From positions 6,634,001-6,698,000 of the forward strand of contig OZ260661.1 of NCBI GenBank assembly GCA_965285935.1: a stretch of 64,000 bases of DNA, in the 5' to 3' direction. This DNA comes from Ophelia neglecta. Lineage: Eukaryota. The notes below the pieces were generated by a model that saw only the letters and a program-made list of their open reading frames with translations, was not told the DNA's origin and made no database searches. The stretch's first letter is position 1, and every line of letters begins with the position of its first letter. This document shows, piece after piece, positions 1-64,000 of the stretch. Position numbers and translations under genes: made by a program.

Positions 1-1109
1 CTTTTGAACTCATTAACAAGACTGTTTGCACCTCAAGAAATGCATACCTGTCTGTGTTTAGGGGAGTGACTTATGTATCTATCATATTACAATAATACCT
101 ACCGCAATAATGTTCCCACCTTTCCCAAGTTAGTTAACACGGTATCCATCTTATATAATATACCTATCTATTTGATCCGTGGGAGTTCCCCGAGGGAGGG
201 GACCACCAAGACCTAAACCCCGACATCTTCAAACGCGTTATGAACCTACTGGCCGTGTATCCATGGTACGGAGTTCCTGAAGAGCACCCACCAGAACCTT
301 GATTCTGACGTCTGAATCACATTACAACCTACTTACCGTTTATCCATACTTGGGAGTGACTTTAGAGCGTCCACTAGGAGTCAAGGACCTTGTCCCCAAC
401 GTCTTTAAACACGCTATAATCAACTCACAATTCATCCATGTTACGGAGTTCCTAAGGGGCGTCCACCAGGACCCTGTCCCCACTTTTACAATCATTTCAT
501 AAACCTGCTATTTTTTTTATCAAACCGGGGGAGTTCCTGGAAAGCGTTCACCAGGACCTTGTCCCCGACTTCTGTTAACACGCAAAGGACCTACTTACCG
601 TTTATTCAGTCCTGAGGTTATCCTGACAAGGGTCCACGAGAACCTTTTCTCCAGCGTCTCCAAACACCTTATATCCTACTTAGTGTTTATTCAAGCACGG
701 GAAGTCCTGGAAAGCATCCAGCACGACCGTCCGAAACGTCATCCCTCTTTTTATCTACAGAACAAACCAGTCAAGTATAACTTTCGTACATCTTTTAAAC
801 TGGTCACACTTTTACACTACCATATCCATATACGTACAAAAGGATTAGTCACCATCAATCATATTATTGTATAAACAATTAAAAACCATGTTCCATCTTG
901 CTTACCGCCTTGGCATGTCAGTTAAGTCCAACACGCCGGCCTTTATCATTACTCTTTTTGTCTTACAACAGAGCCGTCTATTCTCAGAATATCGTGTTAA
1001 CCAGCCTATCATGGAAAAGATATAAGTTGTGAAAATATCAAATGTGCAAAGTCACTATTTACACTCTAACGATGTTTAATATTATCAGTCTCTAAGCGTA
1101 TAAAATATA

Positions 1110-1254
1110 CTCCCCGAATGAGTCCCTTGGTGTCCCCGAATGAGTCCCTTGGTGTCCCCGAATGTGTCCCTTGGTGTCCCCGAATGAGTCCCTTGGTGTC
1201 CCCGAATGAGTCCCTTGGTGTCCCCGAATGAGTCCCTTGGTGTCCCCGAATGAG
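1110..1254. repeat. 22-bp minisatellite (TGTCCCCGAATGAGTCCCTTGG), ~6.5 copies
   Basis: Direct tandem copies, followed by GAGTAAGGCACATGG. Confidence 0.95.
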
Positions 1255-4200
1255 TAAGGCACATGGACCGGGTCGGCCTATTCACCACTTGTATCCAGAA
1301 ATGTCCTACCATACTGGTTTTCTTGCGCAGAAGTCTATTATTTGCCTCCAGGAGCGGAGTGAGGACCTTCTGTATCCCTCGTACCCATCTACTGACCTTA
1401 TACAAGGAATGAGTAGGGCATGTGGACAGATTATTCACCGTTTTATCCATATAAGCCTTAACATCTTCCTTTTCTTACCAAGTCAAGTCATGGACTCCTC
1501 TCCAGGAGCGGAACGAGGACACTTCTGTTTCCGCCGTATTTAGCTACTCATCTAATACAAGGCTGAATACACTGCATGGTGGATTTCTGATTGAGAATTC
1601 CGTTTTAGTATTTGTGGGGTGCATAATTAAGTAATAAGTATTTGTTTTGTTCAATTAAGGGACTTTCTTATCTTCTCTTTTGTAACAAATTCAGGAAAGA
1701 ACAGCGGCTTTTATCTATTTCAATTGCGCCAGCCCTCATTTATTCAACAAACAAATCGTGTTTTACCTGGAAGTTGCCGACACCTACTTCCCTTCCCCCT
1801 CACTCGCGCCACTTCTTTACCAAAAAAAGGGAGCGAGCAGCATTCGGTTCTGTTTTTAATAAAAGAAAGGAAATGCAGTTGTTGTGAGAGCATGTTGCTT
1901 TTCATAAAAACCCTTCAATTTTGTATATAATCCAGCACCAATGAACAGACCTTCTGCATACACCACAAAATTAAGCCCCTGGCGTCCCCTGGCGCCCATG
2001 TCGGAAGGCTACTGTCGGCATGTTTTCCAGTATTATTACTTTTACCTTGGTCTCGATACATCGAAACGTGTATTTTCTTACCTAAGCCAGGTGTCACCGA
2101 TACTGTTATTGTCAAGGTATGTACGCTAAGAATGTTGTCTGCGAACCAAACGTTACATTAAAAAGGACGTCTACAGACCAGTTTTCTGAAAGTTATATAA
2201 TCTGAGCTTTTGAACACATTAACAAAACTGTATGCACCTCAAGAAATGCATACCTGTCTGTGTTTAAGGGAGTGACTTATGTATCTATCATATAACAATA
2301 AAACCCACCGCGATAATGTTCCCACCTTAGCCAGGTTAGTTAACACCGTATCCATCTTATATAATATACCTATCTATTTGATCCGTGGGAGTTCCCCGAG
2401 GGAGGGGACCACCAAGACCTAAACCCCGACATCTTCAAACGCATAATGAACCTACTGAGTGTATCCATGGTACTGAGTTCCTGAAGAGCATCCACCAGGA
2501 CCTTGACCCTGACGTCTGCAAACACATTACAACCTACCTACCGTTTAATCATACTTGGGAGTGACTTTAGAGTCTCCACTAGGAGTCAAGGACCTTGTCC
2601 CCAACGTCTTTAAACACACTATAACCAACTCACCATTCATCCATGTTACGGAGTTCCTGAAGGGCGTCCACCAGGACCTTGTCCCGACTTCTGCAATCAC
2701 TTCATGAACCTACATTCTTGTTATCAAAGCTGGGGAGTTCCTGGAAAGCGTTCACCAGGACCTTGTCCCGACTTCTGTCAACAAGCAACGGACCTACTTA
2801 CCGTTTTTTTTAGTCCTGGGGAGCTCCTGACTAGGGCCCACGAGAACCTTTTCTCCAGCGTCTCCAAACACCTTATATCCTACTTAGTGTTTATTCAAGC
2901 ACGGGAGGTCCTGGAGAGCATCCAGCACGACCTTCCGAAACGTCATCCCTCTTTTATGTACATAACAAACAGTCAAGTATAACTTTCGTACATCTTTTAA
3001 ACTGGTCACACTTGAACACTACCTTATCCATCTACGTACGAAAGTGATTTGTCACCATCCATCTAATTATTGAATGAATAATTAAAAACTATGTTCCATC
3101 TTGCTGACCGCCTTGGCATGTCAGTTAAGTCTAACACGCCTGCCTTTATCATTACTCGTTTTGTCGTACAACGGAGAAGTTTACTCTCAGAATATCGTGT
3201 CAACCAGCCTATCATGTAATAGATATAAAAAAGAATATCAAATGTGCATAATAACCATTTACACAAAAACAAGTTTTAATATTATCAATCTCTAAACGTA
3301 AAAACATACTACGTTTTTACTCTAGGGTGACCCCTGAAGCCGTCTGCCAGGACTGGGCCCCGGGTCCTTCCATATTGATATAAATATTATTACTGTTTTA
3401 GGCATTACGCCCCTGGCGCCCCCTGGCAGAAAGGTACCGTGTCCACGACTTCTTCCAACACGCAAAGGACCTAATTACCGCTTATACAGCCCTGGAAGCT
3501 TGTGGCCCGGGTCCACGAGTACCTTGTCTCCAGCGTCTCCAAATACCTTATATCCTTAATTTTATTATTGTTATAAATATACTAATTGTTTAATCCTTGG
3601 AGGCCGTCACCAGGACTTTTATCTCAAAGGTGCCTATCAGTCCTGTGAAACCTACTAACCAGGTCTCTATCTCCCGTTATCCCCTGTAGGTGTCCACCAG
3701 TCTGTGGTTTCCCGTAGTGTATGTTACCATCTGTGTAAAAGGCCTATTACATTGACACTACATTGTAAAATGAGGGTCTCTTCTCCTCTCACGACATCTT
3801 CAGAAGCTTACTTACCGTTAAAGTGACCACTGGATGCAGAATGCTACTGTCTGCATGTGTTCCGGTATTAGGCCCCTGGCGCCCCCTGGCAGAGGGCTAC
3901 TGTCTGCATGTGTTCCGGTATTAGGCCCCTGTCGCCCCCTGGCAGAGGGCTACTGTCTGCATGGGTTCCAGTATTACCCCTGCCGCCCCTGAGGGTCCCT
4001 TCTCCTCCCACGACATCGTCAGAAGCTTACTTACCATTAAAGTGTCCATTGTATAGAGAATGCTACTGTCTGCCTGTGTACCGGTATAAGCCCTTGGCGC
4101 CCCCTGGCAGAAGACTACTGTCTGCATGGGTTCCGGTATTAGGCCCTTGGCGCCCCCTGGCCGAAAGCTACTGTCTGCATGTGTTCAGGTATTATTATTC

Positions 4201-5404
4201 TTACCTTGGTCCCGATACATCGACACGTTTATTTTGTTTACCTTAGCTAAGCGTCACCAATACTGTTATTGTGCAGATCTAAACGCCGAGAATGTTGTTT
4301 TCAAACCATACGTTACAAGGACGTCTACAGACAAGTTACCTGAAAGTCATCTAATTTGAATGTTTGTACACATTATCAAGACTTTATGCAATTCTATAAA
4401 TGCATACCTGTCTGTGTTTAAGGGAGTGACTTATGTATCTAAAACCCACCGCGATAATGTTCCCACCTTTGCCAGGTTAGTTAACACGGTATCCATCTTA
4501 TATAATATACCTATCTATTTGATCCGTGGGAGTTCCCCGAGGGAGGGGACCACTAAGACCTAAACCCAGACATCTTTAAATGCGTTATGAACCTACTGAG
4601 TGTATCCATGGTACTGAGCTCCTGAAGAGCATCCACTAGGACCTTGATTCTGACGTCTGCAATCACATTACAACCTACTTACAGTTTAATTAGTCCAGTC
4701 AGTACCTTTAGAGTGTCCTCTAGAAGTCAAGGGCCTTGTCCCAAACGTCTTTAAACACACTATAACCAACTCACCATTCTTCCATGCTACGGAGTTCCTG
4801 ATGGGCGTCCACCAGGACCTTGCTCCGACTTCTGCAATCACTTCATGAACCTACATTCTTGTTATCAAAGCTGGAAAGCGTCCACTAGAACCTTGTCCCC
4901 GACTTCTTCCAACACACAAAAGACCTACTTACCGTTTATTCAGTCCTTGGGAGCTCCTGACTAGAGCCTACGAGAACCTTTTCTCTAGCGTCTCCTTATA
5001 TCCTACTTAGTGTTTATTTAAGCACCGGAGGTCCTGGAGAGCATCCAGCTCGACTGTCCAAAACGTCACCCCTCATTTTATCTACAGAACAAACCAGTCA
5101 AGTCTAACTTTCGTACCGAGTGTCAGTGACTAGAGGTTATATGAAAACGTCACTTCTCTTCGTATATATACATATGTATGTTCTTACCTTAGCCCCTACG
5201 TCACCTATACTGTTGTTATCCAGGTCTTAACCTTGGAGTATTGTCTTCATATTAATTGGTACATATACAAGGAAATCAAAAGAGCAGTTATCTGTAAGTC
5301 ATCATATTAGAGCTTACACCTGTTACACCTGACGTACTTACCTCCCATGCTATCTGGTCTGGTTAGTCAGGTATTGTACACAAGATTTCAGCGCTACTCT
5401 GTCT

Positions 5405-5537
5405 GTCTTACAGCGGAGAATACTACTCTCCTAATATCATGTCAAACTGTCTTACAGCGGAGAATACTACTCTCCTAATATCATGTCAAACTGTCTTACA
5501 GCAGAGAATACTACTCTCCTAATATCATGTCAAACTG
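5405..5537. repeat. 44-bp local tandem triplication inside an array module
   Basis: TGTCTTACAGCGGAGAATACTACTCTCCTAATATCATGTCAAAC x3; single-copy in the paralogous modules near 15155 and 17799. Confidence 0.9.
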
Positions 5538-7370
5538 CCTATCATTAAATACCCATCCGTTGAGAGAGTATCTAATGCACATGATAAGCAGTTACATAAA
5601 ATTCCTTTTCTTACCTTTATTGCTCTCCAGGAGCGGGACGAGGACCCTTCTGTGTTCTAACCTATTACAAGGTTGAAGGCACAGCGAGCGAGCTTTCTAC
5701 TTTAGAATTCCATTCTTACGGTGGTGGGGTGATATTTCATTTGTAGGGAATTGGTTTATTTTATTATTCTACTTTCTTATATTCTCCTTAGTAACAAGCT
5801 AGAATAGAATAGCGTTTTTACACAAAAGTACCAGACACATGCCTACCTCGCTCTTGCTCCTTGGTACCTCGGTGTAGGGCCTGTATCAGGGATGGATGCA
5901 TGGCCCCTGGTATATACCCAATGTAGAGCCTGTATATGTGTACAGATGTGAAGTGTCTCGCAGATTCAGGTCAGGCCAACTGTCAGTTACTACTTACACT
6001 AGGGCTGTCTTGTGCTATACTACATACCGGAGGGCTATCTCGTGTTACTCCTCAGGAGCCTCGCCAGGTACTGCTCACATCTACTGTCAGCGAGTGGGCT
6101 ATCGTCAAATATGTATAAGCTGTGGCCCTTCCCTCCAACCATTGATAGCAATTTACTCGGGTGGTGTTATCTTACCTCATATCACCGTCTTCCTCCTTAA
6201 TGGTCTCAAGACTCAAACATCAGGACACTTTAAGCAAGTCATTTACTTCAAGTGATATATGGTACATGGCTGACAGATGTTTAAGCAACAGACAGATGGA
6301 ATTGTTTGGACCATTAAGCTAGTCACAGTTCTTCACTACCATATCAATCTACGTACGAAAAGGATTTGTCATCATCCATCATATTATTGAATAAATAATT
6401 AAATACAATGTTCCATCTTGCTTACCGCCTTGGCATGTCTGTTAGTCCAACACGCCGGCCTTTATCACCACTCGTTTTGTCTTACAACAGAGAAGTTTAA
6501 TGTCAGAATATCGTGTCAACCAGCCTATCATGTAATAAATATAAAATAGAATATCCAGTGTCCATAATTACCATTAACACCAAAACCAGGTTTAATATTA
6601 TCAATCTCTAAACGTATAAAACATACTTCGTTTTTACTCTAGGGTGAGCCCTTAAGCCGTCTGCGAGGATTGTGTCCCCAGGTACTTCCATATTGATATA
6701 AATATTATTAGTGTGTTAGGCATTGCGCCCCTGGCGCCCCCTGGCAGACAGTTACTGTGTCCTCGACTTCTTCCAACACGCAAAAGACCTACTTACCGTT
6801 TATACAGCCTTGGAAGCTCGTGGCCAGGGCCCAAGAAAACCTTTTCTCCAGCGTCTCCAAATACCTTATATCCATAATTTTATTATTGTTATAAATATAC
6901 TAATTGTTTAATCCTTGGAGGCCGTCACCAGGACTTTTATCTCGAAAGTGCCTATCAGTCCTGTGAAACTTACTAACTAGGTCTCTATCTCCCGTTATCC
7001 CCTGTATGTGTCCACCAGTCTGTGGTTTCCCGTATGGTTTCTTCCCATCTGTGTAAAAGGCCAATTATCATGACACTACAATGTGAAATGATGGTCTCTT
7101 CTCCTCTCACGACATCGTCAGAATCTTACCATTATAGTGACCATTGGAGGCAGAATGCTACTGTCTGTATGTGTTCCGGTATTATTATTTTTACCTTGGT
7201 CCCGATACATCGATAAGTTTATTTTGTTTACCTAATCCATGCCTCACCAATACTGTTATTGTGCAGATCTAAACGCCGAGAATGTTTTTCTCAAACCATA
7301 CGTTACATGGACGTCTACAGACCAGTTTCCTGAAAGTCATCTAATATGAATATTTGTACACATTAACAAG

Positions 7371-9499
7371 GAGCCATAGGCAACGGTATAAGACGGCTTA
7401 GTTGCCGAGTACAGAGTTCATACTGGCTATTCTTTTTAAAGACGTAGATAAATGTGTAAAGCAATTAGAATGAACAACAAAAATGGAGACCATATTTCTA
7501 AAAGTGCGTACTTCTATTAAAGTCCCGTTAATGAGAAAGTCGCGCCTTTATAAACGCCCTAGTTCAGTTTAAAATCTTCGAAAAATACCCCTGCTAGTAA
7601 TGAAAAGAACGTTATCAGTTATGATAATTCTTTGACCGGATGACAATCACCGCAAAGCTACCATTCAGTATGTTCGAGAAAATCGCCGCTTGTACTTCTT
7701 AGGCCTTAGCATAAAAAAATAGTTTTTGTTACAAGAAAACATATACAGTTGCATTGTTCTTTTGAATTATACACCTTGTTTAGTTAGCTTAGTTTAGTTA
7801 AGTTTATTCACTGTAAACATAAAAAATACAAGTAAACTATAAAATGATATTGCACATATATATGCATGACTAAATGGCACAGGACAGACTAGACTTGTAT
7901 CACAGTGAAAAGGATAGCACCAGAAAGTCACAATAGTAACTTATTTCCATATTGGTCCCAGGGGTATGCATAACAGAAGGCACAGAAGAGTATATAAAAA
8001 AAAAAGTATTAAAATGTATTTTTTTAAAACTCCGCAGCTCTGCTGAGCCTTGAATTGGCCTCCTGCTGATTCCAAAAGTTAACCTAGAGTCTGATGCCTA
8101 ACCAACTGTACCACGGAGACCAACTACACGATCAATTTCAATACTTGTATTATCGAAGTGCCAACTCAACGAGACACGTGTTCAGAGCCCAAAATTAGCC
8201 ACACAATGGCGCAAAGACGATGCAAGCCTCACACATCAACGAGAATTCTCAGCCTCATCCTAATAGATTCATTTAAGAAATCTTATAACCAAAAACAAAA
8301 AGAGATTGTTGACGAACTTTGAAATGTTGTCACTGCTTTTAAGTATGGGTGGTATGGTTTAAACGACCGTGATCACCGCTAGGCTGCACATGAACATGGA
8401 AATACCATGGAAATACCTGCGACAGTATCGTCATCACTGACAGCACGAGAATCATGTAAATACCTGGACTACCAATACTCTTTGTTTCGACCTTCTACAT
8501 CAACAAATGGACTTACGAACATTTTGTCGTCTCCTATGTACCCTCTGTGACCTTGACCTTGCTTTCGAACAAATTGTTGACCCTGGCCCCCCTGACCTTC
8601 ACCCCAGGTCATTCGAGGTCACTACTAGGTCAAGGTCATCACTAACCCGCATGATGATCTCAAATGTCAACGCAATAATTATTAAAAGCCCCACCATTTC
8701 ATGGGTGCGCATGCGCCGAAATTGATTTCCACCCTTCTTTTAGCCCCGACCCAAAGACAAATTTTACGATCAATCCGAACTGAATTGGTTCAACAACACT
8801 GAAGTTATCGTCTAAAACATGTTTGATCACTAGGGTAGTAGTATCCGGCACTTCCGTTCATTTTAGACCCCATATTGTGTCAGACGCATTTTTCGTCTAA
8901 CAGATTCACATAACTTTACGGAGTTTCGGGACGGTTATAAACAAATTCTGTCAGATAGAGCATTTTAAATGATCCGAGGTGGGAAAAAAACCAAAACTTT
9001 GAAAAATTCCCCTGTCCTTGACCTTTGACCCAAAATTTTGAAACTTGCGTAAGATTCTTCTAAGTTCAATGTCAGAACGTGGCTTAAATTTCACAACGCT
9101 ACCACTTAAAATAAAAAAGTGCTTTTTTCCATAATTATCAAAATGTTTGGAACGCTCCAGCGCAAAAAATAACATATCTAGACCCGATCGGTCTGCGACA
9201 GAATTGTTGTCTATGACGTCATGAAAATTTTTGCGCAAACCAGAATATCCGTAGACATTTCATATCCCGACTTATATGATATTTTTTATACATGTGAAAA
9301 AAGTAGGTTTTTTTTATTTCTCTACGCACATCCGGGTCCAATTTTTACCATTTTCGAACTTAACCGGGCCACGCAAATCCCGCGAGTGTCCAGAAGTTTG
9401 AAGGCTCTAGCTCAATTATTACTGCCATTTAGGATGGGGACGACAAGAAATTTGCCAAAATTCATATCTAGGTCAAATACCGATCACAGTATAAGACGG
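7371..9499 (+). mobile_element. Non-autonomous Helentron-associated (HINE-like) element inserted in the array, probably 3'-truncated
   Basis: Interrupts the array motif CACATTAACAAG|ACTGTATGCAA. Begins after AACAAG with a GGCAAC..GTTGCC hairpin. GTATAAGACGG appears at both ends (7386-7396, 9489-9499). Contains internal TTGACCTTTGACC motifs typical of such elements. Confidence 0.55.
7778..7970 (-). mobile_element. Possible LINE (L2/Crack-like) 3'-end fragment nested in the HINE-like element
   Basis: Minus strand shows an AATAAA signal followed by a (CTAAA)n-like tail, preceded by a GGAAATAAG...CTTTCTGGTGCTATCC 3'-UTR-like motif. Confidence 0.3.
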
Positions 9500-10252
9500 A
9501 AGACTGTATGCAAGTCTAGAAATGCATACCTGTCTGTGTTTAAGGGAGTGACTTATGTATCTATCATATTACAATAATACCCACAGCGATAATGTTCCCA
9601 CCTTTGCCAACTTAGTTAACACGGTATCCATCTTATATAATATACCTATCTATTTGATCTGTGGGAGTTCCCCGAGGGAGGGGACCACCAAGACCTAAAC
9701 CCCGACATCTTCAAACGCATTATGAACCTACTGACCGTGTATCCAGGTACTGAGCTCCTGAAGAGCATCCACCAGGGGCGTTCGCCAGGACCTTGTCCCC
9801 ACTTTTACAATCATTTCATAAACCTGCTTTTTTTATCAAACCTGGGGAGTTCCTGGAAAGCGTTCACCAGGACCTTGTCCCCGACTTCTGTCAACACACA
9901 AAGGACCTACTTACCGTTTATTCAGCCCTGGGGAGCTCCTGACTAGGGCCTACGAGAACCTTTTCTTCAGCGTCTCCAAACACCTTATATCCTTCTTAGT
10001 GTTTATTCAAGCACGGGAGGTCCTAGCGAGCATCGAGCACGACCTCCTTGGCATGTCAGTTAAGTCCAACACGCCTGCCTTTATCATCACACGTTTTGTC
10101 TTACAAAAGAGCTGTCTATTCTCAGAATAACGTGTCAACCAGCCTATTATGGCAAAGATATAAGTTGTGTCAGTATCAATTGTGCTGTACATAATCACCA
10201 TTTACACTCAAACGATGTTTAATATTATCAGTCTCTAAACGTATAAAATATA

Positions 10253-10397
10253 CTCCCCGAAAGAGTCCCTTGGTGTACCCGAATAAGTCCATTGGTGTCC
10301 CCGAATGAGTCCCTTGGTGTCCCCGAATGAGTCCCGTTGGGTCCCCGAATGAGTCCCTTGGTCTCCCCGAATGAGTCCCTTGGTCTCCCCGAATGAG
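10253..10397. repeat. 22-bp minisatellite, ~6.5 copies
   Basis: Same unit and same right flank as 1110-1254. Confidence 0.95.
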
Positions 10398-12516
10398 TAA
10401 GGCACATGGACCGCGTCGGACTATTCACCACTTGTATACATAAATGTCCTTCCATACTGGTTTTCTTGCTCAGAAGTCTTTTATTTGCCTCCAGGAGTGG
10501 AGTGAGGACCCTTCTGTATTCCCCGTACTCATCTACTGACCTAATACAAGGAAGGGGTAGGGCATGTGGACAGATTATTCAGCCGTTTTATCCATATTAG
10601 CCCTAACATCTTCCTTTTCTTACCAAGCCAAGTCATGGACTCCTCTCCAGGAGCGGAACGAGGACACTTCTGTTTTCGCCGTACTTAGCTACTCTTCTCA
10701 TACAAGGCTGAGTACACTATAAGGTAGATTTCTGATTGAGAATTCCGTTTTAAAGTTTGTAGGGTGCATTATTTATTAATAAGAATTTGTTTTGTTCAAT
10801 TTAAGGGCTTTCTAATATTCACTTTTGCACTAAGTCAGAAAAGAGCCTGGGTTTTCATTTATTTCAATTGCGCCAGCCCTCATTTATTCATCACACAAAT
10901 CGGGTTTTACCTGGAAGGTGCCGACACCTACATCCCTCCCCCTCCCTCGCGCCACTTCTGTACCATAAAAGTGAACGAGCAGCATTCGGTTCTGTATTCA
11001 ATAAAAGAGAGGAAATGTTGTTGTGGGAGCTTGTTGCTTGTCATAAAGATCCTTCAATTTCGTATTTAATCCAGTACCAATGAACAGAAATTCTGCATAC
11101 ACCATAATATTAAGCACCTTGCGCCCCCTGGCGTCCCCTGGCGCCCATGTCGGAAGGCTACTGCCGCCATGTTTTCCGATATTATCACTTTTACCTTGGT
11201 CCCGATACATCGAAACGAGTATTTTCTTACCTAAGCCATGTGTCACCGATACTGTTATTGTCCAGGTATATACGCTAAGAATGTGGTCAGCGAATCAAAA
11301 GTTACATTAAAAAAGGACGTCTTCAGACCAGTTATCTGAAAGTCATATAATCTGAGCTTTTGAACACATTAACAAAACTGTATACAACTCTAGAAATGCA
11401 TACCTATATGTGTTTAAGGGAGTGACTTATGTATCTATCATATTACAATAATACCCACCGCGATAATGTTCCCACCTTTCCCAAGTTAGTTAACACGGTA
11501 TCCATCTTATATAATATACCTATCTATTTGATCCGTGGGAGTTCCCCGAGGGAGGGGACCACCAAGACCTAAACCCAGACATCTTCAAACGCGTTTTGAA
11601 CCTACTGACAGTGTATCCATGGTACTGAGCTCCTGAAGAGCATCCACCAAGACCTTGACCCTGACGTCTGCAAACACTTAACAACCTACTTACCGTTTAT
11701 TCATACTTGGGAGTGACTTTAGAGTGTCTACTAGGAGTCAAGGACCTTGTCTCCAACGTCTTTAAACACACTATAACCAACTCACCTTTTATCCAAGCTG
11801 GGGAGTTCCTGGAAAGCGTCCACCAGGACCTTGTCCCCGACTTCTTTCAACACGCAAAGGACCTACTTACCGTTTATTCAGTCCTGGGCAGCTCCGCTCT
11901 AGGGCCCACGAGAACCTTTTCTCCAGCGTCTCCAAACACCTTATATCCCAATTAGTGTTTATTCAAGCACGGGAGGTCCTGGAGAGCATCCAGCAAACAT
12001 CAACCCTCTTTTTATCTACAGAACAAACCAGTCAAGTATAACTTTCGTACATCTTTTAAATTGGTCACACTTCTACACTACCATATCCATCTACGTACGA
12101 AAAGGTTTTGTCACCATCCATCATATTATTGAATAAATAATTAAATACCCAAGTTCGATCTTACTTACCTCTAGGCACGTCAGTTAAGTCCAACACGCCG
12201 GCCTTTATCATTACTCGTTTTGACTTACAACAGAAACGTTTACTCTCAGAATATCGTGTCAACCAGCCTATCATGTAATAGATATAAGTTGAGAGAACTT
12301 CCAATGTGCATAATTACCAATTACACCAAAACGAGGTTTAATATTATCAATCTCTAAACGTATAAAATATATTTGGTTTTTACTCTAGGGTGACCCCTGA
12401 AGCCGTCTGCCAGGACTGTGTCCCCAGGTCCTTCCATATTGAATTGAATATTATTACTGTGTTAGGCATTCCGCTCCTGGCGCCCCCTGGCAGAAAGTTA
12501 CTGTGTCCTCGACTTC

Positions 12517-12816
12517 TTCCAACACGCAAAAGACCTACTTACCGTTTATACAGCCTTGGATGCTCGTGGCCAGGGCCCAAGAAAACCTTTTCTCCAGCGT
12601 CTCCAAATACCTTATATCCTTAATTTTATTATTGTTATAAATATACTAATTGTTTAATCCTTGGAGTTCCAACACGCAAAAGACCTACTTACCGTTTATA
12701 CAGCCTTGGATGCTCGTGGCCAGGGCCCAAGAAAACCTTTTCTCCAGCGTCTCCAAATACCTTATATCCTTAATTTTATTATTGTTATAAATATACTAAT
12801 TGTTTAATCCTTGGAG
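12517..12816. repeat. 150-bp direct tandem duplication
   Basis: TTCCAACACGCAAAAGACC...AATCCTTGGAG starts at 12517 and again at 12667. Confidence 0.9.
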
Positions 12817-14353
12817 GCCGTCACCAGGACTTTTATCTCGAAGGTGCCTATCAGTCCTGTGAAACCTACTAACTAGGTCTCTATCTCCCGTTATCCCCTG
12901 TATGTGTCCACCAGTCTGTGGTTTCCCGTAGTGTTTGTTCCCATCTGTGTAAAAGGCCTTTTATCATGACACTTCATTGTAAAATGAGGGTCCCCTCTCC
13001 TCTCACGACATCGTCATAAGCTTACTTACCATTAAATTGCCCATTGTATGAAGAATGCTACCGTCTGCCTGTGTTCCGGTATTAGGCCCCTGGCGCCCCC
13101 TGGCAGAGGGCTACTATCTGCATGGGTTCCAGTATTACCCCTGCCGCCCCTGAGGGTCCCTTCTCCTCCCACGACATGGTCAGAAGCTTACTTACCATTA
13201 AAGTGCCCATTGTATAGAGAATGCTACTGTCTGCCTGTGTTCCGATATAAGGCCCCTGGCGCCCCCTGGCAGAAGGCTACTGTCTGCATGGGTTCCGGTA
13301 TTAGGGCCTTGGCGCCCCCTGGCCGAAAGCGACTGTCTGCATGTGTTCAGGTATTAGTATTCTTACCTTGGTCCCGATACATCGACACGTTTATTTTGTT
13401 TACCTTAGCCAAGCGTCACCAATACTGTTATTGTGCAGATCTAAACGCCGAGAATGTTGTTTTCAAACCATACGTTTCATGGACGTCTACAGACCAGTTA
13501 TCAGAAAGTCATCTAATTTGAATGTTTGTACACATTGACAAGACTGTATGCAACTCTAGTAATGCATTCCTGTCTGTGTTTAAGGGTGTGACTTATGTAT
13601 CTATCATATTACAATAATACCCACCGCCATAATGTTCCCACCTTTCCCAAGTTAGTTAACACGGTATCCATCTTATATAATATACCTATCTATTTGATCC
13701 GTGGGAGTTCCCCGAGGGTGGGGACCACCAAGACCTTAACCCCGACATCTTGAAACGCGATTTGAACCTGAAGAGCATCCACCAGGACCTTGACCCTGAC
13801 GTCTGCAAACACATTACAACCTAATTACCTTTATCCATACTTGGGAGTGACTTTAGAGCGTCCACCAGGAGTGAAGGACCTTGTCCGCAATGTCTTCAAA
13901 CACATTATAACCAACTCATCATTCATTCATGATACAGAGTTCCTGAAGGGCGTCCACCTGGACCTTATCCCGACTTCTGCAATCACTTCATAAACATTTT
14001 TGCTTTTTATCCAAGCTGGGGAGTTCCTGGAAAGCGTCCACCAGGACCTTGTCCCCGACTTCTTCCAACACACAAAGGACCTACTTACCGTTTAGTCAGT
14101 CCTGGGCAGCTCCGCTCTAGGGCCTACGAGAACCTTTTCTCCAGCGTCTCCAAACATCTTATTTCCTACTAAGTGTTTATTTAAGAACAAGAGGTCCTGG
14201 AGAGCATCCAGCACGACTGTCCAAAACGTCATCCCTCTTTTTATCTACAGAACAAACCAAATCTAACCTTCGTGCCGAGTGTCAGTAAGTAGAAGTTATA
14301 TGAAAACGTCACTTCTCTTCGTATATCTACAAATGTATTTTCGTACCTTAGCC

Positions 14354-14905
14354 TCTCGACTGCGCATCGGCCACTCACATTATACACATACTCACCTACT
14401 GAGAAGAGAAGACCCACCTTTTTGTGAGGGCTGCCAATGCCAGATAACCATCCAACACATTCTGTTGGAATGCAGCGATTTCGCCGAGGCTAGATACCGT
14501 TTTTATAACGTTAACAGCCTCAAAACCTTATTTGACAAGGTCTGCCCACAGCAGATCCTTGGTTTCTTGAGGTCTATAGATCTCTACTACAAAATATAGT
14601 AGATCTTAAACGTGAAAACCATTTTTTAAATGCGAAAGTTTATGGAACTTTCTTTTATCTATTTATTAAACAACTAACCTTTTATGTTCCTTTACTAAAA
14701 CATTTTAGTCAGAAAAACATCTGACCCACCCACCTAGAAGATTTTTTTATAAAATAGAGCTCAATAACCTCATACTTCTTACGAATATCCCCATGTTAAT
14801 AAACATAGACAGTACAATGAACAATAAACTATACCCAACTTAAGACACTAAATGACCCACATGGTGTCTATGTGTCGTTAAGCCCCAAAAATCCAAAAAT
14901 CCAAA
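14354..14905 (+). mobile_element. 5'-truncated I-clade/Nimb-like LINE (ORF2 C-terminal zinc finger plus 3'UTR)
   Basis: Encodes RLRIGHSH...CEGCQCQITIQHILLEC...LYYKI*. Has a 3' GACAC..GTGTC stem-loop then GTTAAGCCCC and an (AAAATCC)n-type tail. 13-bp TSD TCGTACCTTAGCC at 14341-14353 and 14906-14918. Confidence 0.85.
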
Positions 14906-17900
14906 TCGTACCTTAGCCCATACGTCATCTATACTGTTGTAACCCTGGTCGTAACTTCGGGGTGTCTGCATATTAATTTGTACATATACATGTAAATCAA
15001 TTAATTGGTACATACTCAAGGAAATCAAAAGAGCAGTTATCTGTAAGTCATCATATTAGAGCTGACACCTGTTTACACCTGACGTACTTACCTCCCATGT
15101 TATCTGATCTAGTTAGTCATGTATTGTACACAAGATTTCAGCGTTACTCTGTCTGTCTTACAGCGGAGAATACTACTCTCCTAATATCATATCAAACTGC
15201 CTATCATTAAATAGCTATCCGTTGAGAGGGTATCTAATGTACATGATTAGCAGTTACATAAAATTCCTTTTCTTACCTTTATTGTTGTCCAAGAGCGGGG
15301 CGAGGACCCTTTTGTGTTCTGACCTATTACAAGGTTGAAGGCACAGCGAGCGAGCTTTCTAATTTAGAATTCCATTCTTACGGTGGTGGCGTGATATTTC
15401 ATTTGTAAGGAATTGGTTTATTTTATTATTATCCTTTCTTATATTCTTTTTGGTAACAAGCCAGAATAGAATAACGTTTTTACCCAAAAGTACCAGACAT
15501 TTGCCTACCTTTCTCTTGCTCATTGGTACCTCGGTGGAGGGCCTGTATTAGGGACAGATGCATGGCCCCTGGTATATACCCAATTTAGTGCAGTCCCTGA
15601 TACCTTGGTGGAGAGCCTGTATCTTAAAACAGATGTGAGGAGCCTGGCAGATTCCTGTCAGGCCAAATATCAGTTACTACTTACACGATATCTGTTTAGT
15701 GCTATACTACTTATCCTTGGGTCTTGTTACTCCTCAGGAGCCTAGCCAGTTACTACTCACATCCACTGTCAGCGAGTGGGCTATTGTTAAATATGTATAA
15801 GCTGTGGTTCTTCCCTCAAACCATTGATAGCTTTATACTCGGTTGGTGTTATCTTACTTCATATTAGTGTCTTCCTCCTTAATGGTCTCAAGACACTAAC
15901 ATCAGGACACTTAAAGCAAGTCATCTAGTTCAAGTGATATATGGTACATGGCTGACAGATGTTTAAGCAACAGACTGATGGAACTGTAGATCATTTAAAC
16001 TAGTCAGAGTTCTACACTACCGTATCCATTTACGTACGAAAGTGATTTGTCACCATCCTTCAGATTATTGACCAAATAATTAAAACCAATGTTCCCTCTT
16101 GCTTACCGCCTTGGCATGTCTGTTAAATCCAACACGCCTGCCTTTATCATTACTCGTTTTGTTTTAAGACACAGCCGTCTGTTCTCAGAATATCGTGTCA
16201 ACCAGCCTATCATGTAATAGATCTAATTTGTGAAAATATCAAATGTGCATAATCAACATTTACACTCAAAAGATGTTGAATTTTATCAGAACAGCAAGGT
16301 TTATCTGGGATATTGTAAAGCCTCCCCAAATAGTCTCTGGCTTCTTCTTATAGACCAAAAGATGCACTTCTTATATGCCTTATGCATTGTGGGTCGCTGC
16401 AAGGAGCGCTAGTCTGGGAATTCCCCACGGTGACCTGGTTAAAAAGTCTATCTGAAACCAAATCTGTGTCATAAATCTACGTAGGTAACCTGTGGTACTG
16501 ACTTAGTAAATTAACGAAAAAAATGATAAGGTTTCTCATCACAATCATACACAGATTGTCATGTAGACTTGATATACTTTGATGATCTGGACCATAAGAA
16601 GTTACCATTCAATAGGAAAGTCTCCTACCACGTGTTCACCGCACGTCCAAAGTTTGTAGTAACAGAAGGTCTAGTTCTATGACTGTGAACTGAGCCATTG
16701 ATACGTGCTCCAATGAACGGCCCCTTGGCATGTTTTCCGGCAGAAAGCCCCAAGGTTTGTAAATGTTCCAGCATGTTGTCCAGAGGCAGAGTCTGGCTGT
16801 GTTTCGGTATTAGGCCCCAGGCGCCCCCTGGCAGAAGGCTACTGACTGCCTGTGTACCAGTATTAGGCCCCTGGCGCCCCCTGGCAGAAAGCCTCTGTCT
16901 GCATGTGTTCGGGTATTATTATTCTTACCTTGGTCCCGAAACATCGACACGTTTATTTAAACTCCGAGAATGTGGCCAGCAAGCCATACGTTACAAGGAC
17001 GTCTTCAAACCAGTTACCTGAAAGCATTGACCCTGACGTCTGCAAACACATTACAACCTACTTCCCGTTTAATCATACTTGGGAGTGACTTTAGAGTCTC
17101 CACTAGGAGTCAAGGATCTTGTCCCCAACGTCTTTAAACACACTATAACCAACTAACCATTCATCCATACTACTGAGTTCCTGAAGGGCGTCCACCAGGA
17201 CCTTGTCCCGACTTCTGCAATCACTTCATGAACCTACATTCTTGTTATCAAAGCTGGGGAGTTCCTGGAAAGCGTCCACTAGAACCTTGTCCCCGACTTC
17301 TTCCAACACACAAAAGACCTACTTACCGTTTATTCAGTCCTTGGGAGCTCCTGACTAGGGCCTACAAGAACTTTTTCTCTAGCGTCTCCTTATATCCTAC
17401 TTAGTGTTTATTTAAGCACGGGAGGTCCTGGAGAGCATCCAGCTCTACTGTCCGAAACGGCATCCCTCTTTTCATCTACAGAACAAACCAGTCAAGTGTA
17501 ACCTTCGTACCGAGTGTCAGTGACTAGAGGTTATATGAAAACGTCACTTCTCTTCGTATATATACATATGTATGTTCTTACCTTAGCCCCTACGTCACCT
17601 ATACTGTTGTTATCCAGGTCTTAACCTCGGAGTATTGTCTTCATATTAATTGGTACATATACAAGGAAATCAAAAGAGCAGTTATCTGTAAGTCATCATA
17701 TTAGAGCTTACACCTGTTTACATCTGACGTACTTACATCCCATGTTATCTGATCTGGTTAGTCAGGTATTGTACACAAGATTTCAGCGTTACTCTGTCTG
17801 TCTTACAGCGGAGAATACTACTCTCCTAATATCATGTCAAACTGCCTATCATTAAATAGCTATACGTTGAGAGAGTATCTAATGCTCATGATAAGCAGTT

Positions 17901-20900
17901 ACATAAAATTCCTTTTCTTACCTTTATTGCTCTCCAGGTGCGGGACGAGGACCCTTCTGTGTTCTGGCCTATTACAAGTTACATTACTTGTATCCATAAA
18001 TGTCCTTCCATCCTGGTTTTTTTGCGCAGAAGTCTTTTATTTGCCTCCAGGAGTGGAGTGAGGACCCTTCTGTATTCCCCGTACCCATCTACTGACCTAA
18101 TACAAGCAAGGGGTAGGGCATGTGGACAGATTATTCAGCCGTTTTATCCATATAAGCCCTAACATCTTCTTTTTCTTACCAAGCCAAGTCATTCACTTCT
18201 CTCCAGGAGCGGAACGAGGACACTTCTGTTTTCGCCGTACTTAGCTACTCATCTTATACAAGGCTGAATACACTGCAAGGTTAACTTATGACTGAGAATT
18301 CCTTTTTAATGTTTGTTGGGTACATTAATTAATAAGAATTGGTTTTGTTCAATTTAGGGACTTTCTTACATTCTCTTTTGTAATTAATTCAGGAAAGAAC
18401 AGCGGCTTTTATTTATTTCAATTGCGCCAGCCCTCATTTATTCATCACACCGATCGGGTTCTACCTGGAAGTTGCCGACACCTACTTCCCTTCCCCCTCA
18501 CTCGCGCCACTTCTTTACCATAAAAAGTGAACGAGCAGCATTCGGTTCTGTTTTCAATAAAAGAAATAAAAATTTGTTGTTGTGGAAGCTTGTTGCTTGT
18601 CATACAGATCCTTCAATTTTGTATTTAATCCAGCACCAATGAACAGACCTGCGTACAGCACAAATTAACCCCTGGCGTCCCCTGGCGCCCCTGGCGTCCT
18701 CTGGCGCCCCCTGACGTCCCCTGGCGTCCCCTGTCGCCTGGCGCCCATGTTGGAAGGCTACTGCCGGCATGTTTTCCGATATTATCACTTTTACCTTGGT
18801 CCCGGTACATCGAAACGTATATTTTCTTACCTAAGCCATGTGTCACCGAGACTGTTATTGTCCAGGTATATAGGCTAAGATTGTGGTCAGCGAACCAAAC
18901 GTTACATTAAAAAGGACGCCTACGGACCAGTTATCAGAAAGTCATATAATCTGAGCTTTGGAACTCATTAACAAGACTGTATGCAACTCTAGAAATGCAT
19001 ACCTGTCTGTGTCTAAGGGAGTGACTTATGTATCTATCATATTACAATAATACCCACCGCGATAATGTTCCCACCTTTCCCAAGTTAGTTAACAAGGTAT
19101 CCATCTTATATAATATACCTATCTATTTGATCCGTTGGAGTTCCCCGAGGGAGGGGACCGCAAAGTCCTAAACCTCGACATCTTCAAACGCGATTTGAAC
19201 CTACTGACCGTGTATCCATGGTACTGAGCTCCTGAAGAGCATCCACCAGGACCTTGACGCTGACGTCTGCAAACACATTACAACCTACTTACTGTTTATT
19301 CATACTTGGGAGTGACTTTAGGGTCTCCACTAGGAGTCAAGGACCTTGTCGCAAAACATCTTTAAACACACTATAACCAACTCACCATTCATCCATGTAC
19401 GGAGTTCCAGAAGGGCGTCCACCAGGACCTTGTCCCGACTTCTGCAATCACTTCATGAACCGACTTACTTTTTATCCAAGCTGGGGAGTTCCTGGAAAGC
19501 GTCCACTTGGACCTTTTCCCCGACTTCTTCCAACACGCAAAGGACCTACTTACCATTTATTCAGTTCTGGGCAGCTCCTGACCAGGCCCACGAGATTTAC
19601 GAACATCCATCATATTATTGAATAAATAATTAAATACCCAAGTTCGACCTTACTTACCTCCTTGGCATGTCTCTTAGGTCTAATGCGCCTCCCTTCCCCG
19701 CTAGTCGTTTTTTCTTACAACAGAGAACTTTATTGTCAGAATATCGTGTCAACCAGCCTATCATGTAATAAATATAAAATAGAATATCCAGTGTGCATAA
19801 TTACCATTAACACCAAAACCAGGTTTAATATTAATTATCTCTAAACGTATAAAATATACCTCGTTTTTACTCTAGGGTGAGCCCTGAAGCCGTCTGCCAG
19901 GACTGTGTCCCCAGATACTTCCATATTGATATAAATATTATTAGTGTGTTAGGCATTACGCCCCTGGCGCCCCCTGGCAGACAGTTACTGTGTCCTCGAC
20001 TTCTTCCAACACGCAAAAGACCTACTTACCGTTTATACAGCCTTGGAAGCTTGTGGCCAGGGCCCAAGAAAACCTTTGCTCCAGCGTCACCAAACACCTT
20101 ATATCCTTAATTTTATTATTGTTATAAATATACTAATTGTTTAATCCTTGGAGGCCGTCACCAGGACTTTTATCTCGAAGGTGCCTATCAGTCATGTGAA
20201 ACCTACTAACCAGGTCTCTATCTCCCGTTATCCCCTGTAGGTGGCCACCAGTCTGTGGTTTCCCGTATGGTTTCTTCCCATCTGTGTAAAAGGCCAATTA
20301 TCATGACACTACAATGTGAAATGAGGGTCCCTTCTCCTCTCACGACATCGTCAGAAGCTTACTTACCATTATAGTGATCATTGGATGCAGAATGCTACTG
20401 TCTGCAGGTGTTCCGGTATTAGGCCCCTGGCGCCACCTGGCAGAGGGCTACTTTCTGCATGGGTTCCAGTATTACCCCTGCCGCCCCTGAGGGTCCCTTC
20501 TCCTCCCACGACATCGTCAGAAGCTTACTTACCATTAAAGTGCCCATTGTATAGAGAATGCTACTGTCTGCCTGTGTTCCGGTATTAGGCCCCTGGCGCC
20601 CCCTGGCAGAAGGCTACTGTCTGCATGGGTTCCGGTATAAGGCCCCTGGCGCCCCCTTGCAGAAGGCTACTGTCTGCATGTGTTCCGGCATTAGGCCCCT
20701 GCCGCCCCCTGGCAGAATGCTACTGTCTGCCCGTGTTCCGGTATTATTATTCTTACCTTGGTCCCGATACATCAACACGTTTATTTTGTTTACCTTAGCC
20801 AAGCGTCACCAATACTTTTATTGTGCAGATCTAAACGCCGAGAACGTTGTTTTCAAACCATACGTTACAAGGACGTCTACAGACCAGTTACCTGAAAGTC

Positions 20901-22518
20901 ATCTAATTTGAATGTTTGTACACATTAACAAGACTGTATTCAACTCTAGAAATGCTCACCTGTCAGTGTCTAAAGGATTGACTTATGTATCTATCATATT
21001 ACAATAATACCCACCACGATAATGTTCCCACCTTTCCCAAGTTAGTTAACACGGTATCCATCTTATACATAATACCTATCTATTTGATCCGTGGGAGTTC
21101 CCCGAGGGAGGGGACCACCAAGACCTAAACCCAGACATCTTCAAACGCGTTATGAACCTACTGACCGTGTATCCATGGTACTGAGTTCCTGAAGAGCATC
21201 CACCAGGACCTTGACCCTGACGTCTGCAAACACATTACAACTTACTTACCGTTTATTCATACTTGGGAGTGACTTTAGAGTCTCCACTAGGAGTCAAGGA
21301 CCTTGTCGCAAAACATCTTTAAACACACTATAATCAACTCACCATTCATCCATGTACGGAGTTCCTGAAGGGCGTCCACCAGGACCTTGTCCCGAGTTCT
21401 GCAAGCACTTCATGAACCGACTTACTTTTTATCCAAGCTGGGGAGTTCCTGGAAAGCGTCCACTTGGACCTTGTTCCCGACTTCTTCCAACACGCAAAGG
21501 ACCTACTTACCGTTTATTCAGTTCTGGGCAGCTCCTGACCAGGCCCACGAGATTTACGAACATCCATCATATTATTGAATAAATAATTAAATACCCAAGT
21601 TCGACCTTACTTGCCTCCTTGGCATGTCTCTTAGGTCCGATGTGCCTCCTTTCCCCGCTAGACGTTTTGTCTTACAACAGGGAAGTTTACTCTCAGAATA
21701 TCGTGTCAACCAGCCTATCATGTAATAGATATAAAATAGAATATCCAATGTCCATAATTACCACTTACACATAAATGAGGTTTAATATGATTTATCTCTA
21801 AACGTATAAAATATACCTCGTTTTTACTCTAGGGTGACCCCTGAAGCCGTTTGCCAGGATAGTGTCCTCAGGTCCTTCTATATTGATATAAATATTATAA
21901 CTGCTTTAGGCATTACGCCCCTGGCGCCCCCTGGCAGAAAGTTACTGTGTCCTCGACTTCTTCCAACACGCAAAGGACCTACATACCGTTTATACAGCCC
22001 TGGAAGCTCGTGGCCAGGGCCCACGAAAACCTTTTCTCCAGCGTCTCCAAATATCTTATATCCTTAATTTTATTATTGTTATAAATATACTAATTGTTTT
22101 ATCCTTGGAGGCCGTCACCAGGACTTTTGTCTCGGAAGGTACCCATCAGTCCTGTGAAACATTGTAAAATGAGGGTCCCTTCTATCATGACATCGTCAGA
22201 AGCTTACTTACCATTACAGTGACCATTGGAGGCAGAATGCTACTGTCTGTCTGTGTTCCGGTATTAGGCCCCTGTCGCCCCCTGGCAGAGGGCTACTGTC
22301 TGCATGTGTTCGGGTATTATTATTCTTACCTTGGTCCCGAAACATCGACACGTTTATTATTTTACCTTAGCCATGCCTCACCAATACTTTTATTGTGCAG
22401 ATATAAACACCGAGAATGTTGCCTTCAAACCATACGTTACAAGGACGTCTACAGACCAGTTTCCTGAAAGTCATCTAAATGAATTTTTGTACACATTAAC
22501 AAGACTGTATGCAACTCT

Positions 22519-22978
22519 TGCATTTGCCTGCTACCATATTTAAATTTAGAGACACAAAATTTACCAATCAGGATGAAATAATTCATCAGCGATGTGTCAT
22601 TACTACATGTAATACCCATAATAACATTCTTTTCTGAAATTTGGTGAACCAAATTGCTAAATTTTTGCATATCCGCTAACACCAAGTCCCATACTATTTT
22701 AATTGAGTCACAGTTGAACAAGAAGTTTTCAATAGTATCCAGCTCAGAGCAGATGCTACAGTTCCTAGTTGTTCTTACACCCATCTTGAATAATAAGATA
22801 TTTGTCGGGTAGATATGCATTAAAACTCTCCAATGAAGCTCAATTAATCTAGCCTCCCCTCTACAAGCACGGGCAGCGATAAGAAAAGTTTCTTCACATG
22901 TAGCCACTTCCCCATATTTGATAAACCAGTATTTTGGTAGGAGTACACGTTAGCTTTAAAATTTCCCCTTTGATTAGT
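22519..22978 (-). mobile_element. L1/Tx1-like LINE ORF2 C-terminal fragment (zf-RVT-like region)
   Basis: Encodes LHWRVLMHIYPTNILLFKMG..CSIC..DTIENFLFNC..W..ILIGKFCVSKFKY; no TSD seen. Confidence 0.7.
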
Positions 22979-23487
22979 TAGCAAGTTATCTACTCCAAGT
23001 GATATATGGTACATGGCTGAGAGATGTTTAAGCAACAGACAGATGGAATTGTTCGGATCATTAAACTAGTCACAGTTTTACACTACCATATCCATCTACG
23101 TACGAAAAGGATTTGTCATCATCGATCATATTATTGAGTAAATAATTAAATACCAAAATTCGATCTTACTTTCCTCCTGCTAAGTCTAACACGCCGGCCT
23201 TTATCACTACTCGTTTTGTCTTACAACAGAGAAGTTTAATGTCAGAATATCATGTCAACCATCCTATCATGTAATAGATATAAGGTGAGAGAATATCCAA
23301 TATGCATAATTACCATTAACACAAAAACGAGGTTTAATATTATCAATCTCTAAACGTATAAAACATACTTCGGTTTTACTCTAGGGTGAGCCCTGAAGCC
23401 GTCTGCCAGGATTGTGTCCCCAGGTCCTTCTATATTGATATAAATAATCTTACTGTTGTATCCAGGGAGGCTGTAGCCAGGACCTTA

Positions 23488-23723
23488 TCCCTTGGTGTCC
23501 CCGAATGAGTCCCTTGTGTCCCCGAATGAGTCCCTTGGTGTCCCCGAATGCTTGGTCTCCCCGAATGAGTCGTTTGGTGTCCCCGAATGAGTCCCTTGGT
23601 GTCCCCGAATGAGTCCCTTGGTGTCCCCGAATGAGTCCCTTGGTGTCCCCGAAGGAGTCCCTTGGTGTCCCGAATGAGTCCCTTGGTGTCCCCGAATGAG
23701 TCCCTTGGTGTCCCCGGATGAGT
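23488..23723. repeat. 22-bp minisatellite, ~11 copies
   Basis: Same unit; a few copies carry deletions. Confidence 0.95.
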
Positions 23724-24570
23724 AAGGCACATGGACCGGGTCGGACTATTCACCACTTGTATGCATAAATGTCCTACCATATTGGTTTTCTTGCTCAGAA
23801 GTCTTTTATTTGCCTCCAGGGGTGGAGTGAGGACCCTTCTGTATTCCCCGTACCCATCTACTGACCTAATACAAGGAAGGGGTAGGGCATGTGGACAGAT
23901 TATTCAGCCGTTTTATCCATATTAGCCCTAACATCTTCCTTTTCTTACCAAGCCAAGTCATTCACTCCTCTCCAGGAGCGGAACGAGGACACTTCTTTTT
24001 TCGCCGTATCTTATACAAGGCTGAATACACTGCAAGGTAGACTTATGACTGAGAATTCCGTTTTAATGTTTGTGGGGTTCATAATTAATTAATAAGGATT
24101 GGTTTTGTACAATTTAGGGACTTTCTTACATTCTCTTTTGTAACAAATTCAGGAAAGAACAGCGGCTTTTATTTATTTCAATTGCGCCAGCCCTCATTTA
24201 TTCATCACACCAATCGGGTTCTACCTGGAAGTTGCCGACACCTACTTCCCTTCCCCCTCACTCGCGCCACTTCTTTACCATAGAAAGTGAACAAGCAGCA
24301 TTCGGTTCTGTTTTCAATAAAAGAAAAAAAATGTTGTTGTTGTGGAAGCTTGTTGCTTGTCATACAGATCCTTGAATTTTGTATTTAATCCAGCACCAAT
24401 GAACAGACCTTCTACAAACAGCACAATATTAACCCCTGGCGCCCCCTGGCGTCCCCTGGCATCTCCTGGCGCCCATGTTGGAAGGCTACTGCCGGCATGT
24501 TTTCCGGTATTATCACTTTTACCTTGGTCCCATTACAGCGAAACGGGTATTTTCTTACCTAAGCCATGTG

Positions 24571-25194
24571 CTATCTGCCCCACCATACCGAAATCATTTC
24601 GACAGCCTCTTGCCTCGCGGAGGGACGACTTGATCATTTCTCGTCTGCGCATCGGCCACTCACATTTTACACACACTCATCTTCTGAGAAGAGAGGACCC
24701 ACCTTTTTGTGAGGGCTGCCAATGCCAGATTACCATCCAACACATTCTGTTGGAATGTAGCGATTTCGCCGAGGCTAGGTAACATTTTTATAACGTTAAC
24801 AGCCTCAAAACCTTATTTGACAAGATCTGCCCACAGCAGCTCCTTAATTTCTTTAAATCTATATATCTCTACTACAAAATGTAGTAGACCTAAAACGTGG
24901 AAACCAATTTTAATGTGCGAAAGTTTATGGAACTTTCATTTATCTATTTATTGAACAACTAACCTTTTACCTTCCTTTACTAACACATTTTAGTCAGAAA
25001 AACATCTGACCCATCCACCTAGAATTTTTTGTAAAATAGAGCTCAATAACCGCTTACTTCTTACTATTATCCCCATGTAAATAAAAATAGACAGTACAAT
25101 AAACGATTAACTATACCCAACTTAAGACACTAAATGACCCACATGGTGTCTATGTGTCGTTAAGCCCCAAAAATCCAAAAATCCAAATCCCAAT
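24571..25194 (+). mobile_element. 5'-truncated I-clade/Nimb-like LINE, second independent insertion
   Basis: Same family as 14354-14905 with a longer 5' end (PTIPKSFRQPLASRRDDLIISRLRIGH) and a premature stop. 13-bp TSD CCTAAGCCATGTG at 24558-24570 and 25195-25207. Confidence 0.85.
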
Positions 25195-28009
25195 CCTAAG
25201 CCATGTGTCACCGAGACTGTTATTGTCCAGGTATATGCGCTAAGAATGTGGTCAGCGAACCAAACGTTACAGTAAAAGATCAGTTATCAAAAAGTCATAT
25301 AATCTGAGCTTTTGAACTCATTAACAAGACTGTATGCACCTCAAGAAATGCATACCTGTCTGTGTTTAAGGGAGTGACTTATGTATCTATCCTATTTCAA
25401 TAATACCCACCGCGATAATAATCCCACCTTTCCCAAGTTAGTTAACCTGGTATCCATTTTATATAATATACCTATCTATTTAATCCGTGGGAGTTCCCCG
25501 AGGGAGGGGACCACCAAGACCTAAACCATGACATCTTCAAACGCGTTATGAACCTACTGACCGTGTATCCATGGTACGGAGTTCCTGAAGAGCATCCACC
25601 AGGACCTTGACCCTTACGTCTGCAAACACATTACAACCTACTTACTGTTTATTCATACTTGGGAGTGACCTAGGGCGCCCCCTGGCAGAAAGTTACTGTG
25701 TCCTCGACTTCTTCCAACACGCAAAGGACCTACTTACCGTTTATTCAGCCCTGGAAGCTCGTGGCCAGGGCCCATGAAAACCTTTTCTCCAGCGTCTCCA
25801 AACACCTTAAATCCTTAATTTTTATTATTGTTATAAATATACTAATTGTTTTATCCTTGGAGGCCTTCACCAGGACTTTTTTTCTCAAAGGTGCCCATCA
25901 GTCCTGTGAAACCTACTAACCAGGTCTCTATCTCCCGTTATCCCCTGTAGGTGTCCACCAGTCTGTGGTTTCCCTTATTATTTCTTCCCATATGTGTAAA
26001 AGGCCAATTATCATGACACTACATTGTAAAACGAGGGTGCCTTCTCCTCTCACGACATCGTCAGAAGCTTACTTACCATTAAAGTGCCCATTGTATGAAG
26101 AATGCTACTGTCTGCCTGTTTTCCGGTATTAGGCCCCTGGCGCCCCCTGGCAGAAGGCTACTGTATGTCTGTGTTCCAGTATTAGGCCCCTGGCGCCCCC
26201 TGGCAGAAGGCTACTGTCTGCATGTGTTCCGGTATTATTATTCTTACCTTGGTCCCGATACATCGACACGTGTATTATTTTACCTTAGCCAAGCGTCACA
26301 AATACTTTTATTGTGCAGATATAAACACCGAGAATGTTGCCTTCAAACCATACGTTACAAGGACGTCTACAGACCAGTTACCTGAAAGTCATCTAATTTG
26401 AATGTTTGTACACATTATCAAGACTTTATGCAATTCTAGAAATGCATACCTGTCTGTGTTTAAGGGAGTGACTTATGTATCTATCATATTACAATAAAAC
26501 CCACCGTGATAATGTTCCCACCTTTGCCAGGTTAGTTAACACGGTATCCATCTTATATAATATACCTATCTATTTGATCCGTGGGAGTTCCCCGAGGGAG
26601 GGGACCACCTAGACCTAAACCCCGACATCTTCAAACGCGTTATGAACCTACTGACCGTGTATCCATGGTACGGAGGTCCTGAAGAGCATCCACCAGGACC
26701 TTGACCCTTACGTCTGCAAACACATTACAACCTACTTACTGTTTATTCATACTTGGGAGTGACTTTAGAGTCTCCACTAGGAGTCAAGGACCTTGTCGCA
26801 AAACATCTTTAAACACACTATAATCAAATCACCATTCATCCTTGTACGGAGTTCCTGAAGGGCGTCCACCAGGACCTTGTCCCGACTTCTGCAAGCACTT
26901 CATGAACCGACTTACTTTTTATCCAAGCTGGGGAGTTCCTGGAAAGCGTCCACTTGGACCTTGTCCCCGACTTCTTCCAACACGCAAAGGACCTACTTAC
27001 CGTCTATTCAGTTCTGGGCAGCTCCTGACCAGGCCCACGAGATTTACGAACATCCATCATATTATTGGATAAATAATTAAATGCCCAAGTTCGACCTTAC
27101 TTACCTCCTTGGCATGTCTCTTAGGTCCAATGTGCCTCCCTTCCCCGCTAGTCGTTTTGTCTTACAACAGGGAAGTTTACTCTCAGAATATCGTGTCAAC
27201 CAGCCTATCATGTAATAGATATAAAATAGAATATCCAATGTCCATAATTACCACTTACACATAAATGAGCTTTAATATTATTTATCTCTAAACGTATAAA
27301 ATATACCTCGTTTTTACTCTAGGGTGACCCCATAAGCGGTCTGCCAGGATTGTGTCCCCAAGTCCATCTATATTGATATAAATATTATTACTGCTTTAGG
27401 CATTACGCCCCTGGAGCCCCCTGGCAGTAATTTACTGTGTCCTCGACTTCTTCCAACACGCAAAGGACCTTCTTACCGTTTATACAGCCCTGGAAGCTCG
27501 TGGCCAGGGCCCACGAAAACCTTTTCTCCAGCGTCTCCAAACATCTTATATCCTTAATTTTATTATTGTTATAAATATACTAATTGTTTTATCCTTGGAG
27601 GCCGTCACCAGGACTTTTATCTCGAAAGGTACCCATCAGTCCTGTGAAACATTGTAAAATGAGGGTCCCTTCTATCATGACATCCTCAGAAGCTTACTTA
27701 CCATTATAGTGACCATTGGAGGCAGAATGCTACTGTCTGTCTGTGTTCCGGTATTAGGCCCCTGTCGCCCCCCTGGCCGAAAGCTACTGTCTGCATGTGT
27801 TCGGGTATTATTATTCTTACCTTGGTCCCGAAACATCGACACGTTTATTATTTTACCTTAGCCATGCCTCACCAATACTTTTATCGTGCAGATATAAACA
27901 CCGAGAATGTTGCCTTCAAACCATACGTTACAAGGACGTCTACAGACCAGTTTCCTGAAAGTCATCTAAATGAATTTTTGTACACATTAACAAGACTGTA
28001 TGCAGATCT

Positions 28010-28480
28010 TGCATTTGCCTGCTACCATATTTAAATTTAGAGACACAAAGTTTACCAATCGGGATCAAATAATTTATCAGCGATGTGTCATTACTACATG
28101 TAATACCAATAATAACATTCTTTTCTGAAATTTGGTGAACCAAATTGCTAAATTTTTGCATATCCGCTAACACCAAGTCCCATACTATTTTAATTGAATC
28201 ACAATTGAAAAAGAAGTGTTCAATAGTAACCAGCTCGGAGCAGGTGCTACAGTTCCTGGTTGTTCTTACACCCATCTTGAATAATGAGATATTTGTCGGG
28301 TAGATATGCATTAAAATTTACCAATGAAGCTCAATTAATCTAGCCTCCCCTCTACAAGCACGGGCAGCGATAAGAAAAGTTTCTTCACAGGTAGCCACTT
28401 CCCCATATTTGATAAACCAGTATTTTGGTAGGAGTACACCAGGTTCAGTGGTTAGCTTTAAAATTTCCCCTTTGATTAGT
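28010..28480 (-). mobile_element. Duplicate of the L1/Tx1-like fragment at 22519-22978
   Basis: Near-identical sequence with the same flanks, offset ~5490 bp. Confidence 0.7.
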
Positions 28481-29040
28481 TAGCAAGTTATCTACTCCAA
28501 GAGATATATGGTACATGGCTGAGAGATGTTTAAACAACGTACAGATGGAATTGTTCGGATCATAAAACTAGTCACAGTTTTACACTACCATATCCATCTA
28601 CGTACGAAAAGGATTTGTCATCATCGATCATATTATTGAATAAATAATTAAATACCAAAATTCGATCTTACTTACCTCCTGCTAAGTCTAACACGCCGGC
28701 CTTTATCACCACTCGTTTTGTCTTACAACAGAGAAGTTTAATGTCAGAATATCGTGTCAACCAGCCTATCATGTAATAGATATAAAATAGAATATCCAAT
28801 GTGCATAATTACCATTAACACAAAAACGAGGTTTAATATTAATTATCTCTAAACGTATAAAACATACTTCGGTTTTACTCTAGGGTGAGCCCTGAAGCCG
28901 TCTGCCAGGACTGTGTCCCCAGGTCCTTCCTAATTGATATAAATAATCTTACTGTTGTATCCAGGGAGGCTGTAGCCAGGACCTTATCCCAACGTCCACA
29001 ATCTTGTTATAAACAGAACCAACCAGCTTAACCTCCGTAC

Positions 29041-29533
29041 TGAGTCTCTGTCCCTTGCTGTCCCCGAATGAGTCCCTTGGTGTCCCCGAATGAGTTCCTT
29101 GGTTTCCCCGAATGAGTCCCTTGGGGTCCCCGAATGAGTCGCTTGGTGTCCCCGAATGACTCCCTTGGTGTCCCCGAATGAGTCCCTTGGTGTCCCCGAA
29201 TGACTCCCTTGGTGTCCCCGAATGAGTCCCTTGGTGTCCCCGAATGAGTTCCTTGGTTTCCCCGAATGAGTCCCTTGGTGTCCCCGAATGAGTCGCTTGG
29301 TGTCCCCGAATGACTCCCTTGGTGTCCCCGAATGAGTCCCTTGGTGTCCCCGAATGAATCCTTGGTGTCCCCGAATGAGTCCCTTGGTGTCACCGAATGA
29401 GTCCCTTGGTGTCCCCGAATGAGTCCCTTGGTGTCCCCGAATGAGTCCCTTGGTATCCTCGAATGAGTCCCTTGGTATTCCCGAATGAGTCCCTTGGTGT
29501 CGCCGAATGAGTCCCTTGGTCTCCCCGAATGAG
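29041..29533. repeat. 22-bp minisatellite, ~22 copies
   Basis: Same unit with a degenerate left edge. Confidence 0.95.
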
Positions 29534-30256
29534 TAAGGCACATGGACCGGGTCGGATTATTCACCACTTGTATCCATAAATGTCCTTCCATACTGGTTTT
29601 CTTGCGCAGAAGTCTTTTATTTGCCTCCAGGAGTGGAGTGAGGACCCTTCTGTATTCCCCGTACGCATCTACTGACCTATTACAAGGAAGGGGTAGGGCA
29701 TGTGGACATATTATTCAGCCGTTTTATCCATATAAGCCCTAACATCTTCCTTTTCTTACCAAGCCAAGTCATGGACTCCTCTCCAGGAGCGGAACGAGGA
29801 CACTTCTGTTTTCGCCGTACTTAGCTACTCTTCTCATACAAGGCTGAATACACTGTTAGCTAGATTTCTGATTGAGAATTCCGTTTGAAAGTTTTTGGGG
29901 TGCATTATTTATTAATAAGAATTTGTTTTTTTTTTCAATTTAAGGACTTTCTAATATTCTCTTATGAATTCAGAAAAGAACAGGGGCTTTTATTTATTTC
30001 AATTGCACCTGCCCTAATTGATTCAACACATAAATCGTGTTTTACCCGGAAGTTCCTGAAATCTACTTCACTTCCCCCTTATTCGCTCCACTTTTTTTAC
30101 CATTAAAGTGAACGAGCAGCATTCGGTTCTGTTATCAGTAAAAGAAAGGAAATGTAGTTGTTGTGGGAGCTTGTTGCTTGTCATAAAGATCCTTCAATTT
30201 TTTATTTAATCCAGCACCAATGAACAGACCTTCTGCATACACAACAATTTTTAAAC

Positions 30257-30337
30257 CCTGGCGCCCCCTGGCGCCCCCTGGCGCCCCCTGGCGCCCCCTG
30301 GCGCCCCCTGGCGCCCCCTGGCGCCCCCTGGCGCCCA
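30257..30337. repeat. 10-bp repeat (GGCGCCCCCT)n, ~8 copies
   Basis: Expansion of a motif found in 1-2 copies throughout the array; a degenerate run also lies at ~18670-18746. Confidence 0.9.
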
Positions 30338-32332
30338 TTTCGGAAGGCTTCTGCCGGCATGTTTTCCGGTATTATCACTTTTACCTTGGTCCCGATACAT
30401 CGACACGAGTATTTTCTCACCTAAGCCATGTGTCACCGAGACTGTTATTGTCCAGGTATATACGCTAAGATTGTGGTCAGCGAACCAAACGTTACATTAA
30501 AAAGGACGTCTACAGACCAGTTATCAGAAAGTCATATAATCTGAGCTTTTAAACACATTAACAAAACTGTATGCACCTCAAGAAATGCATACTTGTCTGT
30601 GTTTAAGGGAGTGACTTATGTATCTATCATATAACAATAATACCCACCGCGATAATGTTCCCACCTTTTCCAAGTGAGTTAACATGGTATCCATCTTATA
30701 TAATATACCTATCTATTTTATCCGTGGGAGTTCCCCGAGGGAGGGGACCACCAAGACCTAAACCCAGACATCTTCAAACGCGTTATGAACCTACTGAGTG
30801 TATCCATGGTACTGAGCTCCTGAAGAGCATCCACCAGGACCTTGACCCTGACGTCTGCAAACACATAACAACCTACTTACCGTTGATCCATACTTGGGAG
30901 TGACTTAAGAGTGTCCACCAGGAGTCAAGGACCTTGTCCGCAACGTCTTCAAACACATTATAACCAACCCCACCATTCATCCATGCTACGGAGTTCCTGA
31001 AGGGCGTCCACCAGGACCTTGTCCCGATTTCCTAAACCTACTTACTTTTTATCCAAGCTGGGGAGTTCCTGGAAAGCGTCCATCAGGACCTTGTCCCCGA
31101 CTTCTTCCAATACACAAAGGACCTACTTACCGTTTATTCATTCCTGGGGAGCTCCTGACCAGGGCCTACGAGAACCTTTCCTCCAGCGTCTCCAAACACC
31201 TTATATCCTACTTAGTGTTTATTTAAGCACGGAAGGTCCTGGAGAGCATCCAGCACGACCTTCCGAAACGTCATCCCTCTTTTTATCTACAGAACAAACC
31301 AGTCAAGTATAACCTTCGTACATCTTTTTAAACTGGTCACACTTCTACACTACAATATCCATCTAAGTACGAAAGGGATTTGTCACCATTCATCATATTA
31401 TTGAATACATAATTATAACCATCTTGCTTACCGCCTTGGTTTGTCAGTTAAGTCCAACACGCCTGCCTTTATCATTACTCGTTTTGTCTTACAACAAAGA
31501 AGTTAATCTGTATAAGCGTGGTGCTTCCCTCAAACCCTTGATAGTATTATACTTTGGTGGTATTACCTACCTCATATAAGTGTCTTCAACCAAGTCTTAC
31601 AACAGAGCCGTCTATTCTCAGAATATCGTGTCAACCAGCCTATTATGTAATAAATATAACACTCAAACGATGTTTAATATTATCAGTCTCTAAATATATA
31701 AAACATACTACGGTTTATATGGGATTGTGATGTCCCACCGCCTTCCTAGCCGCCAAGACCTACTTACCATGATGACCCCAGGGTGACCCCTGAGTGCGTC
31801 TGCCAGTGCCTTGTCGCCGACGTCTTCCTTCTTGCTATAACCATGCTTGCCGTTTTGACGCCATGGTGACCCCTGAGGCGTTCTGTAAGACCTTGAGACA
31901 GGCATCTTTCATCTTGTTACACTTACTGTTTCCATCCTTGGAAGGCCTCCACCCGGACCTTGACCCTAACCCGGACCTTGACCCTAACCCGGACCTTAAC
32001 CCTAACCAAGACCTTGACGTCTTCAATCTGGTTATAAAACTTTCTACATAGCATACACACTGAGCCTCTTTCACGCCCCACTGAGTCCACCGGTCCCTCG
32101 TTTCTCATTTTGTTTTGTTTTTCACTCTGTGGATTACTATAAATTATTTCGAACTGATTTACATTTATAGAACATGTAGTTGATCTTATTTCTCTTGATG
32201 ACAACCCTGGGATATTTAAAGCAATTCAATGCATGTATTTTGATCACTGGATTTTATTTGTTTGTTGGGTGCCCTTTCCATGCACGGGAAGAGCCAAGGT
32301 GCTGAGGACGATAGCCTACCTTAATCAACAGA

Positions 32333-32470
32333 GAAACTGGTTGTTACTGAGGAGAAAATAATCTCCGTGGAAACTGGCTAACACAGAGGAGAAAATAATC
32401 TCCGTGGAAACTGGCTAGCACTGAGGAGAAAATACAACCCGCGGAAACTGGGTAACACAGAGGAGAAAAT
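32333..32470. repeat. 37-bp minisatellite, ~3.5 copies
   Basis: Unit GAGGAGAAAATAATCTCCGTGGAAACTGGCTAACACA. Confidence 0.85.
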
Positions 32471-32919
32471 ACCTGGCTGTTTCAAGTGAGATGAAATGGA
32501 ATGCTGCCTGAGATAGACAGCCTAGAGGTAAGTGCCCATCCATGACAGATGGGGAGGGGATATGGGAATGGGACAGGGTGGTTGTGGGGTTGATGGGGTG
32601 TGCCTTAGGGAGGGTAAGGCTTTATTGGGTAGGGTTTAAAAGGGAGGGGGATTGGATGTATGGGCCTTGAAGGGATGGAGATTGGAAGAAGTTAACCTAA
32701 GATGGTTTCATCCATAGGTGGGACGGAATTAGATGAGATTGGGAATGTTGGGATGCACTTTGTAGGTTGGGGTTTGGGGGGGGGGGGGTGGCAAACATAG
32801 AAGAAAGTGAGATGGGATGGGGCATGGATGGGCCTTAGAGGGGTATGGGTTTGGATGGGTTGGGCCATGAACGGGGTGGGTCTTGGAGGGGTTGAGTCTT
32901 GGAGGGGTTGAGTCTTGGA

Positions 32920-33900
32920 GGGGTTGGGTCTAGGAAGCACTGGGTTTCAGATTGGGTGGGTCTGGGGAGCACTGGGCTTCAGAGGGTGTAGGTCTTGGGA
33001 GCACTGGGCTTCGGAGGGGGTGGGACTTAGAAGCACTGTTCTTCGGAGGGGGTGGATCTTGGAAGCACTGGGCTTTGGAGGAGGTGGGGCTTGGGAGCAC
33101 TGGGCCTCGGAGGGGGTGGGTCTTGGAAGCCCTGGGCTTCGGAGGGGGCGGGTCTTGGTAGCACTGGGATTCGGAGGGGGTTAGGTCTTGGGAGCACTGG
33201 GCTTCGGAGGGGGTTAGGTCTTCTGTGCACTGGGCTTCGGAGGGGGTTAGGTCTTGGGAGCACTGGGCTTCAGAGGGAGTCGGTCTTGGAAGCACCGGGC
33301 TTCGGAAGGGGTGGGTCTTGGGAGCACTGGGCTTCGGAGGGGGCGGGTCTTGGGAGCACTGGGCTTTGGAGGGGGTTAGGTCTTGGGAGCACTGGGCTTT
33401 GGAGGGGGTGGGTCTTGGAAGCCCTGGACTTCGGAGGGGGTTAGGTCTTGGGAGCACTGGGCTTCGGAGGGGGTTAGGTCTTGGGAGCACTGGGCTTCAG
33501 AGGGAGTCGGTCTTGGAAGCACCGGGCTTCGGAAGGGGTGGGTCTTGGGAGCACTGGGCTTCGGAGGGGGTGGGTCTTGGAAGCCCTGGACTTCGGAGGG
33601 GGTTAGGTCTTGGGAGCACTGGGCTTCGGAGGGGGTTAGGTCTTGGGAGCACTGGGCTTCAGAGGGAGTCGGTCTTGGAAGCACCGGGCTTCGGAAGGGG
33701 TGGGTCTTGGGAGCACTGGGCTTCGGAGGGAGTGGGTCTTGGGAGCACTGGACTTCGGAGGGGGCGGGTCTTGGGAGCACTGGGCTTCGGAGGGGGTTGG
33801 TCTTGGGAGCACTGGGCTTCGGAGGGGGTTGGTCTTGGGAGCACTTGGCTTCGGAGGGGGTGGGTCTTGGAAGCACATGGGCTACGGAGGTTGTGGGTCT
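32920..33900. repeat. G-rich 32-33-bp minisatellite, ~30 copies
   Basis: Unit GGTCTTGGGAGCACTGGGCTTCGGAGGGGGT(G/TA); the overlapping ORFs are repeat artefacts. Confidence 0.95.
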
Positions 33901-34249
33901 AAGGCAGTCGATGCGGTTTTCGGCCAGCAGCACTGGTCTCACTCATGCATATCTATTTTAAAGACAGAAATAACACTCATAACTTATATTGAACTATTGA
34001 TGGAAATATTTACAAGATGCATGTAACTATTTCAGTACTGAACAGGACATAGGAATCCTATATTTCCTGATACAACAGAGAGTACTGGCCCACCAATTCT
34101 TTACCACACCCAAGGCATCAGCCAGCACTTCCATAAGCCAACATCCTCCCTCGGCTTGATGAAGGGGTGCTGACCATCATGGACAGTTGTGGTGATATTA
34201 ACATGTACCAGTAGGAAAAAAGAGCCCAGAGAATCTGATGAAAGTATAT

Positions 34250-34453
34250 TCCTTTACTAACACTTTTTAGTCAGAATAACTTCTGACCCACCCACCTAGA
34301 AGATTTTTTATAAAATAGAGCTCAATAACCGCTTACTTCTTACTATTATCCCCATGTAAATAAAAATAGACAGTACAATAAACAATAAACTATACCCAAC
34401 TAAAGACACTTAATGACCCACATGGTGTCTATGTGTCGTTAAGCCCCAAAAAC
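34250..34453 (+). mobile_element. 3'UTR-only copy of the same I-clade/Nimb-like LINE
   Basis: Matches 24972-25173 up to GTGTCGTTAAGCCCCAAAAA; no TSD seen. Confidence 0.8.
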
Positions 34454-34632
34454 TGTGACTTACGACCACCCAAGGGGAAATAAAATATATGGATAATACT
34501 GGTCTGATTTCAGAGGTTGTCTGTTAAGACAGGTTATTTAACATTGAAAGTGAACATCATGGTGCTTATATAAGTGGTCTGAAATAACAGGTGGTCTGAT
34601 TATAGAGGTGGTCTTTAAGGCAGGTTCCATTG
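34454..34632. mobile_element. Tc1/mariner(pogo)-type MITE, left TIR lost
   Basis: Homologous to 54980-55157; ends AGGTTCCATTG|TA. Confidence 0.65.
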
Positions 34633-35584
34633 TAGTCTTTTGTTTAGTATTTATTTTCTTGCACTGCAAACTCACCTAAACTGATAAAGTTTGGGTTTTC
34701 AAATTTCAGTCTATAAATGTACTACTATCTATAAATGTATTACTATCTATAAATGTACTACTATCTATATCAGTACTACTTTGGTTTTCATTTAGTAAAC
34801 CAACGCATTTTTGTGATATTAAGTTTTTTATTTAAAAATAAGCGTTTGGCTCCTCTATATAAATTATTTTTTAGATGTATAGTTATCATTTTATTACATG
34901 GTTACAATTTCATTGTTTCAAATTTTTTTTTTCTCTTGGATTTATTAATTATTGTCTCATTTAAGGAAATGTACATATATGTAATATTTCGTTGTAAATA
35001 AATTTGGCGACTAAGTTCTAGTTTTCTACCATACCCCTTTAATATTCAAATTTACCTTTTACTTGTACGAGGAAGTTCAACTTTAAAGTCGATATACTTG
35101 TATGTCCATTTTCAATATTTAAATAAGATAAGAAAAATTACTAAAAATATTTGCATCAAAAGGTGACATAAATCCTTATCCCCTTTCAAATATAATATAC
35201 ATTCTGATCCGGGAGAAAACATTGTACACAAAAGGAGATGTAAAGTTATAACCACTTTTAATTTATTCAGAAATCCAGAAATTAATCAATTGCTTACTAT
35301 TAAAAGACACTAAAGTGGTAACACTCCTTATAATTATCACCTTAATTTTGTGAGATTTCATTAAAAAAGTTATAATTGGATCAAATTAATCAATAAGTGT
35401 CATAGTTTATTAATGAGTGCCATGGGTGAAATCCCATAGTTATTGTGCCACCATTAACCCCAAAATTGAAATAAAAAGAGCAGAATATACCGATGAAATC
35501 ATACCAATGTTAGTTATAAGAAATTTTCATTAAATAATTTCTATTTTGGGTAAAAATTAAATATTTTCAATTCAAGGTCCTTAT

Positions 35585-35683
35585 TACCCTTCGCAGCAGA
35601 GGCTAATGCTTATCGCATAGCTACTCAGCATCACCATGCTACAGGCGAAGAGAACGAAGCTGTGTACTCTGCTATGAAGGGAA
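35585..35683. mobile_element. 99-bp non-autonomous DNA transposon with 9-bp TSD
   Basis: Termini TACCCTTCGCAGCAGAG and CTCTGCTATGAAGGGAA; TSD GGTCCTTAT at 35576-35584 and 35684-35692; internally deleted relative of 56248-56622. Confidence 0.8.
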
Positions 35684-35814
35684 GGTCCTTATGGGCAAGG
35701 GAAGAAAATTAAAGAAAAAAAATGTTATTCGGTGTGCAGATTCCTGTATTCCATAGAACTCCAAGGTCAAAGGTCATCTTCTTTATCACAATTTTCATGT
35801 ATGTTTGTGTGTAC

Positions 35815-36470
35815 TTCTTTTTTGTGATGACATGTCTAACAAATACAATGGTTACGAGCCAATATAAACACAAGACCCAAGCCAACCTGGGTTTATACAT
35901 CACTACAAACAGACAAACGGGAGAAATAAGGCCCAATGCATTTACTGCAAGCTCCCAAGCTGCAAGCAAAATCATTTTTCCCGAGATTAAAAGCATCGTA
36001 TACAAAATAGCCCAAAACTTCAGGAAAATAAATTTCATAATAGTTTAAATTACTGAAATTAGATTCGAGCTTTGATGCCGCCGAGTATCCCCCCTCTTGG
36101 ATTTCACAAGAAAGAGGGCAAATACAAACAAAATGTCTTTCATCCTCCGTGACACCCAAGTCACAAACCTCACATAAATGACCAGATAGGTCTAGGCCAC
36201 GATATCGCCCAGTTTCAATTTTCAAATGTTATACCCGACCTGACCTGACCTGGGCTAACAGACTTCTTTGAACGAGAAAGGAAACTAGTGATGCAAGGTT
36301 CGCAAATAAAATTTTCTTTAAATAAGAGATAGGTACGTAGTTTAGGCTTAGCCTCCAGACAAACCCCCCATCTCTGCTCCACCAACTGGGTTAGCTTAGA
36401 TGTAGCTACACAAATATCACACATTTGCTTTTCATCAAAATTATTTCCAGGCCAAGAGTATCAAAAAGAT
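35815..36470 (-). mobile_element. Degenerate LINE ORF2 C-terminus and 3'UTR
   Basis: KPKLRTYLLFK...RSG and IETGRY..LCEVC..TEDERHFVCICP motifs, split by a frameshift. Confidence 0.7.
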
Positions 36471-36915
36471 TTAAAATATATTACTATTTTGTGATAAATA
36501 AGGGGTTTCCTAATTTACTTTATGTAAACGGCTTTAGTGTCCAGTGCTAGTGCTCAAAATAATAGCCTCTAGTACAAACAGCTCACAGTGCAAACAAAAA
36601 GTGAACTTAAAGTGTTTATTCACAGCAAGAAACATGTAAGTTTGCAGCACTTAATGTTCCTGGTTTGCCCACAAATTATTACACTGCCTTATAATTTTAG
36701 TGGCATAGGTCCTCACTGCGCCACTTATTTTCACGAGCCTTTTATTTTCATGGTTTTGACCCTACTCGTGAAATCAAGAAACAAGGGGCTTGTAATATAT
36801 AACATCCTTACAGTACACTACATCTTGGAAATTGGAGCAACAATTTATTTAGAGAAGATTTGCTTTGATCTTATTGAATAGCAAAATAAGGCAGCATACG
36901 GTAATTTGTTTCTTA

Positions 36916-37282
36916 GGCCAAATAAAAATAATATTTTGTCCCCTGTAAGGGTCCTGAAAAATTTAGGGTAGGTAGGTAGGTTATTCATTTTATTTTATTC
37001 TATTATTTTCTTTTTACTGGAAGCAAATTTTCCTGTTTCTTAAGAACAAAACTATCAATGATAGTGCACTAACATGATAAAATGTGTCTTTCAGAGCATG
37101 TGGGTAGACACATCAATCAGCTAAATGTTTGCCCCATGAATCATTTCTCAGAAATGCAGTAAATCAGCTGAAAAAAATGGAAATTGCCCTTTTTAGTAAA
37201 ATAAAATAAAATGAAAAATAAAATTTTCAGAGAAATGGAGTAGGTAGGGTTATGGGAAATAAAGTATATTTTTTATTTCGTC
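36916..37282. mobile_element. MITE with GGCC-type TIR and TWA flanks (Zator- or Harbinger-like)
   Basis: TTA|GGCCAAATAAAAATA at the left and TATTTTTTATTTCGTC|TAA at the right (imperfect); subterminal GGTAGGTAGG. Confidence 0.4.
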
Positions 37283-38039
37283 TAATGCAAGTTTAAATAG
37301 ATTATTAAATATTATTAAACACCAACCAAAAGCCCATTCAGGCTTACTTAATCACATATTGATCAGTTTTTGAACAGAGGAATAGTCAGCTATGGAATTG
37401 AGTGCTACAATCAGAAGTCTTACTTGTGGTGTATACTATATTCAATTTAATATTTTTTTTTTCATTTTTTCAAATCTAGAAAATAATGAACTTTTGTGCC
37501 AAACTTGGGGATGCATCTTGTCTTGGGGTAACAAAGTTCCCTTTTAAGACATTAGTAATAAATATTCAAATATTCGCTATCCTTTTTAGTTTTGTCTTTT
37601 CTAATATCATTTACATTACCTACGATGCAGTGACAGAAATTAGTTCAGTCAACGGCAAGTCTGCGTTCAGACAGGACCCGTTTCAATATCCCCTGTTCTG
37701 GGAACACTTAAATTTTGCTGTCATGTTTGCGGTTTTAGCACACAACTTATTTTGCTGCCCTTTAATTTATGCATTAGAGGCTTCCACAATGGCCGGACTC
37801 TGCTTCTGATTTTTTTTGAGAGTTTTTTTATTTTGGGTTTTTGACCCGTCAAGGAAAATTCCCGAAATTAGAGGCTCATGAAACAAAAGGATTTTAAGAT
37901 TTAAACACAAACTATTATATACATAAACTAGATAGTAGTCGATGTGGATCGATGTCGACTTGAACAGTCGCCTAGCAGCGTCGCCTAGATGTTTATTAGC
38001 GGATGAAAGATTTAGGGGAAAATTGGTCAGAAGCAGATG

Positions 38040-38775
38040 TAGTGCTGAAAAGACTTTAGAGACTTTGCGCGACATACAAACCTTACCTGATGAATCATGG
38101 CAGCCATCTTGTTTTTCCGATCGGTCCGAAAACAATTTGAACAAAAATAAACCGAAGATGAAATTCAAGGACACCACTGGATTCCTTGTGTATGATTTCC
38201 TATTAGTATTGAAAACATTTTATATGTCTATCTCTCAGCATTAAGATTTGACCTTGAAAAATAAACCCAAGGTGAAATTCAACGACACCACTGGATTCCT
38301 TGTATATGATTTCCTATTAGCGTTCAATACATATTATGCGCCTATCTCACACCGTTAAGCTTCCAAAAGATTCCATGTTAATGCATTTCTAAATTATTGC
38401 CCTCGGCGGCCATCATGTTTTTCCAATCTCGCCCAAAACCCATGCAACACACTGCAATGTCCAAAAGATGACTTCCATGAAGTTTCGGAAAAATCCCTTC
38501 ATCCGTTCGAGAGATTTCGCGCAACATACAAACCTTACCCGGTGAATCGTAGCAGCCATCTTGTTTTTCCGATCGGTCCGAAAACAATATGAAATCATCC
38601 TCAACTAGCCATAACAAACTTCCATGAAGCCACAAGTGAATTTCTCAAAGCCCTGAGGAGTTATAGCGGTTTAAAGTTGCTTAAAGTTGCTTCGGACGGT
38701 CGGTCGTTCAGTCGGACGGATGGACAACCCGACTACATAATGCCTCCGGACCCTTCGGTGCGGAGGCATAAAAAA
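38040..38775 (+). mobile_element. HINE/Helentron-associated element, 3' part
   Basis: Internal repeats (38070/38525 and 38161/38275), GGACGGA microsatellite, and terminal hairpin ATGCCTCCG..CGGAGGCAT (38740-38769) followed by A's; 5' boundary uncertain. Confidence 0.55.
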
Positions 38776-38789
38776 CTTCTTTTACATTA

Positions 38790-39115
38790 CAGTGAAACCT
38801 GTGTTTGTAGTCACCTGTGTAATGGAGTCACCTGTCCAATAAGGTCACTAAATAATAGCCCAATCCCCATTTATACCCCCCTTTTAAGGCCACTTGTATA
38901 ATGTGGGTACTTTATTCCAGTCCCTTAACTGACCTGATTAGAAAGTGAAATCTGTGAATTAAGACCACCAAAGGGACTGGAATATACTGGTCTGATTAAA
39001 GAGATGGTCTGTTTAGACAGGTTATTGACATTGAAAGTGTACATCACAGTCCTCATATTAGTGGTCTGAATTGACAGGTGGTCTGATAATAGAGGTGGTC
39101 TTTAAGGTTCCACTG
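38790..39115. mobile_element. Two fused Tc1/mariner-type MITEs
   Basis: TA|CAGTGAAACCT ... AGGTTCCACTG|TA; the halves match 62683-62861 and 54980-55157. Confidence 0.7.
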
Positions 39116-39163
39116 TACCTATAGAAATAACAAAAGGTTTAATTTGGTTTAATTTGTTTTTAT

Positions 39164-39282
39164 TTACATTGCCCCTACGTCCTCCAATTCTTGAAGGAAA
39201 TTCCGACATTTACTTTTAAGTATGTTAACTGCTTCTGTGACCAAGATATCTGGAGGCAGAACTCCGGTGGACTCCACCGAGA
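39164..39282 (-). CDS. POLR1C: POLR1C coding exon 11 ([11 protein letters not shown]...EDVGAM*)
   Basis: Acceptor catttcag; stop TAA at 39164-39166 overlapped by AATAAA. Confidence 0.93.
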
Positions 39283-42200
39283 CTGAAATGAGGAAAATCA
39301 ATCAATCAATATCAATCTACTGGTCCATCAATCAATCAATCAATCAAAATAAATCAATCACTCAATATAATTCAGGATTATACAAACGAATATTTCTAAA
39401 CCTGTGGCATATTTCCTTTAATGATAAAAATGTTCATACAGGTTTAGATTTGTGAATTTCAAGAAAAACAATTCTGTTGCATAAATAAAACTCGTGAATA
39501 TTGTATTTGCATTTATGTAAAAGGCTTACATATCTCTAGCCATCAGATTAAGAACATGCGGAGTGTCATTTTTGAAAACACAAACATTTTCTGTTGCAGT
39601 ATACAGTGTGTACTGTAAATCTGTATATGTCTGTGACACAAAATGTTTAGGATTTCATGCTTAGCCATAGTTTACCAGATTGATTTACTTAGATAAATGA
39701 CCTCAAAGGCTAAACTTTTTGGACATCTGGCTGCACACCCCCTTTTTACATATTTGGGTCAGTGCCCAACACCCCTGCCCCTTCCTCTGCTCTGGGCTGT
39801 ATGTAATTTTGGTATAAGGCAAGCACCATCTACCCCCCTCCCCTCCCCCCCCCCCCCCCCCCAAGCGCACAAAAAGGAAAATCAAAAATCATATACATAC
39901 ACATAAAATGGTCTCTGACTCGACTGAGTTTGACCCTGTCTTTAAGGTCGTCATAGCGAAGCACTTCCCGACTACACGTGTCTTTACGAGGGTTGGACAC
40001 CGTCGCCTGCTTGGTTCCTGGAGAACAAAAAACATTCGGCTGGTGGTGAACGTGATCAAACATTTTAAGCGGCTTAGTTTAAGATATATTTTAAGGCCTG
40101 CAGTGGCAAATGATGACTTAATATTAATAATCAATATGAGTGGTGCTTAATTACCCTGCTCACATTGGCAGTGTGTAAGATAGATATTGCGAATGATCTT
40201 ATGAGCCACTCCCACAATGCAACATTTATGTCATGTTTGCGACGGACGTAACGCCTCTTTCCAGCTACCAGTCCCTGATTGGCTGTGTGGTAATCAGTGG
40301 CAATGACATCCTTATTGGTATTAATGTATTCCCACAGCCCTAGCTATCAGCGAGCAGTATTTACAGGTAAGCCACAATGATATCAAGCTATAACCAACTA
40401 AGTTCTGTCGAGGCATCAATTGTTCTCACCTGGATAGAATTTCATATGCTGACAGGCCTATTTCAGATGTATTTGAGTCGTAATTACCACTTGTTCAGAT
40501 GAAAACAAGAGATGTTGGACAATATTGCCATTTGTCTCTATCTATGCCTACCTATCTACAGTAAAAGGCCTTGCTACAATCTCGGGCTACAACATATCTC
40601 ACCCCTCGGGGATTGTCAACTTAATTACTACATTATTACTGCTTTCCAATTTTGTAAAAGTATTAGAATGTGATTTAAAAAAGGGATAAAAAGTGACATA
40701 AAGATTTCCAAAAGGCTTGATCACCACACAGCAGACTCTATCCTAGAACATGTTGGTCAAAATGCAGGCACCACCTGTCTGGCGCCGGCTGACCAGCACC
40801 ACCTGTCTGGCACCGGCTGACCAGCACCACCTGTCTGGCGCCGGCTGACCAGCACCACCAGTCTGGCGCTGGCTGACCAGCACCACCTGTCCGGTGCCAC
40901 CTGACCAGCGTCACCTGTCCGGAGCCTGCTGACCAGCGCCGGGTGACCAGCGCCACCTGACCAGCGCCGCCTGTTCGGCGCGGGATGACCGGCACCTTTA
41001 CACTCAAGCCACTGGGGCTCACTGAATACAGAGTGGATCTATAAAATCAAAGATCTAAATTATGTGTTGTCGAATGCGTTTATTATTGAATTCCAATGCC
41101 TAACAGTATTTTGTAGTCATATAAATCACTTTAGTGAGGATTTTCTTCTGTACACAAATGTCTACGTCTGTTTTTCTTTACCAGCCGACAACTTTCACCC
41201 ATAGCTGTCTACCTGAGTGAGAAGATGTGGCCAGAAGTGAGTAAAGCACTTAGTCCTATCACCAAACATTGGTAGATTGGTGTATGGTAGCTGACCTTTC
41301 TTTGGATCTGGATTGCAAATTAAGCACTTGTTTAATTTTGAAGTATTTGCTGGTTTTCTCTCGGCCTGTTATTAATGTTAACATTTGACATGCCCGACTC
41401 CACTGATGACATAATTTATCGGCACGCTACCAAGAAAATAAATTTTAGGCATTGTGGTAGACGGTATCTTGTTGCTGTCTGTCGGCAGGGCACTCGTAAA
41501 TACATGACATACTGATTTTGATAATATAACAAATTCTTAAAACAGTCTTAGAACAAACAATTATTGTTCCAAATTAAAAAAAAAAACAAGAGCAATCAAT
41601 TCAAATTTCTCGAAAAAAAGGGACCTTTTCGCCATTTTTCAGAAACATTTTGTTGTCAGGCATTGGAGTGCCGTGTTTAATACAAAGCACAGAACTAACT
41701 TGTTTTCATAGAAATTTTCAAAATTTTATATATTTTGAAAATATTCCTAGATCAGAAACTGATGGACAGGCATATCTGCTACTGCTTCATCAAAATGATC
41801 ACTACTACTTCCATATTGAGCTAATACAGGTATGTTCAGCAGTTTTGACCCCTTTTTTGCATTTATTCGATCTTTTAGACCCACAATTATGCAAAATAGT
41901 GATCTTTTTGACCCTGCAGTCTCATATGGACTGGATCTCTTTGACCTTCCTCTTCACACAAGATCTTTAAACCTACTTGTTTTTGAAAACTATCTTAGAC
42001 CTAGAGGGCTCTTTTTGACCCCATTTTGTTCATGGCGGCAGATCTTTTAGGGTCCAGACTTCAAGTTGCTGCCTAAGAACCCCCCTCCCAAATATAATAG
42101 GCCTAGTGCCCCCCCCCCACATATTTCCCCAAGGAACAATGTGACCTGGCAATGTGCTTTGATAAGAGGACGCTCCTCCTCAGATCGAGGGATTCGTTGC

Positions 42201-45200
42201 TAATTATCAGTATTAAGTGTTTGTGTTTAGTTGTTTAATAATATAGCAGATAAAAATGACTAACTTTAATCAGGACCTGTTTAATCAGCTCTTTGAGTTT
42301 AGTCAGCTACATTTGACTGTTTCTATGGAGATGACTTACCATGGACTATTTCTATGGAGATGACCTACCATTGACTGTTTCTATGGAGATACATACCATT
42401 GACCTTTTCAATGGAGATGACCCCGTCTGGGAAGCACTTCTGGAACCTGACGGCATCCTGCTCTTGGATTGGTTTGGTAATGGTGATCTCTGGCAGCAAG
42501 CGGTAGGAGGCTGTCGCTGGAAATATATATGTCCTGTAATAAACTGTCAAGAAATGGGGTGGGATGGGTGTAATGGAAGATAGTTTTCAACAAGGAGGGA
42601 GGTTTAAATTGTAATATCATCTAATGTTTGTTTGATCTCAACCTTCCAGGTGGGTCTTAAACAACAATAATCAGCTGACGTTCTTTGAACTTTTAAAAGC
42701 ATTTTTAATGACTTGGTTGCCATGGCAACAGTTCTGGATTCTTGCAAAATTGTAGCTCACAGCTATATGCTCATAATACAGCGTGAATGCTTATCTGCTA
42801 ACATTATGACGTGACACTGTTTTCAAAACCTATTTGTAGCATTGCAATGGCAACATATGCAAGACACCCCTCCACATGTAGCATAGTAAGAAAATAAAAA
42901 CTATTTGGTAGAAAGGCAGAAATCAGAGATCAGAAATCAGTTTGCAGGTAATGTCACTAGCTATGGGGTAAAAGGGTCCCCAGCAGCAGCACATGTCAAT
43001 GCCCAAACACCCGTACTTTGATTTCCTGTTAATGTTTAATGCATTTGATAGGCTTAGGCCAGCAGGCAGACACAGGCAAATAGAATATCGAAAACTTAAA
43101 ATATGTAAAGAATAAAAATTTCCCGTCATTTTTTTTTCAACTGAATTGTTTTCAAATTTAGGGTTTGTGAAATGTGTTGTAAAGTTATGAACGAGTCACG
43201 GGCTCCTCTGACAGCTTTTAAACAAATAAATATCAAAATTCAGGGAAGAGTTGCAAATTAAATAATTTAATACTTCAATTTCCCAGCTTGTAAAAATGAG
43301 GATTTAGCGCAAAAGTGAACATCCCTACCCGAGAAGACGGAGGTGATACTTAACCAAACTTGTGACATGTTAATCGGCTTTCAAATTTGCAATAATATAT
43401 TTTCTGAACATAACTAAATAACAAACTTGAGGGTATATTTTTCAAAATATGACGAAAAAGGCATATCAATGTATAAAGAGAATGAAGGTACAGTCGCAAA
43501 AACTTTGGTATCATGGCTGACAAAAAAAATCCTCTTGTGTTTTCGTTAAAAAAAGGTGATTATTTATATTTTATCACGCCACTATTAATGTTAGCATTTT
43601 TTTTAAATTGACCATCATGCTCAGATTTAAGTGTGCGGATTGAAGTCCAATAAAATGTAATTATACTTAAAAAGATCAATGATGGCCACTATTAATATGC
43701 GCCTTTTTTTAAATTGCGAAATCAGCCAATTGAATTATCGTGCAATAATTTGCCATTTTCCAGAACGGTGAAATGGTCACTCACCGACGGGGGAGAACTT
43801 GGCGTGATCGCTGCCGACCCCCTTCACACAATGGACCTTAATGTCAATCTCCTACAAATAAAACAAGGCAATGCTCCATTAAGAGAGAAAAAAGTTTACA
43901 AGCAAGTCCACCATTTTGATTAGTGTTATTTTCCACACTCGCACCACTTCCCATATGTTCGAAACCAGAAGTGGCCGGTAAATTAAGGGTTATGTGTCGA
44001 CTGCCCAGGTAAAGTACCTACCTGGCCAGGCCTTAGCTTGGCTATGAGAATGTCATCATGGACTGGTTTAATGTCACCCTCTTTGAACTGAAAAACACAA
44101 CCATACATGTAAATATATTAAAATCTGCTCTATTATCAGTTTTTCAGGACTCAGAGTCTCAAAGAGCAATATCATTTATATGACATTCTGTTTTTTAACT
44201 AGAATAGTAGTGAATAACAGTAAAATACTACTTTAACAATTACTATTTCTATATAAGTTTTGTATACTACTGACCATATCAGCCTGGCTACCCAGAGGAA
44301 TCCACTTCATGTGTCCTGTGGTAACTGAAAGTATCACAAACATGTTGTAATCAGAGATTATATATACCACCCCCTGCCCCCCTCTCTCCCATCACCCTCA
44401 CAACCCCCCCCCCATCCCCCTCCCCCCCTCTCCCATCACCCTCACAACCCCCCCCCCCCCCGCCCATCCCCCTCCTCCCTCCCTCCCCCTCTCCCCTTTC
44501 TTCCCACTTATATATCGAGGGGTTGTGATGAGAGGTTAGAACAGGAGGTTGTAATGTGAGGTTGTAATGTGAGGTTGTAATGAGAGGTTGTTATGTGAGG
44601 TTGTAATGAGAGGTTATATATACCATCTCCCTCCCTCCCTCTCCCATCCCCCTCCCCACCCCCCAGCCCCCTCCTCCCTCCCTCTCCCTCTCCCCTTTCT
44701 TCCCACTTATATATCGAGGGGTTGTGATGAGAGGGTGTGATGTGAGGTTATATATACCATCTCCCTCCCTCCCTCTCCCATCCCCCTCCCCCCCTTCCCC
44801 TCCTCCCTCCCTACCCCTCCCCCCTTTCTTCCCACTTATATATCGAGGGGTTGTGATGAGAGGTTGTGATGAGAGGTTGTAATGTGAGGTTGTGATGAGA
44901 GGTTGTGATGAGAGGTTGTGATGAGAGGTTGTGATGAGAGGTTGTAATGTGAGGTTGTGATGAGAGGTTGTGATGAGAGGTTGTGATGAGAGGTTGTAAT
45001 GTGAGGTTGTGATGAGAGGTTGTAATGTGAGGTTGTGATGAGAGGTTGTGATGAGAGGTTGTTGTTGTTGTTGTTGTACTCTTTATTTCCTCCATTATTG
45101 AAGATTACGACAAATAAATCTGAATAAACATAACAAACTGAAACAAAAGAATAAATGTGCTGTGGTCATATGTTTTAGGTGTAAGAAAACGGAAAAGATA

Positions 45201-48200
45201 ATTCAACTCTTGTGCCTTTATGTACACACATTAAATTAAAGGTCCCGTGCTGCAGCATGTGCTATCAGTCTCTTACATATTGGTATAACAGGTCATTCCG
45301 TATCTTACTCCGTAGAAGGTACCAGTATCTGACATTTAGCTTTAAAAATTCTAAAAACGTCTTCTCACTTGTCAGGCCAGGTTCCCATCTACCGAGGAAA
45401 AAGTTAATAAAGGTTTCACTCTGAAGGCCATCAAGGAAGCAGACGAAGCTAACATCCAGCCTGTTCATGAGTTCCGTCCAGTAACTCACTCTATGAGTTC
45501 TAAGGGACAAATCCTCACAAGTACATACCAAATGTTCCACTATATCTGTGTAATTTCTAGTACACAATTCACAGATTCTTGCTTGGCAAGTGTTCCTGGT
45601 GAGTAGTTTGACCAAAAAGGCAAACTGAGGTTGAAGGCCTACAGTGACACCTGCTGCCTTCCACAAGTTACACGGCGTACCAGTCGAACTGTGGACGGTC
45701 CTGAAACTTATGAAGTCAGGGTCTGCACGCAGTATTGAATCTGCATGCTTTTGCTCGACCTTTGAGAGAGCATCCTTGACCACGGACTTCCAGACGTGAC
45801 GAGAAGGCCACACTCCTGAGGTTAGGTAGTCTGTTACATAACCCTCTAGGCCCATTTCCTTAAGCATCGACACTACTTCAGGAACGAAGCCCAGCTCGGT
45901 CTCAGTAGCTGAAAGGTACGTCTGGAATAACCGCTGTCTTATAATCGAAGCGGGTATACTTTTCGGATCCAGCGAGAGTAGGGATCCAAAAAACAACAGC
46001 TTCCTTTTCCGTATTAGGGTCGTTACATCCGGGAGACCCAGTAGAGATGTCACCTTCAGGGACCTACACCGTACAGGTAAATTTTGTATTATTTTCAAAC
46101 AACTGCGGTATGCTGTCTGAAGACTAGACCGTTCAGTGCAAGAGAGTCCACACCACAATTCTGACCCATACAGTGCGCTAGGAATAACCACGTTGGTGAA
46201 GAGACGTGCGGATGTGATGGGCGTCAATCCATCAGGGTGTGTGCCATATCCAGCCAAGGACACGATACCGTTTCTCAGTTTGGCACACGCAGTAGTCGAA
46301 CGATCTTTAGAATCCATTTGTGCATCCAGCAAAACACCAACATGGGTGCAGGTTTTGACGGGTTTAATAATGCACTCATTCAAAGTCCACTTTAAATTAG
46401 CAGCATTTTTTTGAATCCTGCGTCTCTTGTCAAATACTAGAACATTTGACTTTAGCGGATTAAAGCAAAACCGCCATTTGTGACTGTATTCCTCTGCTAT
46501 TGAAATCAGTTTTTGCAGACCGCATGCAGTTAATGAAGCCAGAGCTATGTCATCAGCTTGAATGACCGCACCAGAAAAGATGCCGCCGATACACAGACCC
46601 TCGTCCGACTCCATCAGCTGCTTTCCAAGGTCATTGATCATCGCGAGGTAGAAGACAGGTCCGAGTACAGAACCCTGGCGCACCGACTGTGTGATCTTAA
46701 AAGAGACAGACTGGTTTCCGTCACAAGAAACAAAGGCCTGCATGTCAGTGTATGCGTTCCACAGCATACTCCAGAGATTTCCAGTTATGCCAAGCTGGTG
46801 TAATTTGTAAAAAAGACCTTCATGCCATACGCAATCGAAGGCGCAGCTCGAATCCAGTGTACATGCATAGACTGGACTACCTCGTTCTTGTGCCCATGCT
46901 ATTGACTCTTGAAGCGTGAATGATGCCATAAGGGCACTCCTTTTGGGTCTGAATCCATTTTGAATGGCTACCGGGAAGTGTAGGTCTGGGTTATTCTCGT
47001 TCCACTTCATCCACCTTTTTAGGATCAGTCGCTCTAACAGTTTATACACAACAGGAAGTAAACTGATTCCGCGATAGTTCTTCCGGTCATCTTTATGCTT
47101 GCGTTGTCCCTTGTATATAGTAATAATAGCACCCTTCTTCATTGCTGCGGGAATGTAGCCGAGAGTGTAGAGGGCGTTGAACAGATGAACGAGTGCCGAT
47201 ATAAGAAGTGTGCCGCCATACCGCAGGTGCTCATTGGAAAGCCCGTCGTAACCTCCCTTTTTCCCCAATTTAAGTTCGGCTGTAATTTTAGTGACTTCGG
47301 CAAAGTCAACTGGTTCCCCCATAATAGGGTCCTCCTCCTCAGAAACCAGACTGTGTATATTACTGACCTTCTCTGATATTGCGGCAGAGTGTTCCGTGTC
47401 AAACGTCGGGTGATCAAGGTATGTATAAAGCCTATGAAAGTGTTCCTGCCAAGCATTAGTTATGCACTGGGGATCACGAAGTATCGTGTCTTCTACACGA
47501 AGTTCACCAGGGACCGGGCTTTTTCGCGCTTTGCGTGATTTTAGCATCTGGTAGAGTTTTGACTGATCCACTTCGGCTACACTGTCCACCTCGTTATAGA
47601 ACTGATGCTCTTCGGCCAGAGCCAGTCTCCTGTGCAGGCGCCTGAAATGTGCTTTTGACCTTTTGTAGTTAACTCTAGAGATGGCAGTCAGATGGTCAGG
47701 CCTGCCGTCAGCTATCCACAGCTGGCGTAGTCTCCTCATCTCAGAATGGTTTTTGTCTAAATTCTCCTTACGCCAATATGGTTTGAGGTAAGGTCGGTAT
47801 CTTTGTTGAGGTATTGTAGACCGGGCGGCATAGTTCAAACTGTCCACTAGATGGCTGTAGAATCTGTCGGCATCTTCTTTGTAAAGTATGTTCGGAGTCC
47901 CTGTCTGGGAAAGTATATTCTCAAGCGAGGCCCGATAGTTAGCAAGCTGTCCTCTCTGGGTTGCCTTCTTCCAGCTTAACCCCACTGGGCCCATGCATGC
48001 AGGGTCAATATAGGGTACATATGTCGCGAGGTTGACTTTCACAAACACGGGAAGATGGTCAGACGTATTCAGTTCATGATCATCAAGTATTGCTGCATTT
48101 TCTATAGAGTCCTGAAAGTTTTCCCTAGAGATGATATGATCTAACAGGGACTTAGGGCCACCAACATATGGTTCCCTACTGTAATTGGGGCCGACACAAG

Positions 48201-51200
48201 CAATATTAGTCATCCATGATATCAACCCGTGTCTTTCAAGGAATCCGGCCATAGCGGACGCTCTTTTGCCTGCTATGCTTGCCAATTTTGGTTGTTGAGC
48301 GCCTTGTCCGCGGCTGCCGGCGATAAAACAGTTGAGGTCACCACCTATGATGACCTCCGATGATTGAGAGTGCGTGACGTACAGAGACTCGAGGTCTTCT
48401 AGACAGGATAGGAATGGCTCCAACCCTTGGTCCAATGAAGGTAAGTATCCAGCTAGTATTGTCATATATCCAGTCGGAAGGCCAATTCGCACGGGGATAA
48501 TTCTGTCGCCAGTGCATTCTAAGACTTTTATGTAACCGTCTAGATCTTTTTTCCACAGTATCCCGACTCCTCCCATACATCTGCGACCAGGATTCGTATA
48601 GGAAAGGCTTTCATTCCTGAGGTCAGTGGCCCCATAACCGTTAAAGTTTTTGTTTAATTGCTGTAATAGGCCCACATTGCTTGACCGTAACCAGTGTTCA
48701 GTTATTATGAGAATATCTATTTCACTCCTTTGGAGCAACATGTCAATGTATGAGATTGTCCTGAGAGCCCCCTGGCAGTTGAATGCGAAAATATTCAATG
48801 TTTTACGATACATGTAGTTATAAGTCATATTTGAAATTTAGATATCCCGTGGTGGTCCATTTTCCCGTGGATTTCTCTGCTTCTGGCTTCGCCATGCTCG
48901 CACCGAGACCTTATTCGGCCAGTCTAGCCCCAGAAACTTGGTGAAGTCTGATGCACTGACTTGCACTCTGGCGTATTTGGCGTCTCTTGCCGCGTTTAGT
49001 CTTATACTTGTTTGTCTTACATCTAACCCAGAGTCATCAATAAAAGACTGTATGCTGTCATCTGAGCATTCCGGGATAATATTACCGACAAACACCAGTC
49101 TGGTTCGCCTGTTCTTTACAGCGACAAAGCCATGGCCATCGTCATTACCCTCTATATCATTGTCCAAGACATGAATATTATATTCTCCAGTGTTTCCGTT
49201 TGACTCCGGATTCATTCCTGGTGTTCCCTCTCCAGGCGGGAGACCAGACGTGTTGTCCACTGTGATCGCAGAACTGCCTCCTGGCTGTCCGGTCGAATCC
49301 TTCACTCTGTCGATGGTCACCTCCCTACTGTGTGGCACCTGGTTATCTTTCGCCATGAGAGACATGTCACCGACTTCCTGTTTGTCCGAGTTTGGCTGTG
49401 AGCTAGCAAGCTGGTTGGAAATGGCTTGGCGCGGTGCGCTCGATGTAGGTAATGGGTGAATAGGCTGTAGGTGATCCGTCCGATCCGCTCCTCGTATGCC
49501 AGGTACTGACCCCATCTCTTTTGCGTACAGAGCGTGAGGGATATTCCAAGGAAGGCGTTGGGTTGCTGAGTGGATTTGGGAAAAGTTCGTAGTTACTCTG
49601 TCTAAGTACCCCTTGTTGTATGCTAGTTTTTGTCGAGTATCTCGGAGATTTTTATCGAAGCCATCCAAACGATTTGTCATCAATCTCATTTTGCCCTCAA
49701 GGCGAGTTAGGTCAGTGGATGGGAGACAAAAAACCTGGCATTGGCGACGCACATATTTGTATATCTCACTTTGTTGAGTCTCCACTTTCGAAAGTGCCTT
49801 ATCCAGTGCATTCAAGCGGAGTTGCTTCCTTTGCACGCCGCTTTCTACGGCGGAAACTGCCGCCCTGAGCTCTTTAATTTCACTGAGTAGTAATGAGTTG
49901 GTGTCTTCCCTTCCTGAAGAACCACCATCGTTGTTCAGATTTAAGTACTGTTTAACTTGTATTATATCCGCTTGTAGGGCAGCCAATTGGTCTTTTACAT
50001 CGGTAGTCAAGCGTATGTTTTGTTCTTAATCGCCCTTTTGTTTGCCCATTAAGGGCGTGAAAGCGGCCTCTCCGTTGGTTGCCTTACCTTGCTTGACTGG
50101 GGTTAAGGTTATGCTTGATGTATGGTCCAAGCTGTCGGCCATCTGTGAATTTGTAAGTGAGCTGAGTTTTATGGGTCTCAGGATATCTTTAATGTCCTCA
50201 CCACAGCCATTGATGGCCATGTACAGCCTGTAACAGTCTTGAGCGAACTTTTTGCGCCTTGGAGCCTTCCGGCCGATAAGTGTTGAGCCTATATATTTTC
50301 CATCGTCGATGGCTTTGAGGCGACCGAATAGGTCAAGCCTTAAACGTTCAAGTGATTGATCTGATGGAAGTATATCCTGAAGCCGCTCAAGAAAAGTAGA
50401 CTGTGGCAGTTTCTTGAGCTCTGGCTCCAGCTCATCCCAGGTGATGATTGGGCCCGCGATGTCGTCCCCTGAAAGGCTAGTGTGTATGATGTCGCTTTCA
50501 TCTCCAAGCCCATGGTTGCGCCTACTATTTGGCGTTGATTGCGAGCTCTGTGTTATAAGTCGAGGCCGCTGAGCAGAGGTAAGTGACAAAACTACGTCGT
50601 TATTACTGTTTTGTTCCTCTCCGTCCATGTGTTGCAACACGCGTAGGGAGTTGCCAACAAGATCCGCTACTGAGGTCATAATGACGGATTTGTCTTTTCA
50701 TCGGATGGCGACACGACTAAGAGGTATAGTATACATTAGATTTCCTTTAATCTCTGCTGTCGTGCCCGCAGAGGACGGCCCCCCAGTTGTTACCCACTGG
50801 GAACGGATTGTTGATCACACCTCATTTAGTAGAGGACCAAGAAACAATGACGGTCACAAACGTTCCGGTTAATGTTGTTCACACCTCGTCCAGCAGGGGA
50901 CTAGGAAACAATGCCTGTCACCTAGTTCTCGTTAATGTCACAATGTCGCCAATTGGCATACTGGGCGATAAAGCAAAGATCGGGAGCCACACAATAAGAA
51001 ACTATTGCAAAAAAAACTCACTTTCACTGACCAAAAATTCATGAAAGTCCGTCCATGAGTTCTCTGCATGAAATCAAAATTGCGACAGAATCTCCAGGAA
51101 TCACAAACACATTATTTGCAAGGAAACCCAAAGCTGAGCTAGGGACCACAAGGCACACGTCCGACACGTCCGACAACCGCTGCGCAGGTTAGAGGTTAGA

Positions 51201-54200
51201 ACAGGAGGTTGTAATGTGAGGTTGTAATGTGAGGTTGTAATGAGAGGTTATATATACCATCTCCCTCTCTTCCTCACCTTTGTGTTTCAGATATAGATTG
51301 TCAGTGTCTGAGGTGTCTTTAGGGCATGTGGCCCCTCTAACATCCCTCCCCTCATCCCCCTCCCCCTCCCTCCCTCCCATTCTTCCCTCCATACCCCTCT
51401 CTTCCTCACCTTTGTGTTTGAGATAGAGATCGTCAGTGTCTGAGGCGTCTTTGGCGGCCTGTAGCCCCTTTAACATCCCTCCCCTCATCCCCCTCCTCCC
51501 TCCCTTCCCCTCCCCCCCCCTTTCATCCCCTCTCTTCCTCACCTTTGTGTTTGAGATAGAGATTGTCAGGGTCCGAGGCATCTTTGGCGGCCTGTGGCCC
51601 CTCTAACATTGCCCCCCATCCCCCTCCTCCCTCCCTTCCCTTGCTCCTTCTCCCTCCCCCCTCCCATCCGCCTCTTCCCTCCCCCTGCCACCCCCCCCCC
51701 CCATCTCCCTCCTCCCTCCCACCCGATCCCCCTCCCATCCCCCTCCCTTCCTCACCTTTGTGCTCCAGATAGAGATCGTCGGGGTCCGAGGCATCTTTAG
51801 AGGTCTGCAGACCCCCTTACATCCCTCCCCTCCCTCCTCCCCATCGCCCTCTCTTCCTCACCTTTGTGCTCCAGATAGAGATCGTCGGGGTCCGAGGCGT
51901 CTTTAGCAGCCTGAGGGTTCCGTTTACATTTGACCTTCAGCTCAAAAACCAAGGTGTCGTCTGATGTTCCTTCAGCATCGTCTTCAAGGACAAAAACAGG
52001 ATGCTCATTTTACTACATTCCATATTAACCAATTGAAAAAAAACATGGCCATTTTGTGTCTACTGATGCCAAGGTTGTTTTACGTGGCTTTCAACACTTA
52101 TCTGGTCATATCAACACGGTATCTACTTCTGACAGTGGGCTCAATGCCCTCTTAGCCGTAGACACCAGACAGGGAACCCCACCCAGTCACATTATACTTA
52201 CACCGGGTTGACTTCCACTAACATACTATGAAATTATCACTGCTTGAGTACTTTTAAAACACTATATTTGAACACTTTTGAAAAGCATTCTTTTCCAATC
52301 ATTTGAATAAGAATTTATTCTTAGATTTTTAACTAATCATACTCTGAGGTTGAACTTTGCTTAAAAGATGCAAAAACATCTAATCATACTCTGAGGTTGA
52401 AATTTGTTTAGAAGATGCATCCAAGACTTTAACTTGAACTGATAGACATTTTTCCAAACAAGTTGGTTCTGCCAGCCTTGCACCAAAACCTCTTAGAAGA
52501 AAAGCAGAGCCTTGTACTTGAGATGGCAGGGACATGCTATACTGTATGTTGGGAAAACTGAATTGTATGTCTGTGTCCATTAGAAGCAAAGGGGGCAAGA
52601 AACAGGCCTGACAGCATTCGGAAATGTACACATGTTAGATGATGTTTTTGCTTCAAAAATTTAAAAGATAGGGCTCAGAGGATAAAGAAGATAGTTAACA
52701 TTTTCGTGTTGGTCAAGTCCACATATTATTGTGAGTAAGGCGCCAACTCTTGTAAATCTGGAGCTATAGTCACCGCCACATGGCACTGCTGAAAATTGGC
52801 TATTTGGTAGTAGTGGGGGTTTCCTTTAAGGATGACTAGTTTAAGACAGTGACAAGGGTTACTGTTAGTAGTATAGCATTCACTTTGTATAAAGTTACAA
52901 TAGTAGTACAGTGTTCAGAGTGAGCAGTATACAAACCAGCGTTTCTGTCTCAGTTCTATACAAACTATGGTGGGCCCCATGGTTCGTTATATTGTGAGCA
53001 GTATTAAGACACTTGTAAGGGTTTTTAGTAGCAAAGGGTTTATTTTGAGTAGTATACAAACCAGCGTTTCTGTACTCAAAGAGCCTGGGGTCTGCCTTGA
53101 TGGGGATGAGGCCCAGCCGGTGAGCGAGGACTTCGTCCTGGATGATCGAGGTGTTGTTGTAGATGAACACTTTCTCAATGGCCATCGTAGGAACCTGCCA
53201 AACAGGAAACATGATCATTAACAGCCAGCAGACGGCGATTTTGCAGGCTTTTAATGCCTACTGCAATTTTTAATGCCAAATAGTAGCATATTTTTAGTCT
53301 CTTGTTTTCTTATTGTACAGAGTATGTAGCACTGGTATCGTGGTCCATATTACTTCAAAATTGTTACAGAAAAACAAAGCTTATGAAAGGTAGTAAATCA
53401 CATTAATCATAAACATGTCTATTTCTTACTGTTTAATATCGGTAATAGCTATTTATTTTCACTTCCAGATGTCCACAAGTGAGGGGCACCCCTTAATAAT
53501 TACTATAAAATGGCTACTCAGAATGTTACTGAGAAGGCTTTGTGAAAGAAATTCTTTTAGTAGCCCTGCAAACATGCCAGGGCCTGACATAATTTTTATT
53601 TTTTGCCTGCCCCAGTAGGGCAGGTGACCAAAATTTCTACCTGCCCCAAGAAAATTCTACTTGCCCATAGTTTTTTCTATCATTCTAAAATACAGTATTA
53701 TATTTGGACAAACGAGCGAAGTTTTACGCGGGAAACTGTGACACAGGGATTCACTAACTGCCAAATTAGGAAGTAGGCCGGAAATGGGTCAAGTGTCATG
53801 GCATACCAAAACAACAGGCTCCCTCTTACGCAGGCACTATTTTTTAAAGCAACTAATAAAAGAAATCAGGGATGTGATCACTTGCCCCGTCAGGCACGTA
53901 AACTGAAATATCACCATGCCCAACAGCCAATACTGCCTGCCCCAGGCAGTTGGGCAGTGGGTTATGTCAGGCCCTGCATGCATTGAATCACGAGTTAAAA
54001 GAAGCCGCACATCACTATCAGATTTGTAGCCGCATGAAGCCGTCCTTGCTCTCCATAGGCCACCCTAAAGAGGACAACCCCAAAAGCCTCAGAATCCAAT
54101 TATGATGGGAGGGTTTCTTTGCAACTCAAAAGCCATATCAGTGAAGTGGGCTGCACCACCGACAATCGTTCTAAAGTAGGCAGTGCCACCAAGAACAGTT

Positions 54201-57200
54201 CGAATTGCTATGAAAAAAGTTTACTCCAAATGTTCTATTAGTGTATTGAAAGCCTACAGAGGGGTAAAATGAGAAAATGCTGAAGTGCAAAATATTTTAT
54301 GTTTGACAGCACGGTTGGTTTACCATAAAACATTTGTATTAAGTGCAAAATAAACAGGTCTCAGATCAATAAAAGCTTCAAATATCCTTGACAGACAGGG
54401 ATGCGTTTAATCAAAGGGATTTTGTTGAGTCAAGTCAAAAATATGTTGATTCACGATGATATACAAAGCTCAAAACGGCCAGATTCAGAGCAGAAGAAAG
54501 GTTTGAAAGGTCCGTACAATGGGGGTGCGGTTTATTCAAGATGGCGGTTAATAAAACAGGTTTATGTAGTGGGAATAAACAGATAAAGCAGCAGAATTAC
54601 AATGAAAGTGTCAGGCAATGACACCCTGCAGATCATTCTTTTTTTTTTGAGAGAGAGAGACAAAATAATTATTTGTATACTTCAGTTAGTATGAGCAAAA
54701 GATTACAATGATTTATACTACTACATATCTCTGTTACCTCCGACAGTAGTATTCTTCGGAAAGCGTTGGCTATCGATGCGTCAATCCCTACCATATCAAA
54801 CTCCATCTCGGAGTCGGCCATATTTATTACATCGATACGAAAGTTCTGAAAAACAGAGGATAAAAACAAACTTAAACTTGCAACTTGCGAAGAGAAGCAT
54901 AAGATTGGAAATGAATATATTCAGGTCATTATGACAAACAGATCATGCCATTTATTTTGTTTCAGGGTGTTTCAATGTACAGTGAAACCTGTGAATTTAG
55001 ACCACCCAAGGGACTGAAAAATACTGGTCTGATTATGAAGGTGGTCTGCTTAGACAGGTTATTTTACATTGAAAGTGTACAGGATAGTTTTCAGTTTAGT
55101 GGTCTGAATTGACAGGTGGTCTGAATATAAAGGTGGTCTTTAAGGCAGGTTTCACTTTATTTCAACAGCCAGCGCATCAACGAAAGAGCTCAGCCAGCAG
55201 AAATCAAAGATAGAGAAACCTGTGTGTCGTACTTTTGAACTCACCAAAACTTTTCCATGCATGGAACATGAAATCATTGCGGCAGCGCTGGAGGGGCAAT
55301 TAAAACTCATTCTTACCTTAGTGAATTTTTCATGGTTCCATGAGTCATCATAGCCAGCATAGGCATCAGGGTAGTCTGTACTACTCACCTGCAAACAAAG
55401 AAAACACCATACTTACTACTCATAGTTATTTTTTATCATGATTATGCTGAACATTGTCAATTATATTGCCCCTTGATATTGAGGTTCATCATGAAAACAG
55501 AGGGAAAATACTACTTATTTGATGAAAACTTATTCTCCTGATGTCCATTTGAATAATTCTTAGTTGTGGTGTGTGTAGGGTTTGACGAAATTATAGGAGT
55601 GGCCTCTAAGGTCCCTGGGGTCAAAATCAAATCATAAGCATAGGCCAGATGGTATTTATACCATATGGCCTTTATTCCTCTTAATCTGGAGAATCGTCAA
55701 ATGACACGTGTGATGTGCAGGTGTCATGGCCGCGATCAGATGTAAACATGGAGAGAACGGGAGAACAGATAAGCTTCGTTTATTTAGTACTAATTGGTTC
55801 ACCTAGCGCTCAGCAAGTCATTCAAAAACAACTGTAGCACCAATCCTGATGCATTTCCCCATAAACCTTGCTATTTCCACTCGGCTTAGGTAATTATCCA
55901 CTCGGTTAAGGCGATTCAATCGGTTCAGTCAGTGGGATACTTTGGATACACCGTGCTAACGTTGCTCCCCTGACCACGGTCATACGAAACGACGCACCAT
56001 ACAAACCGTAACGCACCGCACGCACCGTAAGGAAATGCAGCATTTCCGGGCGTCAGCGCCAGCCGTGTGCGCTGGTTGTTGGCGCGATATCGCAGTGCAC
56101 CCTAGCCGGCCGCATCGCCGAAGCTACAGTCTTAGGTGTTAATGACAAGTGGCTTAAATTTTATTGTACAACAGATTAGATAGCATATTAGATCTAAAAA
56201 ATTATTTAACTGTATTTCTTGGGTAACAACCGGTGTAAGTCAGGAGTTTCCCTTCGTAGCAGAGTACACAGCTCCGCTCTCTTCGCCTGTAGCACTCTGC
56301 CGAAATCCATCAATAGGGAATTCCCTTATCTAATTTGCATACTAGGCAACCTCAAGTGATCTCGTACTGACCCGGCATATATATTTCTGCCGCTGTCCCG
56401 CAAGCGCGCTGACCTTCGTATCAACGAATAAGATGTAGCCTTCCGCACAACTACGTCACGTCACAGCGCATCATTGTATTTAATAGAAAAGGGCTTTCCC
56501 CATGTATGACGTCAAACGGCCTCGTTTTCGAATTCCGGGTTCTCGGAAATTTTCCTCGGTTTTCGGCAGAGGGTGATGCGGAGAAGCTATGCGATAAGCA
56601 TAAGCCTCTGCTGCGAAGGGTAGTCAGGAGTATGTCACAGGTACTCGTACGGTGTTAACTGATTGCAGTTCGGTTGGGCGCCGCATTTGCACTTCCCGAC
56701 AGACTAGCAAACTGCGATGTAATCAAAGGCCGTATACTTATGTGTCCGAGAACCGGCCCTTCTTTGATTGATGCTGATAATCTTACATCTAAGGCCTCCG
56801 TGGACAACAAAACTCACTTAAATCAGTGAATAAAATGACAGTTAGAAGTGTCAGAAAGAACTCGCGATAAGCCACGCTATGCAGCCTCGTTTTCAAGCTT
56901 TCGGAACAACCATGTTGGATGTATTTTCACGAATCGCATTGGCAAATCTCGAGCAATATTGTCACTTGCCCCAAATAACAGTTGTAAAGAGAACGAACTT
57001 TTATTGGTATTATAATCCTAAACAAGTATTTGCTCAGCGCCAGCCGGCCAGACAACCGTCATAGGGTTTGGCAAAACCTTCAACCTGGCAGAGTTGCATT
57101 TGTCAACAGCAGTGTACAAAAACGTATCAGTGATACGGCGGGACACAATGGACCACCCAATTTTCTTGGGCCCAATGTACCTACATGGGAATTCAGACAC

Positions 57201-60200
57201 TGATACCTACCACACATTTTTTTCCCATGTTGCACAACATTTAGGAGAAGTGCCTTCGCCACCTGTCCTTGGATCTGACCAAGAACTATCAATGCAGAAT
57301 GCGATGGATAGAGCATTCCCCGGAAGCAAGCACATTTCGTGTGTGAAACACTTAAAAGGAAATGCCATGGACTATTTACAAGACAAAATTGGAACAACAA
57401 CAAGCCAACGGAATGGAATTATTCATGGAATATTCGGACCCGATGGACTAACAACTGCAGATGACGAAATAATCTATAATCACAGACTAGAGGCACTACA
57501 CACATTAATTAAAGAAACCGTACCAGAATTTAAAATATATTTCACTGGACATATTGAGAGACACTTAAGAAATAATCTACGTGCACAGTTGAGGCATCAA
57601 CATATTAATGGACTTACAACATGGACAAATAATAACTGTGAAAGTCTTAACCACATTTTAAAACAACTAGTAAAGTGGAGGCCACAGAACATTGTAGATT
57701 TAGTTTTAAAACTTGAAGATTTTATTAGGGCACAATATAAAGAAGTAGAAAGATGCTTAGCAGGTGTTAGTGACTATGTACTATGTGATGAATATAAAAA
57801 ATATTCTGTTCCCATGGACATTTGGAGCACAAAGGATGCAGAAGCACGCCTGAGACATTTTAAAAGGTTTATGCGGGCAATTAAGCCTTCAAATAATAGG
57901 GTTGTCACTTCCTCTGACGGTTTAGACTGCTTGCCTGCCCCTGTAAATGGAGGTAAAAAACCGGGCCAGGTTAAACGCAGGAGGGCAGCAAAAACCACTA
58001 TTGTAAAGAGGAGTAGGGTAGCTTAGTCAGCAATCTGAAAAATATAAAGCATATAATCCATAAAGCATTTAAATATATATTGCATACATATTTACTAGTG
58101 TATGTACATGTACCAATCAATGCCATTGTTTTAGATCAGTTTGATTGTTAGATTGTTTTTAGTTAAACAATGGTTTGTGTTATTGTACCTTTATCAGACT
58201 GAGAATATGACTCATATTTTTAACATTAATTGTACATACAGTAATATATGTTAATGAAAAATATATTTTTTATACATAACTTGTAAACCTGTACAATAAA
58301 ATATTACATTCATTCTCCAAGTGTTGTTTCTTTATTTATTATTCAATTATTAATCCTCACAAAAAAGCTACTCATCCGAACAACCAGCTGTTTAGCGCTT
58401 TGCACACACCCCTTCCAGTGTGTGGAGAGTACCCGCATACAATAGAGACAGTGCGGGAGGGTGCAGGTTGAAGTAAGAGCCATGAAGCTCTCGGCACAAT
58501 AGCAGGAGAGGGAAGAAAACTTTACGCCTGTTTATTTCCGGCTGAGCAAAACAAAATATTTTTCTCATGATTGAAAAACATGTAATTTAGTTGAAACTAT
58601 GTACAAACTGTGTGTAAAATACACTTTGTCTTTTCAGACTACCGTCTATGTTGCCGATGCATCTCCGCTATCTGGTAATGTGCGGTTCGTTACGGTTCGT
58701 TACGGTGCGCACGGTTCGCTATATCGCATGACCCCCCTGACCAATGTTAAACCAACCTAAACCGTCTGTCACTGCCACGTGCCCATCTCCTTCACAAGTA
58801 GGCTCTTTTCCCGTGTATGGCTTGGCTATCAGGTGACGGGACCTTAACGGTTTATGCTTTAACGCAAAATAAAGCCTGGCTGACACAATGGGTTACATTG
58901 TGGATAAATAGGCATAAATGTCCAAAGCCATGCTTGGTCGGTAGGGGTAAACACCGAAACCGACCGAAACCGACGTCAATCCGGTAGTTACTTGGTTGAA
59001 TTATTTGTGGACGTGGGGTAATAGATGTAGACGAACAATTTCCCAGGCGCTTGGCACGCCTGTTTTCATTTTAGTATACCAAAAAACAAATTTACGATGT
59101 AATGTGCGGACACCGACAGATCGGTGGCCATGACACTTCTAGCCCCCTGGTGGGGCCATCTGGTGGCGGTGTCGGTGTCGTGGAAATTTTTATTGATTTA
59201 TAGATTGTCCCCGGTTTCGGTCGGTTTTCGGTCGGTACGGTCGGTTTCGGTGTTTACCCCTACCCATGCTTGGTCGTGGACAAGCAACTGTTGTAGGGCA
59301 CCAAAATTATTCTTGTCATTAAGTTTATGGTTAGATACTAACCTGAGCAATGGCAAAGCCTTGTTCTCTTTTATCGCTCCCCCTTCCGGTCTCGGACTGA
59401 ATATCGCAGGAGACCATTAACAACAGAGGGCGGCACCGGGTGACAGACCAGGGAGGTCACCGAAGTCAAGAAGCGGACCGATTTAAGCAGATGTATATCG
59501 AAGCTAGAACGCTAAAGACGTCAATAAGGACTCTCTCTTAAACTAGGCGTAGAAGGACCATTCCTACCCTATCTCCCCTCGTCTAGAGGAAGAATACATT
59601 CCTGCGACGTCAACTTCCCGTAGAAGAGATACATCCTATCATCCTGACCATCTCCAAGGCCTAAGTGAGTCATATTATACTACATTCTCTATCATTAGTC
59701 TACAGACCCACCATCACTACTTCACAAGGTAACCGACCAAGTCGTCACCGGGTCATGATCGCCACTGCGACATCGCCACCAGACGGATTTTTTGCAAGGT
59801 CGCCACCGCATGTAAAGTGCATGGAAGACGACACGTAATTCCCTGTGTATTGTCCGCAAATTTTTAAGCTAAAACTAGTAAATTAATATATGTGGGGGTG
59901 CAGATAATAGACAGATACTAAAGTTTCGCAAGTTTTTAAGCGGTAGATCAGCCAAAATCGTGCCCATGGGCGATAATACAAGGACTTGTCCATCGATCAC
60001 AACAAGATCGAAAAATGTCAAAATAGAGATTTTATCGCAAATGATCTTAATTTCCGAAAACGCAATGGTAATTTTGTCTCATTAATTCAACCTTATTGCT
60101 TTCAAATCAAGAGACAGCTGTGGACTTTTGCAAATAGCGTTGAAAAATGTAGGCAACATCCGGCAACATCCTCATGCCCAGTGAAGTAGGACTACACAAA

Positions 60201-61451
60201 TAAGTAGCGAGTCAGTGGCGACACCAAGGGAGCAAAAGCATAACTTGATAAGCATTGAAAATTTGGCCGAACTACTTGCCCACCGCAGCATCATACATGA
60301 TATGCAAGCGACCATATATTTGTTAGTTTAATGACTATTTCCTATAAAGAAGAGAACATGAAATTAATCAAAACTAAAATTTATTAACATACTTACAAAT
60401 TTGCATTTATTTTATGATAATAATTACACATAACTACTTGTTAGATGCATTCACAGTGAGATATCTAAATATCCCGCTACCAGTGGCAGTTATACATGAG
60501 GCAAGCATGTACAAAAACTGTTTGAGTAAGTAGGTAATTGCTGGAATGGTTATAGAGCCATTCTGATTCGCCATCTTTTGCAAATGCTACCAATATTTTC
60601 TTCGACCTTTTAATTGCTTGCAAATCCGACAGCGAACAATAAAAGGTGAGAAAAATTAAACCAAGGCAGAGTAGCCTTGGTTAAACTGAGATTGTTTGAT
60701 GAGGGAGTTTGTGCGTAAGGTGTGACATACGAGTCAACATGCAATGGCAGGCCGGGATTTCAAAAGAAGTAACCCTTTGAGCTTAAAAAGCTTATAATTG
60801 CGTTCCGTGGAAGGCAATTGATCTAAATTTGAATTGTACGTTTAAGTTCTACCTCCTGCCATGATGAAACTGCAAGCGATGACTTACATTATCATAACGT
60901 TAATCAAAACAAAAATTGTGCAATATAGTAAATTTATTTGATTTTTCCAATATTTCGTTGTGGATTTTTGTACTGTGGCGTATGACTTCGTTTTAAAAAG
61001 TTAATGCGTATGTTTACTATCGAAAACGTTTACAAGTAATGCTGCACAATGTAACTCTATCATCTTTATTTTTTTATTATTGTTCCTTCATAATACGACA
61101 AACAAATATCATTACAAAACCAATCTTCATAAGGGTCGTGTATATGTGGTGTCGACCTTGTTGTCGATCTCGCCAAACCCCGGCCGGTGACGACCTTGAC
61201 GGTGACGAATTTGGCCCGGTGACGACATGGACGTGAATCCTTCACAACCATATTATCGCTCACCATTCAAATTAATACACACAAACATGTCAGACATAAT
61301 ACAATTCTTTATAAACACTAAGCTCACATTCGGATTATCGGTATATTCCTTTCGTAGATAACTGGTTTATTTTGGCGGTACTTACATTTGTCACCTCGTA
61401 TTCGGTCAGCGATACCCGGGATCGTATCTCTGAAATTCGGTCCATGGCCAT
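39164..61451 (-). CDS. POLR1C: DNA-directed RNA polymerases I and III subunit RPAC1 (RPC40); 11 coding exons, 1038 nt, 345 aa (whole gene span)
   Basis: Exons of 66, 72, 108, 133, 120, 50, 66, 67, 120, 117 and 119 nt join in frame via GT-AG introns. Hallmark motifs: [69 protein letters not shown]. Confidence 0.96.
39901..40017 (-). CDS. POLR1C: POLR1C coding exon 10 ([18 protein letters not shown]...RVRDHFM)
   Basis: Acceptor ttctccag, donor gtatgt. Confidence 0.93.
40768..40975. repeat. 28-bp GC-rich minisatellite, ~7 copies
   Basis: Unit CACCACCTGTCTGGCGCCGGCTGACCAG. Confidence 0.9.
42397..42516 (-). CDS. POLR1C: POLR1C coding exon 9 ([11 protein letters not shown]...VISIEKVN)
   Basis: Acceptor tttccag, donor gtatgt. 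Confidence 0.92.
43785..43851 (-). CDS. POLR1C: POLR1C coding exon 8 ([22 protein letters not shown])
   Basis: Acceptor tttgtag, donor gtgagt. Confidence 0.93.
44022..44087 (-). CDS. POLR1C: POLR1C coding exon 7 ([22 protein letters not shown])
   Basis: Acceptor tttttcag, donor gtaggt. Confidence 0.93.
44275..44324 (-). CDS. POLR1C: POLR1C coding exon 6 ([17 protein letters not shown])
   Basis: Acceptor ctttcag, donor gtcagt. Confidence 0.92.
44360..45060. repeat. Compound repeat: C-rich tracts plus 13-bp minisatellite GAGGTTGTRATG(A/T)
   Basis: CTTCCCACTTATATATCGAGGGGTTG recurs near 44500, 44700 and 44829; the 13-mer run resumes at 51186-51250 beyond the LINE. Confidence 0.9.
45265..48828 (-). 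CDS. LINE ORF2: AP endonuclease, reverse transcriptase and C-terminal CCHC finger (1187 aa)
   Basis: APE motifs FNCQG, TEHW, GDLN, LDHI and SDHLP; RT motifs [25 protein letters not shown] and QADD; C-terminal CELC..EHLVCTC. Confidence 0.95.
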   Translation of the reverse strand: MTYNYMYRKTLNIFAFNCQGALRTISYIDMLLQRSEIDILIITEHWLRSSNVGLLQQLNKNFNGYGATDLRNESLSYTNPGRRCMGGVGILWKKDLDGYIKVLECTGDRIIPVRIGLPTGYMTILAGYLPSLDQGLEPFLSCLEDLESLYVTHSQSSEVIIGGDLNCFIAGSRGQGAQQPKLASIAGKRASAMAGFLERHGLISWMTNIACVGPNYSREPYVGGPKSLLDHIISRENFQDSIENAAILDDHELNTSDHLPVFVKVNLATYVPYIDPACMGPVGLSWKKATQRGQLANYRASLENILSQTGTPNILYKEDADRFYSHLVDSLNYAARSTIPQQRYRPYLKPYWRKENLDKNHSEMRRLRQLWIADGRPDHLTAISRVNYKRSKAHFRRLHRRLALAEEHQFYNEVDSVAEVDQSKLYQMLKSRKARKSPVPGELRVEDTILRDPQCITNAWQEHFHRLYTYLDHPTFDTEHSAAISEKVSNIHSLVSEEEDPIMGEPVDFAEVTKITAELKLGKKGGYDGLSNEHLRYGGTLLISALVHLFNALYTLGYIPAAMKKGAIITIYKGQRKHKDDRKNYRGISLLPVVYKLLERLILKRWMKWNENNPDLHFPVAIQNGFRPKRSALMASFTLQESIAWAQERGSPVYACTLDSSCAFDCVWHEGLFYKLHQLGITGNLWSMLWNAYTDMQAFVSCDGNQSVSFKITQSVRQGSVLGPVFYLAMINDLGKQLMESDEGLCIGGIFSGAVIQADDIALASLTACGLQKLISIAEEYSHKWRFCFNPLKSNVLVFDKRRRIQKNAANLKWTLNECIIKPVKTCTHVGVLLDAQMDSKDRSTTACAKLRNGIVSLAGYGTHPDGLTPITSARLFTNVVIPSALYGSELWCGLSCTERSSLQTAYRSCLKIIQNLPVRCRSLKVTSLLGLPDVTTLIRKRKLLFFGSLLSLDPKSIPASIIRQRLFQTYLSATETELGFVPEVVSMLKEMGLEGYVTDYLTSGVWPSRHVWKSVVKDALSKVEQKHADSILRADPDFISFRTVHSSTGTPCNLWKAAGVTVGLQPQFAFLVKLLTRNTCQARICELCTRNYTDIVEHLVCTCEDLSLRTHRVSYWTELMNRLDVSFVCFLDGLQSETFINFFLGRWEPGLTSEKTFLEFLKLNVRYWYLLRSKIRNDLLYQYVRD
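48838..50679 (-). CDS. LINE ORF1 (coiled coil plus C-terminal RRM-like domain), split by one in-frame TAA at 50026-50028
   Basis: The 217-aa and 390-aa ORFs share a frame (GAT TAA GAA CAA AAC ATA CGC TTG); RRM-like VFVGNI...YARVQV...WP..VSVRAW. Confidence 0.8.
51262..51861 (-). repeat. Four tandem copies of the POLR1C exon-5 3' half plus donor, separated by purine-rich spacers
   Basis: KDASDxDxLYLxHK followed by AAAG|GTGAGG repeats, with last exon-like base at 51756, 51543, 51410 and 51278. Confidence 0.9.
51862..51981 (-). CDS. POLR1C: POLR1C coding exon 5 ([19 protein letters not shown]...LYLEHK)
   Basis: Acceptor ccttgaag, donor gtgagg. Confidence 0.92.
53062..53194 (-). CDS. POLR1C: POLR1C coding exon 4 (VPTMAIEKV...PRLFEYRNA)
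   Basis: Acceptor tttggcag, donor gtttgt. Confidence 0.93.
53578..53976. mobile_element. hAT-type MITE with 5-bp TSD (hAT5-like)
   Basis: 15-bp perfect TIR CAGGGCCTGACATAA; TSD CATGC at 53573-53577 and 53977-53981. Confidence 0.75.
54738..54845 (-). CDS. POLR1C: POLR1C coding exon 3 (NFRIDV...[11 protein letters not shown])
   Basis: Acceptor tttttcag, donor gtaaca. Confidence 0.93.
54980..55157. mobile_element. Tc1/mariner-type MITE
   Basis: TA|CAGTGAAACCTG ... CAGGTTTCACTT|TA. Confidence 0.75.
55317..55388 (-). CDS. POLR1C: POLR1C coding exon 2 ([24 protein letters not shown])
   Basis: Acceptor tttgcag, donor gtaaga. Confidence 0.93.
56248..56622. mobile_element. 375-bp non-autonomous DNA transposon nested in the MULE (possibly AcademH-like)
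   Basis: Termini TTCCCTTCGTAGCAGAG and CTCTGCTGCGAAGGGTA; TSD GTCAGGAGT at 56239-56247 and 56623-56631. Confidence 0.75.
57022..58026 (+). pseudogene. MULE transposase C-terminal portion (N-terminus missing)
   Basis: IGFGKTFNL (G at the first catalytic D position), GSDQE, CVKH (CxxH) and TNNNCESLN motifs. Confidence 0.8.
58939..59265. mobile_element. MULE-type MITE
   Basis: 27-bp TIR GGTAGGGGTAAACACCGAAACCGACCG; flanking direct repeat CCATGCTTGGTCG (9-bp core ATGCTTGGT, depending on where the ends are placed). Confidence 0.85.
59400..59600 (+). mobile_element. Possible decayed Penelope-like GIY-YIG C-terminal fragment
   Basis: Frameshifted [26 protein letters not shown] pattern; weak. Confidence 0.25.
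59728..61240. mobile_element. Non-autonomous TIR element (MULE-like)
   Basis: Imperfect TIRs GGTAACCGACCAAGTCGTCACCGGG and CCCGGTGACGACATGGACGTGAATCC; direct repeat TTCACAA at 59721-59727 and 61241-61247. Confidence 0.65.
61386..61451 (-). CDS. POLR1C: POLR1C coding exon 1 ([22 protein letters not shown])
   Basis: Resembles the RPAC1 N-terminal RSRVxLxExxVxN; donor gtaagt; phase 0 join to exon 2; two candidate ATGs (61451, 61445). Confidence 0.88.
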
Positions 61452-61644
61452 GCCGTGTTATTAAAACTGTTGCCGCCGAAATAGTCACCACTTCAATAAA
61501 CACAAATGTGCTATATTCAAATTAATGACATGTGATGCATGAAATTACAAAACAATATGAAATGGAATTTTCAAAAGCACCACATAGGATAACTTAATTA
61601 AAGAAGGCATTGAATCTTTGAAATAAAATTGGATGAGTTTCACC

Positions 61645-61700
61645 AAACCGGAAAGGGGAGGGGCGCCATTTTGACAGAGCAGGTAGCTGGAAGTGGAACA
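61645..61700 (-). promoter_or_regulatory. Probable POLR1C core promoter / TSS region
   Basis: YY1-type CGCCATTTT at 61664-61672 and ETS-type CCGGAA (61648) and GGAAGT (61689), ~200 bp upstream of the ATG. Confidence 0.5.
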
Positions 61701-62682
61701 TCCCGGCTATGATAAAATGGTATTTTCTTGTTTAAGTATGCATATCTGGTTCACTAGATTTCGTAGAATGCCTAAGAAAACGCGCTACTTTTAAACCGAT
61801 TCTCAATAATTGACTTTCCCTAGATGTATACAAGTCAGACGGTATGAATTCCCATGGCTATTTTTGCCTATCTTGTTTGTGTTCTCGGTTAGTGTATTCT
61901 ATCATCTGTCACTGACATCATAAACTGACAGTTGATTAAAGTTCCCTGGTGTTCCGACTCTAGAAATTCCATTCATAAACCTATTTCCCTTGGAAGTTTT
62001 AGGACCCCCCAATGGCACAGCAGACACTGACCCGTTGTCGTGAAGAGCTCTGGGAACCCCTCAAATTTCCAATCAACGAATCAGACTCCTCAGACAGTCA
62101 GTTGGCTGCTTCTTGGTCTGACGAAACACCGGAATAACCTTTAAAATACCAAAATAACCCGGCATTACTTCTAAAAATTAATTTTGTCGAAATAACCTCT
62201 TTATCGTGTTCAGTATTTATAATATAGTATGTTTAGACCCATATGTTATACGGTAACGGTCTGCTAGTTCCAATTGAATTCGCTGTCCCATATGCTTACA
62301 TGTAATACGTGTGAATGCCGTGAAAGCTTATGGGTCAGCAATATGAATATGAATAAACATTTTCCTTCCCAAAATGTCAAATTTTCCTGGCTAGTCTGGT
62401 ATGAATTGAGAAGTTACCCGGCGGCTGAAAGAGGACACCAAAACACAAGCTAAACTGTCATTCCAGGACTAAATGTCCATATTGTCTTCCATTTTAAATT
62501 AATAATTAAATAAATCATCACAAATCCAGATAAATACTTATCTGACTCATCCTTGATCACAAACAATCGTCACTTGACACTCGTATCTGTCCTTAAATAC
62601 AACTGCCACAAGTTGAGTAGTTTCGGTAGCCGTGAAACGTCAGGCTTGGTCTAAAATGTTTAATTTGCATATGGATTGAGTA

Positions 62683-62861
62683 CAGTGAAAGCTGTGTTTG
62701 TGGTCACCTGTGTAATAAGGTCACCTGCCCACTAAGGTCACTAAATAATTGTCTCATCCCCATTAATGCCTGTGTTAAATGACCTGCCTATTAAAGTCAC
62801 CTGTGTATTGTGGTCAGTATTTTCCAGTCCATTGACTGACCTGATTAGACAGGTTTCACTG
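62683..62861. mobile_element. Tc1/mariner-type MITE
   Basis: TA|CAGTGAAAGCTGT ... ACAGGTTTCACTG|TA. Confidence 0.75.
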
Positions 62862-64000
62862 TATTTGCAACAAAATTTAGAATTTTTAAAGTTATATTGC
62901 TTATACCCAAGCCTATTCCTATATCCACCATAGGCGTTCACAGCATTCACGCATATTACATGTCATAGCTCATACAGGGATTTGCCGAGGCTGCGTTTTG
63001 GCGTCTCTGACGCAATGATTTCTCAAGTGACGCATTAACCCATTCATACTTGCGCCAGTTTGGCCCTTTGTTTATTTTCTGACGCATCCGATTTAAGGCA
63101 TTGCGTCTTGTTGAAAGATCTGCACAAATTTTACGGCACAATACACTGTAAACATCGTGTTACGTTAGTTCGAGTGTAGCAACGCATGCATGAGCTCTCG
63201 AACGCAGCCGTATATATGTTTCACTCTTTGCAATATCGGAAGCCGTGTAAACGCCTACTTCGGGATTCGCCGGTCAGGATCGGATGCGCCCGTAACCTCG
63301 TGGTCGTGAATCTACCCTTTTATCGCCCAAAACATTGTAGTAACGCAATGACTAATCTTGCTTCATTATTTTTTAATTTGATGAAAGTACATGATCCAAA
63401 TGTCCCATTGTTCTCCAAAATGTCCCATTGTTCTTACCCCAATGGGGACAATTGTCCCATTGGTTTTTCACCCAGGAAAATCCCTGCTCATAGGTCAGAG
63501 AATTCAATTGGAATTAGCTGATCGTTATACATGTCACCTTATGTGTCAGCGATTGTCAGTCAGCATTTTGATGTACCCTACCTGGCATAGATTGTATTGC
63601 GTTAAGTTGAAAATATGTCATGGGAAAAGCCTAAAATATAGGTTAAAAAAAGGGTCTAAACATACCACTAGTAAGTTGTAAATACCGAATATGAAAAAGA
63701 GGTTATTGCGACAAAATCAATAGATTTTAGAGGTTATTCCAGGTTATTTTGGTATTTCAAAGGTTAGTCCAGTGATTCGCCTGACCCGCTGCTTCTTTGA
63801 CCCCCCTTCCCCCTCCCACCCACACCCCAACCCACATTCTCTCTTCTTGGTCTTCTTCAAATTATCTTGTATTAATATTTAAAATGTTGAATTAGAAAAC
63901 ATATTCTATTTGGATTATAGCTAGGGCTGATTGGTATGGTGGATGTTGTTTTTTTAAACACACACCACACACACACACCCAGCCCTCCCCCCCCCCCCCC

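What the first reader, a model, noticed from the sequence alone, without database searches (positions are those of the whole stretch)
1..32060. A >32-kb macrosatellite built from a fossil ribonuclease-inhibitor-type LRR gene
Seen: most array modules, read on the minus strand, give pieces of a 28-29-aa RI-type LRR, and the core sub-repeat is ~84 bp (28 codons). Examples: ILQG*DLDNNSIGDVGAKV (5185-5241), RRLDLHNNSIGDA (4250-4288), RIYLDNNSIGDT (~11240-11275), LNKH*VGYKVFGDAGEKVLV, LEEVGDKVLVDAFQELPSLDK, LHTVLLMCTNIQIR*LSGN, YNKIVDVG (28988-29011). The ORF track misses this because of stops and frameshifts. Established: this LRR subtype occurs in NLR receptors, RNase inhibitor and RanGAP-like proteins. 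Inference: an intronless multi-LRR sequence died and was then amplified and shuffled at least 11-fold. It could be inert, a small-RNA source targeting intact LRR genes, or a donor bank of LRR cassettes loosely analogous to lamprey VLR cassettes. Lesions shared across copies favour amplification after gene death.
Basis: partly seen in the sequence, partly recalled or inferred. Interest (0 to 1): 0.85.

Follow-up and report, generated by a model that had tools for sequence, protein, structure and literature searches.

The report
Non-coding macrosatellite with LRR-like 84-bp core
A 53-kb, single-locus tandem array in a probable annelid genome carries blocks of an 84-bp sub-repeat that weakly resembles a leucine-rich-repeat coding unit, but it encodes nothing today, has no parent or target gene in the genome, and looks like an ordinary complex satellite.

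Summary
The array is real and larger than reported. It is an all-direct mosaic repeat of about 53 kb (window -21,500 to 31,600; genome C1:6,612,500-6,665,600). The basic unit is about 2.2 kb, with 5.5-kb and 11-kb higher-order duplications.

The 84-bp sub-repeat is also real: 157 units in about 24 blocks. It covers only about 20% of the array, so "most modules" is an overstatement.

On the minus strand the unit consensus reads *VGYNVFEDVGDKVLVDALQELPSMNKR. Four related tests against a profile I built from real RI-type LRRs give P of about 0.01, with that frame the best of six.

Every standard search is negative: Pfam, a PDB profile search, phmmer against 1.84 billion proteins, and the ESM Atlas.

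The recurrent "stop" sits inside a GGTAAGT splice-donor-like motif at the same position in most unit types. Unit spacing is 82-94 bp, so the frame breaks at nearly every unit. One unit, already non-coding, was therefore amplified; this is not a multi-LRR gene.

No parent or target sequence exists elsewhere in the genome, apart from an 830-bp fragment at 327 kb. No RNA data are available.

Verdict: a non-coding macrosatellite. LRR ancestry is about even odds and the proposed functional roles are unsupported. Earlier scan notes read part of this same stretch in another window and described exon-end/splice-donor minisatellites elsewhere in this genome.

The parts
1..31600 (-). Window part of a roughly 53-kb all-direct mosaic macrosatellite. 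The full array is genome C1:~6,612,500-6,665,600, which is window -21,500 to 31,600.
   Evidence: Self-BLAST and extension into upstream loci L026-L030. Short-read contig depth is 5-50x that of the single-copy flank.
30718..31286 (-). Block of 7 tandem 84-bp units. This is one of 12 large blocks in the window. The others are 26577-26997, 25479-25815, 21087-21507, 19130-19550, 17025-17467, 13697-14244, 11531-11996, 9657-10045, 4522-5081, 2381-2952 and 175-754.
   Evidence: nhmmer with a unit model, E of 1e-10 to 1e-22 per unit.
31777..31970 (-). Three degenerate edge units at the right end of the array (the 5' end on the minus strand).
   Evidence: nhmmer E of 1e-7 to 0.05; sequence read.
27434..27554 (-). 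Mini-block of about 1.5 units. Paralogues lie at 21944-22064, 19986-20107, 12500-12770, 6753-6873 and 3435-3556.
5185..5271 (-). LDLDNNSIGDVGAK module, ending in AAG|GTAAGA, with a TAA at the L4 position. It has a paralogue at about 17580-17665. More degenerate paralogues sit near 2107, 4267, 11256, 13429, 18856, 25221 and 30446.
   Evidence: Scores are 10.5-16.5 bits with my LRR profile; the best flank score is 15.4 bits.
29050..29534 (.). 22-bp microsatellite component of the unit. Also at 1111-1255, 10254-10398 and 23488-23723.
   Evidence: Tandem Repeats Finder
20387..20746 (.). 53-bp minisatellite component. Also at 3836-4194, 13218-13357, 16791-16918 and 26099-26237.
22519..22979 (-). 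LINE 3' fragment (zf-RVT) carried inside the 5.5-kb duplication. Its copy lies at about 28010-28480.
   Evidence: Pfam zf-RVT E=3.3e-5. This is the only part of the 5.5-kb unit with dispersed copies on other chromosomes.
7185..9500 (+). Insertion of dispersed repeats (about 590 first-look candidates genome-wide). It was duplicated with the array and has a 96% copy 11,007 bp upstream.

Best explanation
This is a non-coding, single-locus complex macrosatellite that grew in stages by unequal exchange or segmental duplication. Stage 1 (inferred): one unit of about 84 bp expanded into a short minisatellite of 5-7 units, and the units then diverged to roughly 55-80% identity. That founding unit already carried GGTAAGT, whose TAA reads as an in-frame stop. 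Stage 2 (shown by the repeat structure): a mosaic unit of about 2.2 kb was amplified about 20-fold. It holds the 84-bp block, the 22-bp, 53-bp and 10-bp simple repeats, and an LDxNNSIGD|GTAAG module. Stage 3 (shown): duplications of 5.5 kb and 11 kb carried along LINE and other repeat insertions. Nothing in the array is translatable now, and nothing else in the genome resembles it enough to be a parent, a conversion partner or a small-RNA target. The founding 84-bp unit may derive from an RI-type LRR coding segment; I put this at about 50%. If it does, the likeliest source is an exon end plus its splice donor, the 'mirage' kind of minisatellite that earlier notes report as common in this genome.
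For: All repeats are direct, with offsets of 2.2, 5.5 and about 11 kb at 83-97% identity. There are 157 units in about 24 blocks. Stops occur in every frame; the unit's first codon is a stop in 57/114 units, and other types carry stops at other fixed columns. Spacing is 82-94 bp and exactly 84 in only 32/123 cases. GT is at the junction in 91/114 units and GTRAGT in 51/114. There are no Pfam, Rfam or tRNA hits on either strand, apart from the LINE zf-RVT fragment. Similar sequence is found only at this locus plus one 830-bp fragment. Flanks are TE-rich and show no obvious gene. Read-contig depth supports a multicopy array. For LRR ancestry: P of about 0.01, the LRR frame best of six, and the predicted register recovered.
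Against: No RNA data exist for this organism, so transcription, splicing and small-RNA output are untested. The order of the stages is inferred from identity levels, not dated. The LRR tests use one home-made profile and are not independent of each other. They were also run on a hypothesis suggested by these same data.
Confidence: 0.72

Rival explanations
1. One reading: an intronless gene encoding many RI-type LRRs died, and its different LRRs survive as the different 84-bp units, later amplified and shuffled.
For: The period is 28 codons. The consensus has N9, F/I11, D13, G15, L19 and A22-L23 in RI-type register. P is about 0.01. Variability by codon position runs pos3 > pos1 > pos2 in that frame (P=0.07), and the synonymous fraction is 35% against 20% and 29% in the other frames.
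Against: Most unit types share GT at one junction position, and six of the ten the GT(A/G)AGT/stop motif, which points to descent from one already broken unit. The LxxLxL strand motif is missing from the units. There are no Pfam, PDB or phmmer matches and no parent gene. The LDxNNSIGD modules end at splice-donor-like AG|GTRAG, which argues against 'intronless'.
Confidence: 0.15
2. The LRR look is coincidence. An ordinary minisatellite of non-genic or TE origin happens to have an 84-bp period and a V/L/D/G-rich reading.
For: All database searches are negative. The consensus scores only 8.6 bits, against 12-40 bits for real repeats. Flank DNA reaches 15-16 bits by chance. The hypothesis was generated from the same sequence used to test it.
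Against: Four tests give P of about 0.01, with the predicted frame and register. The period is exactly 28 codons. A second module, LDLDNNSIGDVGAK, is also LRR-like on the same strand.
Confidence: 0.42
3. The array is a working locus: either a small-RNA source against LRR genes or a donor bank of LRR cassettes for gene conversion.
For: None directly. The array is strand-asymmetric and sits in a TE-rich region.
Against: No other locus shares the 20-mer core at up to 2 mismatches beyond chance (one hit against three control hits). Nor does any share the 681-bp block, the 5.5-kb unit or the protein profile. The cassettes are all broken.
Confidence: 0.04
4. A live giant multi-exon LRR gene in which each 2.2-kb unit contributes an exon.
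For: Acceptor-like and donor-like sites flank some LRR-like pieces, for example a 113-nt GT...AG interval after the module at 17,580-17,632.
Against: Candidate exons carry stops in most copies. Units are heterogeneous mosaics with TE insertions. The 'exons' are not more conserved than their flanks.
Confidence: 0.02

Closest known systems
Macrosatellites with kb-scale units and higher-order repeat structure (my own knowledge: human D4Z4, RS447, DXZ4; alpha-satellite HORs as reviewed in PMC8122249)
   Same: Head-to-tail kb-scale units at one locus, nested smaller repeats, higher-order duplications, and TE insertions copied along with the units.
   Different: D4Z4 and RS447 units keep an ORF (DUX4, USP17). 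Here every frame is broken, and no copy-number or chromatin data exist.
'Mirage' minisatellites: tandem duplications spanning an exon-intron boundary (amphioxus Adh3 and globins, PMC3087553). Earlier scan notes s1-733622 and s1-736047 report them elsewhere in this genome.
   Same: The unit consensus contains a perfect G|GTAAGT next to a coding-like stretch. Unit length (84 bp) lies within the reported 10-160 bp range.
   Different: Mirages sit in an intron next to the authentic exon of an expressed gene. Here no gene is found, and the block itself is part of a 2.2-kb unit repeated about 20 times.
RI-type (ribonuclease-inhibitor-like) leucine-rich repeats, Pfam LRR_6 PF13516
   Same: 28-residue period, with N, F/I, D, G, L and AL at the expected positions of the consensus unit.
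   Different: No Pfam-level match, no LxxLxL strand motif in the units, no open frame, and no relative among 1.84 billion representative proteins.
Lamprey VLR donor cassettes and Drosophila Su(Ste)/Stellate (my own knowledge)
   Same: Arrays of gene-derived fragments near or far from a target.
   Different: Both need sequence identity with a recipient or target gene. None exists here.

Membership tests
RI-type LRR (PF13516 LRR_6) | Repeat period of 28-29 residues | tested here: met
   Consensus unit is 84 bp; offset 84 is enriched; the modal spacing is 84 bp but only 32/123 spacings are exact.
RI-type LRR (PF13516 LRR_6) | LxxLxLxxN/CxL strand segment followed by GDxGaxxLaxaL | tested here: inconclusive
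   N9, F/I11, D13, G15, L19 and A22-L23 are present. L4 and L6 are absent in the units (R and V, with a stop between them). The full motif appears only in the LDLDNNSIGDVGAK module.
RI-type LRR (PF13516 LRR_6) | Match to the curated profile at its threshold | tested here: not met
   No Pfam family at E<=10 for 10 stop-free pieces and 16 stop-free units. The genome-wide PF13516 scan reported no match in the array. My own profile gives 8.6 bits for the consensus, P of about 0.01.
RI-type LRR (PF13516 LRR_6) | Continuous open reading frame over several repeats | tested here: not met
   The longest LRR-frame stretch is 50 aa (14095-14244). There are stops or frameshifts at nearly every unit.
Macrosatellite / higher-order tandem array | Head-to-tail kb-scale units at a single locus | tested here: met
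   All repeats are direct. About 53 kb lies at one locus, and elsewhere only one 830-bp fragment is found.
Macrosatellite / higher-order tandem array | Copy-number polymorphism between individuals | not testable with these tools
   Only one sample's runs hold the sequence.
Mirage (exon-end/splice-site minisatellite) | Repeat unit contains a splice-site consensus beside exon-derived sequence | tested here: met
   The consensus has G|GTAAGT. GT is in 91/114 units and GTRAGT in 51/114. Whether the adjoining sequence derives from an exon is inferred only.
Mirage (exon-end/splice-site minisatellite) | Array abuts the authentic exon of an expressed gene | tested here: not met
   No intact exon or gene was found in the array or within about 30 kb on either side. 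Expression could not be tested.
VLR-like donor cassette bank / Su(Ste)-like small-RNA array | Sequence identity with a recipient or target gene elsewhere | tested here: not met
VLR-like donor cassette bank / Su(Ste)-like small-RNA array | Small RNAs or somatic rearrangement | not testable with these tools
   No RNA runs exist; the DNA runs come from one sample.

The most novel reading that the evidence does not exclude
A satellite born from coding sequence: the 84-bp core is the relic of one RI-type LRR exon end plus its splice donor. It first grew into a 'mirage' minisatellite and then, after the host gene was lost, was carried into a 53-kb macrosatellite. That would link exon-boundary minisatellites to the birth of large satellites.
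Probability: 0.3. Interest if true: 0.45.

Novelty: new member of a known kind. Interest (0 to 1): 0.28.

Why it matters
As it stands this is a well-resolved example of a complex, locus-specific macrosatellite in a lophotrochozoan genome. It is useful for repeat annotation and as a warning that periodic non-coding DNA can mimic a protein repeat. If the LRR/exon-end origin were confirmed in a related species, it would document a route from a splice-junction minisatellite to a large satellite. The more exciting ideas, a cassette donor bank or a small-RNA source against LRR genes, have no sequence partner in this genome.

Tried and rejected
- Strict LRR regular expressions on six frames found nothing in the array.
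- tblastn of two real LRR proteins from this genome against the array found nothing significant.
- hmmsearch on whole-frame translations failed for technical reasons, and an over-sharp profile gave only negative scores. I replaced these with softened profiles.
- phmmer of the 50-aa stop-free piece against 1.84 billion proteins returned one hit, P0072. It is a bacterial MerR-domain repeat protein whose score is a sum of one weak match repeated 11 times, so I rejected it as spurious.
- The ESM Atlas gave no recognition.
- A PDB profile search gave E=0.11 at best (Slit2, cysteine desulfurase) and no RI-type protein.
- Plus-strand ORFs are longer only because that strand is C/T-rich, and they have no Pfam family.
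- Rfam and tRNA scans were empty.
- The sequencing-run search found no RNA library.
- A permuted LRR profile ranks the LDLDNNSIGDVGAK module first of about 228,000 positions, but only 1 bit above the best flank hit, so it is not decisive.
- Literature searches for an LRR-derived macrosatellite found nothing relevant.
- No structure prediction or complex prediction was run, because no stop-free piece is longer than 55 aa.
Full report
**Context.** The window is G000:C1:6,634,001-6,698,000 of a 762-Mb eukaryotic assembly. The closest named relatives of a CARD-LRR protein from this genome are annelid proteins (Paralvinella, Owenia, Lamellibrachia), so the organism is probably an annelid. The window contains no N.

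**Is the array real?**
- Self-comparison shows that window 1-31,600 consists of direct repeats at 83-95% identity, with none inverted.
- A 50-aa piece of the array, used as a protein query on the whole genome, matched only C1:6,613,693-6,665,286.
- After I fetched 50 kb upstream, a 5.5-kb array segment covered window -21,500 to 31,600. The array is therefore about 53 kb, not 32 kb.
- Recurrent offsets are about 2.2 kb, 5.5 kb (20,608-23,491 against 26,099-28,990, 95%) and about 11 kb.
- Short contigs from the only sample holding this sequence cover the array at 5-50 times the depth of the adjacent single-copy flank. One 590-bp contig reaches from the unique flank into the degenerate edge units at the array's right end, without any difference. 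The array is therefore not an assembly artefact.

**The 84-bp sub-repeat.**
- Offset 84 ranks third of 399 offsets for base matching, and the signal is localised in blocks.
- An iterated nhmmer model finds 157 units. They form 19-20 blocks of 4-7 contiguous units and about 11 mini-blocks of 1.5 units.
- These units cover 20% of the array.
- The remaining 80% consists of a 22-bp microsatellite, 53-bp and 10-bp minisatellites, TE fragments and other sequence with no clear LRR-like reading. "Most modules" is therefore too strong.

**What the units read like.**
- The 84-bp consensus translates on the minus strand to *VGYNVFEDVGDKVLVDALQELPSMNKR; the other two frames also carry stops.
- Clustering gives ten unit types, all variants of this one pattern.
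- The first codon is a stop in 57 of 114 aligned units (TAA 43, TGA 13, TAG 1). Other types carry a stop at a different fixed column, for example column 13 in 18 units.
- Spacing between unit starts is 82-86 or 92-94 bp, and exactly 84 in only 32 of 123 cases. The frame therefore breaks at almost every unit, as the three-frame translations show.
- The recurrent "stop" lies inside GGTAAGT. GT is at that position in 91 of 114 units, and GTAAGT or GTGAGT in 51.
- These lesions are shared by all copies of a given unit type, so the kb-scale amplification copied DNA that was already non-coding.

**Is the LRR resemblance more than chance?** I collected 71 RI-type LRR proteins (NLRs, RanGAPs, LRRC31 and CARD-LRR proteins) and two LRR-containing ORFs from this genome. 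I extracted 555 repeats and built a 26-position profile with consensus LRELDLSGNSIGDEGAEALAEALKKN, then softened it. Results:

| Test | Result |
|---|---|
| Consensus unit score | 8.6 bits, best in the predicted frame and register |
| Shuffled units | P=0.010 |
| Random genomic 84-mers | P=0.018 |
| Permuting codon columns of nine unit types (keeps composition) | P=0.0099; LRR frame 0.8 bits against -7 to -16 for the other five frames |
| hhalign of unit types against real repeats | P=0.012, against 0.27-0.71 for the other frames |

- The best single unit scores 17.5 bits. Real repeats typically score above 12 bits, and flank DNA reaches 14-16 bits by chance.
- Among unit types, variability runs pos3 > pos1 > pos2 in the LRR frame (P=0.07). 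The synonymous share of single-difference codons is 35%, against 20% and 29% in the other frames.
- A separate module reads LVYVPINMKTILQG*DLDNNSIGDVGAK and ends at AAG|GTAAGA. Its stop sits at a leucine position. It ranks first of about 228,000 positions with a permuted profile, but only about 1 bit above the best flank hit.

These tests share one profile, and they test a hypothesis suggested by the same sequence. I take them as suggestive only.

**Standard searches are all negative.**
- No Pfam family at E<=10 for ten stop-free pieces or for 16 stop-free units.
- A profile of 17 stop-free units (alignment A1) against all PDB sequences gives E=0.11 at best, and no RI-type protein.
- Exhaustive phmmer of the 50-aa piece against 1.84 billion representatives gives one spurious bacterial repeat protein.
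- The ESM Atlas does not recognise the piece.
- Plus-strand ORFs, the longest minus-strand ORFs, Rfam and tRNA scans give nothing.

**Parent gene, conversion partner or target.** Four genome-wide searches find only this locus:

| Query | Result outside the array |
|---|---|
| A1 protein profile | the 327-kb fragment; two chance-level hits at E>4 |
| 681-bp block | the 327-kb fragment only |
| 5.5-kb higher-order unit | dispersed copies of its LINE fragment; the 327-kb fragment |
| Conserved 20-mer core, up to 2 mismatches | 1 hit, against 42 in the array and 3 for the reversed control |

The one real exception is an 830-bp fragment at C1:327,424-328,256. Small RNAs could not be tested because no RNA run exists.

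**Surroundings.**
- The right flank holds a G-rich 32-bp minisatellite (32,917-33,900), a full-length LINE (45,265-50,679) and a transposase-like ORF.
- The left flank has only low-complexity ORFs. No host gene is visible.

**Interpretation.**
- The data fit a staged growth of non-coding DNA. One unit of about 84 bp, already carrying GGTAAGT/TAA, became a short minisatellite. A 2.2-kb mosaic containing it was amplified about 20-fold. Later duplications of 5.5 kb and 11 kb copied TE insertions along with it.
- Earlier notes of this scan (s1-733622, s1-736047) report that tandem copies of exon end plus splice donor are common in this genome. The literature calls these 'mirages' (PMC3087553).
- The coding-like 76 bases next to a perfect donor consensus would fit such a seed taken from an LRR exon. 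I checked only that the donor motif is present. No adjoining authentic exon was found.
- I put LRR ancestry of the unit at about one half, split between a single exon-end seed (about 0.3-0.35) and the multi-LRR fossil (about 0.15). Chance resemblance is about 0.4-0.45.
- A live gene or a working small-RNA or donor locus is unlikely (a few percent).

**Verdict.** This is a new member of a known kind, a complex macrosatellite, and interest is low to moderate.

Noticed in passing
L031 4924-5756 (G000:C1:327,424-328,256): This is the only copy of array sequence outside the locus: an 830-bp piece at 83-92% identity. It sits inside the reverse-transcriptase ORF of a LINE, between KSLRD and YRPISLL, and is flanked by a roughly 10-bp direct repeat, GAGATT(T)ATA, with no poly-A. 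Its two modules are in the opposite order to the array. That pattern would fit reinsertion of a circular or permuted array fragment.
   Followed up: partly
window 14354-14907 and 24639-25189 (+ strand): Two copies of a LINE 3' fragment (92% alike) sit at the paralogous LDxNNSIGD|GTAAG module in two different unit variants. I only confirmed the positions from the self-alignment.
   Followed up: partly
window 7185-9500: An insertion of dispersed repeats. It includes a 1,065-bp element with about 590 first-look candidates genome-wide; the scored copies are 94-97% identical to it. A 96% copy lies 11,007 bp upstream in the array, so the insertion predates an 11-kb duplication.
   Followed up: yes
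window 32917-33900: A G-rich 32-bp minisatellite (30 copies, with a 227-bp higher order) lies about 1 kb beyond the array's right end. It has open frames of 130-225 aa on both strands and no Pfam match for the one tested.
   Followed up: partly
window 45265-50679 (-): An apparently full-length non-LTR retrotransposon: ORF2 of 1,187 aa with endonuclease and RT motifs, preceded by ORFs of 390 and 217 aa.
   Followed up: no
window 57094-58026 (+): A 310-aa ORF resembling the C-terminal part of a MULE/transposase-like protein. This is judged by eye only.
   Followed up: no
window 1-32000: Strong and uniform strand asymmetry across the whole array. GC skew is -0.10 to -0.22 on the plus strand, flipping to +0.41 in the adjacent minisatellite.
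   Followed up: no
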